Below the pieces are notes generated by a model, which did no database searches, was not told where the DNA came from, and was given only the letters and a program-made list of their open reading frames with translations. The position numbers were made by a program, and so were the translations under genes. Shown here in pieces: positions 1-64,000 of a stretch of 64,000 nucleotides of DNA (its first letter is position 1; every line of letters starts with the position of its first letter). The stretch is from Ginglymostoma cirratum (taxonomy: Eukaryota): the NCBI GenBank assembly GCA_024137785.1, contig JAHRHZ010000066.1, positions 26,405,135 to 26,469,134 on the forward strand, read 5' to 3'.

Positions 1-165
1 TAAAAATCCAATAGAGAATAACCACAGAGTTAGGACATCAGCAATATTGGTAATGAATGCCACAAGATAGTCCATTTTGCTCCCTGATCTGTTAATTTTC
101 TGGAGAACTAAGTATAAAATGTGGTTGCCAATTCCTGATATAGATCCAAGTTGCCAGTGGGTCCC
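1..165 (-). CDS. Possible partial membrane-protein frame (class A GPCR TM1-TM2-like), runs off the left edge; may be a pseudogene or chance
   Basis: Open frame 165->1 reads GTHWQLGSISGIGNHILYLVLQKINRSGSKMDYLVAFITNIADVLTLWLFSIGFL. GN..AD spacing is 29 aa. ATG at 75 sits in aaaATGG context; acceptor-like ttctccag lies just upstream (AG at 101-100). Confidence 0.25.
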
Positions 166-249
166 TTAGTACAACCGACCAATTCAAGATCCTGTGATTT
201 TGCTGCATCAAAGAGGTTTTCTCTCTTGCTATGCTATGAGGGTGATATA

Positions 250-362
250 ATAAAACAAAGAACTGTGGATACTGGAGATCTGAACGCACAAAATCGAAAA
301 CAGCATCTGTAGAGAGAAAACAGAGTTGATGTTTTGAGTCAAGTGACCCTTCTCCAAAATGA
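250..362 (-). mobile_element. Short Penelope-tail element, degraded
   Basis: aaagaactgtggatactggagatctg...cagcatctgtagagagaaaacagagttgatgttttgagtcaagtgacccttc matches the family seen about 23 times in the window. Confidence 0.75.
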
Positions 363-439
363 GGGTGATGGGAGTTATGTCTCTCTCCAAGCCCCCACCC
401 CGCCATTTTGTCTACAAGCATATGGATTTTGTAGCTGTG

Positions 440-1110
440 AATATAGTCCATTTTCAAACTCCTGATGGAATGGAAGGTGGCTTAGGTGATCACCAAGGCG
501 CATGAGTGGGCAATGGGCCAGACCTACACGGTGTACAGCAATACTAGAAGCACATCGCACGTGATGATCGAGTTCTTGCCCAAATGGAGAAGTGGTGTCA
601 CTCCCATGTGTCCAGTTTTTATTTGACCACGGCTAGTCACTCCTTCCTTTTTTTAGTACACGCCTGCGCTCATTGAATCCAACTCCCTTGCAGCTTCAGC
701 TAATCTGACTAGACAGTGAAGGGGACAATGGATCATTTGAGCCAGTTCTCAAGGAACGTGGTCTCGCTCTTGCCTTGATTTACCTTGGATCCTGAGGCCT
801 GTTCAAACTGCTCACAGATGTTCATCAGTCTGTACACTGACAGCGGACCCAAGTCCAAGACGATGACATCATTCCTGTACACGGACGCTTTGGCCTGGTG
901 CATGCACTATCTGGGATCATCATCCCTCTTATATATCAGCATCCTGAATGGAAGAAGTTGTATACAACAGCCAAAAGGATTGGGAGAGAGAGGAAAGCCA
1001 TGCCTGACTGTAGATTTGATTGGAAAACTTTCTGATTCTCATTCATTAATTGAAGCTACGTTAATAATGATTGTGCAAAGCTGTTGCACAGGTTTCGCTT
1101 GGCAACAAGA
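440..1110 (-). mobile_element. Tx1-like (L1 group) LINE RT fragment, decayed
   Basis: Minus-strand translation ESESFPIKSTVRHGFPLSP...KASVYRNDV...LSVYRLMNICEQFEQASGSKVNQGKSE...LLYTV*VWPI resembles Tx1 RT; many stops. Confidence 0.8.
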
Positions 1111-1114
1111 GAAC

Positions 1115-1720
1115 TTTTGTCTGGAAGCAGGCCGTCTAGTCCATTGGAGTCCACTTTGTCATTCAATGAGATCGTAGCTGACCCGATAATCCTCAGCTTC
1201 ATTTTTCTGCCTTTACAATCCTTGATTCCCTTACTGATTAAAAATCCGCTTACTCCAGCATTGAATGTACCTAACAACAGACTTTACAGTCGTCTGTCGT
1301 GAAGACTTCCACAGATACACTATCTCTATGATAATACTTCCTCCTCAGCTCTGCCTTAATTGTGTGGCGCCTTATTCTGAGATTATGCCCTCTGATCCTA
1401 GACTCTCCCACAAGGGGAAACCATACCTCTGCAATTAATCTGTCAGGTTCCCTAAGAATCTTGTTTGCTTCAATAAGGTCTCCTCTCATTCTTCTAAACT
1501 GCAGTGAGTATTGATCCAATGTACTCAACCACTTTTCTAAGGAAAAGTCCCATCATTCCCGGGATCAGCATAGTGAACTCTGGACTGCCTCCGATGCCAA
1601 TATATTTTTCCTTCGTGAAGGACACCAAAATTATTCACGGTGTTCCAGCTGCGGTCTGACTATTGCCTAATATAGTTCTAACAAAGCCTCCCTAACTTTA
1701 TAATCCATTCCCATTGAATT
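1115..1720 (-). mobile_element. CR1 LINE 3' end
   Basis: ORF 1271-1528 RRMRGDLIEANKILR..FPLVGESRIRGHNLRIR is the CR1 ORF2 C-terminus; CR1 3' UTR gatctcattgaatg follows. Confidence 0.9.
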
Positions 1721-1821
1721 CTCCACTTATTAAAAAAATACAAGTTATTACGATTAACAATTAATCACAACTCAAAAGCAGCCAAACTGAGACAGTGAAT
1801 ATGGCTAACTTTATTTAGCTC

Positions 1822-2220
1822 TACTCTTGGCTCAGGTAGTAGAACTCTCACGTCCGAGTCAAAAGGTTGTAAGGTCAAGACAGGTCTTGGGAAATTCAGC
1901 CCAAAATTTCGGCTGGCACTAATTGCGTGGATGAGGGAGAACTGAACTCCCTCGGAGACGCTGTCCTGTAAATGAGACGGCGGGTGAAATCTGGAGCGAC
2001 TATGTGAGGAACCTTGGAGTCCTTTGTCAATAATTAGACCTCAACAAAAACCAGTAAAACGGATGTTCAGATTATTTATTTTTACTGCTGTTTGTGGAAA
2101 CTTGCTGTGTGCAAATCGTGTTTCTTATAACGTTGACTCATACTGCAAAAATATTTGATGGGTTGTAAAGTGCTGTCGGACGCCGGGGGCTTTGAAAGTG
2201 CTATCTCAATGCAATGTTTT
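1822..2220 (+). mobile_element. SacSINE1/Deu-domain-like tRNA SINE, old, CpGs retained
   Basis: tRNA-like head tggctcaggtagtag; body tgagggag..ctg..ggagacgctgtc..aatgagacg; tail ctgctgtttgtggaaacttgctgtgtgcaaat..gaaagtgctat..aatgca. Confidence 0.75.
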
Positions 2221-2268
2221 ATTTTTAAATTGCATCTAACATATTAATTTACCAACAGTAATTTTCTT

Positions 2269-2375
2269 CCAACAGGTCTGAAGAAGGGTCACTAGACCCA
2301 ATCGTAACTCTGTTTTTTCGGCGCAGACGCTGCCAAACCTGCTGAGTTTTTCCAGCAATTTCTGTTTTTTGTTTT
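2269..2375 (+). mobile_element. Short Penelope-tail element, hammerhead core degraded
   Basis: ctgaagaagggtcactagacccaatcg; flanking taattttctt at 2259-2268 and 2376-2385. Confidence 0.8.
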
Positions 2376-2499
2376 TAATTTTCTTTCTGTCTCACATATA
2401 GAATTGATTTTTTTGCTTACTTCGTTACTAAGCGATTTTAAATACTTTTGTGTTGTCGATTATAACTTTTCTAATTACAAGCACGGAGTTACATTTACT

Positions 2500-4330
2500 T
2501 AGCGCCTTAAGGAATCTCCCAGAAACGACACAGTATTTCATTGATTAGAAAAGTTCCATGGAATTTCTTAGGATTGATCTTGTAGGCACGAGAATCAACC
2601 ATGTTCTTGAATAAAGACATTAATTTTGCTGCTGCCTGGTCTCCAACGCGATTATTTATCAGTCAGTTGGCAGTTGTATGAATGCAGTTTCAATTGTGTC
2701 AATGGGAGGGGGAGGAGCCATAGGAATTCGCTGTTCAACTTTTTCATTCCGGGTCTCCATGCAGCACCGCAACGTGCCAGCTGAAGTTACGGCGTGGTGT
2801 GTATCACAGTAGAAACTCTCGCACCATCATTTCTACTTCAGAACAACAGGTGGACGCTGTGGTTACGCCGTTCCTATGGCGCAAGTTTTCAACAAATGTG
2901 GGCAAGAAATGTTCCTTCTCCTCTATTCATGCAATTATTTGTTGATGCAGTTAGTCCAGCTCATCCTTTAATTGAATGGAGATCAGATTGGAATGTTAGA
3001 GGTCTTAACTTCACTGTGTTCGTTTATTCAACGAGCGAAAAAGCCTTCACACTGCCACAAGTAACCAGAAGGCAATGATTGGATGATACGAAGACGGTGA
3101 GTGCTTCACAATGTGTTTAAACTAAAACAGACTAGCAGTGCTGAGTCACCAGAAAGGAACTAAAAGGTTGTTGTTTCTGCAGTTTCCTCACTTCCTCCAA
3201 GGGACATGTTCTTGATTAAAGCGGGACATATTGTAATCTGTTCTGTTTTATATTGTGTTAAGAAATCTGAAAGGGAGATAATTCACTCTACAGAGACAGC
3301 TGAAATTTACGAGTTGGACATCTAATCCCGCAATGCTAGCAGTTTGGAAATACTAATTCATTGCCACGTGGAGGATGGATGCTCTGGAGACACTGGGACT
3401 GAGCGGTTCAGGCTCAGAGAATGGAAATAGGAACATCGCAGTAATTCGAGTGAAAGAGATGTGACTCTGGGAAAGGACGTAACTTGCAACTCATTTCAGA
3501 ACTTCCCAAAGGTGTCTCCAGCCAGCGGGTAATTACTGAAGTGTAGCTTCTGATGTAACAAAACGGGGCAGTTAGGCTTGAGCACAGCAAGCTCCCAGGG
3601 ACATCGATGTGACAACGAGGGGCTAATCTATTCTTTGCTGTATTATTTGAGAAGTAAATCCTGGTCGGCATCGGGGGGATCTCGCCTGCTTTTCTAAGCA
3701 GCGCCGTGAGATCAGTTGAAGGTTGACGGCGACAGGGCAAAGCCAGACTTTGAAGTGACAACGTTTGGGCAACATACATACAAACTGGTTTTAACAAGGA
3801 AATTTTTCCAATCAGTGAAGTGAATTTGAAGTTAGGATCTCCTCTCCACTCCAGTATCAGCCGCTTCTGGTAAGATCCAATATCCCGCCCTCATTCCGAA
3901 GGAAACGTTCATATCGTTTGATGTTAAACTGACGAACTCACACTGGGAATCATGGATGTGGATCTTTACCTGCTCACAAGAACATTCCTCCAATATCTGA
4001 GTTTTAAGTATCCCTTTGTCAGGAGAAGGCTGTCCATTTTCCTCCGAGCAGTCTGAATCTTGTTCATAGGCTTTCTGAGGTGTTTCTTACCATCTCGTGA
4101 TCTCCCGAAGAACAACGGAGAGATAGTAATCTTTATCTTAATTCACGGCAGCTGAATATTAACGAACCAAGTATCTCGCTGTGTAAACCCGCGGTTACCT
4201 GGCAAAGCAGTATAAAGTGATTATAGATTATGCTGAGCAATAATGCTTCATCATTTGCTATTCGGCAGCCGACCATTCAGTCTCGCATCCTTCATCGGTG
4301 TATCCCTGGCACCATCCCTGAACAGTACAG
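2500..4330. promoter_or_regulatory. CpG-retaining promoter-like region with candidate first-exon splice donors
   Basis: CpGs visibly more frequent than in the bulk of the window; + donor ACG|gtgagt at 3096/3097; - donors at 4199, 4091 and 3970. Confidence 0.45.
3480..3760 (-). mobile_element. SacSINE1/Deu-like SINE
   Basis: Reverse complement of the SINE tail (cacagcaagctccc..gatgtgacaa) and body. Confidence 0.7.
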
Positions 4331-4336
4331 CTTTAA

Positions 4337-4441
4337 CAAAACCGGAAATTGCTGGAACAGCACAGCAGGTCTGGCAGCATTTGTGGAGAGAAATCAAGAG
4401 TTGAGGTTTTGGTTCAAGTGACCCTTCCTCAGAACTGAGTT
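4337..4441 (-). mobile_element. Short Penelope-tail element
   Basis: gaaattgctggaac..cagcaggtctggcagca..gtgacccttcctcagaac; 9-bp TSD cagctttaa at 4328-4336 and 4442-4450. Confidence 0.85.
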
Positions 4442-4633
4442 CAGCTTTAATTTCTTTTGGTTATACCCCCCTCCCCCCTTTCCAGATTCCAGTAGAGAAA
4501 CTTGATGTTCTGTATCTACATTATTAAATCCTTTAATAATTTCAGCATCTCAATTAATCTATTCCTTAAACTTCAGCAATCAAATCAGAAGTGATTGATA
4601 AATTGGATCAAACCTCTAGGTTAATAGTTTGGG

Positions 4634-4779
4634 AGAGATAGTAGGAACTGCTGATGCTGGAGAATCTGAGATAACACGGTGTAGAGCTGGATGAACACAG
4701 CAGGCCAAGCAACATCAGAGGAGCAGGAAAGCTAACGCTGCGGGTCGAGACCCTTCTTCAGCTCTACCCTGTGTTTCCT
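4634..4779 (-). mobile_element. Short Penelope-tail element (second subfamily) with hammerhead remnant
   Basis: Minus strand ctgaagaagggtctcgacccgcagcg (GAAA mutated); 13-bp TSD ttaatagtttggg at 4621-4633 and 4780-4792. Confidence 0.85.
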
Positions 4780-5009
4780 TTAATAGTTTGGGGATGTTCC
4801 GGCCTTCTATCTTGTCCATTGAGCACAGGCCAAGTCTATTGGCTAATTTTACAGCCATCTTCTAAATTACAGATCTAATTTGAGCAGCAAATATGAAAAT
4901 ATCCTGATATTGCGGTATAAGTTTGATGCATCAAACTAAGAACTGCCCTAATCCAACCTCACACAAGACAAACTGCGGAAGAACACATTATAGAACTTTG
5001 ATTTAATGT

Positions 5010-6195
5010 TTCATCAATTAATTGGAATTCTTTGAGGAAATACTACATGCTGTGGATTAAGGGAACCACTCTTTGTACAATACTTCAATTTCCAGAGACA
5101 TTTGATAAGGTGCCACATCAACAGTTATTGTGGAAAATAAAAGGTCATGCTGCAGGGTGTGACATGTTAGCATGGTTAGAAGATTGACTGGCTAACAGGA
5201 AACAGATTTTCCGGTTGGCAAGATGTAACAAGTGGTGTGCCACAAAGATTAATGCAGGGGCCTCAACATTTTACAATCATAAAAAAGATGTGGATGAAAG
5301 AAGTGAAGGTATGGTTGCTATATTTTCGGATGATGCAAAGATCAGCCAGAAAGGAGGTTGTGACAAATGACATAAGGAAGCTACAAAGGGATATGGATAT
5401 GTGAATGGGCAATGATCTAGCAAATGGAACGTAATATAGGAAAATTTTATATTGTCCATTTTGGCAGAAAGAATGAAACGGAGTATATTATCGAAATGGG
5501 GAGAGATTGCCAAGCTCTGAGGTGCAGAGGGATCTGGGTTTCCTAGTGCACAAATCACAAAAGGTTAGTATAGAGATACAACAAATGACTGAGAAAGCTA
5601 ATAAAATGTAATAATTTATGGCAAATAAAACTAGATACAAAAGTTGGGAGATTATGCTTCAGTTACACAGGATACTGGTGAAATCACACAGAGTATTGTT
5701 CATCATATTGGTCTCCTTATTTAAGGAAGGATGTAAATGCTCTGAAATAGGTTTCCTCGAGGATTACTAGACCAACACCTGGAATGGGAAAGTTGTCTTG
5801 TGAGATAGATTGGATAGGAAGCTTGGTATGCTGCAGTTCAGAAGAGTTTGTAGTAACTTGTTTATGGCATATAAGATTCTGTGTGAATGTGAAGAGGATG
5901 TTTCTTCTTGTGGGAGAATCTAGAACTATGGGTGAAAGTTTGAAAATATCTATGCAAGGCAGATATGAGAAGAGTTTCTTTCTGAGACAGTCAAGAGAAC
6001 TCTCATCCTTAAAAGACAGTGGAAGCAGAATCTTTGAATATCTTTAAGGCAGGGTTAAATAGATTCTTGGTGAGCACTGGATGAAAAGATATCTTGGATA
6101 GAAGGGAATATGGAGTACTCAGATCAGCTACTGTCTTATTGAAAAGTGGAACAGGCTTGAGGTGTCAAGTGGTCTACTCCTGCTCCTAATCTATA
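5010..6195 (+). mobile_element. CR1 LINE RT and 3' end, decayed
   Basis: FQRxFDKVPH, SGVPQ and FSDD-like motifs with frameshifts; CR1 3' UTR near 6120-6195. Confidence 0.9.
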
Positions 6196-6869
6196 TGATT
6201 GTATGGGCTGGCTTGTTAAAAGCTGAGATTCACACATGGACCACAGGCCACTTTGGACCCTTCTTACTTGTCATCTTGTCAAAATATTATTGTTCACTGT
6301 CACTATTTGAAATTATTTTTGAAGTCCAATTAAAGAAAAAAATGTCTTAAACAACATGAATATAACGCAACACACTATCTCACAGTAGCTTTCGGGAGCA
6401 TTTGATCATCAACTCCATAAACATAAAGTTAATCCATTTGGTTTCTGTGCTTTTGATAAATTGATTAATGAGGTGTATGAAAACACAATAATGGTAAAAG
6501 GTTAGAACATACATACAGTAGTGGAAAACAGCTGGTGTTTTAAGCTGCAAGTTACCAAAATTAATGTTGTTTTATATTGTACCACATTCCCTCCTTTGCA
6601 AAGGACAGGTTAGAGGGAACTTTGTACTACCTAACCAAAAGCAAAGCAGTTGGTCACAAGTCAGCATAGGTGATTAGCCTGGGATTACTCCTTTCCTTAT
6701 AGGATCATTTACGTTAATCTAATATTTACAGCATATGACATGGCAGAGACTGAAACTGGATGCCCGAGGCATCGCCAAACTCTTTGAAATTTTTGATTAT
6801 TTATATTTTCTTCCTATTTTAAAGAATATTTTCCTTTCAATGGTACTCCAAAACACGTATACTGCTTTG

Positions 6870-6990
6870 GAGACAGTAAGGACTGCAGATTCTGGAAGCT
6901 GGAGTCAATAAATGTGGAGCTGGAAAAGCACAGCAGATCAGATAGCATCCAAGGAGCAGGGAAGTCAATGTTTTGGGCCAAAACCCGAGT
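6870..6990 (-). mobile_element. Short Penelope-tail element
   Basis: gagacagtaaggactgcagat..tgtggagctggaaaagcacagcag..ggagcagggaagtcaatgttttggg. Confidence 0.75.
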
Positions 6991-7024
6991 GGGTTTGTTT
7001 TGAATTTACATTACAACAGTGACA

Positions 7025-7345
7025 CACCATAAGAAATAGGAGCACAAATAGACAATACAGCTCTGCTCTGCCAATCAATCTGATAATGGCTGAGCTTGGG
7101 CTTCAATTTCATTTTCCTGCCTGCTTTCCATATTCCACAAACCACTGAAGGAATGGAAGTCTGTCTATCCTGGTGTTAAATGCAGTCAGTGATGGTGCAT
7201 CCTCAGTCCTCTGGGGTAGAGAATTCCAAAGAATCACAATTGTTTTCATAAAGAAATATCCTCTCATCTCAGTCCATGCTGAGACTAATTCCTCAGCCAC
7301 TAGAAACAACCTTTATGGCTACCTTATCAATATCTTTCATAACCT
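7025..7345 (-). mobile_element. CR1 3' fragment
   Basis: ORF 7109-7309 TEMRGYFF..VILWNSLPQ. Confidence 0.85.
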
Positions 7346-7420
7346 TCAAAGTGCATCATTGACTGTAATGTGGATTATGACAGCAAAAGGTCATGAAAAG
7401 CATTATGTAAGTAAATACAG

Positions 7421-7477
7421 AGATAGCAAAGTGTGGAGCTGAAGGAACACAGCAGGCCAGACAGCTCTTGCTATCTC
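7421..7477. mobile_element. 57-bp foldback Penelope-tail insertion
   Basis: 17-bp TSD tatgtaagtaaatacag at 7404-7420 and 7478-7494; ends agatagcaa...ttgctatct are inverted. Confidence 0.85.
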
Positions 7478-7839
7478 TATGTAAGTAAATACAGTCTTTC
7501 TTTCTGTAACAGATATGAATAACTTATTTTAAGACAGTTGTCAAAATATTCTCTTGAATTATCAAAGTTCATAACAACCTATTTCTGTTATGCACATTAT
7601 TTATGCATTATCCTCTCTTCAGAGATAGCTGGATAAAATCTAAGACTGAATAGATTAGACCAAGAATGAAGACAAAAGAAGGATGAACTTATTAATTCTA
7701 TGTTTTGTTTTATGTTAGAGTCAGTTAGTTTCCCAAGGAAGAATCCAACAGAAATAGCACACACAGTTTTGCCCACAGTATTAATAGCATAGCTAAGTTG
7801 AGTGATTTACAGTGCATGAAGCTAAAAGACTATACAAGA

Positions 7840-8955
7840 TCAACACCCCATTGATTTCAAGGCAATGTTTATTACCAAGTATGGCAAAAAGATCCCTGAG
7901 CAAAACTGAACAATAGGGATCAAAGAGAAAAGCCTTCAGTGGCCATAGTCATACCTGATGAAACGAAAGTTGATTGTGATTTTTGGAGATTTGTCATCAC
8001 AGACCAGGATATCAACTTGTGAACTCCTCAGGTAGGAATCTTCAACCTGACCACTATCAGTTTCATTGTTAATGATCTTCCCTCTGCCAATGAGTCAAGA
8101 ATAGTGTTGTTTGCTGATGATTCCACAACGTTCAGATCCATGTATTGTGGTATCCTTTGGTATTGTGCAGCATCCAAACATGAGCTGACAAGTGACAGGG
8201 ACTATTGGCACCATGTAATTACCAGCTAAAAACCATTGTAACAAAATAAAAATGGAAAGAACTGTGGATGCTGTAAATCAGGAACAAAAACAGAAATTGC
8301 TGGAAACAAAATAAGCGCATTTATAACAAAAATAGAAATTTCTGGAAAAGTGAAACAAATCTGGCAGTATCTGTGGTGAGAAATCAGAGTTAATATTTTG
8401 GGTCAATAGATCCTTCCTCAGAACTCAGTTCACTTGTGTTGCTTTGACTTTCAATGGGACCTTCATTGTCACCATGACCCTGACCATTAATACACCTATA
8501 CAGCACCATCGAGCAGAAGTTGAACTGAATTCATATCAATGGTGCAGCCTCAAGAGGAAGTACTTCTTCAAACAAAGAGTTGTCAACATCTGGAACTTTT
8601 TGACAAATGGCAGTGAATGCTGCATCAGTTGTTAATTTTAAATCTGTGATAGCCAAATTTTTATTAAGCGAAGGTGTTAGGGGATATGGGGCAAAGGTAA
8701 CAATATGGAATTAGGCTACAGATTGGCCATTATCTCATTGAATGGCAGAACAGGCTGTAGGCGATGAATGGCCTACTGCTGTTCTTATGTAAGAACAGAC
8801 TGGCTAACTTCAGGACACTCCCTAACTCCTCCATTGCCTACAGGGCTTTAAGTGTGAATTGTGTTGGAGTATTCATCTGAATACTACCAACTCAAGAAGG
8901 TCAACATCACCCAGATTGGAGCAGTTTATTAATTCACTGGACTCAATGTCCACCC
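7840..8955 (+). mobile_element. Jockey-group (CR1/L2-related) LINE RT fragment with nested Penelope-tail (about 8240-8430) and CR1 tail (about 8550-8790)
   Basis: FIVNDLPS..VLFADD motif near 8060-8125; appears to be the same family as 18380-19010 and 33740-34507. Confidence 0.7.
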
Positions 8956-8957
8956 CT

Positions 8958-9310
8958 TGTGACAATACTATAGCTTCAAGAGATATATTTTACCCCCTTT
9001 TTAGGAAGAAACGTTGAGACAGATATATGGAGTGGTCTGCTCAAAAAACAGCTTGTGGAAGCTTTGTAATAACACTGTGGAGCTGGATGAACACAGCAGG
9101 CCAGGCAGCATCAGAGGAGCAGGAAAGCTGTCGTTTCGGGTAGGGAACTTTGTTTTTTTTTTCAAATTGGAACGGTGGAAACAGCTTTAGTGATGAGGTC
9201 AAGCTCCCACAGAACCAGAATTTTTAGTTTCAGCTTTCTGCAGTTGCTGGGTCTTGAAGCTGGATGTGGAAGCTCTTGTTTTTATTCTGTTACAGCTAAA
9301 AGCTGGGACA
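8958..9310 (+). mobile_element. LTR 5' fragment interrupted by a Penelope-tail element (about 9068-9148)
   Basis: Starts tgtgacaatactatagc; ctttgt occurs on both sides of the inserted element. Confidence 0.5.
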
Positions 9311-9319
9311 ACGCCCTGT

Positions 9320-11200
9320 TCTCGTCGCAAATAGTTATATTTCGGCATGGTCATACCACGTGAGCGGCCAGAGAACCCTGAGATGAACCGACAGGCAACT
9401 CCTTGACTAGTGCAGCGTTCCTTCACTATGCTACTGAAGCGGCCGTTTAGAGTTGATGCTTAAATCTCGGGCATGGGATTTGTCCCCCCAATCCAAGATA
9501 GGGCCAACTGCGCCAGATTGGCAGCTTCCGGGAAGGAGTGCGGGAGAAGGGCTTGGCTCCTCCCGTTTGTGTTGGGTTTTGTTTGGAGGTTTACCGTGTG
9601 GTTCACTCCAGGGCGTGGGCTATGTGTCCAGGGCATGGGGTTAACACAACACGCAGAGAGAAAAGAAACAGTGCAAATCCAAATAACTGACCAATCTCTC
9701 AGTACAGCCAAGCCCACGGAACAATCATTGGTCTGATTCAGGAAGAGGATAAATGATGGGATTGATAGTCTGAAGAGGTTTTAGGTCTTCCAAGTAACCA
9801 GATTGAATAAAATCCAACTACACTGAAATCGAACTCCCGGGTAGAATTACAGAGCACAAAACATCAGTTGAGCGTGGCCTGTGAAACCTATGCAGGACTA
9901 GCCACAAGCCGAGAGCAGGCCAGGAGCTTTGACCTGCTCTGGCAGGTTGGGAAAACTGCTGAGTTTCACCAGCAATTTCTGTTTCTGTTTCAGATCTCCA
10001 GCATTCGCAGTTCATGGTTTGATTTGACAAGGTTTCAGCAATGAGTTGACATGAGAATATAAGCTCAGCTCTCCGGTTTTAACTAAGGCTCATTTTTTTC
10101 AAAAAATCAAAAATCCACCGTACCTATAGTTACTGTTCGCGCCAACTTTAAATAGATAATCTATCAATTCTTTGATAACATTTTCACTTATGCCACGTTT
10201 TATGTTGTCCCCTAATTTACCCCCTTGGATGTCTCCAGGTGAGGACTTTAAAAGAGAAATTACACAATGCCGCGTTCCCTCAGCGTCCAGAAAGAGACAG
10301 TCAGTTCAGAGGAAGGGTCGCTCGATCCGAAACATTAGCTCTGATTTCTCTCCAAAGATGCTGCCAGACCTGCTGAGTTTTTCCAGCAATTTCTGTTTCT
10401 GTTTCAGATTTCCAGCATGCGCAGTTCTTTCGGATTTATTGAGAGACATGCTTGGGTTTGGTTCTGAAGAAAAATCATGTTGAACGGGAAAAGTTAACTC
10501 TGCTTCTCTAAGACCTGCTGGGCTTCTGCAACACTTCCTGGTTTTATTTTAATGACAGCCTTGGTTTGACCTTGCAGTTATGCCTGGCCTGGGGTGGGGG
10601 GGGGAGGTTAGAGAGAAGAGGAATCAGGCCGGAGGACACTCGGTGTCACACATGGACCCTGAATGTTGGGAGACTTGTGTCCGTTATCCTAGTTGACAAC
10701 GGGCATCATCTGAGTGTTTCCCTTTTCACCCGAGAATGAAAGGTGTCCAAGAGGGAAACACCATTTTACGGAGATAAAGCGGTGCCATTGGACGGGCAGA
10801 TTAATCGCCAATCTTTAATTACAAGGTAACCGGCTCCAACAGTGGGAGATTCCCCGTATGTTTTCAAAATTGCTACTTCTGCAACCCCTCCAGCCCCAAA
10901 GTCTCGCCTCCACTGAATCTACACCACTGACTGCACCCAACCCGCCCCGCTCCTTGGTGCCATTATGGTCCTGTTTTCTGAAATTTCCTCCCTCTCCCTT
11001 TCCGTCTCTCCCATCCTGACAAAAACTCATTCTCCACTTGCTGTCTGCTGTTCAGAATCCCCGCTCATCAGGGCGCGCTGTCACGTAATATGTTTGCAAG
11101 TAAAGGCGGACTTGCTGTGGTGTTCTTGTCGGTTAAGGCAGATGGTTTCCTTATGTTACAGATACGATATATAACTTCACTGTTAAATTGGAACCGTGTG
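9320..11200. promoter_or_regulatory. Second CpG-retaining regulatory-like region
   Basis: E-box CACGTG 9357-9362; reverse CCAAT 9517-9521; GAS TTCCGGGAA 9526-9534; GC box gggcgtggg 9611-9619; NF-kB-like gggagattcc 10844-10853. Confidence 0.4.
10301..10550 (+). mobile_element. Two tandem Penelope-tail elements with degraded hammerhead cores
   Basis: gttcagaggaagggtcgctcgatccgaaacatt.. followed by gttctgaagaaaaatcatgttgaacgggaaaagttaac. Confidence 0.8.
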
Positions 11201-11240
11201 CCTTGAAAACACGACTTCTAGTTATTATGAAGAAAAATAT

Positions 11241-11335
11241 TTCTGAAGAAGGGTCTAGGCCCGAAACGTCAGCCTTCCTGCTCCTCTGATGCTGCTTGGC
11301 CTGCTGTGTTCATCCAGCTCTACACCTTGTTATCT
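11241..11335 (+). ncRNA. Minimal hammerhead ribozyme motif in a Penelope-tail element
   Basis: CTGAAGA (11243-11249), stem II agggtctaggccc, GAAAC (11263-11267), GTC. Confidence 0.7.
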
Positions 11336-11443
11336 ATGACAACAAACGTTTTGTGTTTGGTCAAGGGTCTATGGGGAATATAAATTTCAGCCTCCAGGTT
11401 TCAGAGCTGGAGCTTAGTTCAGTGACTGTTCAAAGATTTTGTT

Positions 11444-11583
11444 GGGTGAAAACAAACTACTGCGGATGCTGGAATCTGAAACAAACACAGAAAGTGCTGA
11501 ACAAACTCAGCAGGTCTGGCAGCATCTGTCAAATAGAGAAACAGAGTTAACGTTTCGAGTCCAGTATGACTGTTCTTCAGAAC
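11444..11583 (-). ncRNA. Minimal hammerhead ribozyme motif in a Penelope-tail element
   Basis: Minus strand gtt-CTGAAGA-acagtcatactggactc-GAAAC-GTT-aac; 11-bp TSD aagattttgtt at 11433-11443 and 11584-11594. Confidence 0.7.
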
Positions 11584-11699
11584 AAGATTTTGTTTGATCT
11601 GTATGGTTAAAATATCTGCTCAATGCAATTTTCACAATTTTGCTTATCTTCCTTAGCACCGTTCTTGATTAACAAGATGGCGCATTGACGAGGCAAAAC

Positions 11700-13225
11700 A
11701 AAACATGTGAGGTTACTTAATAGAATGTATCCCAGAATGTTGTTGGAACTAAGGAAGGAAATTGCAAGACACCTTGCAGAATTATTTGTACCATCTTTAA
11801 AAGGGTGAGGCACCTGATCACTGGAGGATGGCTAATGTTGTGCCTTTAAGAAGGGCTGTAAGGAGATACTGGGGAAACTATAGACCTGCGAATCTGACTT
11901 TGGCTGTGGATAAATTGTTGGAGGTTATTATAAAAGATAGGATTTATGGACATTTAGACAGGCAAAAATTGATTAGGAGTAGTCAGCATGGTTTTGTGCG
12001 AGGAAAATGCATTTCACAAACTTGATTGAGTTTTTTGAGAAAGTTACCAAAAAGATTGAGGGCACAGCAGTAGACATTATTTATTTGAATTTTAGTAAAG
12101 CTTTTGACAAGGTTCCACTTGGTAGACTAATTGGTAAAGTTAGGTCACGTGGGATTCAGGGTGAACTTGCCAATTGGATACATAATTGGCTTAAGGGCAG
12201 GAAACAGAGAGTGGTGGTGGAGCTTTGTTTTCCAGACCAGAGGCCTGTGGCCAGTGGTGTTCCACAGGGATCAGTTCTGGGTTCTGTTTTGTTTGTCATT
12301 TATATAAATGATTTGGATGAGAATATAGAAGGCATACTTAGTAAGTTTGCAGATGACACCAAAATTGGTGGCATTGTAGACAGTGAAGAAGATTTTCTAA
12401 GATTTCAAAGGGATCTTGATCAAATGGGTTAATGGGCTGAGAAAGGGCAGATGGAGTTTAATCAGGATAAATGTGGGGAATTGCATTTTGGTACAACAAA
12501 CAAGGGTAGGGCTTATACAATTAATGGTAGGCCCTTCGGTAGTGTTATAGAGCAGGGGGACATAGGTGTTCAGGACATAATCCTTTGAAGTTTGCATTAC
12601 ATATGGACAGGGTGGTTAAAAAGGCATTTAGCACACTCAGTCTTTTGAGTATAGGAGTTGGGAAGTCATGTTAAGGTTATACAGGACACTGGTGAGACCT
12701 TTTCTGGAGTACTTGTCCAGTTCTAGTTGCCCAGTTATAGGAAGGATATTACCAAGCTAGAGAGGGTTCAGAAGAGATTTACCTGGATGTTGCAGTATGA
12801 AAGGTCTGATTTATAAAAAAAAAGGCTTGATAGGCTTGGACTTTTTTTTTCTCCAGAGTGTAGAAGGTCGAGAGATGACCTTATAGAAATGTATAAAATC
12901 ATGAGGGGTATAGATAGGGTTAATGGTAGTTGTCTTTTCCCTAGGATGGTGGATTTCAAGCCCAAGGTGAGAGGAGAGAGAGTTAAAAAAGATACGAGGG
13001 GAAAAATTTTTACAGAGAGGGATGTTGTCATGTGGAATGAACCTCCTGAGGAAGTGGTGGATACGGGCACGATTACAATGTTTGAAAGACATTTGGATAA
13101 GTACAGGAAAGGTTTGAGGGAAATGGGCAAGGAGCAGGCAGGTAGGACTAGTTTAGTTTGATTATTTTCAGCATGGACTGGTTGGACCAAAGGATCTGCT
13201 TCCCTTCTGTTTGACTCTGTGACCC
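11700..13225 (+). mobile_element. CR1 LINE RT and 3' end
   Basis: ORFs [43 protein letters not shown]. Confidence 0.95.
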
Positions 13226-13349
13226 TATAAGATAAAGGGCCTTGGTTTTGGACTTCATGTATTAGCACTGATAAGAGTGATCGGCTGTGCGTAAAGAAGG
13301 CTATACAGTATTTTAAGGTCTCTTGTGTCTCAGTGTCCCTGAAGAGATG

Positions 13350-13512
13350 TTGTTAAGTACTTTCAAGGATCAGGTAGACAGATTTTAATCAGTGAGGGAG
13401 TCAAGGGTTGTAGAAAAAAGGTAGGAGAGCGGATTATCAGATCAGCCATGATCTCATTGAATGGTGGAGCAGACTCATTGGGACAAATGCCCTACCTCTG
13501 CTCCTATGTCTA
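13350..13512 (+). mobile_element. CR1 3' UTR fragment
   Basis: agatcagccatgatctcattgaatggtggagcagactc..tgctcctatgtct. Confidence 0.85.
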
Positions 13513-14004
13513 ATGGGCATTACATCCATGAAAGGCAATATTTACATTAAGCGTGTAGGTGTGTATCCTTTTAGCACAATGAAGTCCCATAATATAACAA
13601 CACTTGGTATGTTTATTTAAAGGTTTGTCGCTTTCAAGGACTAGAATCCCTGCCTTGTTTCTCAGGAGGTCAGTTCTGAATCTGCAAGTCTTGTGGCCCC
13701 AATACAGGTGGGGTATTCCAACCATTGGAAATATATGCCTTTCAACTTTACACTTTTAAAAATGTATTTATTCATGACAGTTGGGAATTGGCAACGCAGC
13801 CAGCATTTATTATCCAATCAATTGTCACAAAGGAAGTGCTGGCTAGCCACTTTCTTATAGTCAATGTGGTAAAGTGTTTCCTCAGGTCTGTTAGGGAGTG
13901 CATTTCAGGTCCAACAACAAAGGAGTGACAATGATTCTAAGTCAGCTTGGTGTGTGACTTGAAAAGGAACTTGTAGGGTGTTCCCATGTGCCTGCTGTCC
14001 TGGC

Positions 14005-14370
14005 TTTTTTTTTCCTTTATTCATTCATAGGATGAGGACTGTCACTGGTTAGGCAGCATTTATTGCCCATCCCTAATTGTCCAGAGGGCAGTTAAGAGTC
14101 AACCACAATGCTGTGGGTCTGGAGTCACATGTAGGCCAGACCAGGTATGGATGGCAGTTTCCTTCCCTAAAGGACTTTAGCGAACCAGATGGGTTTTTCC
14201 CGACAATCAACAATGAATTCATGGTCATCAATAGATTCTTAATTCCAGATATGTATTGAATTAAAATTCCACAATCTGCCATGGTGGGATTCAAACTCAG
14301 GTCCCTGGAACATTAGCTGGGTCTCTGGGTTAACAGTCCAGCGATAATACCACTTGGCCATCATCTCCCC
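14005..14370 (-). mobile_element. tRNA-derived SINE with LINE-derived tail
   Basis: Reverse complement of the SINE at 26978-27332; inserted in a LINE 3' fragment (about 13760-14420). Confidence 0.9.
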
Positions 14371-15379
14371 TTTGTTGGTACAGATCATGGATTTGAAAGG
14401 TTCTATCCAAGGAGCATTTGGGATTGCTGGGTAGGGCTAATGTTGCCACTAAGCTGTGAAATGCACACGCATACAGTTACTCTGACATTCTGCTCCCAGT
14501 GATCGGCATGCCAGCATGATTGCAGCATTGACCTCTGGTTCCAGAAGTCACTGCTGTGTTCAGACTTTGGAGGAAGAAAATAAAATTAGCAGGAAGGCTG
14601 GATGGGGCTCACCCATTATTGACGGAAGAAGTGAATGTCTAAGATGGTGTTGTTGGTATCTTTCCATTTACAGGAGATGATGGACAGGAAGCAAACAATC
14701 CACTTAGGCGGAGGGGCTTCACTTGATGCAATTTTGCTGTTATGAAAATCTGTGATCTCAAGCACTAATCTTAAAGTTCATTGGCTACTTTCATATATTA
14801 ACACTTTTATAAAGAGTTTCGTAGACTATGAGATAACTGGCAGACCTTTTTGCTAATTCAAGCTTGTGTTCTGATCCCAGCTGTTAGTAATACAGGATGA
14901 CACTAGGATCTGACTTGATAGACCATAAGTTTTCTTTTTCATTTTGCTTACCGTGGAGGTTTGCCACTGATCTAAACGGTTGCCGATGTACTTATTACGA
15001 AAGAACAGAAAATCTTATTACACAAAGAATACAAACTATCTTTTACTATAGAAGAACTATATATAACAAAGTCATTATAAATATTGGAAAGGTCAAAAAA
15101 TTCAAAACTTTTGCTACTGGGGTACCTTTACAAATATGCAAACCTCAGTGAAGGATCACCCCCCCACCCCGGCCCCCCATTTGTACAATAAAACTCCTTG
15201 TTCAACTGGCATGGCTGTAATCAATTTCCTTTTAGGCAAATTTCTGTGAATTCATTCAATTCTATTTTCTTCTTTTAATGTCTCTCCCAGACACCTTTGA
15301 GCAAGCTTCAAACTCAACTTCCTACCGCTACCAGAAATGGATTCCTTAAACTCACGTCTCCAACAGCTTTGGAGGATGA

Positions 15380-15540
15380 TTAAAACAGAAAGTGCTGGAG
15401 AAGCGCAATGTGTCTGGCAGCATCCATGGAAAGAGAAACTGGGTCAATCTTTTGAGTCCAACTTGACTTCTTAGGAGTTTCTCCAGCACTTTCTGTTTTT
15501 ATTTCAGATTGCCAGCATCAGCAGTATTTTACTTTTATTG
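15380..15540. mobile_element. Foldback Penelope-tail element
   Basis: aaaacagaaagtgctggagaa ... ttctccagcactttctgtttt inverted arms. Confidence 0.8.
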
Positions 15541-15666
15541 TGGTATGATTTCCTCTCTGACATCTTCACAACCTTTCGCTTCTGGAATTTTGTTCTAAAA
15601 AACTTGGGACTTCTCCCCTTCTGCCCTAGTTACTTTTGGAGACTGCTAAACTAATGGCACCTCTGA

Positions 15667-16309
15667 TGTTACAGACCTGTTTACTAATCTGTATTCAGTG
15701 TCCCCTCTTTCTGGGTTTTAAAACCCAAATCAGCCAACACCTTAGCAACTATCTTGGGATGTGGATGTGGCTTGCTAGTCATTTGGTAAAAATCACATGA
15801 TTCCTTGGAAATGCTGTCTTTAGCTCACTGTTTAAAATTATTTTCTTGATGGGCTTACCATAATATCTTATTTGGACACATAATTTTGAAATTTAAAAAC
15901 CAGTCAACTGACAACAGCCATCCTTATTGCCAAATATCAAAAAGTCAGATCAAGCTGCTTTCTCCCCAGACTGCAAACAACAGGAATGAGGAAAAATCAA
16001 TCTCCCTGTCTCTCTCTTTCTCTCTCTAATCTAGCAGCTACATTTGGATTTTCTCAGTCTTGGCCTATGTCTACATCTCTGTAAGCAGACAGAGGGCTTG
16101 AGAGGACAAACCTCTGAATCTCTGCAGGAATGTCTCCAGAAAAAAAGTCACATCCAGCTACATTGTGAAACGTTGTCTCAATTGAGAACCAAAAACCTGT
16201 GAATTCCAGCTGGACCAAGACACTGGTCATAAATTGTGAACTGATCTTTCTTTTTCATGACTTCATATTTGGCCTCATTTGCTGTACCTACCTATAGTTT
16301 TATAATGTA

Positions 16310-16361
<52 letters not shown>

Positions 16362-16500
16362 ATTTCAAATGCATGCGTTGTGTTTCAGGACTTTTATTAA
16401 TTGTTTCATATCTTTGGCAAGATTGGTTTCAAAACAATAAAATTGACTTCTTAACTTTGTGAAAACCTGTCCGGCTATCCGGATAATTTTTTTTTTACAA
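15667..16500 (+). mobile_element. Probable solo LTR
   Basis: Begins tgttacag; CT-rich and GT-rich tracts; aataaa near 16436; no coding signal. Confidence 0.4.
16312..16359. repeat. (TG)24 microsatellite
   Basis: Perfect dinucleotide run. Confidence 0.98.
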
Positions 16501-16544
16501 ATTCACATAAATATATACACAGATCCTTCTTTCAATTTTTAAAC

Positions 16545-18330
16545 ACACTTGGACCATGACCATCGTTTTCTTGATCCTCAGGCAGGAGAGACAGTCCATG
16601 AGTCTTTTTAGACATGTTTCTGTATGAGCGTGTTTTCACAACAGGGCATTAACCGTGTATTAGAGCTCCCTGACCAGGATGCAAAGTGGTTTTTATCTTT
16701 GCTTTCAGTCTCAATAGTGTGTAAAGCTGGCCATCTGACCTGATGTGCAAATAGATTCCTTCCATGTTGCCAGGGAAAGTAAAGGCCAGCAGCATAGGGA
16801 AGAATGTTGCAGTCAGGGTGGTGGCTCGAACACACCTCTACCTCATTCCATTCTTCACTCCAAAACTGTCAAAATTGGAGTAATCAAATTGTACAGTGCA
16901 GTGCATGTTGTTGAGGAAGGAATGGATGAAACCGAGGAGTTTTGATTGGAGAGCCAATTTTTCCCAAAGTCTTGTCGTGTCCTGTGCTGCTGACAGTGTT
17001 GATTGTATTACTTTTAAGGATCACATTAAGACAACATTAATAAAATAATTGTATAACTGTTAATGACATTTAAAATACAACAAATAAATAAATACCCTGT
17101 TCCCTAGATCTCTTCTCTTGTACTTGGAATATCGAGAAGATGTCCACAGTCAATCTTTTGGCATGGAAAATGCATCATGTCTCGGGTTCATTTGGTTAGC
17201 AAGTGGTTGATTCTTGGAAGAATATCCCAAGCAAGGGCCTTCCTTGTCACTCTGATGAGTGAGTTGCCCCTGTAACTACCTTCTACCGTCTCTTCTGTTG
17301 CCTTTGTTTTTGTGCAGCATGGTGACTTCCCTATCACACCATCTCCTGTGGAATCAAGCCTACCTGTCAGCAGAGAAAGTCAGGTCATAGAGGTGTGGCA
17401 ATCAGTGCAACTTTCTGTACTTCAGCAGTTTGGCTGGATTTAATTCCTTGACAATTTATTTTGTGTTTACCAGGTGGTGTGTGACCTTCTCAAGCTCAAG
17501 TAGTGAAGGTTCTTCATTGAAATCATCCGTGACAGGAAGTGGTGAGAGATCATCAAGTGTGGATTGGTAGATACGTGGCTCTCGGGACTGCAGCTCACAA
17601 TAATGTTTGGCTGAGTGGAACAACTGTTTAGTTGTGTTAATGAGCATGTCACCATCTGCTGGTTTCCAGGAAACAATTTTAGTAACACCAGGGTTGAGTA
17701 TCCTCTTCATCACTTCACATCCAGCCCATACATTTCCATTGTCATTGGCAATTTGGGTTTCTTGTCATAAGTTGATGCGATGTTTATTTTCAGTTTACTC
17801 CCTACCATTTAATGGTTGACTGGCTGCTTTCAAGATGTGTAGTGTTTTAGCTGCTGGATTATGTTGTGCACCATGTGTTTTTTGTTTTTTGCATCAATGG
17901 CAGATGCAAACTAGTCCTTGTCCCTTGAGGTTTCTGCTGCCTCAGTACATTGTGTGATGGGCCACTGTGTTTGAAACTGTGAAACGTTCAAAAATACACT
18001 TTCTTTCTACAGCTGACAAAAGAGTGGTCAGTGTCACAGTCTATGCTGTGGGTGTTTGGAACACTGGATAGATCATACCCTCTTGTAATGACCAGGTCTA
18101 ATTGATGTGAATGTCCAAAACTTGTGTGATACCATGAGTATGTTGTGGCAACATCTGCCCTGAAAACAGGTGTTGCTGATGCTGCAATCATTTTGGGTAT
18201 TAAGCTCAAGAATGCATTATTTCTTATCATTGATTATTATTATTTCTTATCATTGCCCATGGAATTAAGGTATATGAACCATGAATCACTGTCTTTCCCA
18301 ACACATGGGTCAAAGACACACCTGGAGGAA
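16545..18330 (-). mobile_element. RTE-clade LINE, endonuclease to RT, decayed
   Basis: HQLDLVITR, DCDTDHS, EEPSLLELEK, FLNNMHCTVQFD..FGVKNGMR*RCV, RSDGQLY..RLKAK. Confidence 0.85.
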
Positions 18331-18379
18331 TAGTCTCTTGCCTTTGGAATTCCTTATTAGAACAGGAAATCCAACAACC

Positions 18380-19010
18380 TCAGCCATCTCCATTTGTGTT
18401 ACTGATGCCAACCAATGAAGAGTTCCCCTCAATTGCCGTTGATTTCAGTATGACCAGGGCTCTTTGCTGCCACACACAGTCAAATGCCAAGGACAAATAT
18501 TCTAATTTCACCTCTGGGATGCTGTCTTTTGTCCATGTTCGGATCAAGGCTGTAATAAGATTTGATTGTAAATGGCTTTTCTGGAACCTAAACTGGCCCT
18601 CATTAAGCAGCTTATTGGTGAAGAAGTGTTGTTTGACAGCACTGCCAACTGTACATTCCATCAATTTGCTGATGATTGAGAGTAGATCCGAGGGAATAAT
18701 TGACCTCATTCAATTTGCCCTTGTTTTTATAGCCAGAACAAATCTAGGCTTTTTTTTGCATTGTTGGGTATATTTGAGTGTTCAAGCTCCACTGGAAAAG
18801 CTTGGCTAGAGGCAATTATGGAGAACAGTTCTTGAGCACAACAATCATGAAATTGTCAGGTCTTATAGCCTTTCCAGTATCATTTCAGTGAATGAAATTG
18901 GCTGAATACTGGCTTCTGTGATGGAGGGAACTTCAAGAGGCAGCCTCTACTTGGCATTTCTGGATGATGAGGGTTGCAAACACTTCAGTCCTGTCTTTGT
19001 ACTCACATGC
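18380..19010 (-). mobile_element. Jockey-group (CR1/L2-related) LINE fragment
   Basis: ORF LLSIISKLME..AVKQH..QFRFQKSH..LITALIRTWTK..AFDCVW. Confidence 0.8.
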
Positions 19011-19699
19011 CAGCTATTTCTGAGTATGACGCAGAAGTGTGAATTGTTTGAAATCTGGTGCAATAGAAGTGCATGCCTACATAAAGATTTCATATTATAG
19101 ATATACATGTTTATATAAGATCTTATAAATGATTTACATTGATATTCGGACAAATATGAATGATTTGTAAATCAATTATATTATTAACTAAACCCTATGT
19201 TACAAACCAGGATAAAATAGAATGAAAATATTAGGTACCGTTGAACACTGCTGACCAAAACAAATAAACATTCATCTTTAATTGCCTCTATCAGCCAAAG
19301 TTCTAATCAGTCATTGGGGTTCAGTCCAGACTGTTCATTGTGGCTTGCTTTTCCTCCAGTCTCTGATTTATGCCAGATGAAGTACAGACTGTTCCTGTTA
19401 AATAAATAAATAGTTTGTCACAAACTTGTGCTTTCCTACCATATTAGAAGGTGGGGATTGTGAGGGAATGTCTGACATGCTGTTAATGCAATTCAGATTT
19501 TACAAAATCTAAACTATTTTTCAATGTTATTTCATTTTGAAAGATCCTTTTTTTCAAAAAAAGAAACAACCATTTTCAGGATCTTTTGAACTGAAAACAT
19601 TAAAAATGTGAAATAACAGCAGAACCATTCGTTAAGAAATATAATCAAAATAAATTATTCACTTAGTGCAAATACAAAGCCACATATTAAACCCTGGTG

Positions 19700-22600
19700 C
19701 TACCTGCTTTATTTTGTGCTTTAAGCCAATACTGCTACCTGTACATTGAGATACTGGTCTAAGGTATCTCAGAGTGGGGGTCCCTTTACGTATATTGTCC
19801 CTGAAGCTCCCTGACCTTGTTCATAAGTAAGGTTCTTCAATTCCACATGTACTGTCACACTCCTATATTAACATATCTGCACATAGATTCTTAAGTACAG
19901 GTCTCTAGTGTAGTGTCTAAGACCTCTCTTTTAATATGCTGCTTCGAAATTGGTGATTCGTCTCATACTGATTTCAGAATCATATGATCAGTTATAGTAT
20001 CCCAATTTACATGAATACAATTAAATCACATATCCCCACTCCCAGTTTTTGCACTGCGTTTAGAGTTGTACAACCCACACTGCTTTTACTTGTGGCTTTT
20101 CTCTAGTTATTTGACCTTCTTGTCTTAAATGGTTATATTTGGCTTGAGGTTATATACAGAAACTGGTATACCCATTTTTAACCTCATCCTAAAATTAACA
20201 GTTTCACTGGTGAGTTCTGCTATTCGATGGCATTGTTCCGGAACGGTCGAGAGCTAATTCCCAGTCTGGATTCTAAAGTCTCAGTCACTTCACAGTCTTG
20301 AATACTTCTTCCCTCTGTCAGTTCAACTGAGGATGCAGTGAAGATCTTGTCACCTGATTGATGCCTGCCTCGAAAGAGAACTTGCCAAAATCCTCATTTA
20401 CAAATTAAGGCCCATTGTCCAATATTATTTCTTTTGGGAAAGTGTATATCCCAAAGATTCTTTGTTCACTGAATCTGCTTTGGTTGATGAAGTGGTGCTA
20501 CCTCAATCCATCTTGAATAATAGTCAGCTGTGACTACATACAAAATCAAACAAATCCACTGCTAGCCTCTCCCATGGCCTTTGCAGAAGATTTCGATGGA
20601 ATCATTGGCTTTATAGGCACTTGGCTGTATTTGGATCAGGTTTGGTATGACAGGATATAATCCTGTACGTCTGTTGAAATGCCTGGCCACCACCCGGATT
20701 GTTCGGCTCATGCTGTGCACTTCGTGATACCTAGATGTCCGCCATGGAGTTTCTGTGTGATTTTTCTTCGCATTGACATTGATATAATTATTCTATTGTT
20801 GTACTCCAATGAATCTTCCACTACTGTCAAGTATTGTTTCTACTTCGGGTGTCTCTCCAGCATTTGGTCTGTTGGACTATTTTTCATTCATCCTTGTAGA
20901 CAGAGTTGTCTGATCTTTACGCATTCCTTGTCAGACCTTTGAGCTGCATGAATTTGCATAGGTTTGCCCAGGCTCACAAGTAATGTGTTGCCTAGTGCCA
21001 TTGAATTAGTCTCTTTTAGAAAAAAAACCCTTTTTTTTGCTGGATCCACTACTGCCTTTGCAGGTGTATCCGTCATTATTTCTACCTTGACTGGGACATA
21101 TATCGTATCGTTGTGTCTGATCAGGCTAAATATAAATCTTTGTAAGTGTAGAAGGCCAGTGATGTCCATATCCCACGAACAAAGTTTAAACAATGAATTT
21201 TTAGGTTTCTTTTTATCCCAACAATGTCACCAAAGGCCTGTGGTTCATCTAATTTCCCCCAGGAGGCGGGAAAAGCATCCATTTTCATGTTCTGTCCATT
21301 TGCTCTTAAATAAAGTCTGCTTCTAGCCCTGCGGACGATGCATCTGCAGCAATGATAGTGAATAAGCCTCGACTATAATATGCTAAAAGATCAGAAGTAG
21401 CAAGTAATAGATACAACTGTGTGGAGCTGGAGGAACACACCAGGCCAGGCAGCATCAAAGTAGCAGGAAAGCTGATGTTTCAGGTCGGGAGAAGGGTCCC
21501 GACCCGAAACGTCAGCTTTCCTGCTCCTCTGATGCTGCCTGGCCTGCTGTATTCCTCCAGCTCCACACTGTGTTATCTCTGACTCCAGCATTGGCAGTTC
21601 ATACTGTCTCAGAAGTAGCAAGTAATTTCTTTTTAATATCTTCAAGAGATGCAGTCTGTTCCTGAGTTTAATGACAAGGCTGGCCTTCTTCCCAAAGCCC
21701 TCTTATGGGTTGGATTGCCTGGAAAAATGATGGAAGCAGGTTCAATTCAGGCATTCAGGAAGGTATTGGATGATTGTTTTGATTAGAAATGATGTATGGG
21801 GACTTGGGGAAAAGGCAGGAGATTGGCACTAGGTAATAGAACAGGTACAGGTGGATCATTGGCCTTCTTCTGAGCCGTATGTGATTCTGGGTTGAGTAAG
21901 AATGGGGATAAACCTTGCCTTTTCATTCACAATACCTAAGAATCACAGTACAACATTTCTGTACCTCAATGCCTAAAATTCCCTGGTGACTTGTGTCTTC
22001 CTTGGATCTACCATGATGCCCTTTGGGTCTTGGATAATGTATCCTAGAAATGTAATCATTACCCTAGAGAAGTGCCTATAATCTGTCCCTAACCATCTGG
22101 TCATGTTCCTCCATTTTTTTTACATGTTACCAGCATATCATCCATATGCAAATACTTCCCTGTTTCCCTTCCAGGATTCTAGACATTCCCTTCAGAAAAT
22201 CTCTTGTTACGGAGTAGATCCCAAATGTTGGACATTTAAAGCAATCCCACCTAAAAGGTGTAACGAATAAAGTCAACAATCCTGATTCTTAGTCTAAGGA
22301 TATCTGCCAGAACCAACAGTTGGCATCAGTTTTATGAAAAGCCTGCTTGTTTTCAAGTTTTTTTTTTATATTATTACTGACAGAAAAAATTGAATGGACT
22401 TCCTTCTTAATTCCTTCCTTTAGCTGAATTAGATTCACATCTAATCGTAGTCCTCGATTTTTCTTGGGAGCATTTCCTGAGTCCCATTGTGTCAATTCCT
22501 TTATTGGTGATGTGATCCCACTTTCCATCAAGCTGTCTAAATGAAAGGCTATTTTTCCCACCAAAGAATGTCTAAAATTTCTTGAGAGTGTGCAAGCAGT

Positions 22601-23230
22601 TGGGTTTAGCATCTTTGTGTAAAGTAATGTGATGCTTCTGCTTCAATTTGTTTAAATCTTTAAATGGTTTGGATATTCTCGTCCAAGCTCTCTTCCATCT
22701 TCATTCTCAAGTATTATATCCACTGTCTCTAAGAGATCTAGATGATACAAGCATTTCTGCTCTACAATGAGATATTCTGATTCCTCAGTGTATATGATGT
22801 TTCAATGATATGTTGTGACTAAGTTTTGTAGCGATTTACCTACGCACCTGAAGATCTTGGAGACTTTGGAGTTTCATGTTTACAAGTCTGTTTCTTACAG
22901 AGTTCAACCGTAGCTAGATGTCTGCCAGCTTTGAAACATCTACTTCTGTGTTGAGTTTAAATTCTGAGTCCAAATTCTTTCGGCTCTCTTTGACCTCACC
23001 TAGGAATGTTGTCTTCACCTTTTGGATCTACAGTGTATGAAAGTCTTAATCATGTTGCTGCTTTGCATATAAGCCTAAAGCTGTTCTGCAGTGCTGAAAC
23101 TACCTTTTCCAAAGTTCCTGCTTCTAGCTTCATTGTGCACCTACCATGTTACCAAATGGTTGCTCTGCCAATGCTGCAGCCCCTATATACTATCACAACT
23201 GACTGACCTGAGTGACTTAACCTTGTTGTT
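19700..23230 (-). mobile_element. Ty3/Gypsy LTR retrotransposon, canonical RT-RH-IN order, decayed
   Basis: RT ORF 22289-22612 (KTDANCWFWQISL); HMDD near 22140; integrase KLHGGHLGITKC..WWPGI..PWERLAVDLF..DYYSRWIEV at about 20500-20790; PPT at about 20031-20045 then TG LTR start at 20030. Confidence 0.85.
21409..21608. mobile_element. Foldback Penelope-tail element inserted in the Gypsy element
   Basis: About 80-bp inverted arms around gaagggtcccgacccgaaacgtc; 18-bp TSD tcagaagtagcaagtaat at 21391-21408 and 21609-21626. Confidence 0.9.
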
Positions 23231-23239
23231 AGGCGAAGT

Positions 23240-24010
23240 AATCACCTAGGTTTTGTTTTGATCCATGAACCGTTACATGTTATTTCCTGTTACTCAGCCA
23301 ATTTTGTATCCATGTCACTACTGTCCCTTTTATTCATGGACTCTAACTTTGTTCCAAGGTCTGTTATGCGGCACTTCTGGAAGTCTATGTATAGTACACC
23401 AACCTCACACTGATCAACCCTTCTCTGTTATCTCTTCAAAAAATGTCTAGCAAGTTAATTAAATGATGGTCTCTTAAGAAACTTGTGTTGGTTCTCCCTG
23501 ATTAATCTATATTTACCTATATGACTATTCATTTTGTCAATAATTGATTTTCTACAAATTTCCAACCCATCAAGGTTAAACTGACTGGTCTATAGTTGCT
23601 TATATAATTTACTCTTACAGTCTTTCTTGAACAAGGGTTTTACCCTCAGAGTTTTCTAGTCCTCTGGCGTATCACTGAGTCTAAGGAAGACTAAAAGATT
23701 ATAGCCAGTGGCTCTGCAATTTCTGCTCTTACCTATCTCAGTCTTGTTGGATAATCTCATTTGGTCCTGGTGCCTTGGTAACATTAAGTACAGTCAACCT
23801 ATCCGTTTTCTCCTCCTTACCAATTTTAAACATTTCTGGGTGACTGAATTTTCTCCTCTACCATCATGACTTGGGTAGTATCTTCTTCCTTGGTAAATAC
23901 AGACAAGAATTAAATGTAATAAACATATATTAAGACTGGAGGACAGATAAAATCTGAGACATGGATTTTCATAAAAATATTCAAATGTGCAGTCTGCCAC
24001 CTGGGAGTAT
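23240..24010 (-). mobile_element. CR1 LINE fragment
   Basis: Minus strand LFKK..SNYRPVSLT motifs. Confidence 0.8.
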
Positions 24011-24789
24011 GATGGTTACACAAATTCTATTGTCCCTCCTCCAATAAACCAGAATTAGGCAGATTCCATGCAGTTGCAGTCAGGTTTGAGCTTTTATAAA
24101 TGTTTACATCCCACCCAACTAAAACCAATCTATTTTTGAGGGTTAAAATTCCTCCCTTTTTGCTGTAGTTTTGGTTATGAGTTTGAATACAATGTTTGTT
24201 GTGGTTTATGTGTAAATTAAAACTAAAACAACAAGTACCAACCTTCTGCCAATCCACCATCTGACTGAATATTCACTCTGTTCACTTACCTGTGTGTAGG
24301 CCGTGCTGTAGGTTTCAATGCTGTAGCTCTTTGAGGTCTCTCCTCACTCATTAAGGCCCATTGCCACCTCTTGTGGTGTTACAGTGAAAATACAATTAGC
24401 TTTAACATTCCACAAAGCCGGCAGAGAAAATCTGCCAAAATTCACACCTCATAATGATATTTCAGAAATCCCAGCTGGAATATTGCTTCAATACAGATAT
24501 TGGGTGAGACAAGAATTGGGCAAAACTTGCTATTGTTCATGAGAAACAATTTAATGACACTCCCTCTTTAGATCCTATATGATTTGTCACTCAATGCTCA
24601 ATGAAACCACATGCAAAAGAAAATGAAGAGGATAAAAAGTGAAGAAGATATAACTGGATAATTAAATTGTCCAGGTATCAGAATATGGAAAGTAGGATCA
24701 GGAGTAGGCCTTTCAGCAGAGAATTTCACAGGCTTATCACTCTGGATAAAAAGATTTCTCCTCATTTATTAAATTACATTTGAAGTTTT

Positions 24790-25080
24790 GTGATTGTTAC
24801 ATAAAGTAACTTGACAGAAATTTTGAGCACAGCAAATTATTAGAAGCAATCAATTGAATGATCAGCACATCATTCAGTCATTTTTTTGAGGGAGGAATTT
24901 TGACAGGAAATCTGGGAGAACTTTGAACAATTCATTCAAGACTCAGGCATAGGCGAACAGAGGTTTGGTTTCTTGCCATTTCTGAAGGACAACCTATTTA
25001 ACATTGAAGTATTCCCTCAGGACTACCACCTCAGACTATGAACCCAAATCCTGATATGGGGTTCAAAACTCTGCCTCAGA
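24790..25080 (-). mobile_element. SacSINE1/Deu-like SINE, degraded
   Basis: gagcacagcaa..ctgggagaact..gtattccctcaggact. Confidence 0.6.
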
Positions 25081-25179
25081 TAAAAAATACCATGGACTTG
25101 ACATTGAATGATGCACCTCATTTCTTAATTGAATAGTTCACCAGTAAATTCAATCTAAAACTCCTACGATGTCAAAGTA

Positions 25180-25685
25180 ATTTATGAGCTGGGTTGAGAA
25201 TTGTTAACTGAGCATCACATAAGGTGTGAAATGACCATCTAATTGAGACACGTTAGATTCTGAGAGAAAGTGACTGGGTAAATATCGGGGCTGTTTGTCC
25301 TGGCAACAAAGTCTTGAACCAAGAGGCATAATCTCCATATAAGATGTCGATATCTAAGACTGAGTTGAAAAAGCAACTCAGCGTTGTGAATCTGGAATTT
25401 TTTTACATTAGAAAGCTATGGATGCTGACTTATTGAGGGGGAAAGGGAAATAGACAAGAAAGTAGAATTGAGGTCAAAGATCAGCCATGGTATTAAATAG
25501 TAGAGCAGGCTTGAGAAGTCAAATGCCCTGCACCTGTTCCTATTTCCTAGGTTTTTATTTTTTTTTCATTCATTCATTTACAGGATTTAAGTGTTACTGG
25601 CTGGGCTTGCATCTGTTACCCATCACTAATTACCCAGAGGAGAGTTAAATGTTAACCATGTTGCCGTGGGTCTGAAGTCAAAGCA
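25180..25685. mobile_element. CR1 3' fragment (+) abutting a SINE tail (-)
   Basis: gatcagccatgg..gagcaggcttgag; then ttcattcatt..catcactaattaccc..gtgggtctg. Confidence 0.65.
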
Positions 25686-26977
25686 GCTAAAGGTGAAATA
25701 GAATTAGATGGATCTTCAATCATCAGATATCAACAATGGCAGCAGATAGCTCAGAAACTGACCACTGAGCTCTACCTTGCTTTTCACAAAGATGGACATT
25801 GACTGAGTGCCAATACAGAATTAGAGGGCCATATATTTGAATAAAAAATAAACTTTTTTTCACAACAAATTTCAGTTGTCCACACTAGTGGGAGCAATTC
25901 TTTTTCCTTTATATTTTTGCATTCAGTTTGGCTCAAGTACCTCTTTTGAGGTTTGTTGAAATATTTCTAAATGAACACATTTTCACCAGTCAGGATTCCA
26001 ATGCCCCACCCAGTGCATTCTCCCAGCTGGAGGGAAAGACAACATCACTTTCAAACCCAAAGCCTGGCAGTTAATATTCTTCCACATTTGAAGTTCCAGT
26101 CCAAAGCAAAATTGCAGAATTGGATATACTGAACCAATTAACAGACATGTTAGCAAGTCATCAGTCAATTGAACGCTTATCCTCAATCTCCCAACTTACT
26201 TCAGAATGTTACTACACAAACACCACAGGAAGTCATTTCCAAAAATTAGTTAGGAATAAAAATTTTCAAGACAGCAGAAAAAATGCGCAAATCTACACTG
26301 GTGAATAGACTTTCACAGAATTTCTATGTTGACAATGTGGTAGAATGAGAGTCATGTAAATCATGATGATCTGATGAAATGTCTCTGATATCAGTAAGAG
26401 AGAAGGTACCAGTACATCGGGAGTGGAATATCCTTACATAGAGATAAGGTGCAAGTAGCCTCGGTGTATGTGCAGATATCAACAGTCTGATATTCTCCAG
26501 GCCTGTTTCTTAATGAACATGTAGCAGTTTTGGCTTAAAACAGAAGGTAAAGCAGGATAGCAACAAAAAAACAAAAACTTCCGGAGCCAAGATCTGAGCC
26601 TAAAGGACAGAGCTGAATAAGGAAGACCCCACATGCAGGATAGGACCTCAGAAAACTTCAAAGGTGCAGCTGAGAAAAAAAATTAGGAAGCCTGTGACCA
26701 TAAGTAAAGACCTGAAAGACTTTGGAGTGCTCCCTATCTAGTTTTTTTCTCAAAGACAGAGATGATAACTTTGGAAGACTTCAACACTGAGCTACAGGCT
26801 TGTAAAACTGTGGAGAGGAAAGGTACAGGATACAACACTTTGACAGTAAGGAGAGCAGATGACAAGTGGTCACCTACATCTTGCTTTGTCTATGCCCTCT
26901 TCTTTTCCGGTATTAAGGAATGTAAGCTCTGAAAGCTCATAAATACAGTATGGGGAGGCGCTGGCCTAATGGTATGA

Positions 26978-27332
26978 GGAGGTGATGGCCTAATGGTGTT
27001 ATCGTTAGAATGTTAATCCGGAGACCCAGATAACATTCTGGGGACCCAGGTTCGAATCCCACCGCAGCAGATGGTGGAATTTGAATTCAATAAATATCTA
27101 GAATTAAGAGTCTAATGATGACCATGAATCCATTGTTGATAGCTGGAAAAACCCATCTGGTTCTCTAATGTCCTTTAGGGAAGGAAACTGCTCTCCTTAC
27201 CTGGTCTGGCCTACATGTGACTCCAGACCCATAGCAGTGTGGTTGAGTCTGAACTGCCCTCTGAGCAATTAGGGATGGGCAATAAATGCTGCCTAGCCAG
27301 TGATGTCCCTCATTCTGTGAATGAATAAATAA
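26978..27332 (+). mobile_element. tRNA-derived SINE, full length
   Basis: A box tggcctaatgg; B box ggttcgaatccc; core gtcctttagggaaggaaa..tggtctggcctacatgtgactccag; tail caattagggatgggcaataaatgctg..gaataaataaa; partial head copy at 26953-26975. Confidence 0.9.
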
Positions 27333-27859
27333 ACCCTCTGAATTCTTCCTACCACCTTCCCACTGACTCCATTCCTTCTTTTGATCCCACCTCTTGTCAT
27401 TTATTCACTACACACTCTTACCTTCCTCTCTGTAATTGTGTATGATCTGTGCTACGCAAAGGATGTAGTTTTCTCCCTTTATGCCTCCACTCCAGTGAAT
27501 TTTGAGCACAACATGCTATTGAACTCTTCTTCTATTGCCTTTGTCTTTTGTACCCATTTTTTTGGATATTATTCCTTTACCCACTCCACAGACTCTGACC
27601 CATTTCCAACATTCCTCTGTACGTAGACTCTTCCCTCTGGCCTCTTACCTACTCTTCATCCAAAATTGTCAATGTGACTGCCACTTCCTTAATTGCTCTG
27701 CTCTCCCCACTCATTCTAACTCATCTTCCTTTAAACTTGCTGCACTCCATTGTCTCAGATCTAACCCTAATCTTGTAATCCCTCTCCAACACGCTGGTCC
27801 ATTTCTCCATTAATCCTAACGCTCTTTCATCCCCCCAGCCACCACCACCACCATGGCAT

Positions 27860-28555
27860 TCAAGGAAGCATTTAACTGATATTTCTTTCACTGTCGTTGA
27901 CTGTATTCACTGTTCACAATGCAGTTTCCCTTACATCTGTGAGATCAAATATAGACTGGGTGACCATCTTGTGGAATAACTTCACTCTATCCAAAAGAAT
28001 TACCTCAAACTGCTAGTTGCCTATCATTTCAATAAACCATCTTGCTCTCATACTACCATTTATGTCCTAGACCTTCTTCAGAGTTCCAGTGAAGCTTAAT
28101 AGAAGCTGGAGGAACAGAGCCACATTTTTGAGTTTGGCACTTTACAGCCTTCAACTTTCAACATGGTGATTAACAACTTCAGAGCATGGACACTATTCTC
28201 CACCTTGATTATAACATTTCCCCCTGCCCGTCCACCCCCTGTCCTGTTCATGTCTTCTTGACTTTGACCTCAGCATGGTGGAACTATTTTCTCCTATTCA
28301 AATTTTATGAATGACCTCTATTTTACCTCTTAATCACTTCTTTACAAGAATGTGCACTCGCTTTGTCTTTTGCTCTGGAAACCTTCGCCATCTGTTCCAA
28401 TCACGCCTCCTCCTCCTCAATCTACAACATAAAAAATTACTTTGCAGATCCATTCAGTTATGAAGATGAGTCATTGGACTCAAAATATTAACTCTGTCTG
28501 TCTCTCCATCGATGTTACTAGACCTGCTGAGTTTCTCCAGCATTCTACTTTTATC
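27860..28555 (+). mobile_element. Penelope-like element 3' end: GIY-YIG endonuclease remnant plus hammerhead-bearing tail
   Basis: VVDCIHCSQCSFPYICEIKYRLGDHLVE*LHS..VAYHFN..KLEEQSHIFEFGTLQPSTFNMVINNFR (about 27890-28188), then gttatgaagatgagtcattggactcaaaatattaactc tail. Confidence 0.85.
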
Positions 28556-28559
28556 CTAT

Positions 28560-29570
28560 GTATTGTTAATGGTGAATGGATGTTTTAGGCTATGGAAAGG
28601 TTTGTAATGGAGTTCCCAAGGTTCAGTGTTGGAATACTTGCTTTTCCAGAACCTGGGGAAATGTGCAATTTCAAAATTTGTGGATGTTATGAAACATGAA
28701 AAAATTGTAAACTGTGGGGAGGACAGTGTAGAACTTCAGAAGGACGTAGAAAAATTGGAGGAGTGGGTAGATAGATTAATGGCAGCAATCTATGCAGGAA
28801 AATGTGAGGAATGCACTTTGGTCAGACGAACATGGAGACAGAATATTAAACAAAAGGCACAGTTCTAAAGAGGACACAGGAGCAGAGGGATTGGGTGTAT
28901 CTGAACATAAGTCATTAAAGGCAGCAGGGCAGATTGGGTGAGTAGTTAATGGAGGACTATTAATATTAAGGACATAGAGACTTAGCATAAAGAGTGAGGA
29001 GGTTGAGCAGATATAAGACACTAGTTTGGCCTCATTGGCAGTATTGCATCCTGCCTGGGCACTGCACTTTAGGAAGATGTGAAGTCATTGGACAGAGACA
29101 GCAGAACAGGTTGACTGGAATGAATCCAGGAATGAAGAATTTCAAGAACAGGAATATACTGGAGAAGTTAGGACTTACCTTGGAAAAGAGAAACCTGAGA
29201 GGAGATCTGATTGAAGTATTCAAAATCATGAGAATCTTGACAGAGCAAACAATGAAAAATTCCCACTCAAAATGATTGAGTGTGATGGAACGGATTATGA
29301 AGTAATTAGTAAAAGAAGCAAAAGTGATATGAAGGAAAAGCTTTTCACACAATAAGCATTTAGGTTTTCTGCCCGAGATTGTGGTGGAGTCAGGTTCAGT
29401 CAAGATGTTCAAAAGAGAATTAGATGTTTATTTGAAAGGGAAGAATGTGCAGAACCCCAGAGAGAAGTCAGGAGAATGGCACACAGTAAGATGCTCATTT
29501 GGAAAGTAGGTGCAATACAATAAGCCAAAAGGCCTCCATCTGCACTGTAATAATTCTGCAATTCTATGTC
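28560..29570 (+). mobile_element. CR1 LINE RT and 3' end
   Basis: GVPQGS, ISKFVD, YKTLV, RNLRGDLIEVFKIM. Confidence 0.9.
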
Positions 29571-29989
29571 AACCAGCTTTCCAAAACCTTGGGAAACCCT
29601 GCAGTTAAATGAAGCTGAGACTGCCTAAAGGAACGGGTATATGCAATCCAACGCAGCCAGTGCCGGGAGGAGCAGGGGAGCCTTTCCAGGTAAACCTCAG
29701 TTAACCTGAATCCAAGACCCCCACCTCCTGCACCCTGAGATCACTGTGCACCCCATTCACCCCCCGCCCCCCACCTTAAGGTCATCAGTACCACTCCCAG
29801 GAATGGACCTCCCATAAGATGAAGCCTCTTTCTCCCATACCCTCACCCACCAACTCTGTCCCCAACTCCAGCCACACCCACTTTGGCACAGTATGTTGTG
29901 AAGGGGTAGCAAGGCCACAATAGGATTTTCATCTTTTCTTCATCATTAATCTGCCTGAATTACAGCAGGGTAAACAAAAAATATACAGT

Positions 29990-30600
29990 CTGATATATTA
30001 TCAGAAACATTGTCGATGATGTTGCACCATCCCAAAGATCTAACAACATTTTCTTAGACATATTGTGTCTTTCATAACTTCATGTTGGCTTTAACCTCCC
30101 GCATTTTTTGTCATAAAATGTGCTTTCATTGCTTCCAGTAAGACTCCAATATTTTTCTCATTATTGATTCCAAGTTAACAGGCATATATTTCCCAAGTTC
30201 ATGCTTGTGACCCTTTACTAAAAAAAATTGGACTAACTTAGCTTTGTTCTAACCTTGTGGTACCAAGGTTGTGCAAAATGATCTGTGAAGAATTTCTGCT
30301 GCAGCTCTCCTGCTTTTACCCAGATTTTATGAAGTACTTTTGGATGACTTCCATCAGATTCTGCTGCCTTATGAATGTTTCATTACTTCAGTCTCTTTAT
30401 GACCTTTATTTCTAACCTCTATTTGCTCATGTTCCCTCTAATTATTGGAAAGAGAATACCATTGTCAATTTCTGCCAAATAGTTTGTGCCTCACCCAATA
30501 TCTTCCACAAAATTACCTGAAAAATGTTATTTCCCAATGGAATATGTATTTTTGTTCAATCCTAACCCTTTCATAGTGAATTTTCACTCCTCCTCTTTCA
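29990..30600 (-). mobile_element. Old CR1 fragment
   Basis: Minus strand KGHKHELGKYMPVNL..RKILESY, similar to GNYRPVSL. Confidence 0.6.
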
Positions 30601-31169
30601 TAGATCGTGTATCTTGCAGGCATGCAGTTGCTGCCAGGGTCTGTGGCTCTCATATACGTTAGCTATTTGGGTGTTCTTTATATGTTGCACTGAGACATTG
30701 GCAATTCATCAAGAATGGACATAATCATAGTGAAGCCAAATTCTTTGTTGATCCAATTTCCATACCTGCTGATTTTCCTGAAGGTGTTGCAGGACAGAAT
30801 GACAAAGTGTGATCCTGACTTATCCTAGCCATGAAATTGAAGCCAATTATAATGCTCCCATTGTGGTTGAGAGAACGAATCTAGCATGGTTTTAAACTAG
30901 TGGCCTTTCTTGTTTATGTAGCTCAGTGTTACAACTTGAGGAATAAGTCTCCTTTAATCTGTAAGTGTCTTAACTTATTTTTCACATTTTATCTTCACTA
31001 TCTGTAAATCTGTTAAAGCAGTTTTATTTTTCTTTGTACTCTTGTAATTTCCTTGACTGACATATACATTTCATTTGCACTGCTCCGATACATTTTTAAA
31101 AGCCAGTGTATTAATTACTTTATGCTTCCTTCCTTGACAGCACTCCTGTCTCAGAATGATAATATCGAG

Positions 31170-31500
31170 CCTTGCTATGGGCATAAACACACAATCTGTT
31201 GTAATAATCCTGTGGAGTGCTGCATGGTAGAAGTACAATCCTTTGTGTGAAATATTGAACAATAATTTGAAGAACAGCAGCAAAGTTCTCCCAAATCTAC
31301 TCAACTGATACCATATGGAACAGGTGAACAAGTCAGTTATCGCACGTTTGTGGAATGTTGATGTGCAAAGTTTTGCTGCTGTGATTAACTACATCAAATC
31401 AGTGACTGGACTTCAGAAGCGACTTCTTTGGCTGCAAACTGCTTTGGGATGTTCTGAAGCTCCGAAAGATACTGTATTAATGAAAGTTAATTCTCTTTTC
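31170..31500 (+). mobile_element. SacSINE1/Deu-like SINE
   Basis: gagtgctgcatgg..ttgaagaacagcag..gtgcaaag..ggctgcaaactgctttgggatgttctga. Confidence 0.65.
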
Positions 31501-31739
31501 AGTTTTAGCCCTCACACCTACAAGATGTTACTCTTGGATTTTGCAACTTTTTCTATATGGTTCTCTCATACTACTCTTGCTACAATATCAGATCCAAAGA
31601 AATGTTTGTCATAAATCAACTCATAGAGATTAGTACAGAGAGAAAAGCATTGAAGTAAAGTGCATTATTATTTGTTGACAGAATACATGCATATTAATCT
31701 CAATTAATAATTTAAATTACTCTCAACACACGTATCACC

Positions 31740-32600
31740 AATTTGGAACTAACAGTAACAACACAGGGTACCAGTTGGCCCATTGTGACTGTGTTCGCTG
31801 TCTAACTGAGCAATTTATCTAGTCTGACTTTCTGGCCTTTTCCCCTTATCTCTGCACATTCTCCCTTCACAGGTGACTATCCAATTACTTTTTAAATGCT
31901 TCAACTAATCCTGCCCCCACTACTCTGTCAAGGCAGCACATTCCAAATCCTAACCACTTGGTATATGAAAAAGATTTTCCTCCTGTCACTTTCACTTCTT
32001 CTGTCAACTGCCTTAAATCTTTTCACGTTTGTTCTTGATCCACCAATGGGAAGAGTGTTCACTTTATCTACTCCATTCAGATGCCTCATGATTTTAAATT
32101 ATATGGAATCTCCTCTTCAACTTCTTTCCTTCAAACTCTCTAACCTATCTATGTAACTGAAATTATTCATCCATAGAATTATTTTCATTAATCTTTTCTG
32201 CACTGTTTCTCATATTTTCACTCATTTCCTAAAACATGGTGCCAGAACTGGACACAACATTGCAGTTAAGGCTGAATCCATGTCTGATACAAATTTGCAA
32301 AACCTCCTGCCTCTTGGGAGCCCTCTAGGTCCATGTTAATAAAGCCCAGGATACTACACACTTTAATCTGTTTTACTAACTTCAATATACATCCAGTTCC
32401 ATTTGCTCCTGCATGCCCTCTGGAACTGTACTTTTCATTTTGTGTTGTCTCTCTGCATTCATTTAATTTCACATTTCTCATGCATTAAATCTCATCTCCC
32501 ACCTGTCCATTCATTCCACCAACCTTTCTATGTCCTTTTGAAATTACACGCCATCGTTCTCACAGTTCACAATATTTCCCAGTTTTGTGTCACCTAATGT
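31740..32600 (-). mobile_element. CR1 LINE 3' part
   Basis: CR1-type antisense pattern (cagcacattccaaatcctaaccact, gtgccagaactggacacaa). Confidence 0.8.
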
Positions 32601-33196
32601 TGCACAACTCAAAGGCTGTAATGTTCCAAAGCCAAGAAGTTGGACTTTCCAACCAAGTGCTGGACACCAAATGAGTTTCCCGCTGGTGAGCATTGCCATG
32701 GATTATTACTCACTATCTCTCTCATTATCACCTAATCTCATCTCATTATTATCTAATCTCACCTCATTAATCTGCAGTCTCCCATTCGACTACCCGTCGT
32801 ATAGAAACTAGACACCGAGATTTCCCAACATGAAAGTCAGAGTGGTTTCCTGGCAATGATGTATGTATGCATGTATGTGCATGTATATTGAGTGGTTTCC
32901 TGGCAACTCCAGCTTGCAGCTTGCTCCTGCAGACTTTCATCTCGGACACTCAGCATTAACATTTCAGGGCACCCTCCATGGCCACTGCAGTCTCCCCCTA
33001 TCCACAGACATGGGTAACCCATATCAGCCTCACTACATCATCATTGCACATCTCTCGTCTACTTACAATACAGTTCTACTCTTTGGAGCTTACTGGCACC
33101 TTTCATTGAAAGATTACTGCCGGGACCACTTTACATACAGGGACAGGAACCCAGCTCATGGGTTGGACAAATTTGCATCTCAGGGGCATCTTGTTT

Positions 33197-33818
33197 GCTC
33201 TTCCATCATTGAGGATGGGAATATTTGTGGAGCCTCCTCTTCCAGTGAGTTACTTGATTATCCACCACCATTGCATATATAGCTGGAATATTATGCAGGT
33301 CTAGCATTGACCCTGCTGGCTGCAGTACAGCAATATGCTGTTTGTCACATTCAGGACAAAGCAGCCTGCATGATTGGCACTACATCCACAAGCATCCACT
33401 CCCTCCACCACCGACGCTCAGTAGCAGCAGTGTATACTATATACAAGATTCACTGCAGGAAGTTCCTAAAGATCCTCAGACAACACCTTTTAGCGCTCAG
33501 TCCTGTTGAGTCTACTTTGATGCTCATTGGGTCTCCATTTTGCCTTACCCTGAAGGCTTTGGTCCCTCAGCTGCACCTTAAAGGCATACAGCCCTTCTGT
33601 CTTGATTCACCTTTCAGTGCAGGCACAAAGCTGGGTAACTTGTCAGGGTTGCCAGCAGTGATCAGTCAAGGGCTGCACATGTTGCTGTACTGCAGCCAGC
33701 AGGGTCAATGCTGGACCTGCACAATATTCCAGTTATATATGCAATGGTGTTGGATAATCAAGCAACTCACTGGAAGAGGAGGGTCCACAAATATTCCCAT
33801 CCTCAATGATGAAAGAGC
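33197..33818. repeat. Inverted duplication with 141-bp arms
   Basis: Arms 33197-33337 and 33678-33818, about 8 mismatches by eye. Confidence 0.92.
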
Positions 33819-34507
33819 CCAGCACATCAGTGCAAAAGATAAGGTTGAAGCTTTCACAGCGATCTTTAGCCAGAAGTGCTGAGTGGATGATCAGTCTCGG
33901 CCTCCGCCAGTGATCCCCAGCATTACAGGTACCAGTCTTCAGCCAATTCAATTCACTCCATGTGATACAAAGAAACGGTTAGAGACGCTTGATATTGCAA
34001 AGGCTACAGCCCTGACAACATTTCAACAATAGTACTGAAGACATGTGCTCCAGAATTTGCGGCTCCCCTAGCTCCTGACCTCATTACAGCCTTGGTTAAA
34101 ACATAAACAAAACAGCTGAATTCCAGAGGTGAGGTGAAAGTGACGGCCCTTGACATCAAGGCTGCTTTTGACCAAGTGTGGCATCAAGATCCTCAGACAG
34201 CACCTTCCAAACCCACAAACACCCCCATCTGGAAGGACAAGGGCAGCAGATTTATGGGAACATGACCATCTTCCCTCCAAGTCACTCACCATCCAGACTT
34301 GGAAATATATTTACTGTTTCTTCACTGTCATTGGGTCAAAATCCTGGAATTCCATCCCCAATGGTATTGTGGGTCAACCCAAAGTAGGTGGACTGCAGCG
34401 ACTCAAGAAGGCAGCTCATCACCACCTTCTCAAGGGCAACTAGGGATGGGTAATAAATGCTGGCTGGCCAGTGCTGCCCACATCCCACAAATGAATAAAT
34501 AAAAAAA
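33740..34507 (+). mobile_element. Jockey-group LINE deletion derivative with intact 3' tail
   Basis: WIIKQLTG..NIPILND..AIFSQKC, APDLITALV, ALDIK; tail caccaccttctcaagggcaactagggatggg..gaataaataaaaaaa. Confidence 0.85.
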
Positions 34508-35836
34508 AGGCACTGCACATGCTGCAAGCAAACAAAGTCTAAGGGGTGCCATCAGCTGCAAAATCCAGAGAGACACCCTTCAGGCAGGGACTCCTGGGAC
34601 AGTAATTCAAGTGCAGTCTTTGATATCAGCTCAGAGCTTGGACAGGGTCACTTTGCTGCTCAAAGCAGTCATGGTCAGAGGATCCATACCTCTAAAGTCC
34701 AGGGATGGGTCACAGTCAGCCCTTGGTCTAGTAGTGGGTCAGTGCAACCTGTCTGGAGAGTCACTGGAATGCAGTCCAGGGGCTGTACAGATATCAGTTA
34801 GGGGTAAGTCACTTCTAAAGGTGGCTCATAGTCAGTCCTGGAGTTCCATCTACCAAATGTGAAGTGGGGAGGGTCATATTGGAGCTAGTGGTGTGGAGGA
34901 AAACTGGGGAATTAACTGTGGTGATTAGAGTCAGAATGTTGGGGTAGAGAGATGACTACAATTGTGAAGGCAACTCAATATATAAAGGGGGGAGATGACA
35001 GAGCATCAAGTATAAGCAGCACCCTATCCCCTCCAATGTCAATGCACAGAGGCTGCAGTGTATACCATCTATAAGGTGAACCATAGCAGTCAGTCAAGAC
35101 ACCTTTGATAGAGCCTTCCAAATCCATTACCATCTAGAAGGACAAGTGCAGTAGATTAATGGGAAGACCCCTACCTGCCCTACTTGCAAGTTCCCAATAA
35201 GCCACTCACTGCCCTGACTTAGAAATATATCAACATTGTTTCCCTGTCACTGGATCAAAATCCTGGAACTCACTTCTTTACAACACCATGACTGGATCAA
35301 TACCACTGAACATGCAGCAGTTTGAGCAGGCACCGTTCTCTCAAAGACAGTGAATGATGAGCAACAAATGCTGGATTTGGCAAAGAGATCACATGCCATT
35401 AAATTCTATTAAAAATAATTTCCACAATCCAATATCTGTTCTTCTACAAATCTCATATGCATTCCAAGGTTAGTTCAGTTAAATACAATGTGTTCAGTGA
35501 ATAACACTCCAGTGGGTTTTCCTCAACGTTACTTTTTAAAATTAATTCTCAGGATGTTAGCATCATTGGCAAGGATGACATTGGTTGCATGCCACTAGTC
35601 CCCAGGATGTCTTTAAAATCACTCAGTTCAAATTGTCAAACGGCTACAGTAACATTTGGGCTCACATTCTGTGAATTATTAGCGCAGCAGGATAAATGCC
35701 ATATGACCATCTCACTCCTGGTGAAAGCACTGTCATCAGTTGATCTGCAAGAGTGCTGCCAGACTGTCTAGTATCAATCCACAGTCTATTCTGAAGACAT
35801 GCAGACAACAACTGGTCTCTATAGCTCAAAAGAAGA

Positions 35837-36739
35837 AGCCTGAGGAGCAGCATTGAAGTTCTTACTGAAGAAGCATAACATAAGTAGATCAGAAATGTGA
35901 CCTGAGGGTTCATTGAGGGTGACACATATCAGATGCCAATGTCAGTAGATTTGGCTTTGGTCCATGGAATATGCCTTGAGATGTTGGAGCCTGGTATCCA
36001 ACATGGAGATCCTTTGGAGCAAGCAACATGCTGAAGTCAGAAATTACCTGACAACATCTTGAAAGGTCACTGGTGTATACATCAAGTAAGCAGAAGATCA
36101 GCTTTGGTTATGATGGGCCCCCATGTAGTTTGTGACCTTTGGGTAGTCAGCGATTTTTAAGTTAAATGCAAGAAGAAAGGCTATTTAGCTAAGGAGTAGG
36201 AGGGCTCCTAACAATAACATAATCAAGAATAGAATCTTAAAGGGACCTGAACAACATGGAGATGGTGAGACTTGTGACAGAATCAGGCAAGAAATCCGAT
36301 AGGGTCTTTCTTGACATCGGAAACAACTCGCTGCATCTTTTAGGCATCTGTCAAGCAGTGAGACAAGTTTCTTGCTCGGAGCAATGATTTGCTGACTAGG
36401 GGAGATTGTAGGTTATTAAAAACACTTAATGAATGGCACAACTTGCCTCAGTAATATTCAGCTTCCTATCTTGCAAACATGCGGAACAAGTTAGATGTTA
36501 AGAATTCTCAATATGCCAATCAGAGCAGGTCATTTCTGACTTCAGCATGTTGCTTGCTCCAAAGGATCTCCATGTTGGATACCAGGCTCCAACATCTCAA
36601 GGCATATTCCATGGACAAAAGCCAAATCTACTGACATTGGCATCTGATATATGTCACCCTCAATGAACCCTCAGGTCACATTTCTGATCTACTTATGTTA
36701 TGCTTCTTCAGTAAGAACTTCAATGCTGATCCTCAGGCT
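35837..36739. repeat. Near-perfect inverted duplication with 214-bp arms
   Basis: Arms 35837-36050 and 36526-36739, 4 mismatches by eye, 475-bp spacer. Confidence 0.95.
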
Positions 36740-36899
36740 ACACCAGCAACTATCATTGAAATGCTGCAGCAAGGACACTGTCCACTCAGTGACATATACT
36801 CAGCTCATGGACTGGAGAAGGCTGTATCTCTGACCTTTTAGCTTATTGTCATGGCACTCACTCACTCTTAGCTGAATGCTGACATCATCCCTGCCTTGC

Positions 36900-38000
36900 A
36901 TTTCATTTCCTTGTTTTTTTGAACTTAGCCTACACAGCTAGAGATACCAGGCTCACTGAATTGCTGTATTGCCTTGCCGTTTAGCACAGGCACTAAGCCA
37001 GGGAGTATGTCAGAGTTGTCAGTGGGTCTCAGGCAAGTTATGGGAGATGGCCTTTGCTCAGGGGATCCCTGCTCAGTAAGTCAGGGGCAGCGTGTGATAT
37101 GAGTCCAGGAGCTTGGATATGATCAGTCTTCCCCTGAGATGATCAGAATCAGGATCTTCTTGACATAAGGGACAAGGAGCTGAATTTTGGGTTGCCCACC
37201 ACCTGTCTTTCTGCCCTACTGGGGGCAGTTTCCCAGCCAGACTGAGAGAGGCAGATAATAAGGGAGATGAAAGTGGACAGCACAGCTGTTAATGTTGGTG
37301 CAGGTGGGAAGATGTCCCAACCAAATGAATAGTCAACACAAAGGGCATGCTGGGTTGGTGCTATCAGAGATAATGCTTCCTGATTTCCAGCATCCACAGT
37401 TCTTTTAGTTTTTATTTAATACTATCAGAGATTGGGGTGGGGTGACAATGTGTGGTGAAGATGTTGCAGGCAACAATGACAGCAGTAGCACATGAGCCTC
37501 AGAGAGCTGTGAGTACAGTAGTAGAGATAGCAAGAGTTTGAGGTATCAGAGAGAAGATGGTGACAATTATACTGGTGGAGTGAGATGGACATTGACCTTC
37601 CTACAGTGCTGGTGACTCCTCCATTCAGTTTCACTGACCTGGTGTAGCCTCCTCTGCTGGGCCTGGAGGAATGCTAGCAATGTGCCACCCTGTCCAGCAG
37701 GACCTCCAGGTACCTGCCTGCAAAGTGCAGCACTAAATTCCACCTGTTTGCCTTGTTCTGGGTAAATGCCACGAAACACGTAAGGCAGCTCTGGTCTGAT
37801 GATGCTTGTTCAGGCACACAACGGCCTTTTAAAGATGGTGACTGCACCGGTGATGCTGATCAACTCCTGGATATCCAGTCAATGATGAGTTGTTCTGGGG
37901 ATAAGATGGGGCTAGAATCAGGCAAAAGGAATACCATTGAAGCAGAGTAGGTAGTTAATGAGGTGAATTTAGTAAGTTACAGTGAAAAAAATTTGTTAGT
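36900..38000 (-). mobile_element. Probable PIF/Harbinger transposon remnant (Myb/SANT-like ORF)
   Basis: Minus strand at about 37590-37745 reads LHFAGRYLEVLLDRV..QQRRLHQ..RSHQHCRKVN, resembling F..DLEVLLD.V...R..QCRKK.N. Confidence 0.45.
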
Positions 38001-39369
38001 CCTCACGAGGAAATACCCTCCAAAAAATTCAATGCATCTAAGACTTAACCAAGCAAATACAAGATTCAGTTGTAGCCACTGGAGATTCGAATATCAGGAG
38101 ACAAATCAGTATCCATATGAATATCACCATGAAAAATAAATCTATAACTTTCTTCTATGACGACACTAAAGGGTTTTTAAGCTGCCATCGAAAGAAAGTC
38201 TTTGAAATTATTTTCACCAAAATTCTCTGAAGAGTTGCATCAACCACCAAATCAGTCTTCATCTCTTTCTGATGATTTTTAAATAAGTTACTTATTAAAT
38301 TGGTAGCATTTTCACATCAGCACCTTACAGGCTTATGTCATTGTTTTAAAACTCACACCCGTTCGGTGTTCTTGAGTTTTTTTAAATACAAAAACTATTA
38401 AAGCTGTGGGAAATACAGCTGCATTCTGTTGATAAGGTGCAAGAATTTATCTCCAGTTTAAGTGTTCATTGCAGGGTGATCAGTAACCCAAGTGGCTGCT
38501 CAGATGAAAGTCTCCATTCTCTTGTATTTCACTGGAAGAATAGGATCTACTTTGTCAGTTTGATTGAAATAAAGTTGTATGGGGTTTTTTCAGTTTAAGA
38601 AAGGAATATTTCTGGATTATTCAGGTATATGAAATCTGTAGATTACAAAAGCACTTTGGGTTCTCTCTCAGAGATAGGAAATGAGTTGAAAAGATACTTA
38701 CACTTCCTGTAATTTCCAGCATAATATAGTCAGAGAATATCATTTAAAACATTGCAGCTGAGAATCATGAGAAATAATTGAATTTTTAAAATATAAATAA
38801 TTGAATCTTCAGAATGTCAGCTGTACTTATTTCAAATGCATCAATTCATCTGCCCTTAAGGCCCTAACAAACTCAGATAATAGTGAGTGAAGCAACAAGC
38901 CACAGCATCCAGTCTTTGTACTTTGCTGAACTTGCAGATGATATTTCTGATATAAGAAACATCTACTTGCATTCGTATTGAGGCTTTTAATGTTGAAAAC
39001 ATCTCAAAGTGATTCACTGTTTGTTTAGGATAAAGGGAGGGCTAGAATGATTCCTGAATTTGCCATAATCCCAGAAGGTGTTCTCTCAGTAGAGCTTAGG
39101 CTAAGGATCACCAATGCTCAGGCAAGGATGAGGGTAGAGTCCCCTCAAAGCAACTTTATCTAGTATGGGCATTGAAGCTACACAGCTGGCATTTCTCTGC
39201 CTTTTGTGCAAGTTATTTAGCCAACTGAGCTCAACAACTTTGGTTAAATTCTGCTTTGAGGCTTGAATGAAATAATTAAGGCCAACATTCCAGAGCAATC
39301 CTAATGGACTGTCACACTGTGTCACAATGGACTGTTAGCAGTGCCATCAAGGTCCTGTCTAACTGCTGT

Positions 39370-39620
39370 AATGCATATAGAAGATCATAGGGCATTATTT
39401 TGAAGAGGAGCATGTGAATTTATTCTCGTTTTCTGGCCAGTATTTGTTTTTCAATTAACAAATAATCGATTATCAAGTCATTGTTACACCCCTGTTTGTG
39501 GGTGGTTGCTGTACGCAAATCAGCTGTTACATTGCAACAACACAACGGTGATTCTACTCCAAAAATACTTTGAGATGTCTGGTGGTCATGAATAGTGTTT
39601 TATAAATGCAAATCATCTGC
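39370..39620 (+). mobile_element. SacSINE1/Deu-like SINE 3' half
   Basis: agatcatagggcattattttgaagaggag..ctgtttgtggg..ttgctgtacgcaaat..tataaatgca. Confidence 0.75.
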
Positions 39621-41224
39621 TTTTATGTGCTGGAAGCAGTTCTGATATGATTTACCAGACTAATATTCAGAAATGGGCAGGTTGTCTTACGAGGAAAGGT
39701 CAGAAAGGCTAAGCTTGTATCCTAGGAATTAGAAGAGTTAGAATCAACTTGATTGAAACATTGAAGTTCCCTGAGGATGGGTGTGGGGGGGTTGGGGTTT
39801 GGGCGGGGGTGTGCCTAGACAGAATGCATGTTTCCTCTTATGGGAGAATCGAGAACTAGATGTCACTGTTTCAAAATAAGGGCTTGCCCATACATGACAG
39901 AGATCAGATGATACAGTCTTTGTACCAATTGTATGGTAGATACAAAATCAGGAAGCTCAGTGATAGCCCTTAAACATCTTAGTCAACAGTCATGGGTTCA
40001 ACTTCTATTTCATACAATAGACATATGATCTAGGCTGACACATTATGTAGTCCTGCAGTCTAATGCTTTGTTGAAAGTCTCAGACGAGATATTAAACAAG
40101 GTGTTGTCTGTTCTCTCAAAAAGACATAAGAGATCTTAGATTTCTACATAAAGAAGATCAGGGAAGTCTCCTTGATGTTTTGTCCAATATGTATTCCTCA
40201 AGGAACACCTATCGATCCAGTCATTTTCTTCAGAATTGTTTATGGAATTGTGAGCTATGATGATCTGATTTCATGCCCAGAAAGGCAAGTGGAAATAGTT
40301 CCAAGGGAACTAGGCAAATGCTTGAAACTAAAAGAGATTGAAAAGGAGCAAAGTTTTGGGACAAGTTGGAAGACTTTTTCAACAAGCTAGTGCAATGGAA
40401 CAAATGCTCTCATTTTGTGCTGTTAGATTCGGGATTGAATGAAGCAGGAAGAAACAAATCACTCTATGAATGAAAACAGAAATTTCTGGAGAAACTTAGC
40501 AGATCAGGCACCATCTGTGGAGACAGCATTTCAAATCCAGTGGCCCTTCTTCAGAACATAGAGAAGATTGCCAGCTGCCATTCTAGTTTAAGTAACTGTC
40601 TTCACAAATAGAAAATGCAAACTGATAGGCTATTCTGATGACTAATTAGGGTGTTGTAGTCAATTATAACATCATCATATCTCGCTCACTACATGTGCAC
40701 TTTCCAGTAAGAGTTTCTACACAATTCCTGTCATGAACAAGAAGCCTGGCTGATTTATCCTATTTTTGTCCATGAGGACTGAGATAGGAAAAATCAATTT
40801 TGGCAGTAAACAAATGTGCAAGTTCTAAATATTAAAATTACACTCCCTAAAAGGGTTAATCTGTAGTGCTTCTCTGTTCGCCTAGACAGAAAAGAGAAGC
40901 TTGGAGCTGTTGTTTCTCACAAGGTCAATTGCCAAACTTGATCAGCAATCCAGTGATTAAAATTGCCATTGCCAGAACAGTTTCCCAGTGGAAATTCAAT
41001 TCCAAGTTAACAATCTGTCCCAATCGCTTCTGCCTGAACCTGTTACTTCTAGAAACTGATAAAATGTGAAAGAATAAGCCTTATATTTGACTTCTTCCGT
41101 GCATCATGACTCATGTGGACATAGCCATCAGTACAGACTAGTTGGGCTAAATGGCCTGTTCTGTTGCTGAGTATTGATTTTAATGTTAGATATTCTTCCC
41201 TCCAACCACCCACCATCCTCTTCT

Positions 41225-41343
41225 AAATAAAAACCGAAAGGACTGCGGATGACGGTCACCGGAACCAAAACATTAACTCTGTTTTTTTCCTTCACTGATG
41301 CTGCCAGACCTGCTGAGCTTCTCCAGCAACTTTGTTTTTGCAT
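41225..41343 (+). mobile_element. Penelope-tail element with short inverted 5' piece
   Basis: 11-bp TSD catcctcttct at 41214-41224 and 41344-41354. Confidence 0.85.
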
Positions 41344-41606
41344 CATCCTCTTCTGTCCATCCTAGCACCACCCTGTCTAGAGGGTTTACAATTAAAGGAT
41401 ACAAAATAAATAAAAACTAGCTGAATATTTGTCACTTGTCTAAACATTTGTTTACCAAGCAGGTTACTGGAAACTTACTATAAGTCATTAGCCATATAAC
41501 GTTACTTTGTTCAAGCAGTGGGGGACCCTGCTTGGGGATGGGCTGGTGATAGGGGGCTGTGTACAAAGTATGTGTATATGAAGTGAAAGACTCTAATTAT
41601 ATTTTA

Positions 41607-41743
41607 TAAAAACCGAAAGAACTGTGGATGCTGTAAATCATGAACAAAAACAGAAATTGCTGGAAAAGCTCAGCAGGTCTGGCAGCACGTATAAAAAAAA
41701 AATCAGAGTTAACGTTTCGGGTCCAGTGACCCTTCCTGAGAAC
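41607..41743 (-). mobile_element. Penelope-tail element with near-intact hammerhead core
   Basis: Minus strand agtt-ctCagga-agggtcactggaccc-GAAAC-GTT-aact (G5 changed to C). Confidence 0.85.
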
Positions 41744-42019
41744 TTGGCTTATCCTTACATAGAAATCGTTGTACACCAATTTGAATGTTATCGATGCATT
41801 TAAGGAGGAACCAGATAAACATATGAGGAGAAGGGAGTGATTGGGTATGATGGTGGATTCAGATAAAAAATGACTGAGGAATTCAAAATGAAGCATTAAA
41901 TCCGACATGGTTAAGATGGATTGAATAAGACCAGGCTGTTTCTAAATCATATATCCAATGTATGTAATTATATGAATATGATGTGAGTTTTATGTTGAAG
42001 AAAAACTAGCAGAAAGGCT

Positions 42020-42690
42020 TATTGCAATAATGTCTAATGCAATAGCTTTCATTTGTCATCATGGCACCATTTTGAATAATTTAAGAAAAAGGGAAAAAGA
42101 GATATAGCTTGAAGAGAATCCATCAGTCCTGAGCCAGCTCATCACTGTCAACGATGCCTGCGCCGCCATCACCCCGCCACCGTTTCACGCCATTTGCACT
42201 GAACCCAACAAACATAGACGTGGCCAATCCTCAGGCACTGTCTTTGCCACTGGGCTGATAATCCTCCACCACTGTCTCACCGCCACCTGCGCAGGACCAG
42301 CCAACATCAGAGTCGCATCTCTCACTACTGGGCCCACCTCACTGATGATGCTGTGATACCCTTCCGCCACCACCAGCACCGGACCCAACCAACAGCAAAG
42401 TCGCTGATCCTTAGGTGCCACCTTTTGCCTATTTCCCCAATGTCACCTCTGCCGATGTAGCAGCCGCCAATTCCAGGTCCTGTGCTTGCTCCAGAAAAGT
42501 AAGTAGGGGCTCGCTCTTCCCTGAACTGGTCTCACTTGAGGTCCGTGCCCTAGCCCCGGCTCAAGGTCTGCGTTTGGGCTCTCACCACTGCCAGTGCTCT
42601 CCAAGCTCAGGACAAGGTAAGTAAGTAAACAAAAAGAAGAGAGAGGGGAAAAGAAAGAAAAAGAAAAGTGGTCAGAGCTGAGGTTTGAAA
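42020..42690 (-). repeat. GC-rich unclassified interspersed repeat
   Basis: On the minus strand: pyrimidine-rich start, GC-rich body, and aaaatggtgccatg..gcaataa LINE-like end. Confidence 0.4.
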
Positions 42691-42825
42691 GGATATGGGC
42701 AAACACTGGCAAGGAGCACTAGTTTAATTTGGGAACATGGTCAATGTAGTCTAGTTGGACTGAAGGGTCTATTTCCATGCTGTATGATACTAGGACTCTG
42801 TAACTCTATAACTTACAATACTTTT

Positions 42826-42932
42826 CAGCTCTGAAGAAGATTCATGCCAGACTCAAAATATTAACTCTGTTTCTCCCTCCATAGATGCTGCCAGACCTGT
42901 TGTGTCTCTCAGCATTCTTTGTGTTTGTTTCT
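42826..42932 (+). mobile_element. Penelope-tail element
   Basis: agct-CTGAAGA-agattcatgccagactc-aaaatattaactc. Confidence 0.8.
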
Positions 42933-43229
42933 CAATGCACTGTTCCCTTGCCCAAGGCAGAATCTGAACCTTCTGTTGTGAAGGGATGTTCAGACAACTG
43001 TCATGGCCCAGTTTGGAAGCACTACAGCCACGTTAAGAAGCAGGCCAGTGAGTCACACAGTATCACAGGCTGCTGTGAGCTCTAGTAGCACCATACCTTT
43101 TCTTCCAGGTTTTCCTGAAGCCATTTTTAATGTGGGTTGTGAATATCAGTATTTGATCACATGTTTTGTTTCCCCTATGGAAACCAACATAGTTGACATT
43201 AAGAATAGCCTCTCCTTCCAAGGATATGT

Positions 43230-43480
43230 GTTATAGAATAATGCACCCAGTGTTCTTAAAACAGACAGAAAGTAGTAAAATCAGCATTAGCTGGCTGCCA
43301 ATGTGAGATCTTTTCCTGGTTTTGGAATGGCAATAATTTTCACAATATGCAATCCATTTGGGAATGAGTTTGACCTGATGATTCCTGCGCAGAACTGAGT
43401 CGCCTGGACACAAGCATGGGATCCAAGTTGTTTCAGGAGTTCTGGTGCAATGTTGTCATAACTCCTGCTTTGCGGCATCA
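43230..43480 (-). mobile_element. Non-CR1 LINE RT fragment (RTE-X/jockey-like)
   Basis: DNIAPELLKQLG..KIIAIPKPGKD..LLLSVCFK. Confidence 0.65.
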
Positions 43481-44152
43481 AAATGTTACTGTGATGATGT
43501 TTTACGAATTAAAGAATTGCTTATTTCTTAAAGACTTGCTTGTTTCTGTTGGAGAGCAGTTGCCTAATAAAAAATGCAGATAATAGCACACATTTATCTG
43601 TATCCTGTACAGGATAGATAAAAACTCAGCAAAGCTTAGTTTTGCTGAGCCTTAACTAGAAGCATTCACCGTGGAAAGTTCTTACAACCTTACAGATGAT
43701 CCTTCAAAAACAATCATTCATGGGATCTGAAGGCCATCTTTTGTTGGCCATTTCCAATTATCCTTGAGTTGATGGCAATGTTTGAACCTCTGCAGCCTGT
43801 GAGTTGTAGGCACTCCCAGTGCTGTTTAAGGAGACGGTCCAGACTTTTAATTCAGCAAGGCTGGAAGAACACCAGAAATGCCCAAATTAGGATAATGCAT
43901 AATTTGGTGTTTAGTATTCCCATGCACCTACTACCATTGGCCCTACTCAGTGATAGCTGTTGCAAGTTTTATATTGTAACATTTAAATGCAATTATTGTT
44001 GATGTAGAATGCAAAATGTTGAAAGCCACACAATTTCCAGAACTGATCCTCCTATTTTGTTTAATGTATCACGAGCGTACCAAAGTGTCTGAACTACTGA
44101 CCACCATTCGTAATAATCCAGGGTAATTTTGAAAAGGCAACATAAAAAGATG

Positions 44153-44352
44153 TGATAACAAAGTATGGAGCTGGAGGAAAACTGCAGGTCAAGCAGCATC
44201 AGAGAACAGGAAAGCTGATGTTTCTGAAGAAGGGTCCCGACCCGAAACATCAGCTTTCCTGTTCTTCTGATGCTGCCTGGCCTGCAGTGTTCCTCCAGCT
44301 CCACACTTTGGTATCTCTAACTCCAGAATCTGCAGTTCTTGCTATCTATCTC
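44153..44352. mobile_element. Foldback Penelope-tail element with hammerhead core in the loop
   Basis: About 70-bp inverted arms; CTGAAGA 44224-44230, gggtcccgaccc, GAAAC 44244-44248. Confidence 0.9.
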
Positions 44353-44354
44353 AT

Positions 44355-45125
44355 AGATAAATGTGAGGCTGGCAGGACTTAAACACTTCATGATAAGGTC
44401 CGGGGAAATGTTGCTGAACAAAGTGACCTTGGAGTGCAGGTTCATAGTTCCTTGAAAATGGAACTGCAGGTTGACGGGGTAGTGAAGACGGCAATTGTTA
44501 CGCTTGCCTTCATTGGTCAGTGCGTTGAGTATAGGGGTTGGGAGGTTATGTTGCAGCTGTACAAGACATTGGTTAGACCACTTTTGGAATATTGCATTCA
44601 GTTCTGATCTCCCTGGTATAGGAAAGATATTGTAAAATTTGAATGGGTTCAGAAAAGATTTGCAAGGATGTTGCCGGGGTTGAAGGGTTTCAGCTATAGA
44701 GAAAGGCTGAATGGGCTAGGGCTGTTTTCCCTGGAACGTCAGGGGCTGAGGGGTGAACTTGTAGAAGTTTATAAAATCATGAAGGGCATGGAAAGGGTGA
44801 ATAGTCAAGGTCTTTTCCCAGGGTAGGGAAGTCCAAAACTAGAGTGCATAGGTTAAAATGAGAGGGGAAGGATTTTAAAGGGACCTAAGGGGCAACTTTT
44901 TCACACAGAGGGTGGTGTATGTATGGAATGAACTGCCAGAGGAAGTGGTGGACACTGGTACAATTACAACATAAAAGGCATCTGGATGGATATGTAAATA
45001 GAAAGGGTTTAGAAGGATATGGGCCAAATGCTGGTAATTGGGACTCGATCAGTTTACAACATCTGGTCAGCATGGACGCGTTGGACCAATGAGTCTGTTT
45101 CTATGCTGTACATCTCCATGACTCT
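44355..45125 (+). mobile_element. CR1 LINE 3' part
   Basis: LYKTLVRPLLEYCIQF..FTQRVVYVWNELP; tail tccatgactctat. Confidence 0.92.
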
Positions 45126-46723
45126 ATTATATTTTCCCATCTTCAGTAGGAAACCATTTGGAAAACAGAAACTCCAGCAGATTGTACCTGGTCAGAGGGT
45201 TTTACCTTTCAACTTGACAGCAATAAATTCCGCACTGATTTTGACAAATGAAAGATATGAAATTATAACACTGTGTATTCAGTTTTGAGACTGCAGCAGA
45301 TCCAGAGAACAAGCACAATGGACTGTTTTGTGTAGATATCATTTTGTTTTCATGGCAATTTAACCTCAAGACTTCTGGATACCTCTGAACTGCTGTATCA
45401 ATGCATACACTTCCAACACCCACTGCTCTTGACTTTGTGACTGAGATTTGAAATTTGCTCATATGTAATGATATCCATAAACGCTCTAAGCATTCTAAAG
45501 ATCAGCTGTACATAGAAAATTCTGCTCTAATTGTCATTTTCATAAAGAATGACACTTTTTGAATATAAATGGCTTCCTTTTGAGGATTACAATTCTTCAA
45601 GTAAAATGATCAGACTGTCAGGTTTGGTAGCTTTTTGCAATTTGCTAACGCTCTCTCTCTCTCTAAGCTTTGAAGAATTAGAGCACAAGTCCTTCCATCA
45701 GTAAGTGTAAATAGCCTTTAATCTTGGACAAGTTAGTTGCCATTATAAAATCCATCTGCATCTGCCACAAAATGGGTTAATTTTAACATCAAGATGCTGC
45801 CACATGTATTTAATCCTATTTTGTAAAATTCTCTCCAGACATAGTTAGTATTTCTTACATATTTATTGCAAAGGCCAAGCAGGTCATTTACTGTCAATCA
45901 GACAATCTCTGCAGTTCCACATCTCCACAGTATTGACAAATACATGTATTGCATTTGATCTGTTGAGTCTGCTGTCTTTCCATTTCTGAGAGTCTCATAC
46001 CTGCTGCTCCTAAGCTAACTATTTAACTTACCCTAGAATATACTTCCTAATTGGAAAGACAATTTTTAGTACGAGCAATAGCCATTGGATGAGCTATGTA
46101 TGTATTGGAATCTCAGGTTATTAGTTCCATGATGACTTTGTACAAAAATAAATGAACTGTTTCCAGGGAGCTGCTTGTTTTACTCTTCAATTGCAGCCGT
46201 CACTTAGCAGTTGGTCTACAGCCAACACTCTAACTAGGAAAATACAACAGGATGTACCAGTTAGAAATGACTCACTAAGGGTCCCCTTACTTTCAAGTTT
46301 TGCTCTGGAAAGGTATCCATTGGTCTGACATTTCTGCTCATGTTCTGACTGCTTAACACCTCCACGTCACCCATGATGCACAAATGAAGAGTGTGATGAA
46401 TTTCTCTCAGGATGGGTTCAGCTGCAATGCCATTTACAAAACTTGACACTATCCAGAAAAAAAGGGAGTCCATTTGATTTGGTAAGTTATCAACCAGAAT
46501 CGATTTCCTTCAAAAATGTGGCATCATGGCTACATCCTACTAGAAGCTAAGCAACATTTTGACAAGGTTTCTTTGACAACAGTTCTCAAATGCTCAACCT
46601 CTATAATTGTAACCAAAAATTGGAAATGCGCTTCCAGATTCAGACTTGTTAAGAAATGTATTTTTATTCTATATTTTGGGTCAAGCCTCACTTTTAAGTA
46701 TTGTTCTAATTATATAATCACAG

Positions 46724-46840
46724 GATGGGCCTTTGTGGTGCAGTGGTAGTTTCCCTACTTCCGAGCCAGGAGGCCAAGGTCTCAGTCCCAACTTCTGCAG
46801 AATTGTGTAAGAACATCACTGAACAGGTTGATTAACTAAA
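46724..46840 (+). mobile_element. Short tRNA-derived SINE
   Basis: A box tggtgcagtggt; B-box-like ggtctcagtccc; flanking ataatca at 46714-46720 and 46845-46851. Confidence 0.65.
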
Positions 46841-46899
46841 AATGATAATCATGGAAACGTTATTATTTGCACGATAGCAGGCACAAAAAGAGCTTTGAA

Positions 46900-47920
46900 A
46901 TTTCACAGAATCATAGAATGGTACAAGCGCAGAAGGCTTCCTGCAAGAGCAAATTAACAGGCCCCAGTTTCCCATCCTTTAATTCTGCAAATAGCTTTTT
47001 CTTCAGGTGTTTGTCCAGTTTGATGCCATTTTGTCTTGTTTGACATTGCTTCACTCTGATTCTCAACCCTTCTTACATTAGAAACAGTTTCTCTGTAACT
47101 TCACTGTCTAGACCCCTTATGGTTTTAAACACATCTGTCAAATTTCCCTTCCTTAAGGAACACAATCTCAGCTTATGAGGGATGTGGATGGGGTAAACTG
47201 GAAGAAATTATTCCTCTTGATGGGGGCATCAATAATCAGGGGTCATAGACTTTAATCAAGAAGGTTTAATGGGGAATGTGAGGTAAAGCTTTTCCTCCCA
47301 CAGGGTGGTGGGGAATCTGGAATTCACTGCCTGTTTGGGCAGAAACCCTCATAACATTTAAGAAATATTTAGATGTACACATGTGATGTCAAAGCATATA
47401 GGGTGTGGACTATGTGATGGAAAATTGGAAAATGAGATTAGAATAGTTAGGTTGTTGCTTCTGACTGGTGCAGATATGATGGGCTGAAGGGCCATTTTCT
47501 GTGCTGTAGATCTCTATGACTTCTCCAATTACTCATGTAATGTAAAGTACTTCACATCTGGAACCATTCATGTGAATCTATTCTGCACCGTCTCGAAAAT
47601 CTTCATATCCTTCCTAGAGTCAAGCGGATGCAGTACTTGAGTTGAAACTGAATGAGTGTTTTATAAAGGCTCATCATAATGTCCTTGTTTTTGTACTCTA
47701 TGCCTTTTTTAACCACTTTCTCAACCTGACAAGCTAATTTCAATTATTTGAACACATATAACTCTACATTTCTTGGTTCCTGCACCCACTTTGGAATTAC
47801 AGCCTTTGGTTTATATTGCCTTTCCTTGATACTCCTACTTAAATGTATCATTTCACACTGCTCTGCATTAAACTTCATTTGCTGTGCATCCAGCCATTCA
47901 TCCAGCCTGTATCCAACCTC
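46900..47920. mobile_element. Nested CR1 fragments: a minus copy interrupted by a plus-strand 3' end at about 47175-47520
   Basis: CR1 3' motifs on both strands. Confidence 0.75.
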
Positions 47921-48059
47921 CTGTCAGCTCCCATGGTTTCTCTGACTTTGGAGAATGCTCACAGCGCAGTTACTGCCAGCAATCTCTTCATTGGCTTCTC
48001 CTAATTTCTCACTGACTAAAACTGACTGACCCTTGAATTGTTGTTCCTTAGACCTTGAA

Positions 48060-51000
48060 CTGATCTAAAGTAGTGGGAATTTGACTGGAGGGTAGGGTAG
48101 AGTGTTGTTGTTTGGAGGATAATATATTTAGTAATCCTCTTGGTTGGTAAGTAATATCTATAATTTCAGTAAGTGGATAAGATTTATTCATTCGTTTTTT
48201 GTTGACTTCTTAACCTATTAGTCACTAGGGAGTTAAAAATGACAGGTTGTGGTGTGATATTCTTCTCCTGTAGATTTGGGAAATCAGAGACAGTTTGAGT
48301 ATTCCTGATAACTACATCTGCAGGATGTGTATCCACATGGACCTCCTCTCAGACTGCATGGATTGACTGGAGCAGCAGTTTGACACATGCGGGTGGGCGG
48401 AAAGCCACATAGAAAGGAGTTTCAGGGCCATGGCCACATCCAAGTGCAGGCAGGCAGGCAGTGCAGGAGTCCCCTGTGGCTATTCCACTCTCAAACAAGT
48501 ATGCCATTATAGATACAATTGGAGGGGAAGGCCTATCAGGAAATAGCGACAGCAGTAGCCAAAATTGTGGCACCACAGCTAGCTATGTTGTACAGCAAGG
48601 AGGGTTGGAATGTAGAGCAGTGGTGGTCAAGGACACTATAGTCAGGGGCACAGATAGGTGTCCCTGTGGTTGCCAGCGAGATTCCAGGATAGCGTGTGTC
48701 TTGTGCCAGGATCAAGGATCTCTCCAAGCAGCCATAGAACATTCTGAAAAGGGAGGATGAACAGCTGGAGGTTGTGGTCCATATTGGAACTAACAACATA
48801 GGCAGAAAGGGTGATGACATCCTGCGAAAGGAATTTAGGGAGTTAGGCAGAAAATTAAATAGCAGGACCTGTAGGGTTATGATTTCAGGATTATACCCCA
48901 TGCCACGTGCTACTGAGACCAGAAAAGGAAAATATTACTGCTGAATAAGTGGCTAAAAAGCAGGTGTAGAAGGGAGAGATTCAGATATCTGGATCATTGG
49001 GATCTCTTCCAGGGCGGGAAGGACCTGGACAAGAAGGTCAGGATGCATCTAAACTGGAGGGGCACCTATATCCTGGCAAGAAGGTTTGCTAGAGCCACTC
49101 GGGAGGGTTTAAACTAGTATGGCAGGGGGGTGGCAATGGGCGCAGTAGGTCAGTATGTGAGGAGGAGGTAGAGATTAATGGCATGAACAAGCAGAGCCAG
49201 TTTAACGAACAAGGCAGGACTATAAAAAGTGCACTAAGACAGGAGGGAGAAATAATAAAACGATGCTGAAGGACAGGATAGAGTATACAGCCAAAACTGA
49301 AGTTTTTTTTATAGAAATGCACGGAGTGTAAGGAACAAATTAAATAATCTTCAGGCACAGATTCAAATTGGAAACTATGAGGTAGCTGCCATTACAGAGA
49401 CAACAGCTTAGAAGTGCTCAATTGTATAAAAGCTGAAAATAGGCTCCCACTAGATGTGACAAAGGAGATTTTATCAAGGAAAAATGGCTGGTTAAGAGTA
49501 TTATTCGCCCACTGAAGGCTGAGTGCAGGGATATTGGCAATCATTACAGGGAAATGGCACACAGGCTGAACAATTATTTTGCTTCAGTGTTCACAGCAGA
49601 AAAGGAGGATAACTTACCAGAAGTCCCAAACAGGTTAACAGAGAATCAGGGACAGCGTCTAAATAAAATTAGCTTCAGTAACTCATCAATAATGGGGAAC
49701 TAATGGAACTGAAGAGTGACAAATCCCCAGGACCTGATGGTTTCCATCCATGGGTATTAAAGGAGGTAGGGTCATGGAGTCATACACATGGAAACAGACT
49801 ATTCGGCTCAACTCTTCCATGCTGACAATGGTTCCTAGTTAACTAGTCCCATTTGGCTGCATTTGGCCCATATCCCTCTAAACCTTTCCTATACATGTAC
49901 TTGTCCAAATATCTTTTAAATGTTGGAATTTTACTCATCTGTACCACTTCCTCTGGCAGCTTGTTCTATAGACACATCACCCTCTGCCTGAAAAAGTTAC
50001 CCCTCAGGTCCCTTTTAAATCTTTCCCCTCTCACCTTAAACGTATGCCATCTAGTTCTGGACTCTCCTCCTGGTGAAAAGACCTTGGCTTTTCACCTTAT
50101 CTATGCCCCTCGTAGTTTTATAAACCTTTATAAGATCACCCCTCAATCTCCTACGATCCAGGGGAAAAAGTCCTGGCCTATCCAGTTTCTATTATACCTC
50201 AAACCCTCCAGTCTCAGTAACGTTCTTAATGATACTCCAACCATAATCTTTCAGAGATCCCTGGATTCAGGAGTTGAGCCTCTGATTTGGCAATTTGCTC
50301 ATGTCACACTGTTATTTATGAAGGCTAACAGAAAGAAACCAGAGAATTCCAAACCAGTTAACCTGACATCTGTGGTGAGGAAATTGTTGGAGTTTACAGT
50401 CAAAGAAAGGATAACTGATCACCTCAAAAAATTTCAGTTAATCGGCTAGAGTCAGCATGGATTCATGAAGATTAGGTCATGCCTGACAGATCTTACAGAG
50501 CGTTTTTGAAGCGGTCATAAGAGGTGGTGGACAGAAGTAAGTTGATGGATGTTTTGCTCATATGGACTTTCAGAAGGCTTTTGATAAAGTCCCACACAAA
50601 AGACTTAGCTAAGGTAATTGAGGAAAAACGACTGACATGGACAGGAAATTGGTTGAGTGACAGGAAACAGAGAGTTGGAATGTTGGGTAAGTACTCAAAT
50701 TGGCAGGATGCGACTAATGGTGTCCCATGGGGATCTATGTTGGTGCCTTAATTATTCACAATATGCATTAATAACTTGGATACTGACATACAAACGTCGA
50801 ATATCCATATTTGCTGATGACTCAAAATTGGACAGCATTGTAGATAGCGTTGAAGATAGCATAAAATTACAACAGGATATTGATAGATTAAGGGAATGGG
50901 TAAAGTTGCAGTAGATGGATTTTAATTTCAACAAGGTTATCCATTTCAGCCTGAAAAAGAATAAATCAGGCTATTTATTGGGAGGCACAATGTTAAATAC

Positions 51001-51718
51001 AATGGATGTCGAATGAGATTTGGGGGTTCAGGTGCATAGCACTTTAAATTGTAACAAACAGGTGCAGAAAATAGTCAAGGAGGCTAATATGGAACACAGG
51101 CCTTCACATCTAAAGCGCTGGAGTATAAGAATGCAGATGTTATGCTGCAGTTATATAAAAGACTAGTTGGACCCCACTTCGAGTACTGTGAGCAGCTCTG
51201 GGCACCACACCTTAGAAAGGATGCATTGACTTTGGAGTGAATTCAAACCAGGTTTACATGATTCAGAGCTTAAGTTATGAGGAGATGTTAGACAAGTTAG
51301 GCCCTTTTTCTCCATAATTTAAAAGTTTAAGGGGTGATCTAAGTGAAGTCTTCAGGATATTAACAGGGAAAGACTGGATAGATAAAGTTAACCTATTACC
51401 GCTGGTTGAAGATTCTAGAACCAGGAGGTAGATTCTAAGATTTAGGGCCAGCCCATACAGGAGAGATGTTAGAAAGCTCTCCTACATGCAAAGAGTATTG
51501 GAGGTTTCAAATTCTCTTCCTCAGATGGCAGTCAATGCTTATTCAATTGTTAAATTTAAATTTGGAATAGACAATTTTTATTAACCAAGGGTATCAAGGG
51601 ATATGGATACAAGGCAGGCATATGGAGTTAGGCCACTGATTAGCCATGTTCTCATTGAATGGCAGAACAGCCTTGAGGGGCTGAATGTCCTACTCCTATT
51701 CTATGTTCCTATATTCCT
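48060..51718 (+). mobile_element. Near full-length CR1 LINE (ORF1 zinc finger and SGNH esterase, endonuclease largely deleted, RT, tail) with an antisense CR1 insert at about 49771-50225
   Basis: YICRMC..LEQQ, QESPVAIPLSNKY, DTIVRGTDR, VVVHIGTN; RT FQKAFDKVPH, IFADDSK; tail ttctatgttcctat. Confidence 0.92.
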
Positions 51719-52379
51719 GGGTAGGATCAAATATAAGTACTGGCACATCCTGTGCTTTGAATATTATATCTCCAGCTAACCAATACCCCACAGCTGCCAT
51801 TTGCAGACGACATACTGACAAAACAAAAACAATCATATCCTCCCCTTGTGGAGAAAGAAAGCTTCAGTATAACAATAGTTTCTTTACAATTACTTTGAAA
51901 GTACAATAAATACTTCTCATCATAAACGTCTAATAACTAGCTTCTTAAATACTTAACAGACAACCTTTTAAATTATACAATTACATGCATCATATGAGCA
52001 AAACAGTAAAATCATAACGCATGCCAAAGCAAGCATTTAGGACAAGTAGCACTAGAAATATTTACATTTAATAGAATTATCATAACTCAGAATATGCCTT
52101 TTCTCTTAAATCCTCCCTTAAACTTTTGATACAATACCAACAGTTATATTTTTTTAAAAATTATGATCTTTTCATGATGAACCAAATGTAATGAAGACGT
52201 ATTAAGTTTCTTGAGAAAGGTTTTGACCAGCTTGTATTTCCATTTTATACCATGGGTTTTCAACCTTTCTGACTGAATGGCAAAGCATTATTCTGTCCAG
52301 AATGCCCGCTTCACAAGTGGATGCATATTCATTATGCTATGTAAGACAAATGACTTTCACCTAGATTTCTCAGTATTAA

Positions 52380-52690
52380 TATAAAAGATTGCTTTTGTTA
52401 CTACTCCCCTCTGTTAATGGAAGGCTTTCTTTCTTTCGCAAAAGTGAGAATAAACTGACTGAACTGTAGTTGCTGAATTTATTCTTACAACCTATTTTGA
52501 ATAAAAGTGTAGCACTTGCAATCCTTCTGCCTTCTGGCACCAACTCAGTAACTCTGTAATCTCTTTCCTTATTTGCTTTAGTAAGCATTTCCATCCCATT
52601 GGTCTTAATGACTTGTCAACTTTAGTGCAGACAGCTTTTCGAACATCACATATTTAGCGTCTCAACTACTTCATCTGTTAAGATCTCAGT
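52380..52690 (-). mobile_element. CR1 fragment
   Basis: LVPEGRRIASATLLFKIGCKNKFSNYSSVSL. Confidence 0.75.
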
Positions 52691-54959
52691 CAAGACCAAT
52701 AGCGTATGTTTTAAAATAAATCTGTAATCCTATTTATATGCTGAAGGATTGATGCTACAAGATTCCACAGTTTAAAACAAAATACTTTTTGCCATAAAAA
52801 AGTCAAAGAAAGTAAAGACAAAACACAAAATGACCCAACAGCATAGACATCTTTCCGTTAACACCACAAGGGTCTGCAGTCACTTGCTTTCTAGCACAAT
52901 GCTGGATTTAGTCATTTTTCTAACTTTTTACTTTTTATAGAACACGTTCCTTCACAGAACAACACTCATTTGCCTGTATTTTGAAATCCAGGCTCCAAAA
53001 AGGATAACAATATATAAATTAAGCACCTTTTATCACATTTCCCCCAAAAGAAGAATAAAAATGTATACTTAAAGACAATTTTCATTTCCTATAAAAATGT
53101 TAATGTTAACAGTATTCCTGTGTTACGTTAACAGCAATAATATATTTACATTTAGCAAACAATGAGGTTCTTAACAACTATATTTTATATAAGTCCATCT
53201 TAATCACAGTGATGGGTTTTTTTGCATGTGTTCTTGACAAAGCTTCTTCTATAATATCTTTTCCAGACACATGAATAAATTTAAATTGTGGTTGCAGTAT
53301 TAAACGATGAAACAACTGTAAATTCTTGTATCAGGATCTCTCCAAATAATCAAATAGTTGCAGTCCATATTGATAACCTTTTTTCTCCTGTTACCGGATA
53401 TAAAAGTCGAAAAATAATGTAATGCCAACACAAAATGTCCTCTATCATCAAATACTTCCATTGACAGGCATTCTCCAAAAAAAATTACTGACAGGCTATT
53501 TGATCCACATCTCATTATCTTGCAACATAACAGCACCTACACTACTGCAGCTGGCACTAACAGTCAATTTGGACAGAATCTCATAATGATATGCTGCTGA
53601 AACTGTATGGTTGTCGACACAGATTTCAAATTATCAAATGCGCTGTGACATTCTTGTGCCAATTCACATTTCTTGCCTTTTATCAAGAGAGTCATGATAG
53701 TGCTGAAGCTTAGAACAAACTTCTGATAAAATCCACTCGCACCAATATACCACAGAATTTCTTGTTTTGTCTTAAGTACAGGAAATGCAAATTCACCTTT
53801 ATTTTCACTTCCCTGGGTGCTACTTGGACTTGTTCCACTGTGTGGTCCAAATAAATTACTTTTGCTTGGGCAAATTCACTTTTAGTCAGATTTATAACCA
53901 ATTTGGATTTATAATCAAGTTAGCTTTTCGTAATTGATCAAATAGTTTTGGCAAGTAGTGTGAATACTCTTCCCAGAGTTAGCTGAATTCAACAAATGTT
54001 GTTGATGTAGACAGTGTGGTAATGCAGGTCCTTAATGACTTTTTTGGTTAATCGTTGGAAAGTTGCTGGTGCATTTTTCATTCTAAATGTCATGAATTTG
54101 CATTGGCAAGTTTTAAAAGCTGTTATATCTTTGGCTCTATCAATCAATGGAACTTGCGGATATCCTTTTAGCAAATCAGTTTTAGTGACAAATCATGCAA
54201 ATCCAATTCTTTCAATTCAATGCTTCAATGTTTTAATTGGATATGAGTCTACTTTTGTGATCAAATTGACTTTGTAAAAATCAATGTATGTGACATATCA
54301 CATTTCAGCACCATCACAATAGATGAGCTCCTCCGACTGTATCTCAATTCAATAATGTCACTGGTCTTAATGAACTTAATCTCTTTCCTGACTTGAGGTA
54401 ATGTCTCTAGATTGAGTCTGTAAGGATGTTGTTTTATGTTTAACGTGGCATCTATATTAACATGATATAAAACCAAAGATTTTAATCCTGACATATTCCC
54501 ACAGTTCGATATATGAGTCTGTAACAGCCTTTGTAAGTCACTTCAATAATTTTCTGGAAAATAGACTCCTAATAAGTGCCTCCATATTATCCAATCTAAT
54601 CACTGGAGGATCAATTTTTGAACTCTCAGGTTCTAATCCATTCTCTATTTGTTCTGACATTTTTTTTATTTCACACCGTATTTCTCTTGCTAACCTAAAT
54701 ACACCTTCACATGTCTGAATTAACATGACACACTTGCTGTTTTTCCTTCCTGTCTGGAGTACTCACCACATGGTACACATCACTGAGTTTCTTTCTGATG
54801 TGATTTTAATGGCTCCCCAGAAAATGAAACAACACTGACGCCGTGTTTCAGTCTTTGACCATTTTTTATCTGCTCTAGTTTTCATTGTCATTGGGCACTC
54901 TTCAAATGCTTTTGATTAACTCACATACTTTGGATGTATTAGAACCCTCACTGGTTTTT

Positions 54960-55899
54960 GGTTTTTCATTATTTGTATTTAATTCTTTTATCAATTTTTC
55001 ATTTGGAGCTATGAATTGAGAACAGTGAGCTGAAGATAACCTTTGGACTGTGGGCAGCAGCATTCTTTGAAAAATAAGGAAGAGAGAATATACAAACAGT
55101 TGTTTGTGAGTCTAGGCCTAAAAGTAAATTGCAGGTTGGTTTTTCATAAAAAGAATTTACATAGACTCTTTGGTACTGGGGAAAGCAATATGTTTAAACA
55201 GATAGCAGATATTTGGACATTAACAAGGTCAGTACCTGGGAATTGGTAGCAGCAAGTCTGGAAAGGAAGATCATGGTCAAACAAGGAGAGTGCCCTTAGT
55301 TTTGAACTTGCTTTTGGAGAGAAGGAGTTTTGTTATTGATGTTCCAGCATGAAGATTTGAAACCTCCCTGCCTAACCTCCCATTAGTTCAGAGAATAGAA
55401 ACTAAGTTGTAAGGATTACTGACTTCATCAGAATGAACTAGAAAAGGTGGCATTGATCAATGTCTTCAAAAAATCAATGAAGAAACGTTATCTATACCTG
55501 AGGAACAATGCATCCTGAAAACCACCGAAGAAATCTGGCCAGTTTTGTTATTTTCTATTTATCTCTAAACTGTGTTTGTTTGCCTTTTGTGTAAATGAGT
55601 TGAAAGGAAAGCTTATTGAGTTTAAATCATATTCATTAACTAAGTTACTTTGCTGTTTAATTTTGCTGTGGTAAAGCTATTGTATTACTAATAAATTGCT
55701 AGATCTTATGTTTAATCCAATGTCTGGAATTGATTATTCACAGATTCTGGGATTGGTTATTCAAACAGTCTGGTTGGGTAGCATTGGTGTTTGCCTTTGA
55801 AAGTGTTTATTTTAAATCAGAGCCAATATTGTATCTGATAACTAAACACAGAAGTAGAAGGGTTGGTTTGATTCAGCTGTCTGTCTCCATATCGTAACA
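54960..55899 (+). mobile_element. Probable solo LTR inserted in the Gmr1-like integrase
   Basis: Non-coding, aataaa near 55690, ends atcgtaaca at 55899 where integrase similarity resumes. Confidence 0.55.
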
Positions 55900-56189
55900 G
55901 GAATGTTGTTCTAAGCCCTCATTTATAAATATCTCTTTAATCAACTTAAGTGGTCATCTTACCTCATGTCCATATAATCAGCTCAAAAGAACTGAAAGCC
56001 TGAGGAATCTTTAGGACCATCCCTAGTTGCAACACTAACAAAGGGATGTCTTTATTCTAATCATCAGGACATTCCTGACAATAAAATCTAATCATTGTCT
56101 TTCAAGTAAGATGTCATCCTTACAATGCACCTTGAAATTGTGTGTGATAAAAATGTAAATTGATTTATTCCCAACAGTGGCTGCACTAG

Positions 56190-57670
56190 TCATCATCTCC
56201 CAGGATTCTATAGATTCTGCACAGTCCCTGAAGCTTGGAGGGTAGCTAATGTCACTCCATTATTCCAAAAGGGAGGTGGAGAGAAAATTATGTTTTAGAC
56301 CAGTGAGGAATTATAGACCAGTGATCCTAACATCGCCAGTGAGGAAAATTCTGAAATCCATTATCAAGGACTTTGTAGCAGACCATTTAGAGAGCAATGG
56401 CAGGATCAGACAGAGTCAGGATGGATTAATGAAGGAAAGACAATGCTTGACAAATCTGTTGGAATTCTATGAAGATGTAGCTCGTAGAGTCGACAAAGGG
56501 AAGCCAGTTGCTGTGGTGTATTTGGACTTTCAGAAAGCATTTGACAAAGTCCCGCCTAAGAGATTATTGTGCAAGATAAAAGCGCATGGGATTCAGGGAA
56601 ATGTATTGAGATGGATAGAAAACTAGTTGGCAGAGAGGAAACAAAGGGTAGGAATTAATGGGTCCTTTTCAAATTGACAGGTAGTAACTAATGGCGTGCC
56701 ACAGGGATCGGTGCTGGGACCCCAGCTATTCACAATATTTATTAATGATTTGGATGAGGGAACAAGAAGTAACATCTCAAAGTTTGCAGATGATAGCAAG
56801 TTGGGTGGGAGGATGAACTATGATGAGGATGCAGAGATCCTTCAGCATGTCCTAGACAGTTTGGGAGAGTAGGAAAATCAATGGCAGATGCAGTATAATT
56901 TGGATAAATGTGAGGTTATTCACTTTGGAAGCAAAAACAAGAAGGCAGATTACTACCTGAACAGTTGTAAATTGGGTGGGGGGAGTGTGCAGCAGGACCT
57001 GGGTGTCCTTGTACACCAGTCGCTGAAGGTGAGATGCAGGCGCAGCAGGTGGTAAAGAAGGCAAATGGTATGTTGGCCTTCATTGCGAGAAGTTTCGAGT
57101 ACAGGAGCAGGGGTGTGTTGCTACAGTTATACAGAGCCTTGGTGAGGCCGTACCAAGAGTATTGGGTGCAGTTTTGTTCTTCTTTTCTGAGGAAGGATTC
57201 TCCTGCTCTTGAGGAAGTGCAGCGAAGGTTTACCAGGCTGATTACCAGGACTGGTGTATAAGGAGAGAATTTTTAGGTTAGGGTTGTTTTCGTTGGAGTT
57301 TAGATGAATGAGGGGGGATATCATAGAGACTTATAAAATTCTAACAGGACTGGACAGGATAGATGCAGGGAGGATGTTCCCGATGGTGGGTGTGTCCAGA
57401 ACCAGGGGTCCCAGTATGAGGATTTGGCATAGACCATTTAGGACAGAGATGAGGAGACATTTTTTCACCCAAAGAATGAGCCTGTGGAATTCATTACCAC
57501 AGGAAGTAGTTGATGCCAAAATATTGATTGTATTCAAAAGGCGACTAAATAAAGCACTTGGGGCAAATGGGATCAGCTATTGAGTTGGATGATCAGCCAT
57601 GATCATGATGAATGGCAGAGCAGGCTCAAAAGGCCAAATGGCCTCCTTCTGCTCCAAATTCTATGTTTCT
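56190..57670 (+). mobile_element. CR1 LINE RT and 3' end
   Basis: [37 protein letters not shown]; tail ttctatgtttctat. Confidence 0.95.
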
Positions 57671-57699
57671 ATTTCTTTGACTCTTTGTGACGTTAAATT

Positions 57700-58562
57700 C
57701 GGCTGTTGTAGGTTGCAATGGGACATTGACAGGATGCAGAGCTGGGCAAAGACGTGGCAGATGGAATTCAACCCACAAAAGTGTGAAGTGATTCATTTTG
57801 GAAGGTCAAATTTGAATGCAGAATACAGGATTAATGGCAGGATTCTCAGCAATTGTGGAGGAACAGAGGGATCTTGGGGTCCACGTCCATAGATCCCTCA
57901 AATTTGCTACCCAAGTTGATAGGGTTGTAAGGAAGGCGTATGGTGTGTTGGCTTTCATTGGCAGTGGAATTGAGTTTAAGACCTGTGACGTTATGCTGCA
58001 GATCTATAAAACTCTGGTTAGACCACCCCTAGTATATTGCGTTCAGTTCTGGTCACCTCATAATAGGAAAGATGTGGAAGCTATAGAGAGGGTGCAGAGG
58101 AGATTTACCAGGATGCTGCCTGGACTGGAGGGCAGGTCTTATGAGGAAAGGTTGAGGGAGCTAGGGCTTTTTTCATTGGAGCGAAGAAGGGTGAGAGGTG
58201 ACTTGATAGAGGTGTACAAGATGATGAGAGGCATAGATAGAGTGGATAGTCAGAGACTTTTTCCCAGGGTGGAAATGACTATTACAAGGGGTCCTAATTT
58301 TAAGGTGATTGGAGGAAGGTATTGGGGAGATGCAAGAGGTAGGTTCTTCACACAGAGCGTGGTGGGCGTGTGGAATGCGCTGCCGGCAGTGGTAGTGGAG
58401 TCAGCTACTTTAGAGACTTTTAAGCGACTCTTGGATAGGCACTTGGAGGATAGTAAAATATAGGGAATGCTGGGTAGATTGATCTTCGTAGGATAATAGG
58501 TCAGCACAACATCGTGGGCCGAAGGGCCTGTACTGTGTTGTACTGTTCTATGTTCTATGTTC
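57700..58562 (+). mobile_element. Younger 5'-truncated CR1
   Basis: 215-aa ORF 57816-58463 is the CR1 ORF2 C-terminus; (ttctatg)n tail. Confidence 0.95.
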
Positions 58563-59759
58563 ATTTCATTGTCTTTCTTTGGTAATCTATATCTTGTAAA
58601 AAAAATTGAACTAACTTTTCTACCACCATTTTTGCAATAATGTTTCCTAAGGGCACTGCTTTGGGAAATCTTGCTGAAACAAACAGAATTGTTAATAGTC
58701 ACTAATTGCCATTCCTACTTTTAAGTGGGGTACTTACAAAATGGATTAAAACAATGCAAAAGCTTTCATCAAAATCTTTTTTTGGGATTAAAGGTTCAGA
58801 TCTAGTTGAGGTCCAGGGTTTCCCAACAATTGAACACGTATGGCACGTCTGGCAAAATACGACCACACTTTTGTGTAATTCTGGCTAACAAAAATGTTTT
58901 TGTATTTCCCCATGTGTTTTCCAGATAGCTAGTGATCTCTCATTGAAATCTAGTGAGATGCTCATAAAATTTTGTTATGATACTCAGATGAGACTACCAC
59001 TAATGGACTACTGCCCATTCCTCAACAGCTGGTAATTAAAGTCATCTTCATTTCCTCATTGGTGCTTTGTCTTCCAAAAATAATCTCCAGTATTCATTCA
59101 GTTTTAATTTCTGAGTAGGTTGTGTAAATCACTCAATTGAGGATCCACTTGTTGCATTTATATTAAAGAAGGTAGGCTAAACATGTCAGACTCATTCTTC
59201 GCCCTTTTTATTTAAGTTTAAGTCTTTAATTTTTTATAGTATTATTTAAGTTTTAACTTTAAGTTTTCAAAAATTGCATCCCAAAACAGAATTTCCAACT
59301 CATCTTCTTTCTGCATATATATTTTGTTTTCATGTCTAATTCTATGGATCTGAGATCTAGTCACAATGCAGTCATGAAACAATCCAGGATGCTCCTCATG
59401 TAACATCTGTTTCTTTTACATTTACTGCTTATTCTATCCCCTCAAAGTTCAAAACCTATTGGTCCCACAGGTTCTTTACTTTCTCTTGAAAATTCTACAA
59501 ATCTCTGATTAGGTTTCTTTCCTGTGGCCCTAAACTTTAATTGATAAGCTTCAAGGATGAGTTCAAAAGCATTGAGTATTGTTTTTGGAAGTTTCATAGT
59601 TTACAGATAGTTCTTCTGACAAACTGGCATATGTATTCACAACCATGTTGGTCGAAACATTCTGTGATACTAAGGTCCAAACATTTTTTGGCCACTTCCC
59701 GCTGCTAGCTACCTTTTCAACTGAGGTGAAATATCTTTTAACTCCATTCTCTGTAAACT

Positions 59760-62700
59760 GCCTGATGCAAGAGTCAAGGATGTCTCTGAGCAGGCACAGG
59801 GCATTCTGAAAGGTGAAGGTGAACAGTCAGAAGACTAACAATATAAGCAGGAAGAGAGATGAGGTGATGTAAGTGGAATTTAAGGAATTAGGAAGAAAGT
59901 TGGAAAGCAGGATATCTAGGGTTGTAATCTAAGGATTACTCCATGTGCCATGTGTTAGTGAGGCCAGACATAGAAAGATAATACAGTTAAAAGTGTGGCT
60001 AAACATCTGGTGTAGGAGGGAGGCCTTCAGATACCTGCATCATTAGGATCTCTTCCAGGGCAGGAGGGACTGGTACAAGAAGGACAGGTTGCACCTAAAC
60101 TAGAGGGGCATGGATATCCTTGCAACGAGATTTGCTAGTAGCACTCAGGAGAGTACAAACTAGTGTGGTGGTGGGGTGGGAACTACAGCAGTAGGTCAGC
60201 AAGTGGAGTGATTATGGAGAAGGTAGAGGTTAAGTCAAGTAAGTCTAATAGGAAGAACACGCAGAACCAGGTTAATGAACACAGCAGGACTGGCAGTCTG
60301 TGATGTATTTATTTTAATGCAAGGAGTAGAACAGGTAACGCAGATGAGATTAGAGCCTGGATTTGTACATGGAACTATGATGTTGTAGCCATTACAGAAA
60401 CTTTGTTGAGAGAAGGGCAGGACTGGCAGCTCAACTTTCCAGGGTTTAGATGTTTCAGGTGTGAAAGACAGGAATGTAAAAGGGGTATGGACTTCTGTTA
60501 CTGATTAAAGTTACAATCACTATGATGCGATTATACTATAGGTTTCCCAATAGCCAGCAGGAGTTAGAGGAACAGATATGTAGACAGATCATGGAAAGAT
60601 GTAAGAATAACAGGGCTGTTGTAATGGGTGATTTTAACTTCCCTAATATTGACTGGGACTCTCTTTGTGCCAGGAGCTTAGATGGGATAGAATTTGTTTG
60701 CTGCATCCAGAGCGGCTTCGTAAAACAATACGTGAATAGTGATCATACGTTTTAAGATATATATTGGATAAGGATAAGACTGGTCCTTGGGAGAAAGTGC
60801 TAAACTGGGAGAAAGCTCATTACAACAGCAATAGGCAGGCGCTGGAGAAAGTAGATTGGGGCAGCTGTTTATGGGTAAATCTACACTTGATATGTAGAAG
60901 CCTTTAAAAGGCCAATCTATCAGAGTTCAGGATCAGCAATTTGTTTGTGACGATGAAAGATAAGGATGGCAAGATTTGGAAACCCTGGATAACAAAAGCT
61001 ATTATGAAAGTTTAGTCAAAAAGAAAAAAGAAGCAGGTGTGAAGTTTAGGAAACTGAAATCAGATAAGGCTCTTGAGGAATATAAAGGAAGCAGGAAAGA
61101 ACTTAAGGAATTAGAAAGGCTAAAAGGGGCCATGAAATATCCTCAGCAAGTAGAGTCAAGAAGAATCTCAACGCATTTTCTACGTATATTAGGAGCAAGA
61201 GGTTAGCTAGGGAAAAGATAGATCCACTCAAGGACAAAGGGAGAAATTCATGCATGGAGCCAGAGGAATTGGATGAGGTCCTTAATGAATACTTTGCATT
61301 GGTGTTCACCAAGGAGAAGGACATGTCTGATGGTAAGATTAGGGAAAGGTATATTGACATTCCAGAATATGTTAATATTAGTAGAGAGGAGGCATTGGGT
61401 GTTTTGGAAAACAGTAAGTTAGGTAAGTCCCCAGGCCCATGATGGCATCAATCCCAGGATATTGAGGGAGGCAAGCAACGAGATTACTGAGGCCTTGACA
61501 GAGATCTTTGTATCCTCTTTAGCTACAGGTGAGATTCCAGAAGACTAGAGAATAATTTATGTTGCTCCTTTGTTTAAAAGGGGCAACAGGGATAATCCAG
61601 GAAATTACAGGCTAGTGAACCTTATATTAGTGTCAGGGAAATTATTAGAGAAGATTCTTACCGTCAGGATTTACTTGTAGTTGGAAAAGAATATGCCTAT
61701 TAGGGATAGCCAGCATGTCTCTGTGTAGGGAAGATCTTGACTCACAGAAATTGATTCAGTTTTTGAGGACGTGACAAAGATGTTGGAAGAGGGTACTGCA
61801 GTGGATGTAATCTACATGGACTTCACTAAAGCATTTGACAAGGTCTGTTGTGGTAGGTTGACCTGGAAGATTAAGTCATTTGAGATCCATAGTGAGTTGG
61901 TAAGTTGGATCCAAAATTGGTCGTACAAGACAGAGGGTAGTTGTGGATGGATGTTTTTCTGACTGGAGATCTGTGAGCAGTGGTGTTCCACAAGGAGCAG
62001 TGCTTGGACCTCTATTGTTTGCAATATATATAAATGATTTTTTTGAAAATGTAGGTGTCCTTATCATTATGTTTATAGATGACCCAAAAACTGGTGGAGT
62101 TGTGGATAGTGAGGAAGGCTGTCAAAAGACACAGCAGGATATAGATCAGTTGAAATGTTGGAAAGTTGGGCAGAGAAATTGCAGATGGAGTTTAATTCAG
62201 ACAAGTGTGAGGTGTTGTACTTTGGGAGATCAAATATAATGGGAAATTATACAGTAAATGGCAGGACCCTTAGAAGCATTGACATACAGAGGGATCTTGG
62301 GTTGTAAGTCCATAGCAGCCCTGAAAGTGACAACAAAGTGGATAAGGTGGTAAAGGTAGCATTTGACATGCTTGCATTCATTGTTTTGGGCATTGAAGAT
62401 AAATGTTAGCAAGTCATGTTGGAGCTGAATGAAACTTTAGTTAGTCATAATTTGGAGTATTGTGTGCAATTCTGGTCACCACACTATACTGACCAGGATA
62501 TAGCCTAGATTGGAATATATTAGCTATAAGGAAAGGTTGGACAAACTTGGATTATTTTCTATAGAACTTTGGAGGCTGTGTGGCAATTTGATACAAGTAT
62601 ATAAAATCAAAAGAAGCATGGATAGAGTGGGTAGTCAGATCCTTTATCCCCCAGGGTGGAAATATCAAATAGATTTAAGATAAGAGGAGGAAAGTTTAAA

Positions 62701-62945
62701 GGCGATGTGCAAGGCAAGCTTTTACACAAAGAGTGGTTACATGCTGCCAGGGAAGGTGCCAGAGCAGATACAATGGCAACATTTAAGAGGTATTTAGACA
62801 CATGAACAGGCAGGGAATGGATAGAAGTGGACTGGTGCAGACTGATGGCATCAGTTTAGAATGGCATCGTGGTCAGCATGGACATGATGGTTCGAAGGGC
62901 CTGTTCCTGTGCTGTACTTTTCCATGTTCTACATTCTATGTTCTA
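59760..62945 (+). mobile_element. Long CR1 LINE (ORF1 C-terminus, partial endonuclease, RT, tail)
   Basis: Esterase end; IYFNARS, VVAITET, VMGDFNFPNIDW; YMDFTKAFDKV; SGVPQGAVLGP; tail ttctacattctatgttcta. Confidence 0.93.
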
Positions 62946-63840
62946 TTTAAGGACTAAGCAAAGATTTTAGCTAAATCAAGTCCCTCATTGGAAGCAGAAT
63001 CATCGTCTGACTTACTATTTCTTCTTCCTTTTTTTGCTGTAAGCTATTCCCCCGCAAAATCATGTTACCTGATTTCTGTTTCTCCTTAGAGTTCAAGCAT
63101 TTTGTAAATTCCATCTCCCCTTACATTACCCTCTATTACTCTTTATCCTCTCTTTCCAGTTCAAGCTTTCTCTTTTCCAATTCTCTTTTCCTTTCTTTCA
63201 CCTCCCTTTCCATCTCTTTTTTTCTTCTCTTCATCATCTAATTCAAGTCTTCCATTTCTCTTTCTCTGTCTTTGCTCTCCAACTCAAAGTTTTCTAATTT
63301 CCAACTTAAAATTCATTCATTCCAGTTGTACCATCTCAATTTCAGGTTCCTCTCCTTTTAATTCTCTACTGAGGTAACTAGTTCCCCAAACTGGTCCTAA
63401 ACACCTTCTGGGAGAGAAAGAAAACTGAACTCAACCCTGGTATCTTCTGAACAGAACTAAGTTGAAAACAAAGCTAATAGCCTGACGTAATTATTCTAGC
63501 TTTTGTAACCCAACAATATAAACATCTTCTATTCACACCACAGGTGTTGGTAGACCCATTTTGTGATAAATTGATGAATTTGGTCATGTTCTAGAAAGAC
63601 ACTCTTTTTAAAATCTCCTCACAGAAATAACCAATACTGATCTGCCTTTATTTAGAAATGTAAATTTCAAAAATGATATACGTAAATATATATACTACTC
63701 ACATTTGACAGTAAGAGGAAGGTTTGCCCTGTTGGACAGCAAAAATGTGATTTACATGTGGAGGTACAGGATCTGGCTTATATACTAAGTTAGCGTTTTG
63801 CATCTATCTTCAGCAAGAAATTTCATAAGATTAAGTTAGG

Positions 63841-63999
63841 ACTGAAAACAAAAAATACTGGAGGTCACAACGGGTCTGGCAGCATCCATGGAGAGCTGAA
63901 ACTCTGATGAAGAGTCATCTAGACTTGAAACGTTAGCTTGCTTTCTCTCCATGGATGCTGTCTGACCCGCTGTGATCTCTACTATCTTTTATTTTCAGT
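63841..63999 (+). ncRNA. Foldback Penelope-tail element with canonical CUGAUGA hammerhead core
   Basis: CTGATGA 63904-63910, agagtcatctagactt, GAAAC 63927-63931, GTT; imperfect inverted arms 63841-63895 and 63945-63999. Confidence 0.75.
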
Positions 64000-64000
64000 T

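Follow-up and report, generated by a model that had tools for sequence, protein, structure and literature searches.

Insertions of EN+ Penelope-like elements (PLEs) form a unit of a pLTR, an adjacent inverted 5'-truncated copy and a tail of 30-40 bp, according to two descriptions (PMC3846280; PMC8557442). The same accounts report head-to-head inverted arms with the tail at one end only, target-site duplications (TSDs) of ~8-18 bp, heavy 5' truncation, junction microhomology and a minimal hammerhead ~90-130 nt from the 3' ends, all of which recur in the short copies from the shark Ginglymostoma cirratum described here. The pLTR promoter is internal (PMC2377424). For PAc, the Poseidon element of Anolis carolinensis, an in vitro study reports that the reverse transcriptase (RT) initiates internally at two sites downstream of the hammerhead which define the tail, that both DNA strands are cleaved and extended and that the template is uncut, unprocessed RNA, with no ends at the cleavage site (PMC11167929); in these features the copies resemble PAc. 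While PAc has its RT start sites in an AC-rich stem-loop that lies 111-118 nt into the ORF, and its ATG at stem II (PMC11167929), the copies have U-rich 3' ends and a conserved ATG ~45-55 nt after C3.

The minimal hammerheads of metazoans likewise have an extra base before stem II, a G10.1-C11.1 pair and a palindromic vestigial helix III; the accessible text describes thousands of single copies, attributed to truncated PLEs, names fishes, coelacanth, Xenopus and reptiles as hosts and gives no map of the copy ends (PMC4209133). Animal non-LTR retrozymes share with the copies a non-coding sequence, a type I hammerhead, a relation to pLTRs and long TSDs, but are head-to-tail tandem repeats with one hammerhead per unit and circular RNAs (PMC7229834; bioRxiv 10.64898/2026.07.22.740005), whereas the copies lie dispersed, singly or in head-to-head pairs, and most of their cores are dead. 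A literature search of sources other than Repbase, Dfam and most subscription journals returned no paper on such short copies in sharks.

Results

The window, the whole stretch of 64,000 nucleotides that was analysed, contains 24 loci with 32 arms, 44-203 bp in size and belonging to two families, which confirms the dense population of short elements seen by the sequence-only reading. Searches by nhmmer with window-derived seeds gave 28 arms at 23 loci (~4.3% of the window), one tail-only copy emerged in a second round, and three further short inverted arms were read within TSD-bounded inserts; the reversed window gave a single match at E 0.48. Several subfamilies have different loop II lengths. 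In sequencing runs of relatives, 17,000-157,000 contigs match four of the copies; the raw-read run X21 gave 0 matching reads. Signed positions in the following list are relative to C3 of the hammerhead.

247..358, minus strand: family B single arm, from about -2 to the long (tail) 3' end; 11-bp TSD (236-246 / 359-369)
2271..2375, plus strand: family B single arm, from about -7 to the short 3' end; 12-bp TSD with one mismatch
4337..4441, minus strand: family B single arm, start at -9 to -6, short end; TSD 9 bp exact, 13 bp with one mismatch
4634..4779, minus strand: family A two-arm insertion, 13-bp TSD; inverted arm of ~21 nt (short end; weak taken alone, null fraction 0.018) and sense arm starting at C3 and reaching the long end, CTG microhomology at the junction
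6872..6986, minus strand: diverged family A arm, from about +8 to the long end; TSD not above null
7421..7477, minus strand: family A two-arm insertion, no core, 17-bp TSD; inverted tail +109 to +123 and sense arm from +48 to the short end, non-overlapping
8262..8426, minus strand: family B arm, from about -6 to the short end, then a partial tandem piece from about +75 to the long end
9055..9178, minus strand: family A arm, decayed core, unexplained leader of 24-28 nt; borderline 9-bp TSD
9948..10010, plus strand: family B arm, from about +62 to the long end, no core
10300..10441, plus strand: family B single arm, from TCAGTT at -6 to the long end; TSD of 7 bp, not above null
10460..10550, plus strand: diverged family B arm, intact core bases, damaged stem II
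11239..11335, plus strand: family A arm, from -4 to the short end; best hammerhead core at 11243-11270 (plus strand), predicted cut between 11270 and 11271
11446..11583, minus strand: family B single arm, from -3 to the long end; 13-bp TSD with one mismatch; core 11580-11549
15382..15542: two-arm insertion of family B; arm on the minus strand, about +1 to the short end, and arm on the plus strand, +67 to the long end
21409..21608: family A hairpin insertion, 18-bp TSD; inverted arm from +11 to the short end, sense arm from +4 to the long end
28454..28545, plus strand: family B arm, from TCAGTT to the short end
37372..37421, plus strand: tail-only insertion, from about +95 to the long end; 11-bp TSD (37361-37371 / 37422-37432), read by eye
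40468..40558, minus strand: diverged family B arm, from about -4 to the short end
41225..41340: family B two-arm insertion, 11-bp exact TSD; inverted tail +108 to +132 and sense arm from about +2 to the short end, non-overlapping
41600..41745, minus strand: family B single arm, from about -5 to the long end
42825..42933, plus strand: family B arm, from TCAGCT to the short end
44156..44358: family A hairpin insertion; inverted arm from +20 to the short end, sense arm from -3 to the long end, joined by TTTC microhomology; core 44224-44251
60257..60300, minus strand: coreless fragment of family A
63842..63998: two-arm insertion of the B-related subfamily C; inverted arm from +41 to the short end, sense arm interrupted by the window end; core 63904-63934

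TSDs of 9-18 bp had been ascribed to several copies, and at seven of 23 loci the TSD score is at least 11 (null 1/544); one further locus scores 10 and one 9, while the remaining 14 are not above null. The arms have two 3' ends in common, a short one at ~+92 and a long one at +123 (family A) or +133 (family B), which lie 30-40 nt apart and delimit the tail; the loose ends listed for relatives' contigs include 10398 and 10418-10430. Both the Penelope-like origin and insertion as short units are supported.

All 20 arms that reach the ribozyme end 5' between -9 and +8 of C3 (ends read by hand, about +/-3 nt), the starts being spread over ~17 nt rather than fixed to one base, while further downstream (+9 to +70) the stop rate is 0.0049 per nt (7/27 arms). 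Restricted to the 11 arms whose ends are set by a TSD or a junction, the calculation gives a probability of ~1e-12 for such a boundary. Plotted against the core, the element ends are thus non-random and most copies begin at the front edge of the hammerhead, not at its cut site: sequence 5' of the predicted cut is retained in core-reaching copies, and 0/31 arms start within 3 nt of the first base of the cleavage product (+28), the 32nd arm starting near +95. The suggestion that the elements are defined by their ribozyme is not supported, and as no arm starts at the cleavage site, the template appears to be uncut RNA. No upstream sequence in common, such as a shared pLTR, was found among 23 window arms. 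CAG occupies -5 to -3 in five family B arms, and four family B arms start with TCAG at -6, which we take to resemble an initiator (Inr) word. Inr-like words have been noted in pLTRs (PMC3846280). Where passages on PLEs describe truncation as variable (PMC3846280; PMC8557442), the window copies are all 44-203 bp and ORF-less, with 5' ends clustered at the hammerhead edge.

Seven loci are head-to-head two-arm insertions, which the sequence-only reading had missed along with the two common 3' ends. Their arms are joined by 1-4 nt of microhomology, at 21485 and 44222 in or beside stem II, and in 6/6 complete two-arm copies one arm has the short and the other the long end (p ~0.013). The inverted arm best matches its own partner in 3/4 cases. 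Fold-back of a single cDNA cannot explain 7421-7477 and 41225-41340, since their inverted arm is tail-only and does not overlap the sense arm. The two-arm copies likely arise by twin priming; a literature search combining Penelope with twin priming gave no paper on PLE mechanism by title or abstract. In 44156-44358, both arms carry three substitutions that none of the six further family A arms in the comparison has, a pattern that fits gene conversion and a diverged short template alike.

A strict scan for minimal hammerheads found three motifs, where 200 shuffles averaged 0.045. The coordinates quoted beforehand for the four best cores are correct, but the core at 44224 reads GAAAC-ATC instead of GTY and that at 11580 has a broken G10.1-C11.1 pair. 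All conserved core bases are kept in 5/16 aligned core-bearing arms, three of which retain the ACGT palindrome, and the losses concentrate at CpGs (G12 5/16, C15.2 5/16, G16.2 6/16). Across copies, pairing amounts to 88% in helix II and 78% in helix I, with helix III vestigial; cores and helix I decay without compensating changes. The helix register outscores all slid controls, but the covariation score across copies, with five both-side changes in two pairs, is reached by 78/500 shuffles. An Rfam scan of the window returned no hammerhead match at E 1 or better and five sub-threshold matches, three of them on hairpin insertions. Predicted RNA folds are weak and not above shuffles (z -1.4 to +0.6), those of the cDNA strand (-1.9 to -4.7 kcal/mol) not significant; the CUGA core of family A and C monomers is predicted to pair into an inactive hairpin, and the modelled minimum-energy dimers are non-hammerhead duplexes, an uninformative outcome. 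Metagenome and viral contigs gave 0 matches to a first motif; the 4 + 1 matches to a second motif were rejected as chance, extending little beyond the motif and lacking both element ends.

Among the loose ends listed, 112 contigs of the relatives' run X1 continue upstream of family A as C-rich sequence (agreement 0.47), and 137 contigs in X1 and 120 in X17 begin at -3 with unlike flanks. Family A thus appears to have a longer C-rich parent, which the relatives' contigs show only as a loose end; for family B, the loose ends listed (18 rows, with 1,561 more) include no upstream parent sequence. In a single contig of X17, position 11342 leads back to 11271, which directly follows the predicted cut, the intervening letters being unread. 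Pfam searches of all 191 stop-to-stop ORFs of at least 68 aa in the window gave no GIY-YIG family match, only RVT_1 and Exo_endo_phos LINE fragments and one weak OSK match, and a protein search for an autonomous parent, a weak test, gave no match at E 0.01 or better for 23 candidates.

Discussion

With a probability of roughly 60%, the copies are products of longer PLE RNA that is internally primed near its 5' end and copied until run-off at the transcript start; they are likely dead run-off products of uncut element RNA. The hammerhead-bearing end module of two PLE families would be inserted with target duplications, with the RT priming on uncut RNA at internal sites that lie 90-130 nt 3' of the hammerhead and running off at the RNA 5' end, likely the front edge of the hammerhead. 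The boundary would then mark where transcription starts, immediately 5' of helix I, and priming at the 5'-proximal RT start site of longer PLE RNA would produce the bulk of 'strong-stop'-like copies. Two-arm copies would reflect two primings, one per start site and one per DNA end, an arrangement that does not appear in the accessible description of PAc (PMC11167929). The ribozyme would be a passenger which decays neutrally after insertion. In D. virilis, transcription starts ~120 nt upstream of the hammerhead, as combined from two sources (PMC2377424; PMC4209133), a position that speaks against run-off at the hammerhead edge. The ~17-nt spread of the starts, the failure of the ORF and protein searches to find an autonomous parent and, for family B, the lack of upstream parent sequence among the loose ends listed weigh on the same side.

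The choice between truncated Penelope insertions and a non-autonomous family had been left undecided at the outset; the PLE origin stands and family A shows signs of a longer parent in relatives' contigs, while the SINE-like option keeps a minor share of our belief. It would be a non-autonomous PLE derivative, a tentative proposition, with short copies that retain an internal Pol II promoter at the hammerhead edge together with RT initiation sites, are self-transcribed and are moved again by PLE protein acting in trans. The fixed 5' boundary (20/20 core-reaching arms), the very high copy number in relatives' contigs, subfamilies with different loop II lengths and private substitutions in both arms of 44156-44358 are all compatible with short masters; moreover, the PLE promoter is internal (PMC2377424), RT requires no RNA 3' end (PMC11167929) and Chlamydomonas has non-autonomous PLE derivatives (PMC8557442). 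Against this weigh the longer family A relatives with common C-rich upstream sequence, the decay of cores and helix I without compensation, the absence of Pol III A and B boxes from both strands of the 5/24 loci searched with box patterns, and gene conversion between hairpin arms as another source of common substitutions. A module of 95-140 nt, made up of the hammerhead with an initiator-like start at its edge and two RT start sites, and acting as a self-transcribing, PLE-mobilised SINE analogue, with dispersed short masters, twin priming from one start site per DNA end and need for neither a Pol III promoter nor an RNA 3' end, is a doubtful scheme.

Instead of a transcript start, the boundary could mark a barrier of a structural or processing kind, whether a splice site at helix I or, once the palindromic stem II has been passed, RT stalling, cDNA fold-back or annealing to the other primer; we consider this improbable. 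RTs usually halt on reaching the 3' foot of a hairpin and not beyond it, and the predicted folds are no better than shuffles; still, the junctions 21485 and 44222 show microhomology in or beside stem II, and 5'-junction palindromes of pLTRs have been interpreted as self-priming (PMC3846280). For the splice version, the 5' end of helix I coincides with the end of the D. virilis intron (PMC4209133), five family B arms carry CAG at -5 to -3 and the family A parent is pyrimidine-rich upstream, but single-arm copies keep the CAG and therefore do not come from spliced RNA. Hardly credible is insertion of self-cleaved, circularised RNA units as monomers. The type I hammerhead motif, the X17 contig with its back-join and the report of non-LTR retrozymes in one chondrichthyan genome (bioRxiv 10.64898/2026.07.22.740005) would suit it, but TRF found no tandem array of these units in the window, the adjacent copies at 10300 and 10460 belong to different subfamilies, the cut site is not the start of any arm, Rfam gives no hammerhead match at E 1 or better, the monomers of families A and C are predicted to sequester the core and the two-ended tail architecture is of PLE type. 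Because the cores are CpG-decayed (5/16 intact), covariation is not above shuffles and tandem arrays are absent, the copies are almost certainly not retrozymes, and with 0/31 cut-site starts the label 'retrozyme-like' is not supported.

As an element class, the copies are ordinary. The cycle by which PLEs transpose remains poorly defined, and these miniature insertions are a compact record of it: from their 5' boundary the start of the template RNA can be predicted, and the same boundary shows that the ribozyme cut does not set the copy ends. The rule of one short and one long end, together with the two non-overlapping cases, suggests that each insertion was primed twice, in keeping with the two RT start sites and the predicted protein dimer of PAc.

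Inventory of the insertions

Profile searches with seeds taken from the window recovered 28 arms of short Penelope-like element (PLE) insertions at 23 loci, some of which carry two arms head-to-head. A second round, in which the reversed-window control gave a single weak match (E 0.48), gained a tail-only copy at 37372-37421, and three further short inverted arms read off TSD-bounded inserts bring the total to 32 arms at 24 loci. The copies form two families, A and B, the latter with a variant C at 63904, which have the hammerhead core and a body motif in common and bear out the approximately 23 short copies in at least two subfamilies of the sequence-only reading. Its claim that several copies possess their own TSDs holds for the 7 of 23 loci scoring at least 11 (null 1/544), with one further locus at 10 and one at 9; at the other 14 loci TSDs are no better than null. 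The observation of short hammerhead-bearing insertions is real. Their density is uneven, 13 of the first 23 loci lying within 1-12000.

Four public sequencing runs of related organisms were aligned to 10250-11650 with an 80% likeness threshold. Run X2 contributed 157,318 contigs out of 15.6 million, X1 18,048 out of 1.6 million and X17 16,730 out of 1.3 million, and from the 6.7 million raw reads of X21 none aligned. The depth of placed contigs is almost confined to element copies, and the families are clearly very abundant, contig counts not being equal to copy counts. X2 also spans unique flank, from which it differs at 28 letters and by 31 gaps across approximately 730 bases, and continues into the copies at 11239 and 11446, so that both are common to a close relative.

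The window holds other repeats as well:

11801-13158, 56246-58460, 60480-62236: broken LINE pieces that match RVT_1 and Exo_endo_phos
35837-36050 / 36526-36739: 214-nt inverted repeats, 98% complementary, 475 nt between
33197-33337 / 33678-33818: 141-nt inverted repeats, 94% complementary, 340 nt between
14016-14368 / 26978-27329: unrelated repeat of approximately 350 nt, two inverted copies, 81-90% alike, 12.6 kb between
6122-6194, 8721-8793, 13440-13512, 25476-25548, 51638-51710, 57591-57663: repeat of approximately 73 nt, six copies, not related to the hammerhead insertions

The LINE fragments are putatively CR1-like, and the six-copy repeat probably represents LINE 3' ends. The 214-nt pair probably marks a MITE or DNA transposon of recent origin; a CTGAAGA...GAAA look-alike within it is not a hammerhead.

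Boundaries of the arms

Counted from C3 of the hammerhead core, arms end 3' either at approximately +92 (short end) or 30-40 nt beyond, at +123 in family A and +133 in family B (long end), and among the relatives' loose ends listed, those at 10398 and at 10418 and 10430 coincide with the two sites. The stretch between is the tail known from PLEs, which the available text of PMC8557442 and PMC3846280 describes as an optional extension of 30-40 bp and which in Poseidon of Anolis carolinensis (PAc), an in vitro PLE system, is situated between two RT start sites (PMC11167929, as far as available). A conserved ATG 45-55 nt 3' of C3, opening MLP, MLL or MLS in 14/16 translated arms, may be the ORF start of the parent element, because in Pen2a, according to the part of the description at hand, terminal repeat (pLTR) plus tail cover the first 12-22 codons; a protein search with this reading gave no confirmation.

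When 5' ends are plotted against the core, as the sequence-only reading had proposed, the boundary is sharp: all 20 arms that get to +8 end by -9, and between +9 and +70 7/27 arms end, 0.0049 per nt or 8% expected over the 18 nt. Arm ends were read by hand to approximately 3 nt, with poorer detection of very short arms; the resulting probability is approximately 1e-12 for the 11 arms with a TSD or junction bound only, one TSD (10300) being weak. No upstream sequence is common to the window copies. None of 31 arms begins within 3 nt of the first base of the predicted cleavage product (+28), and the templates were therefore uncut, as for PAc. Among the loose ends listed, those on the 5' side of family A fall at 11239, where 112 X1 contigs have a C-rich consensus (agreement 0.47), and at 11240, with 137 contigs from X1 and 120 from X17 (agreement 0.35-0.38). 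Family A therefore has a longer parent, and for many copies the first base lies at -3 or -4; no 5' loose end of family B is among those listed.

TCAG at -6 opens four B arms, and in the parent of family A position -4 is an A in pyrimidine surroundings, both of which, as sequence, resemble the Pol II initiator consensus used for comparison. A start directly at helix I would differ from D. virilis Penelope, for which the accessible portions of PMC2377424 and PMC4209133 describe an internal promoter and a start approximately 120 nt upstream of the hammerhead. At 9151-9178, a leader of 24-28 nt, C-rich followed by an A run, extends from a borderline TSD to a decayed core and may be left over from the parent sequence upstream of family A.

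Two-arm insertions and mechanism

Seven loci are head-to-head arm pairs, and in 6/6 complete pairs one arm is at the short and its partner at the long end (p approximately 0.013, given the 10:7 split among single arms), with 1-4 nt microhomology, read by eye, at the junctions. The inverted arm consists of tail alone at 7421-7477 (+109 to +123) and at 41225-41340 (+108 to +132), with no overlap with the sense arm at either locus, which rules out a single cDNA folding back; two primings can produce both. Both tail-only arms halt approximately 15 nt from the short start (n=2), speculatively as if a second RT there were in the way. An inverted copy with the tail at one end has been published and interpreted as self-priming (PMC3846280, available text), and the papers listed by a literature search on Penelope and twin priming were unrelated. 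At 44156-44358, three substitutions are common to both arms and absent from the other family A arms compared, reflecting either a diverged template or gene conversion. The hairpin insertions at 21435-21551 and 44180-44288 gave sub-threshold Rfam matches to mir-1791 (E 0.0004) and also to mir-2131, arm words being shared; such insertions mimic pre-miRNAs.

With a probability of roughly 0.6, a longer PLE RNA would begin at the hammerhead edge, the RT would prime internally at +92 or +123/133, close to the RNA 5' end, and run off, and two primings joined via microhomology would give the two-arm copies. That short masters remobilise themselves would account for a fixed start like that of SINEs, but Pol III boxes are absent from the 5 copies tested, and this explanation appears rather unlikely. 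A structural or splice barrier at the boundary, which can hold together with self-remobilising masters, is more doubtful still. The claimed retrozyme-like nature has to be given up as highly improbable, as tandem units, cleavage-set ends and a canonical fold, by the definition in the available part of PMC7229834, are all missing.

State of the hammerhead

Three of the four cores claimed as best (11243, 44224 and 63904) pass a strict minimal-hammerhead scan (0.045 per shuffle, 200 shuffles), and 11580 fails solely through a broken stem II closing pair. Pairing across copies amounts to 88% in helix II and 78% in helix I, in a register better than slid controls, and the covariation score is matched by 78/500 shuffles. 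All core bases are retained in 5/16 arms, three of these with ACGT; losses cluster at CpG positions, helix I is weak in family A copies, and structure prediction pairs the CUGA core of A and C monomers into a hairpin. Published minimal hammerheads cleave poorly, dimers included, in the reports as available, 8/9 Xenopus dimers lacking cleavage (bioRxiv preprint, in part) and the PAc hammerhead requiring protein (PMC11167929, available text). The best reading of the motif is inheritance with ongoing decay. One X17 contig jumps from 11342 back to 11271, the first base past the predicted cut (n=1; intervening letters unread).

The copies carry four tested marks of EN+ PLE insertions, in agreement with the claimed Penelope origin, and neither the window ORFs nor a protein search yielded a parent ORF of this type. 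As a class such insertions are already known and the copies are a further example, which provides two mechanistic clues open to testing.
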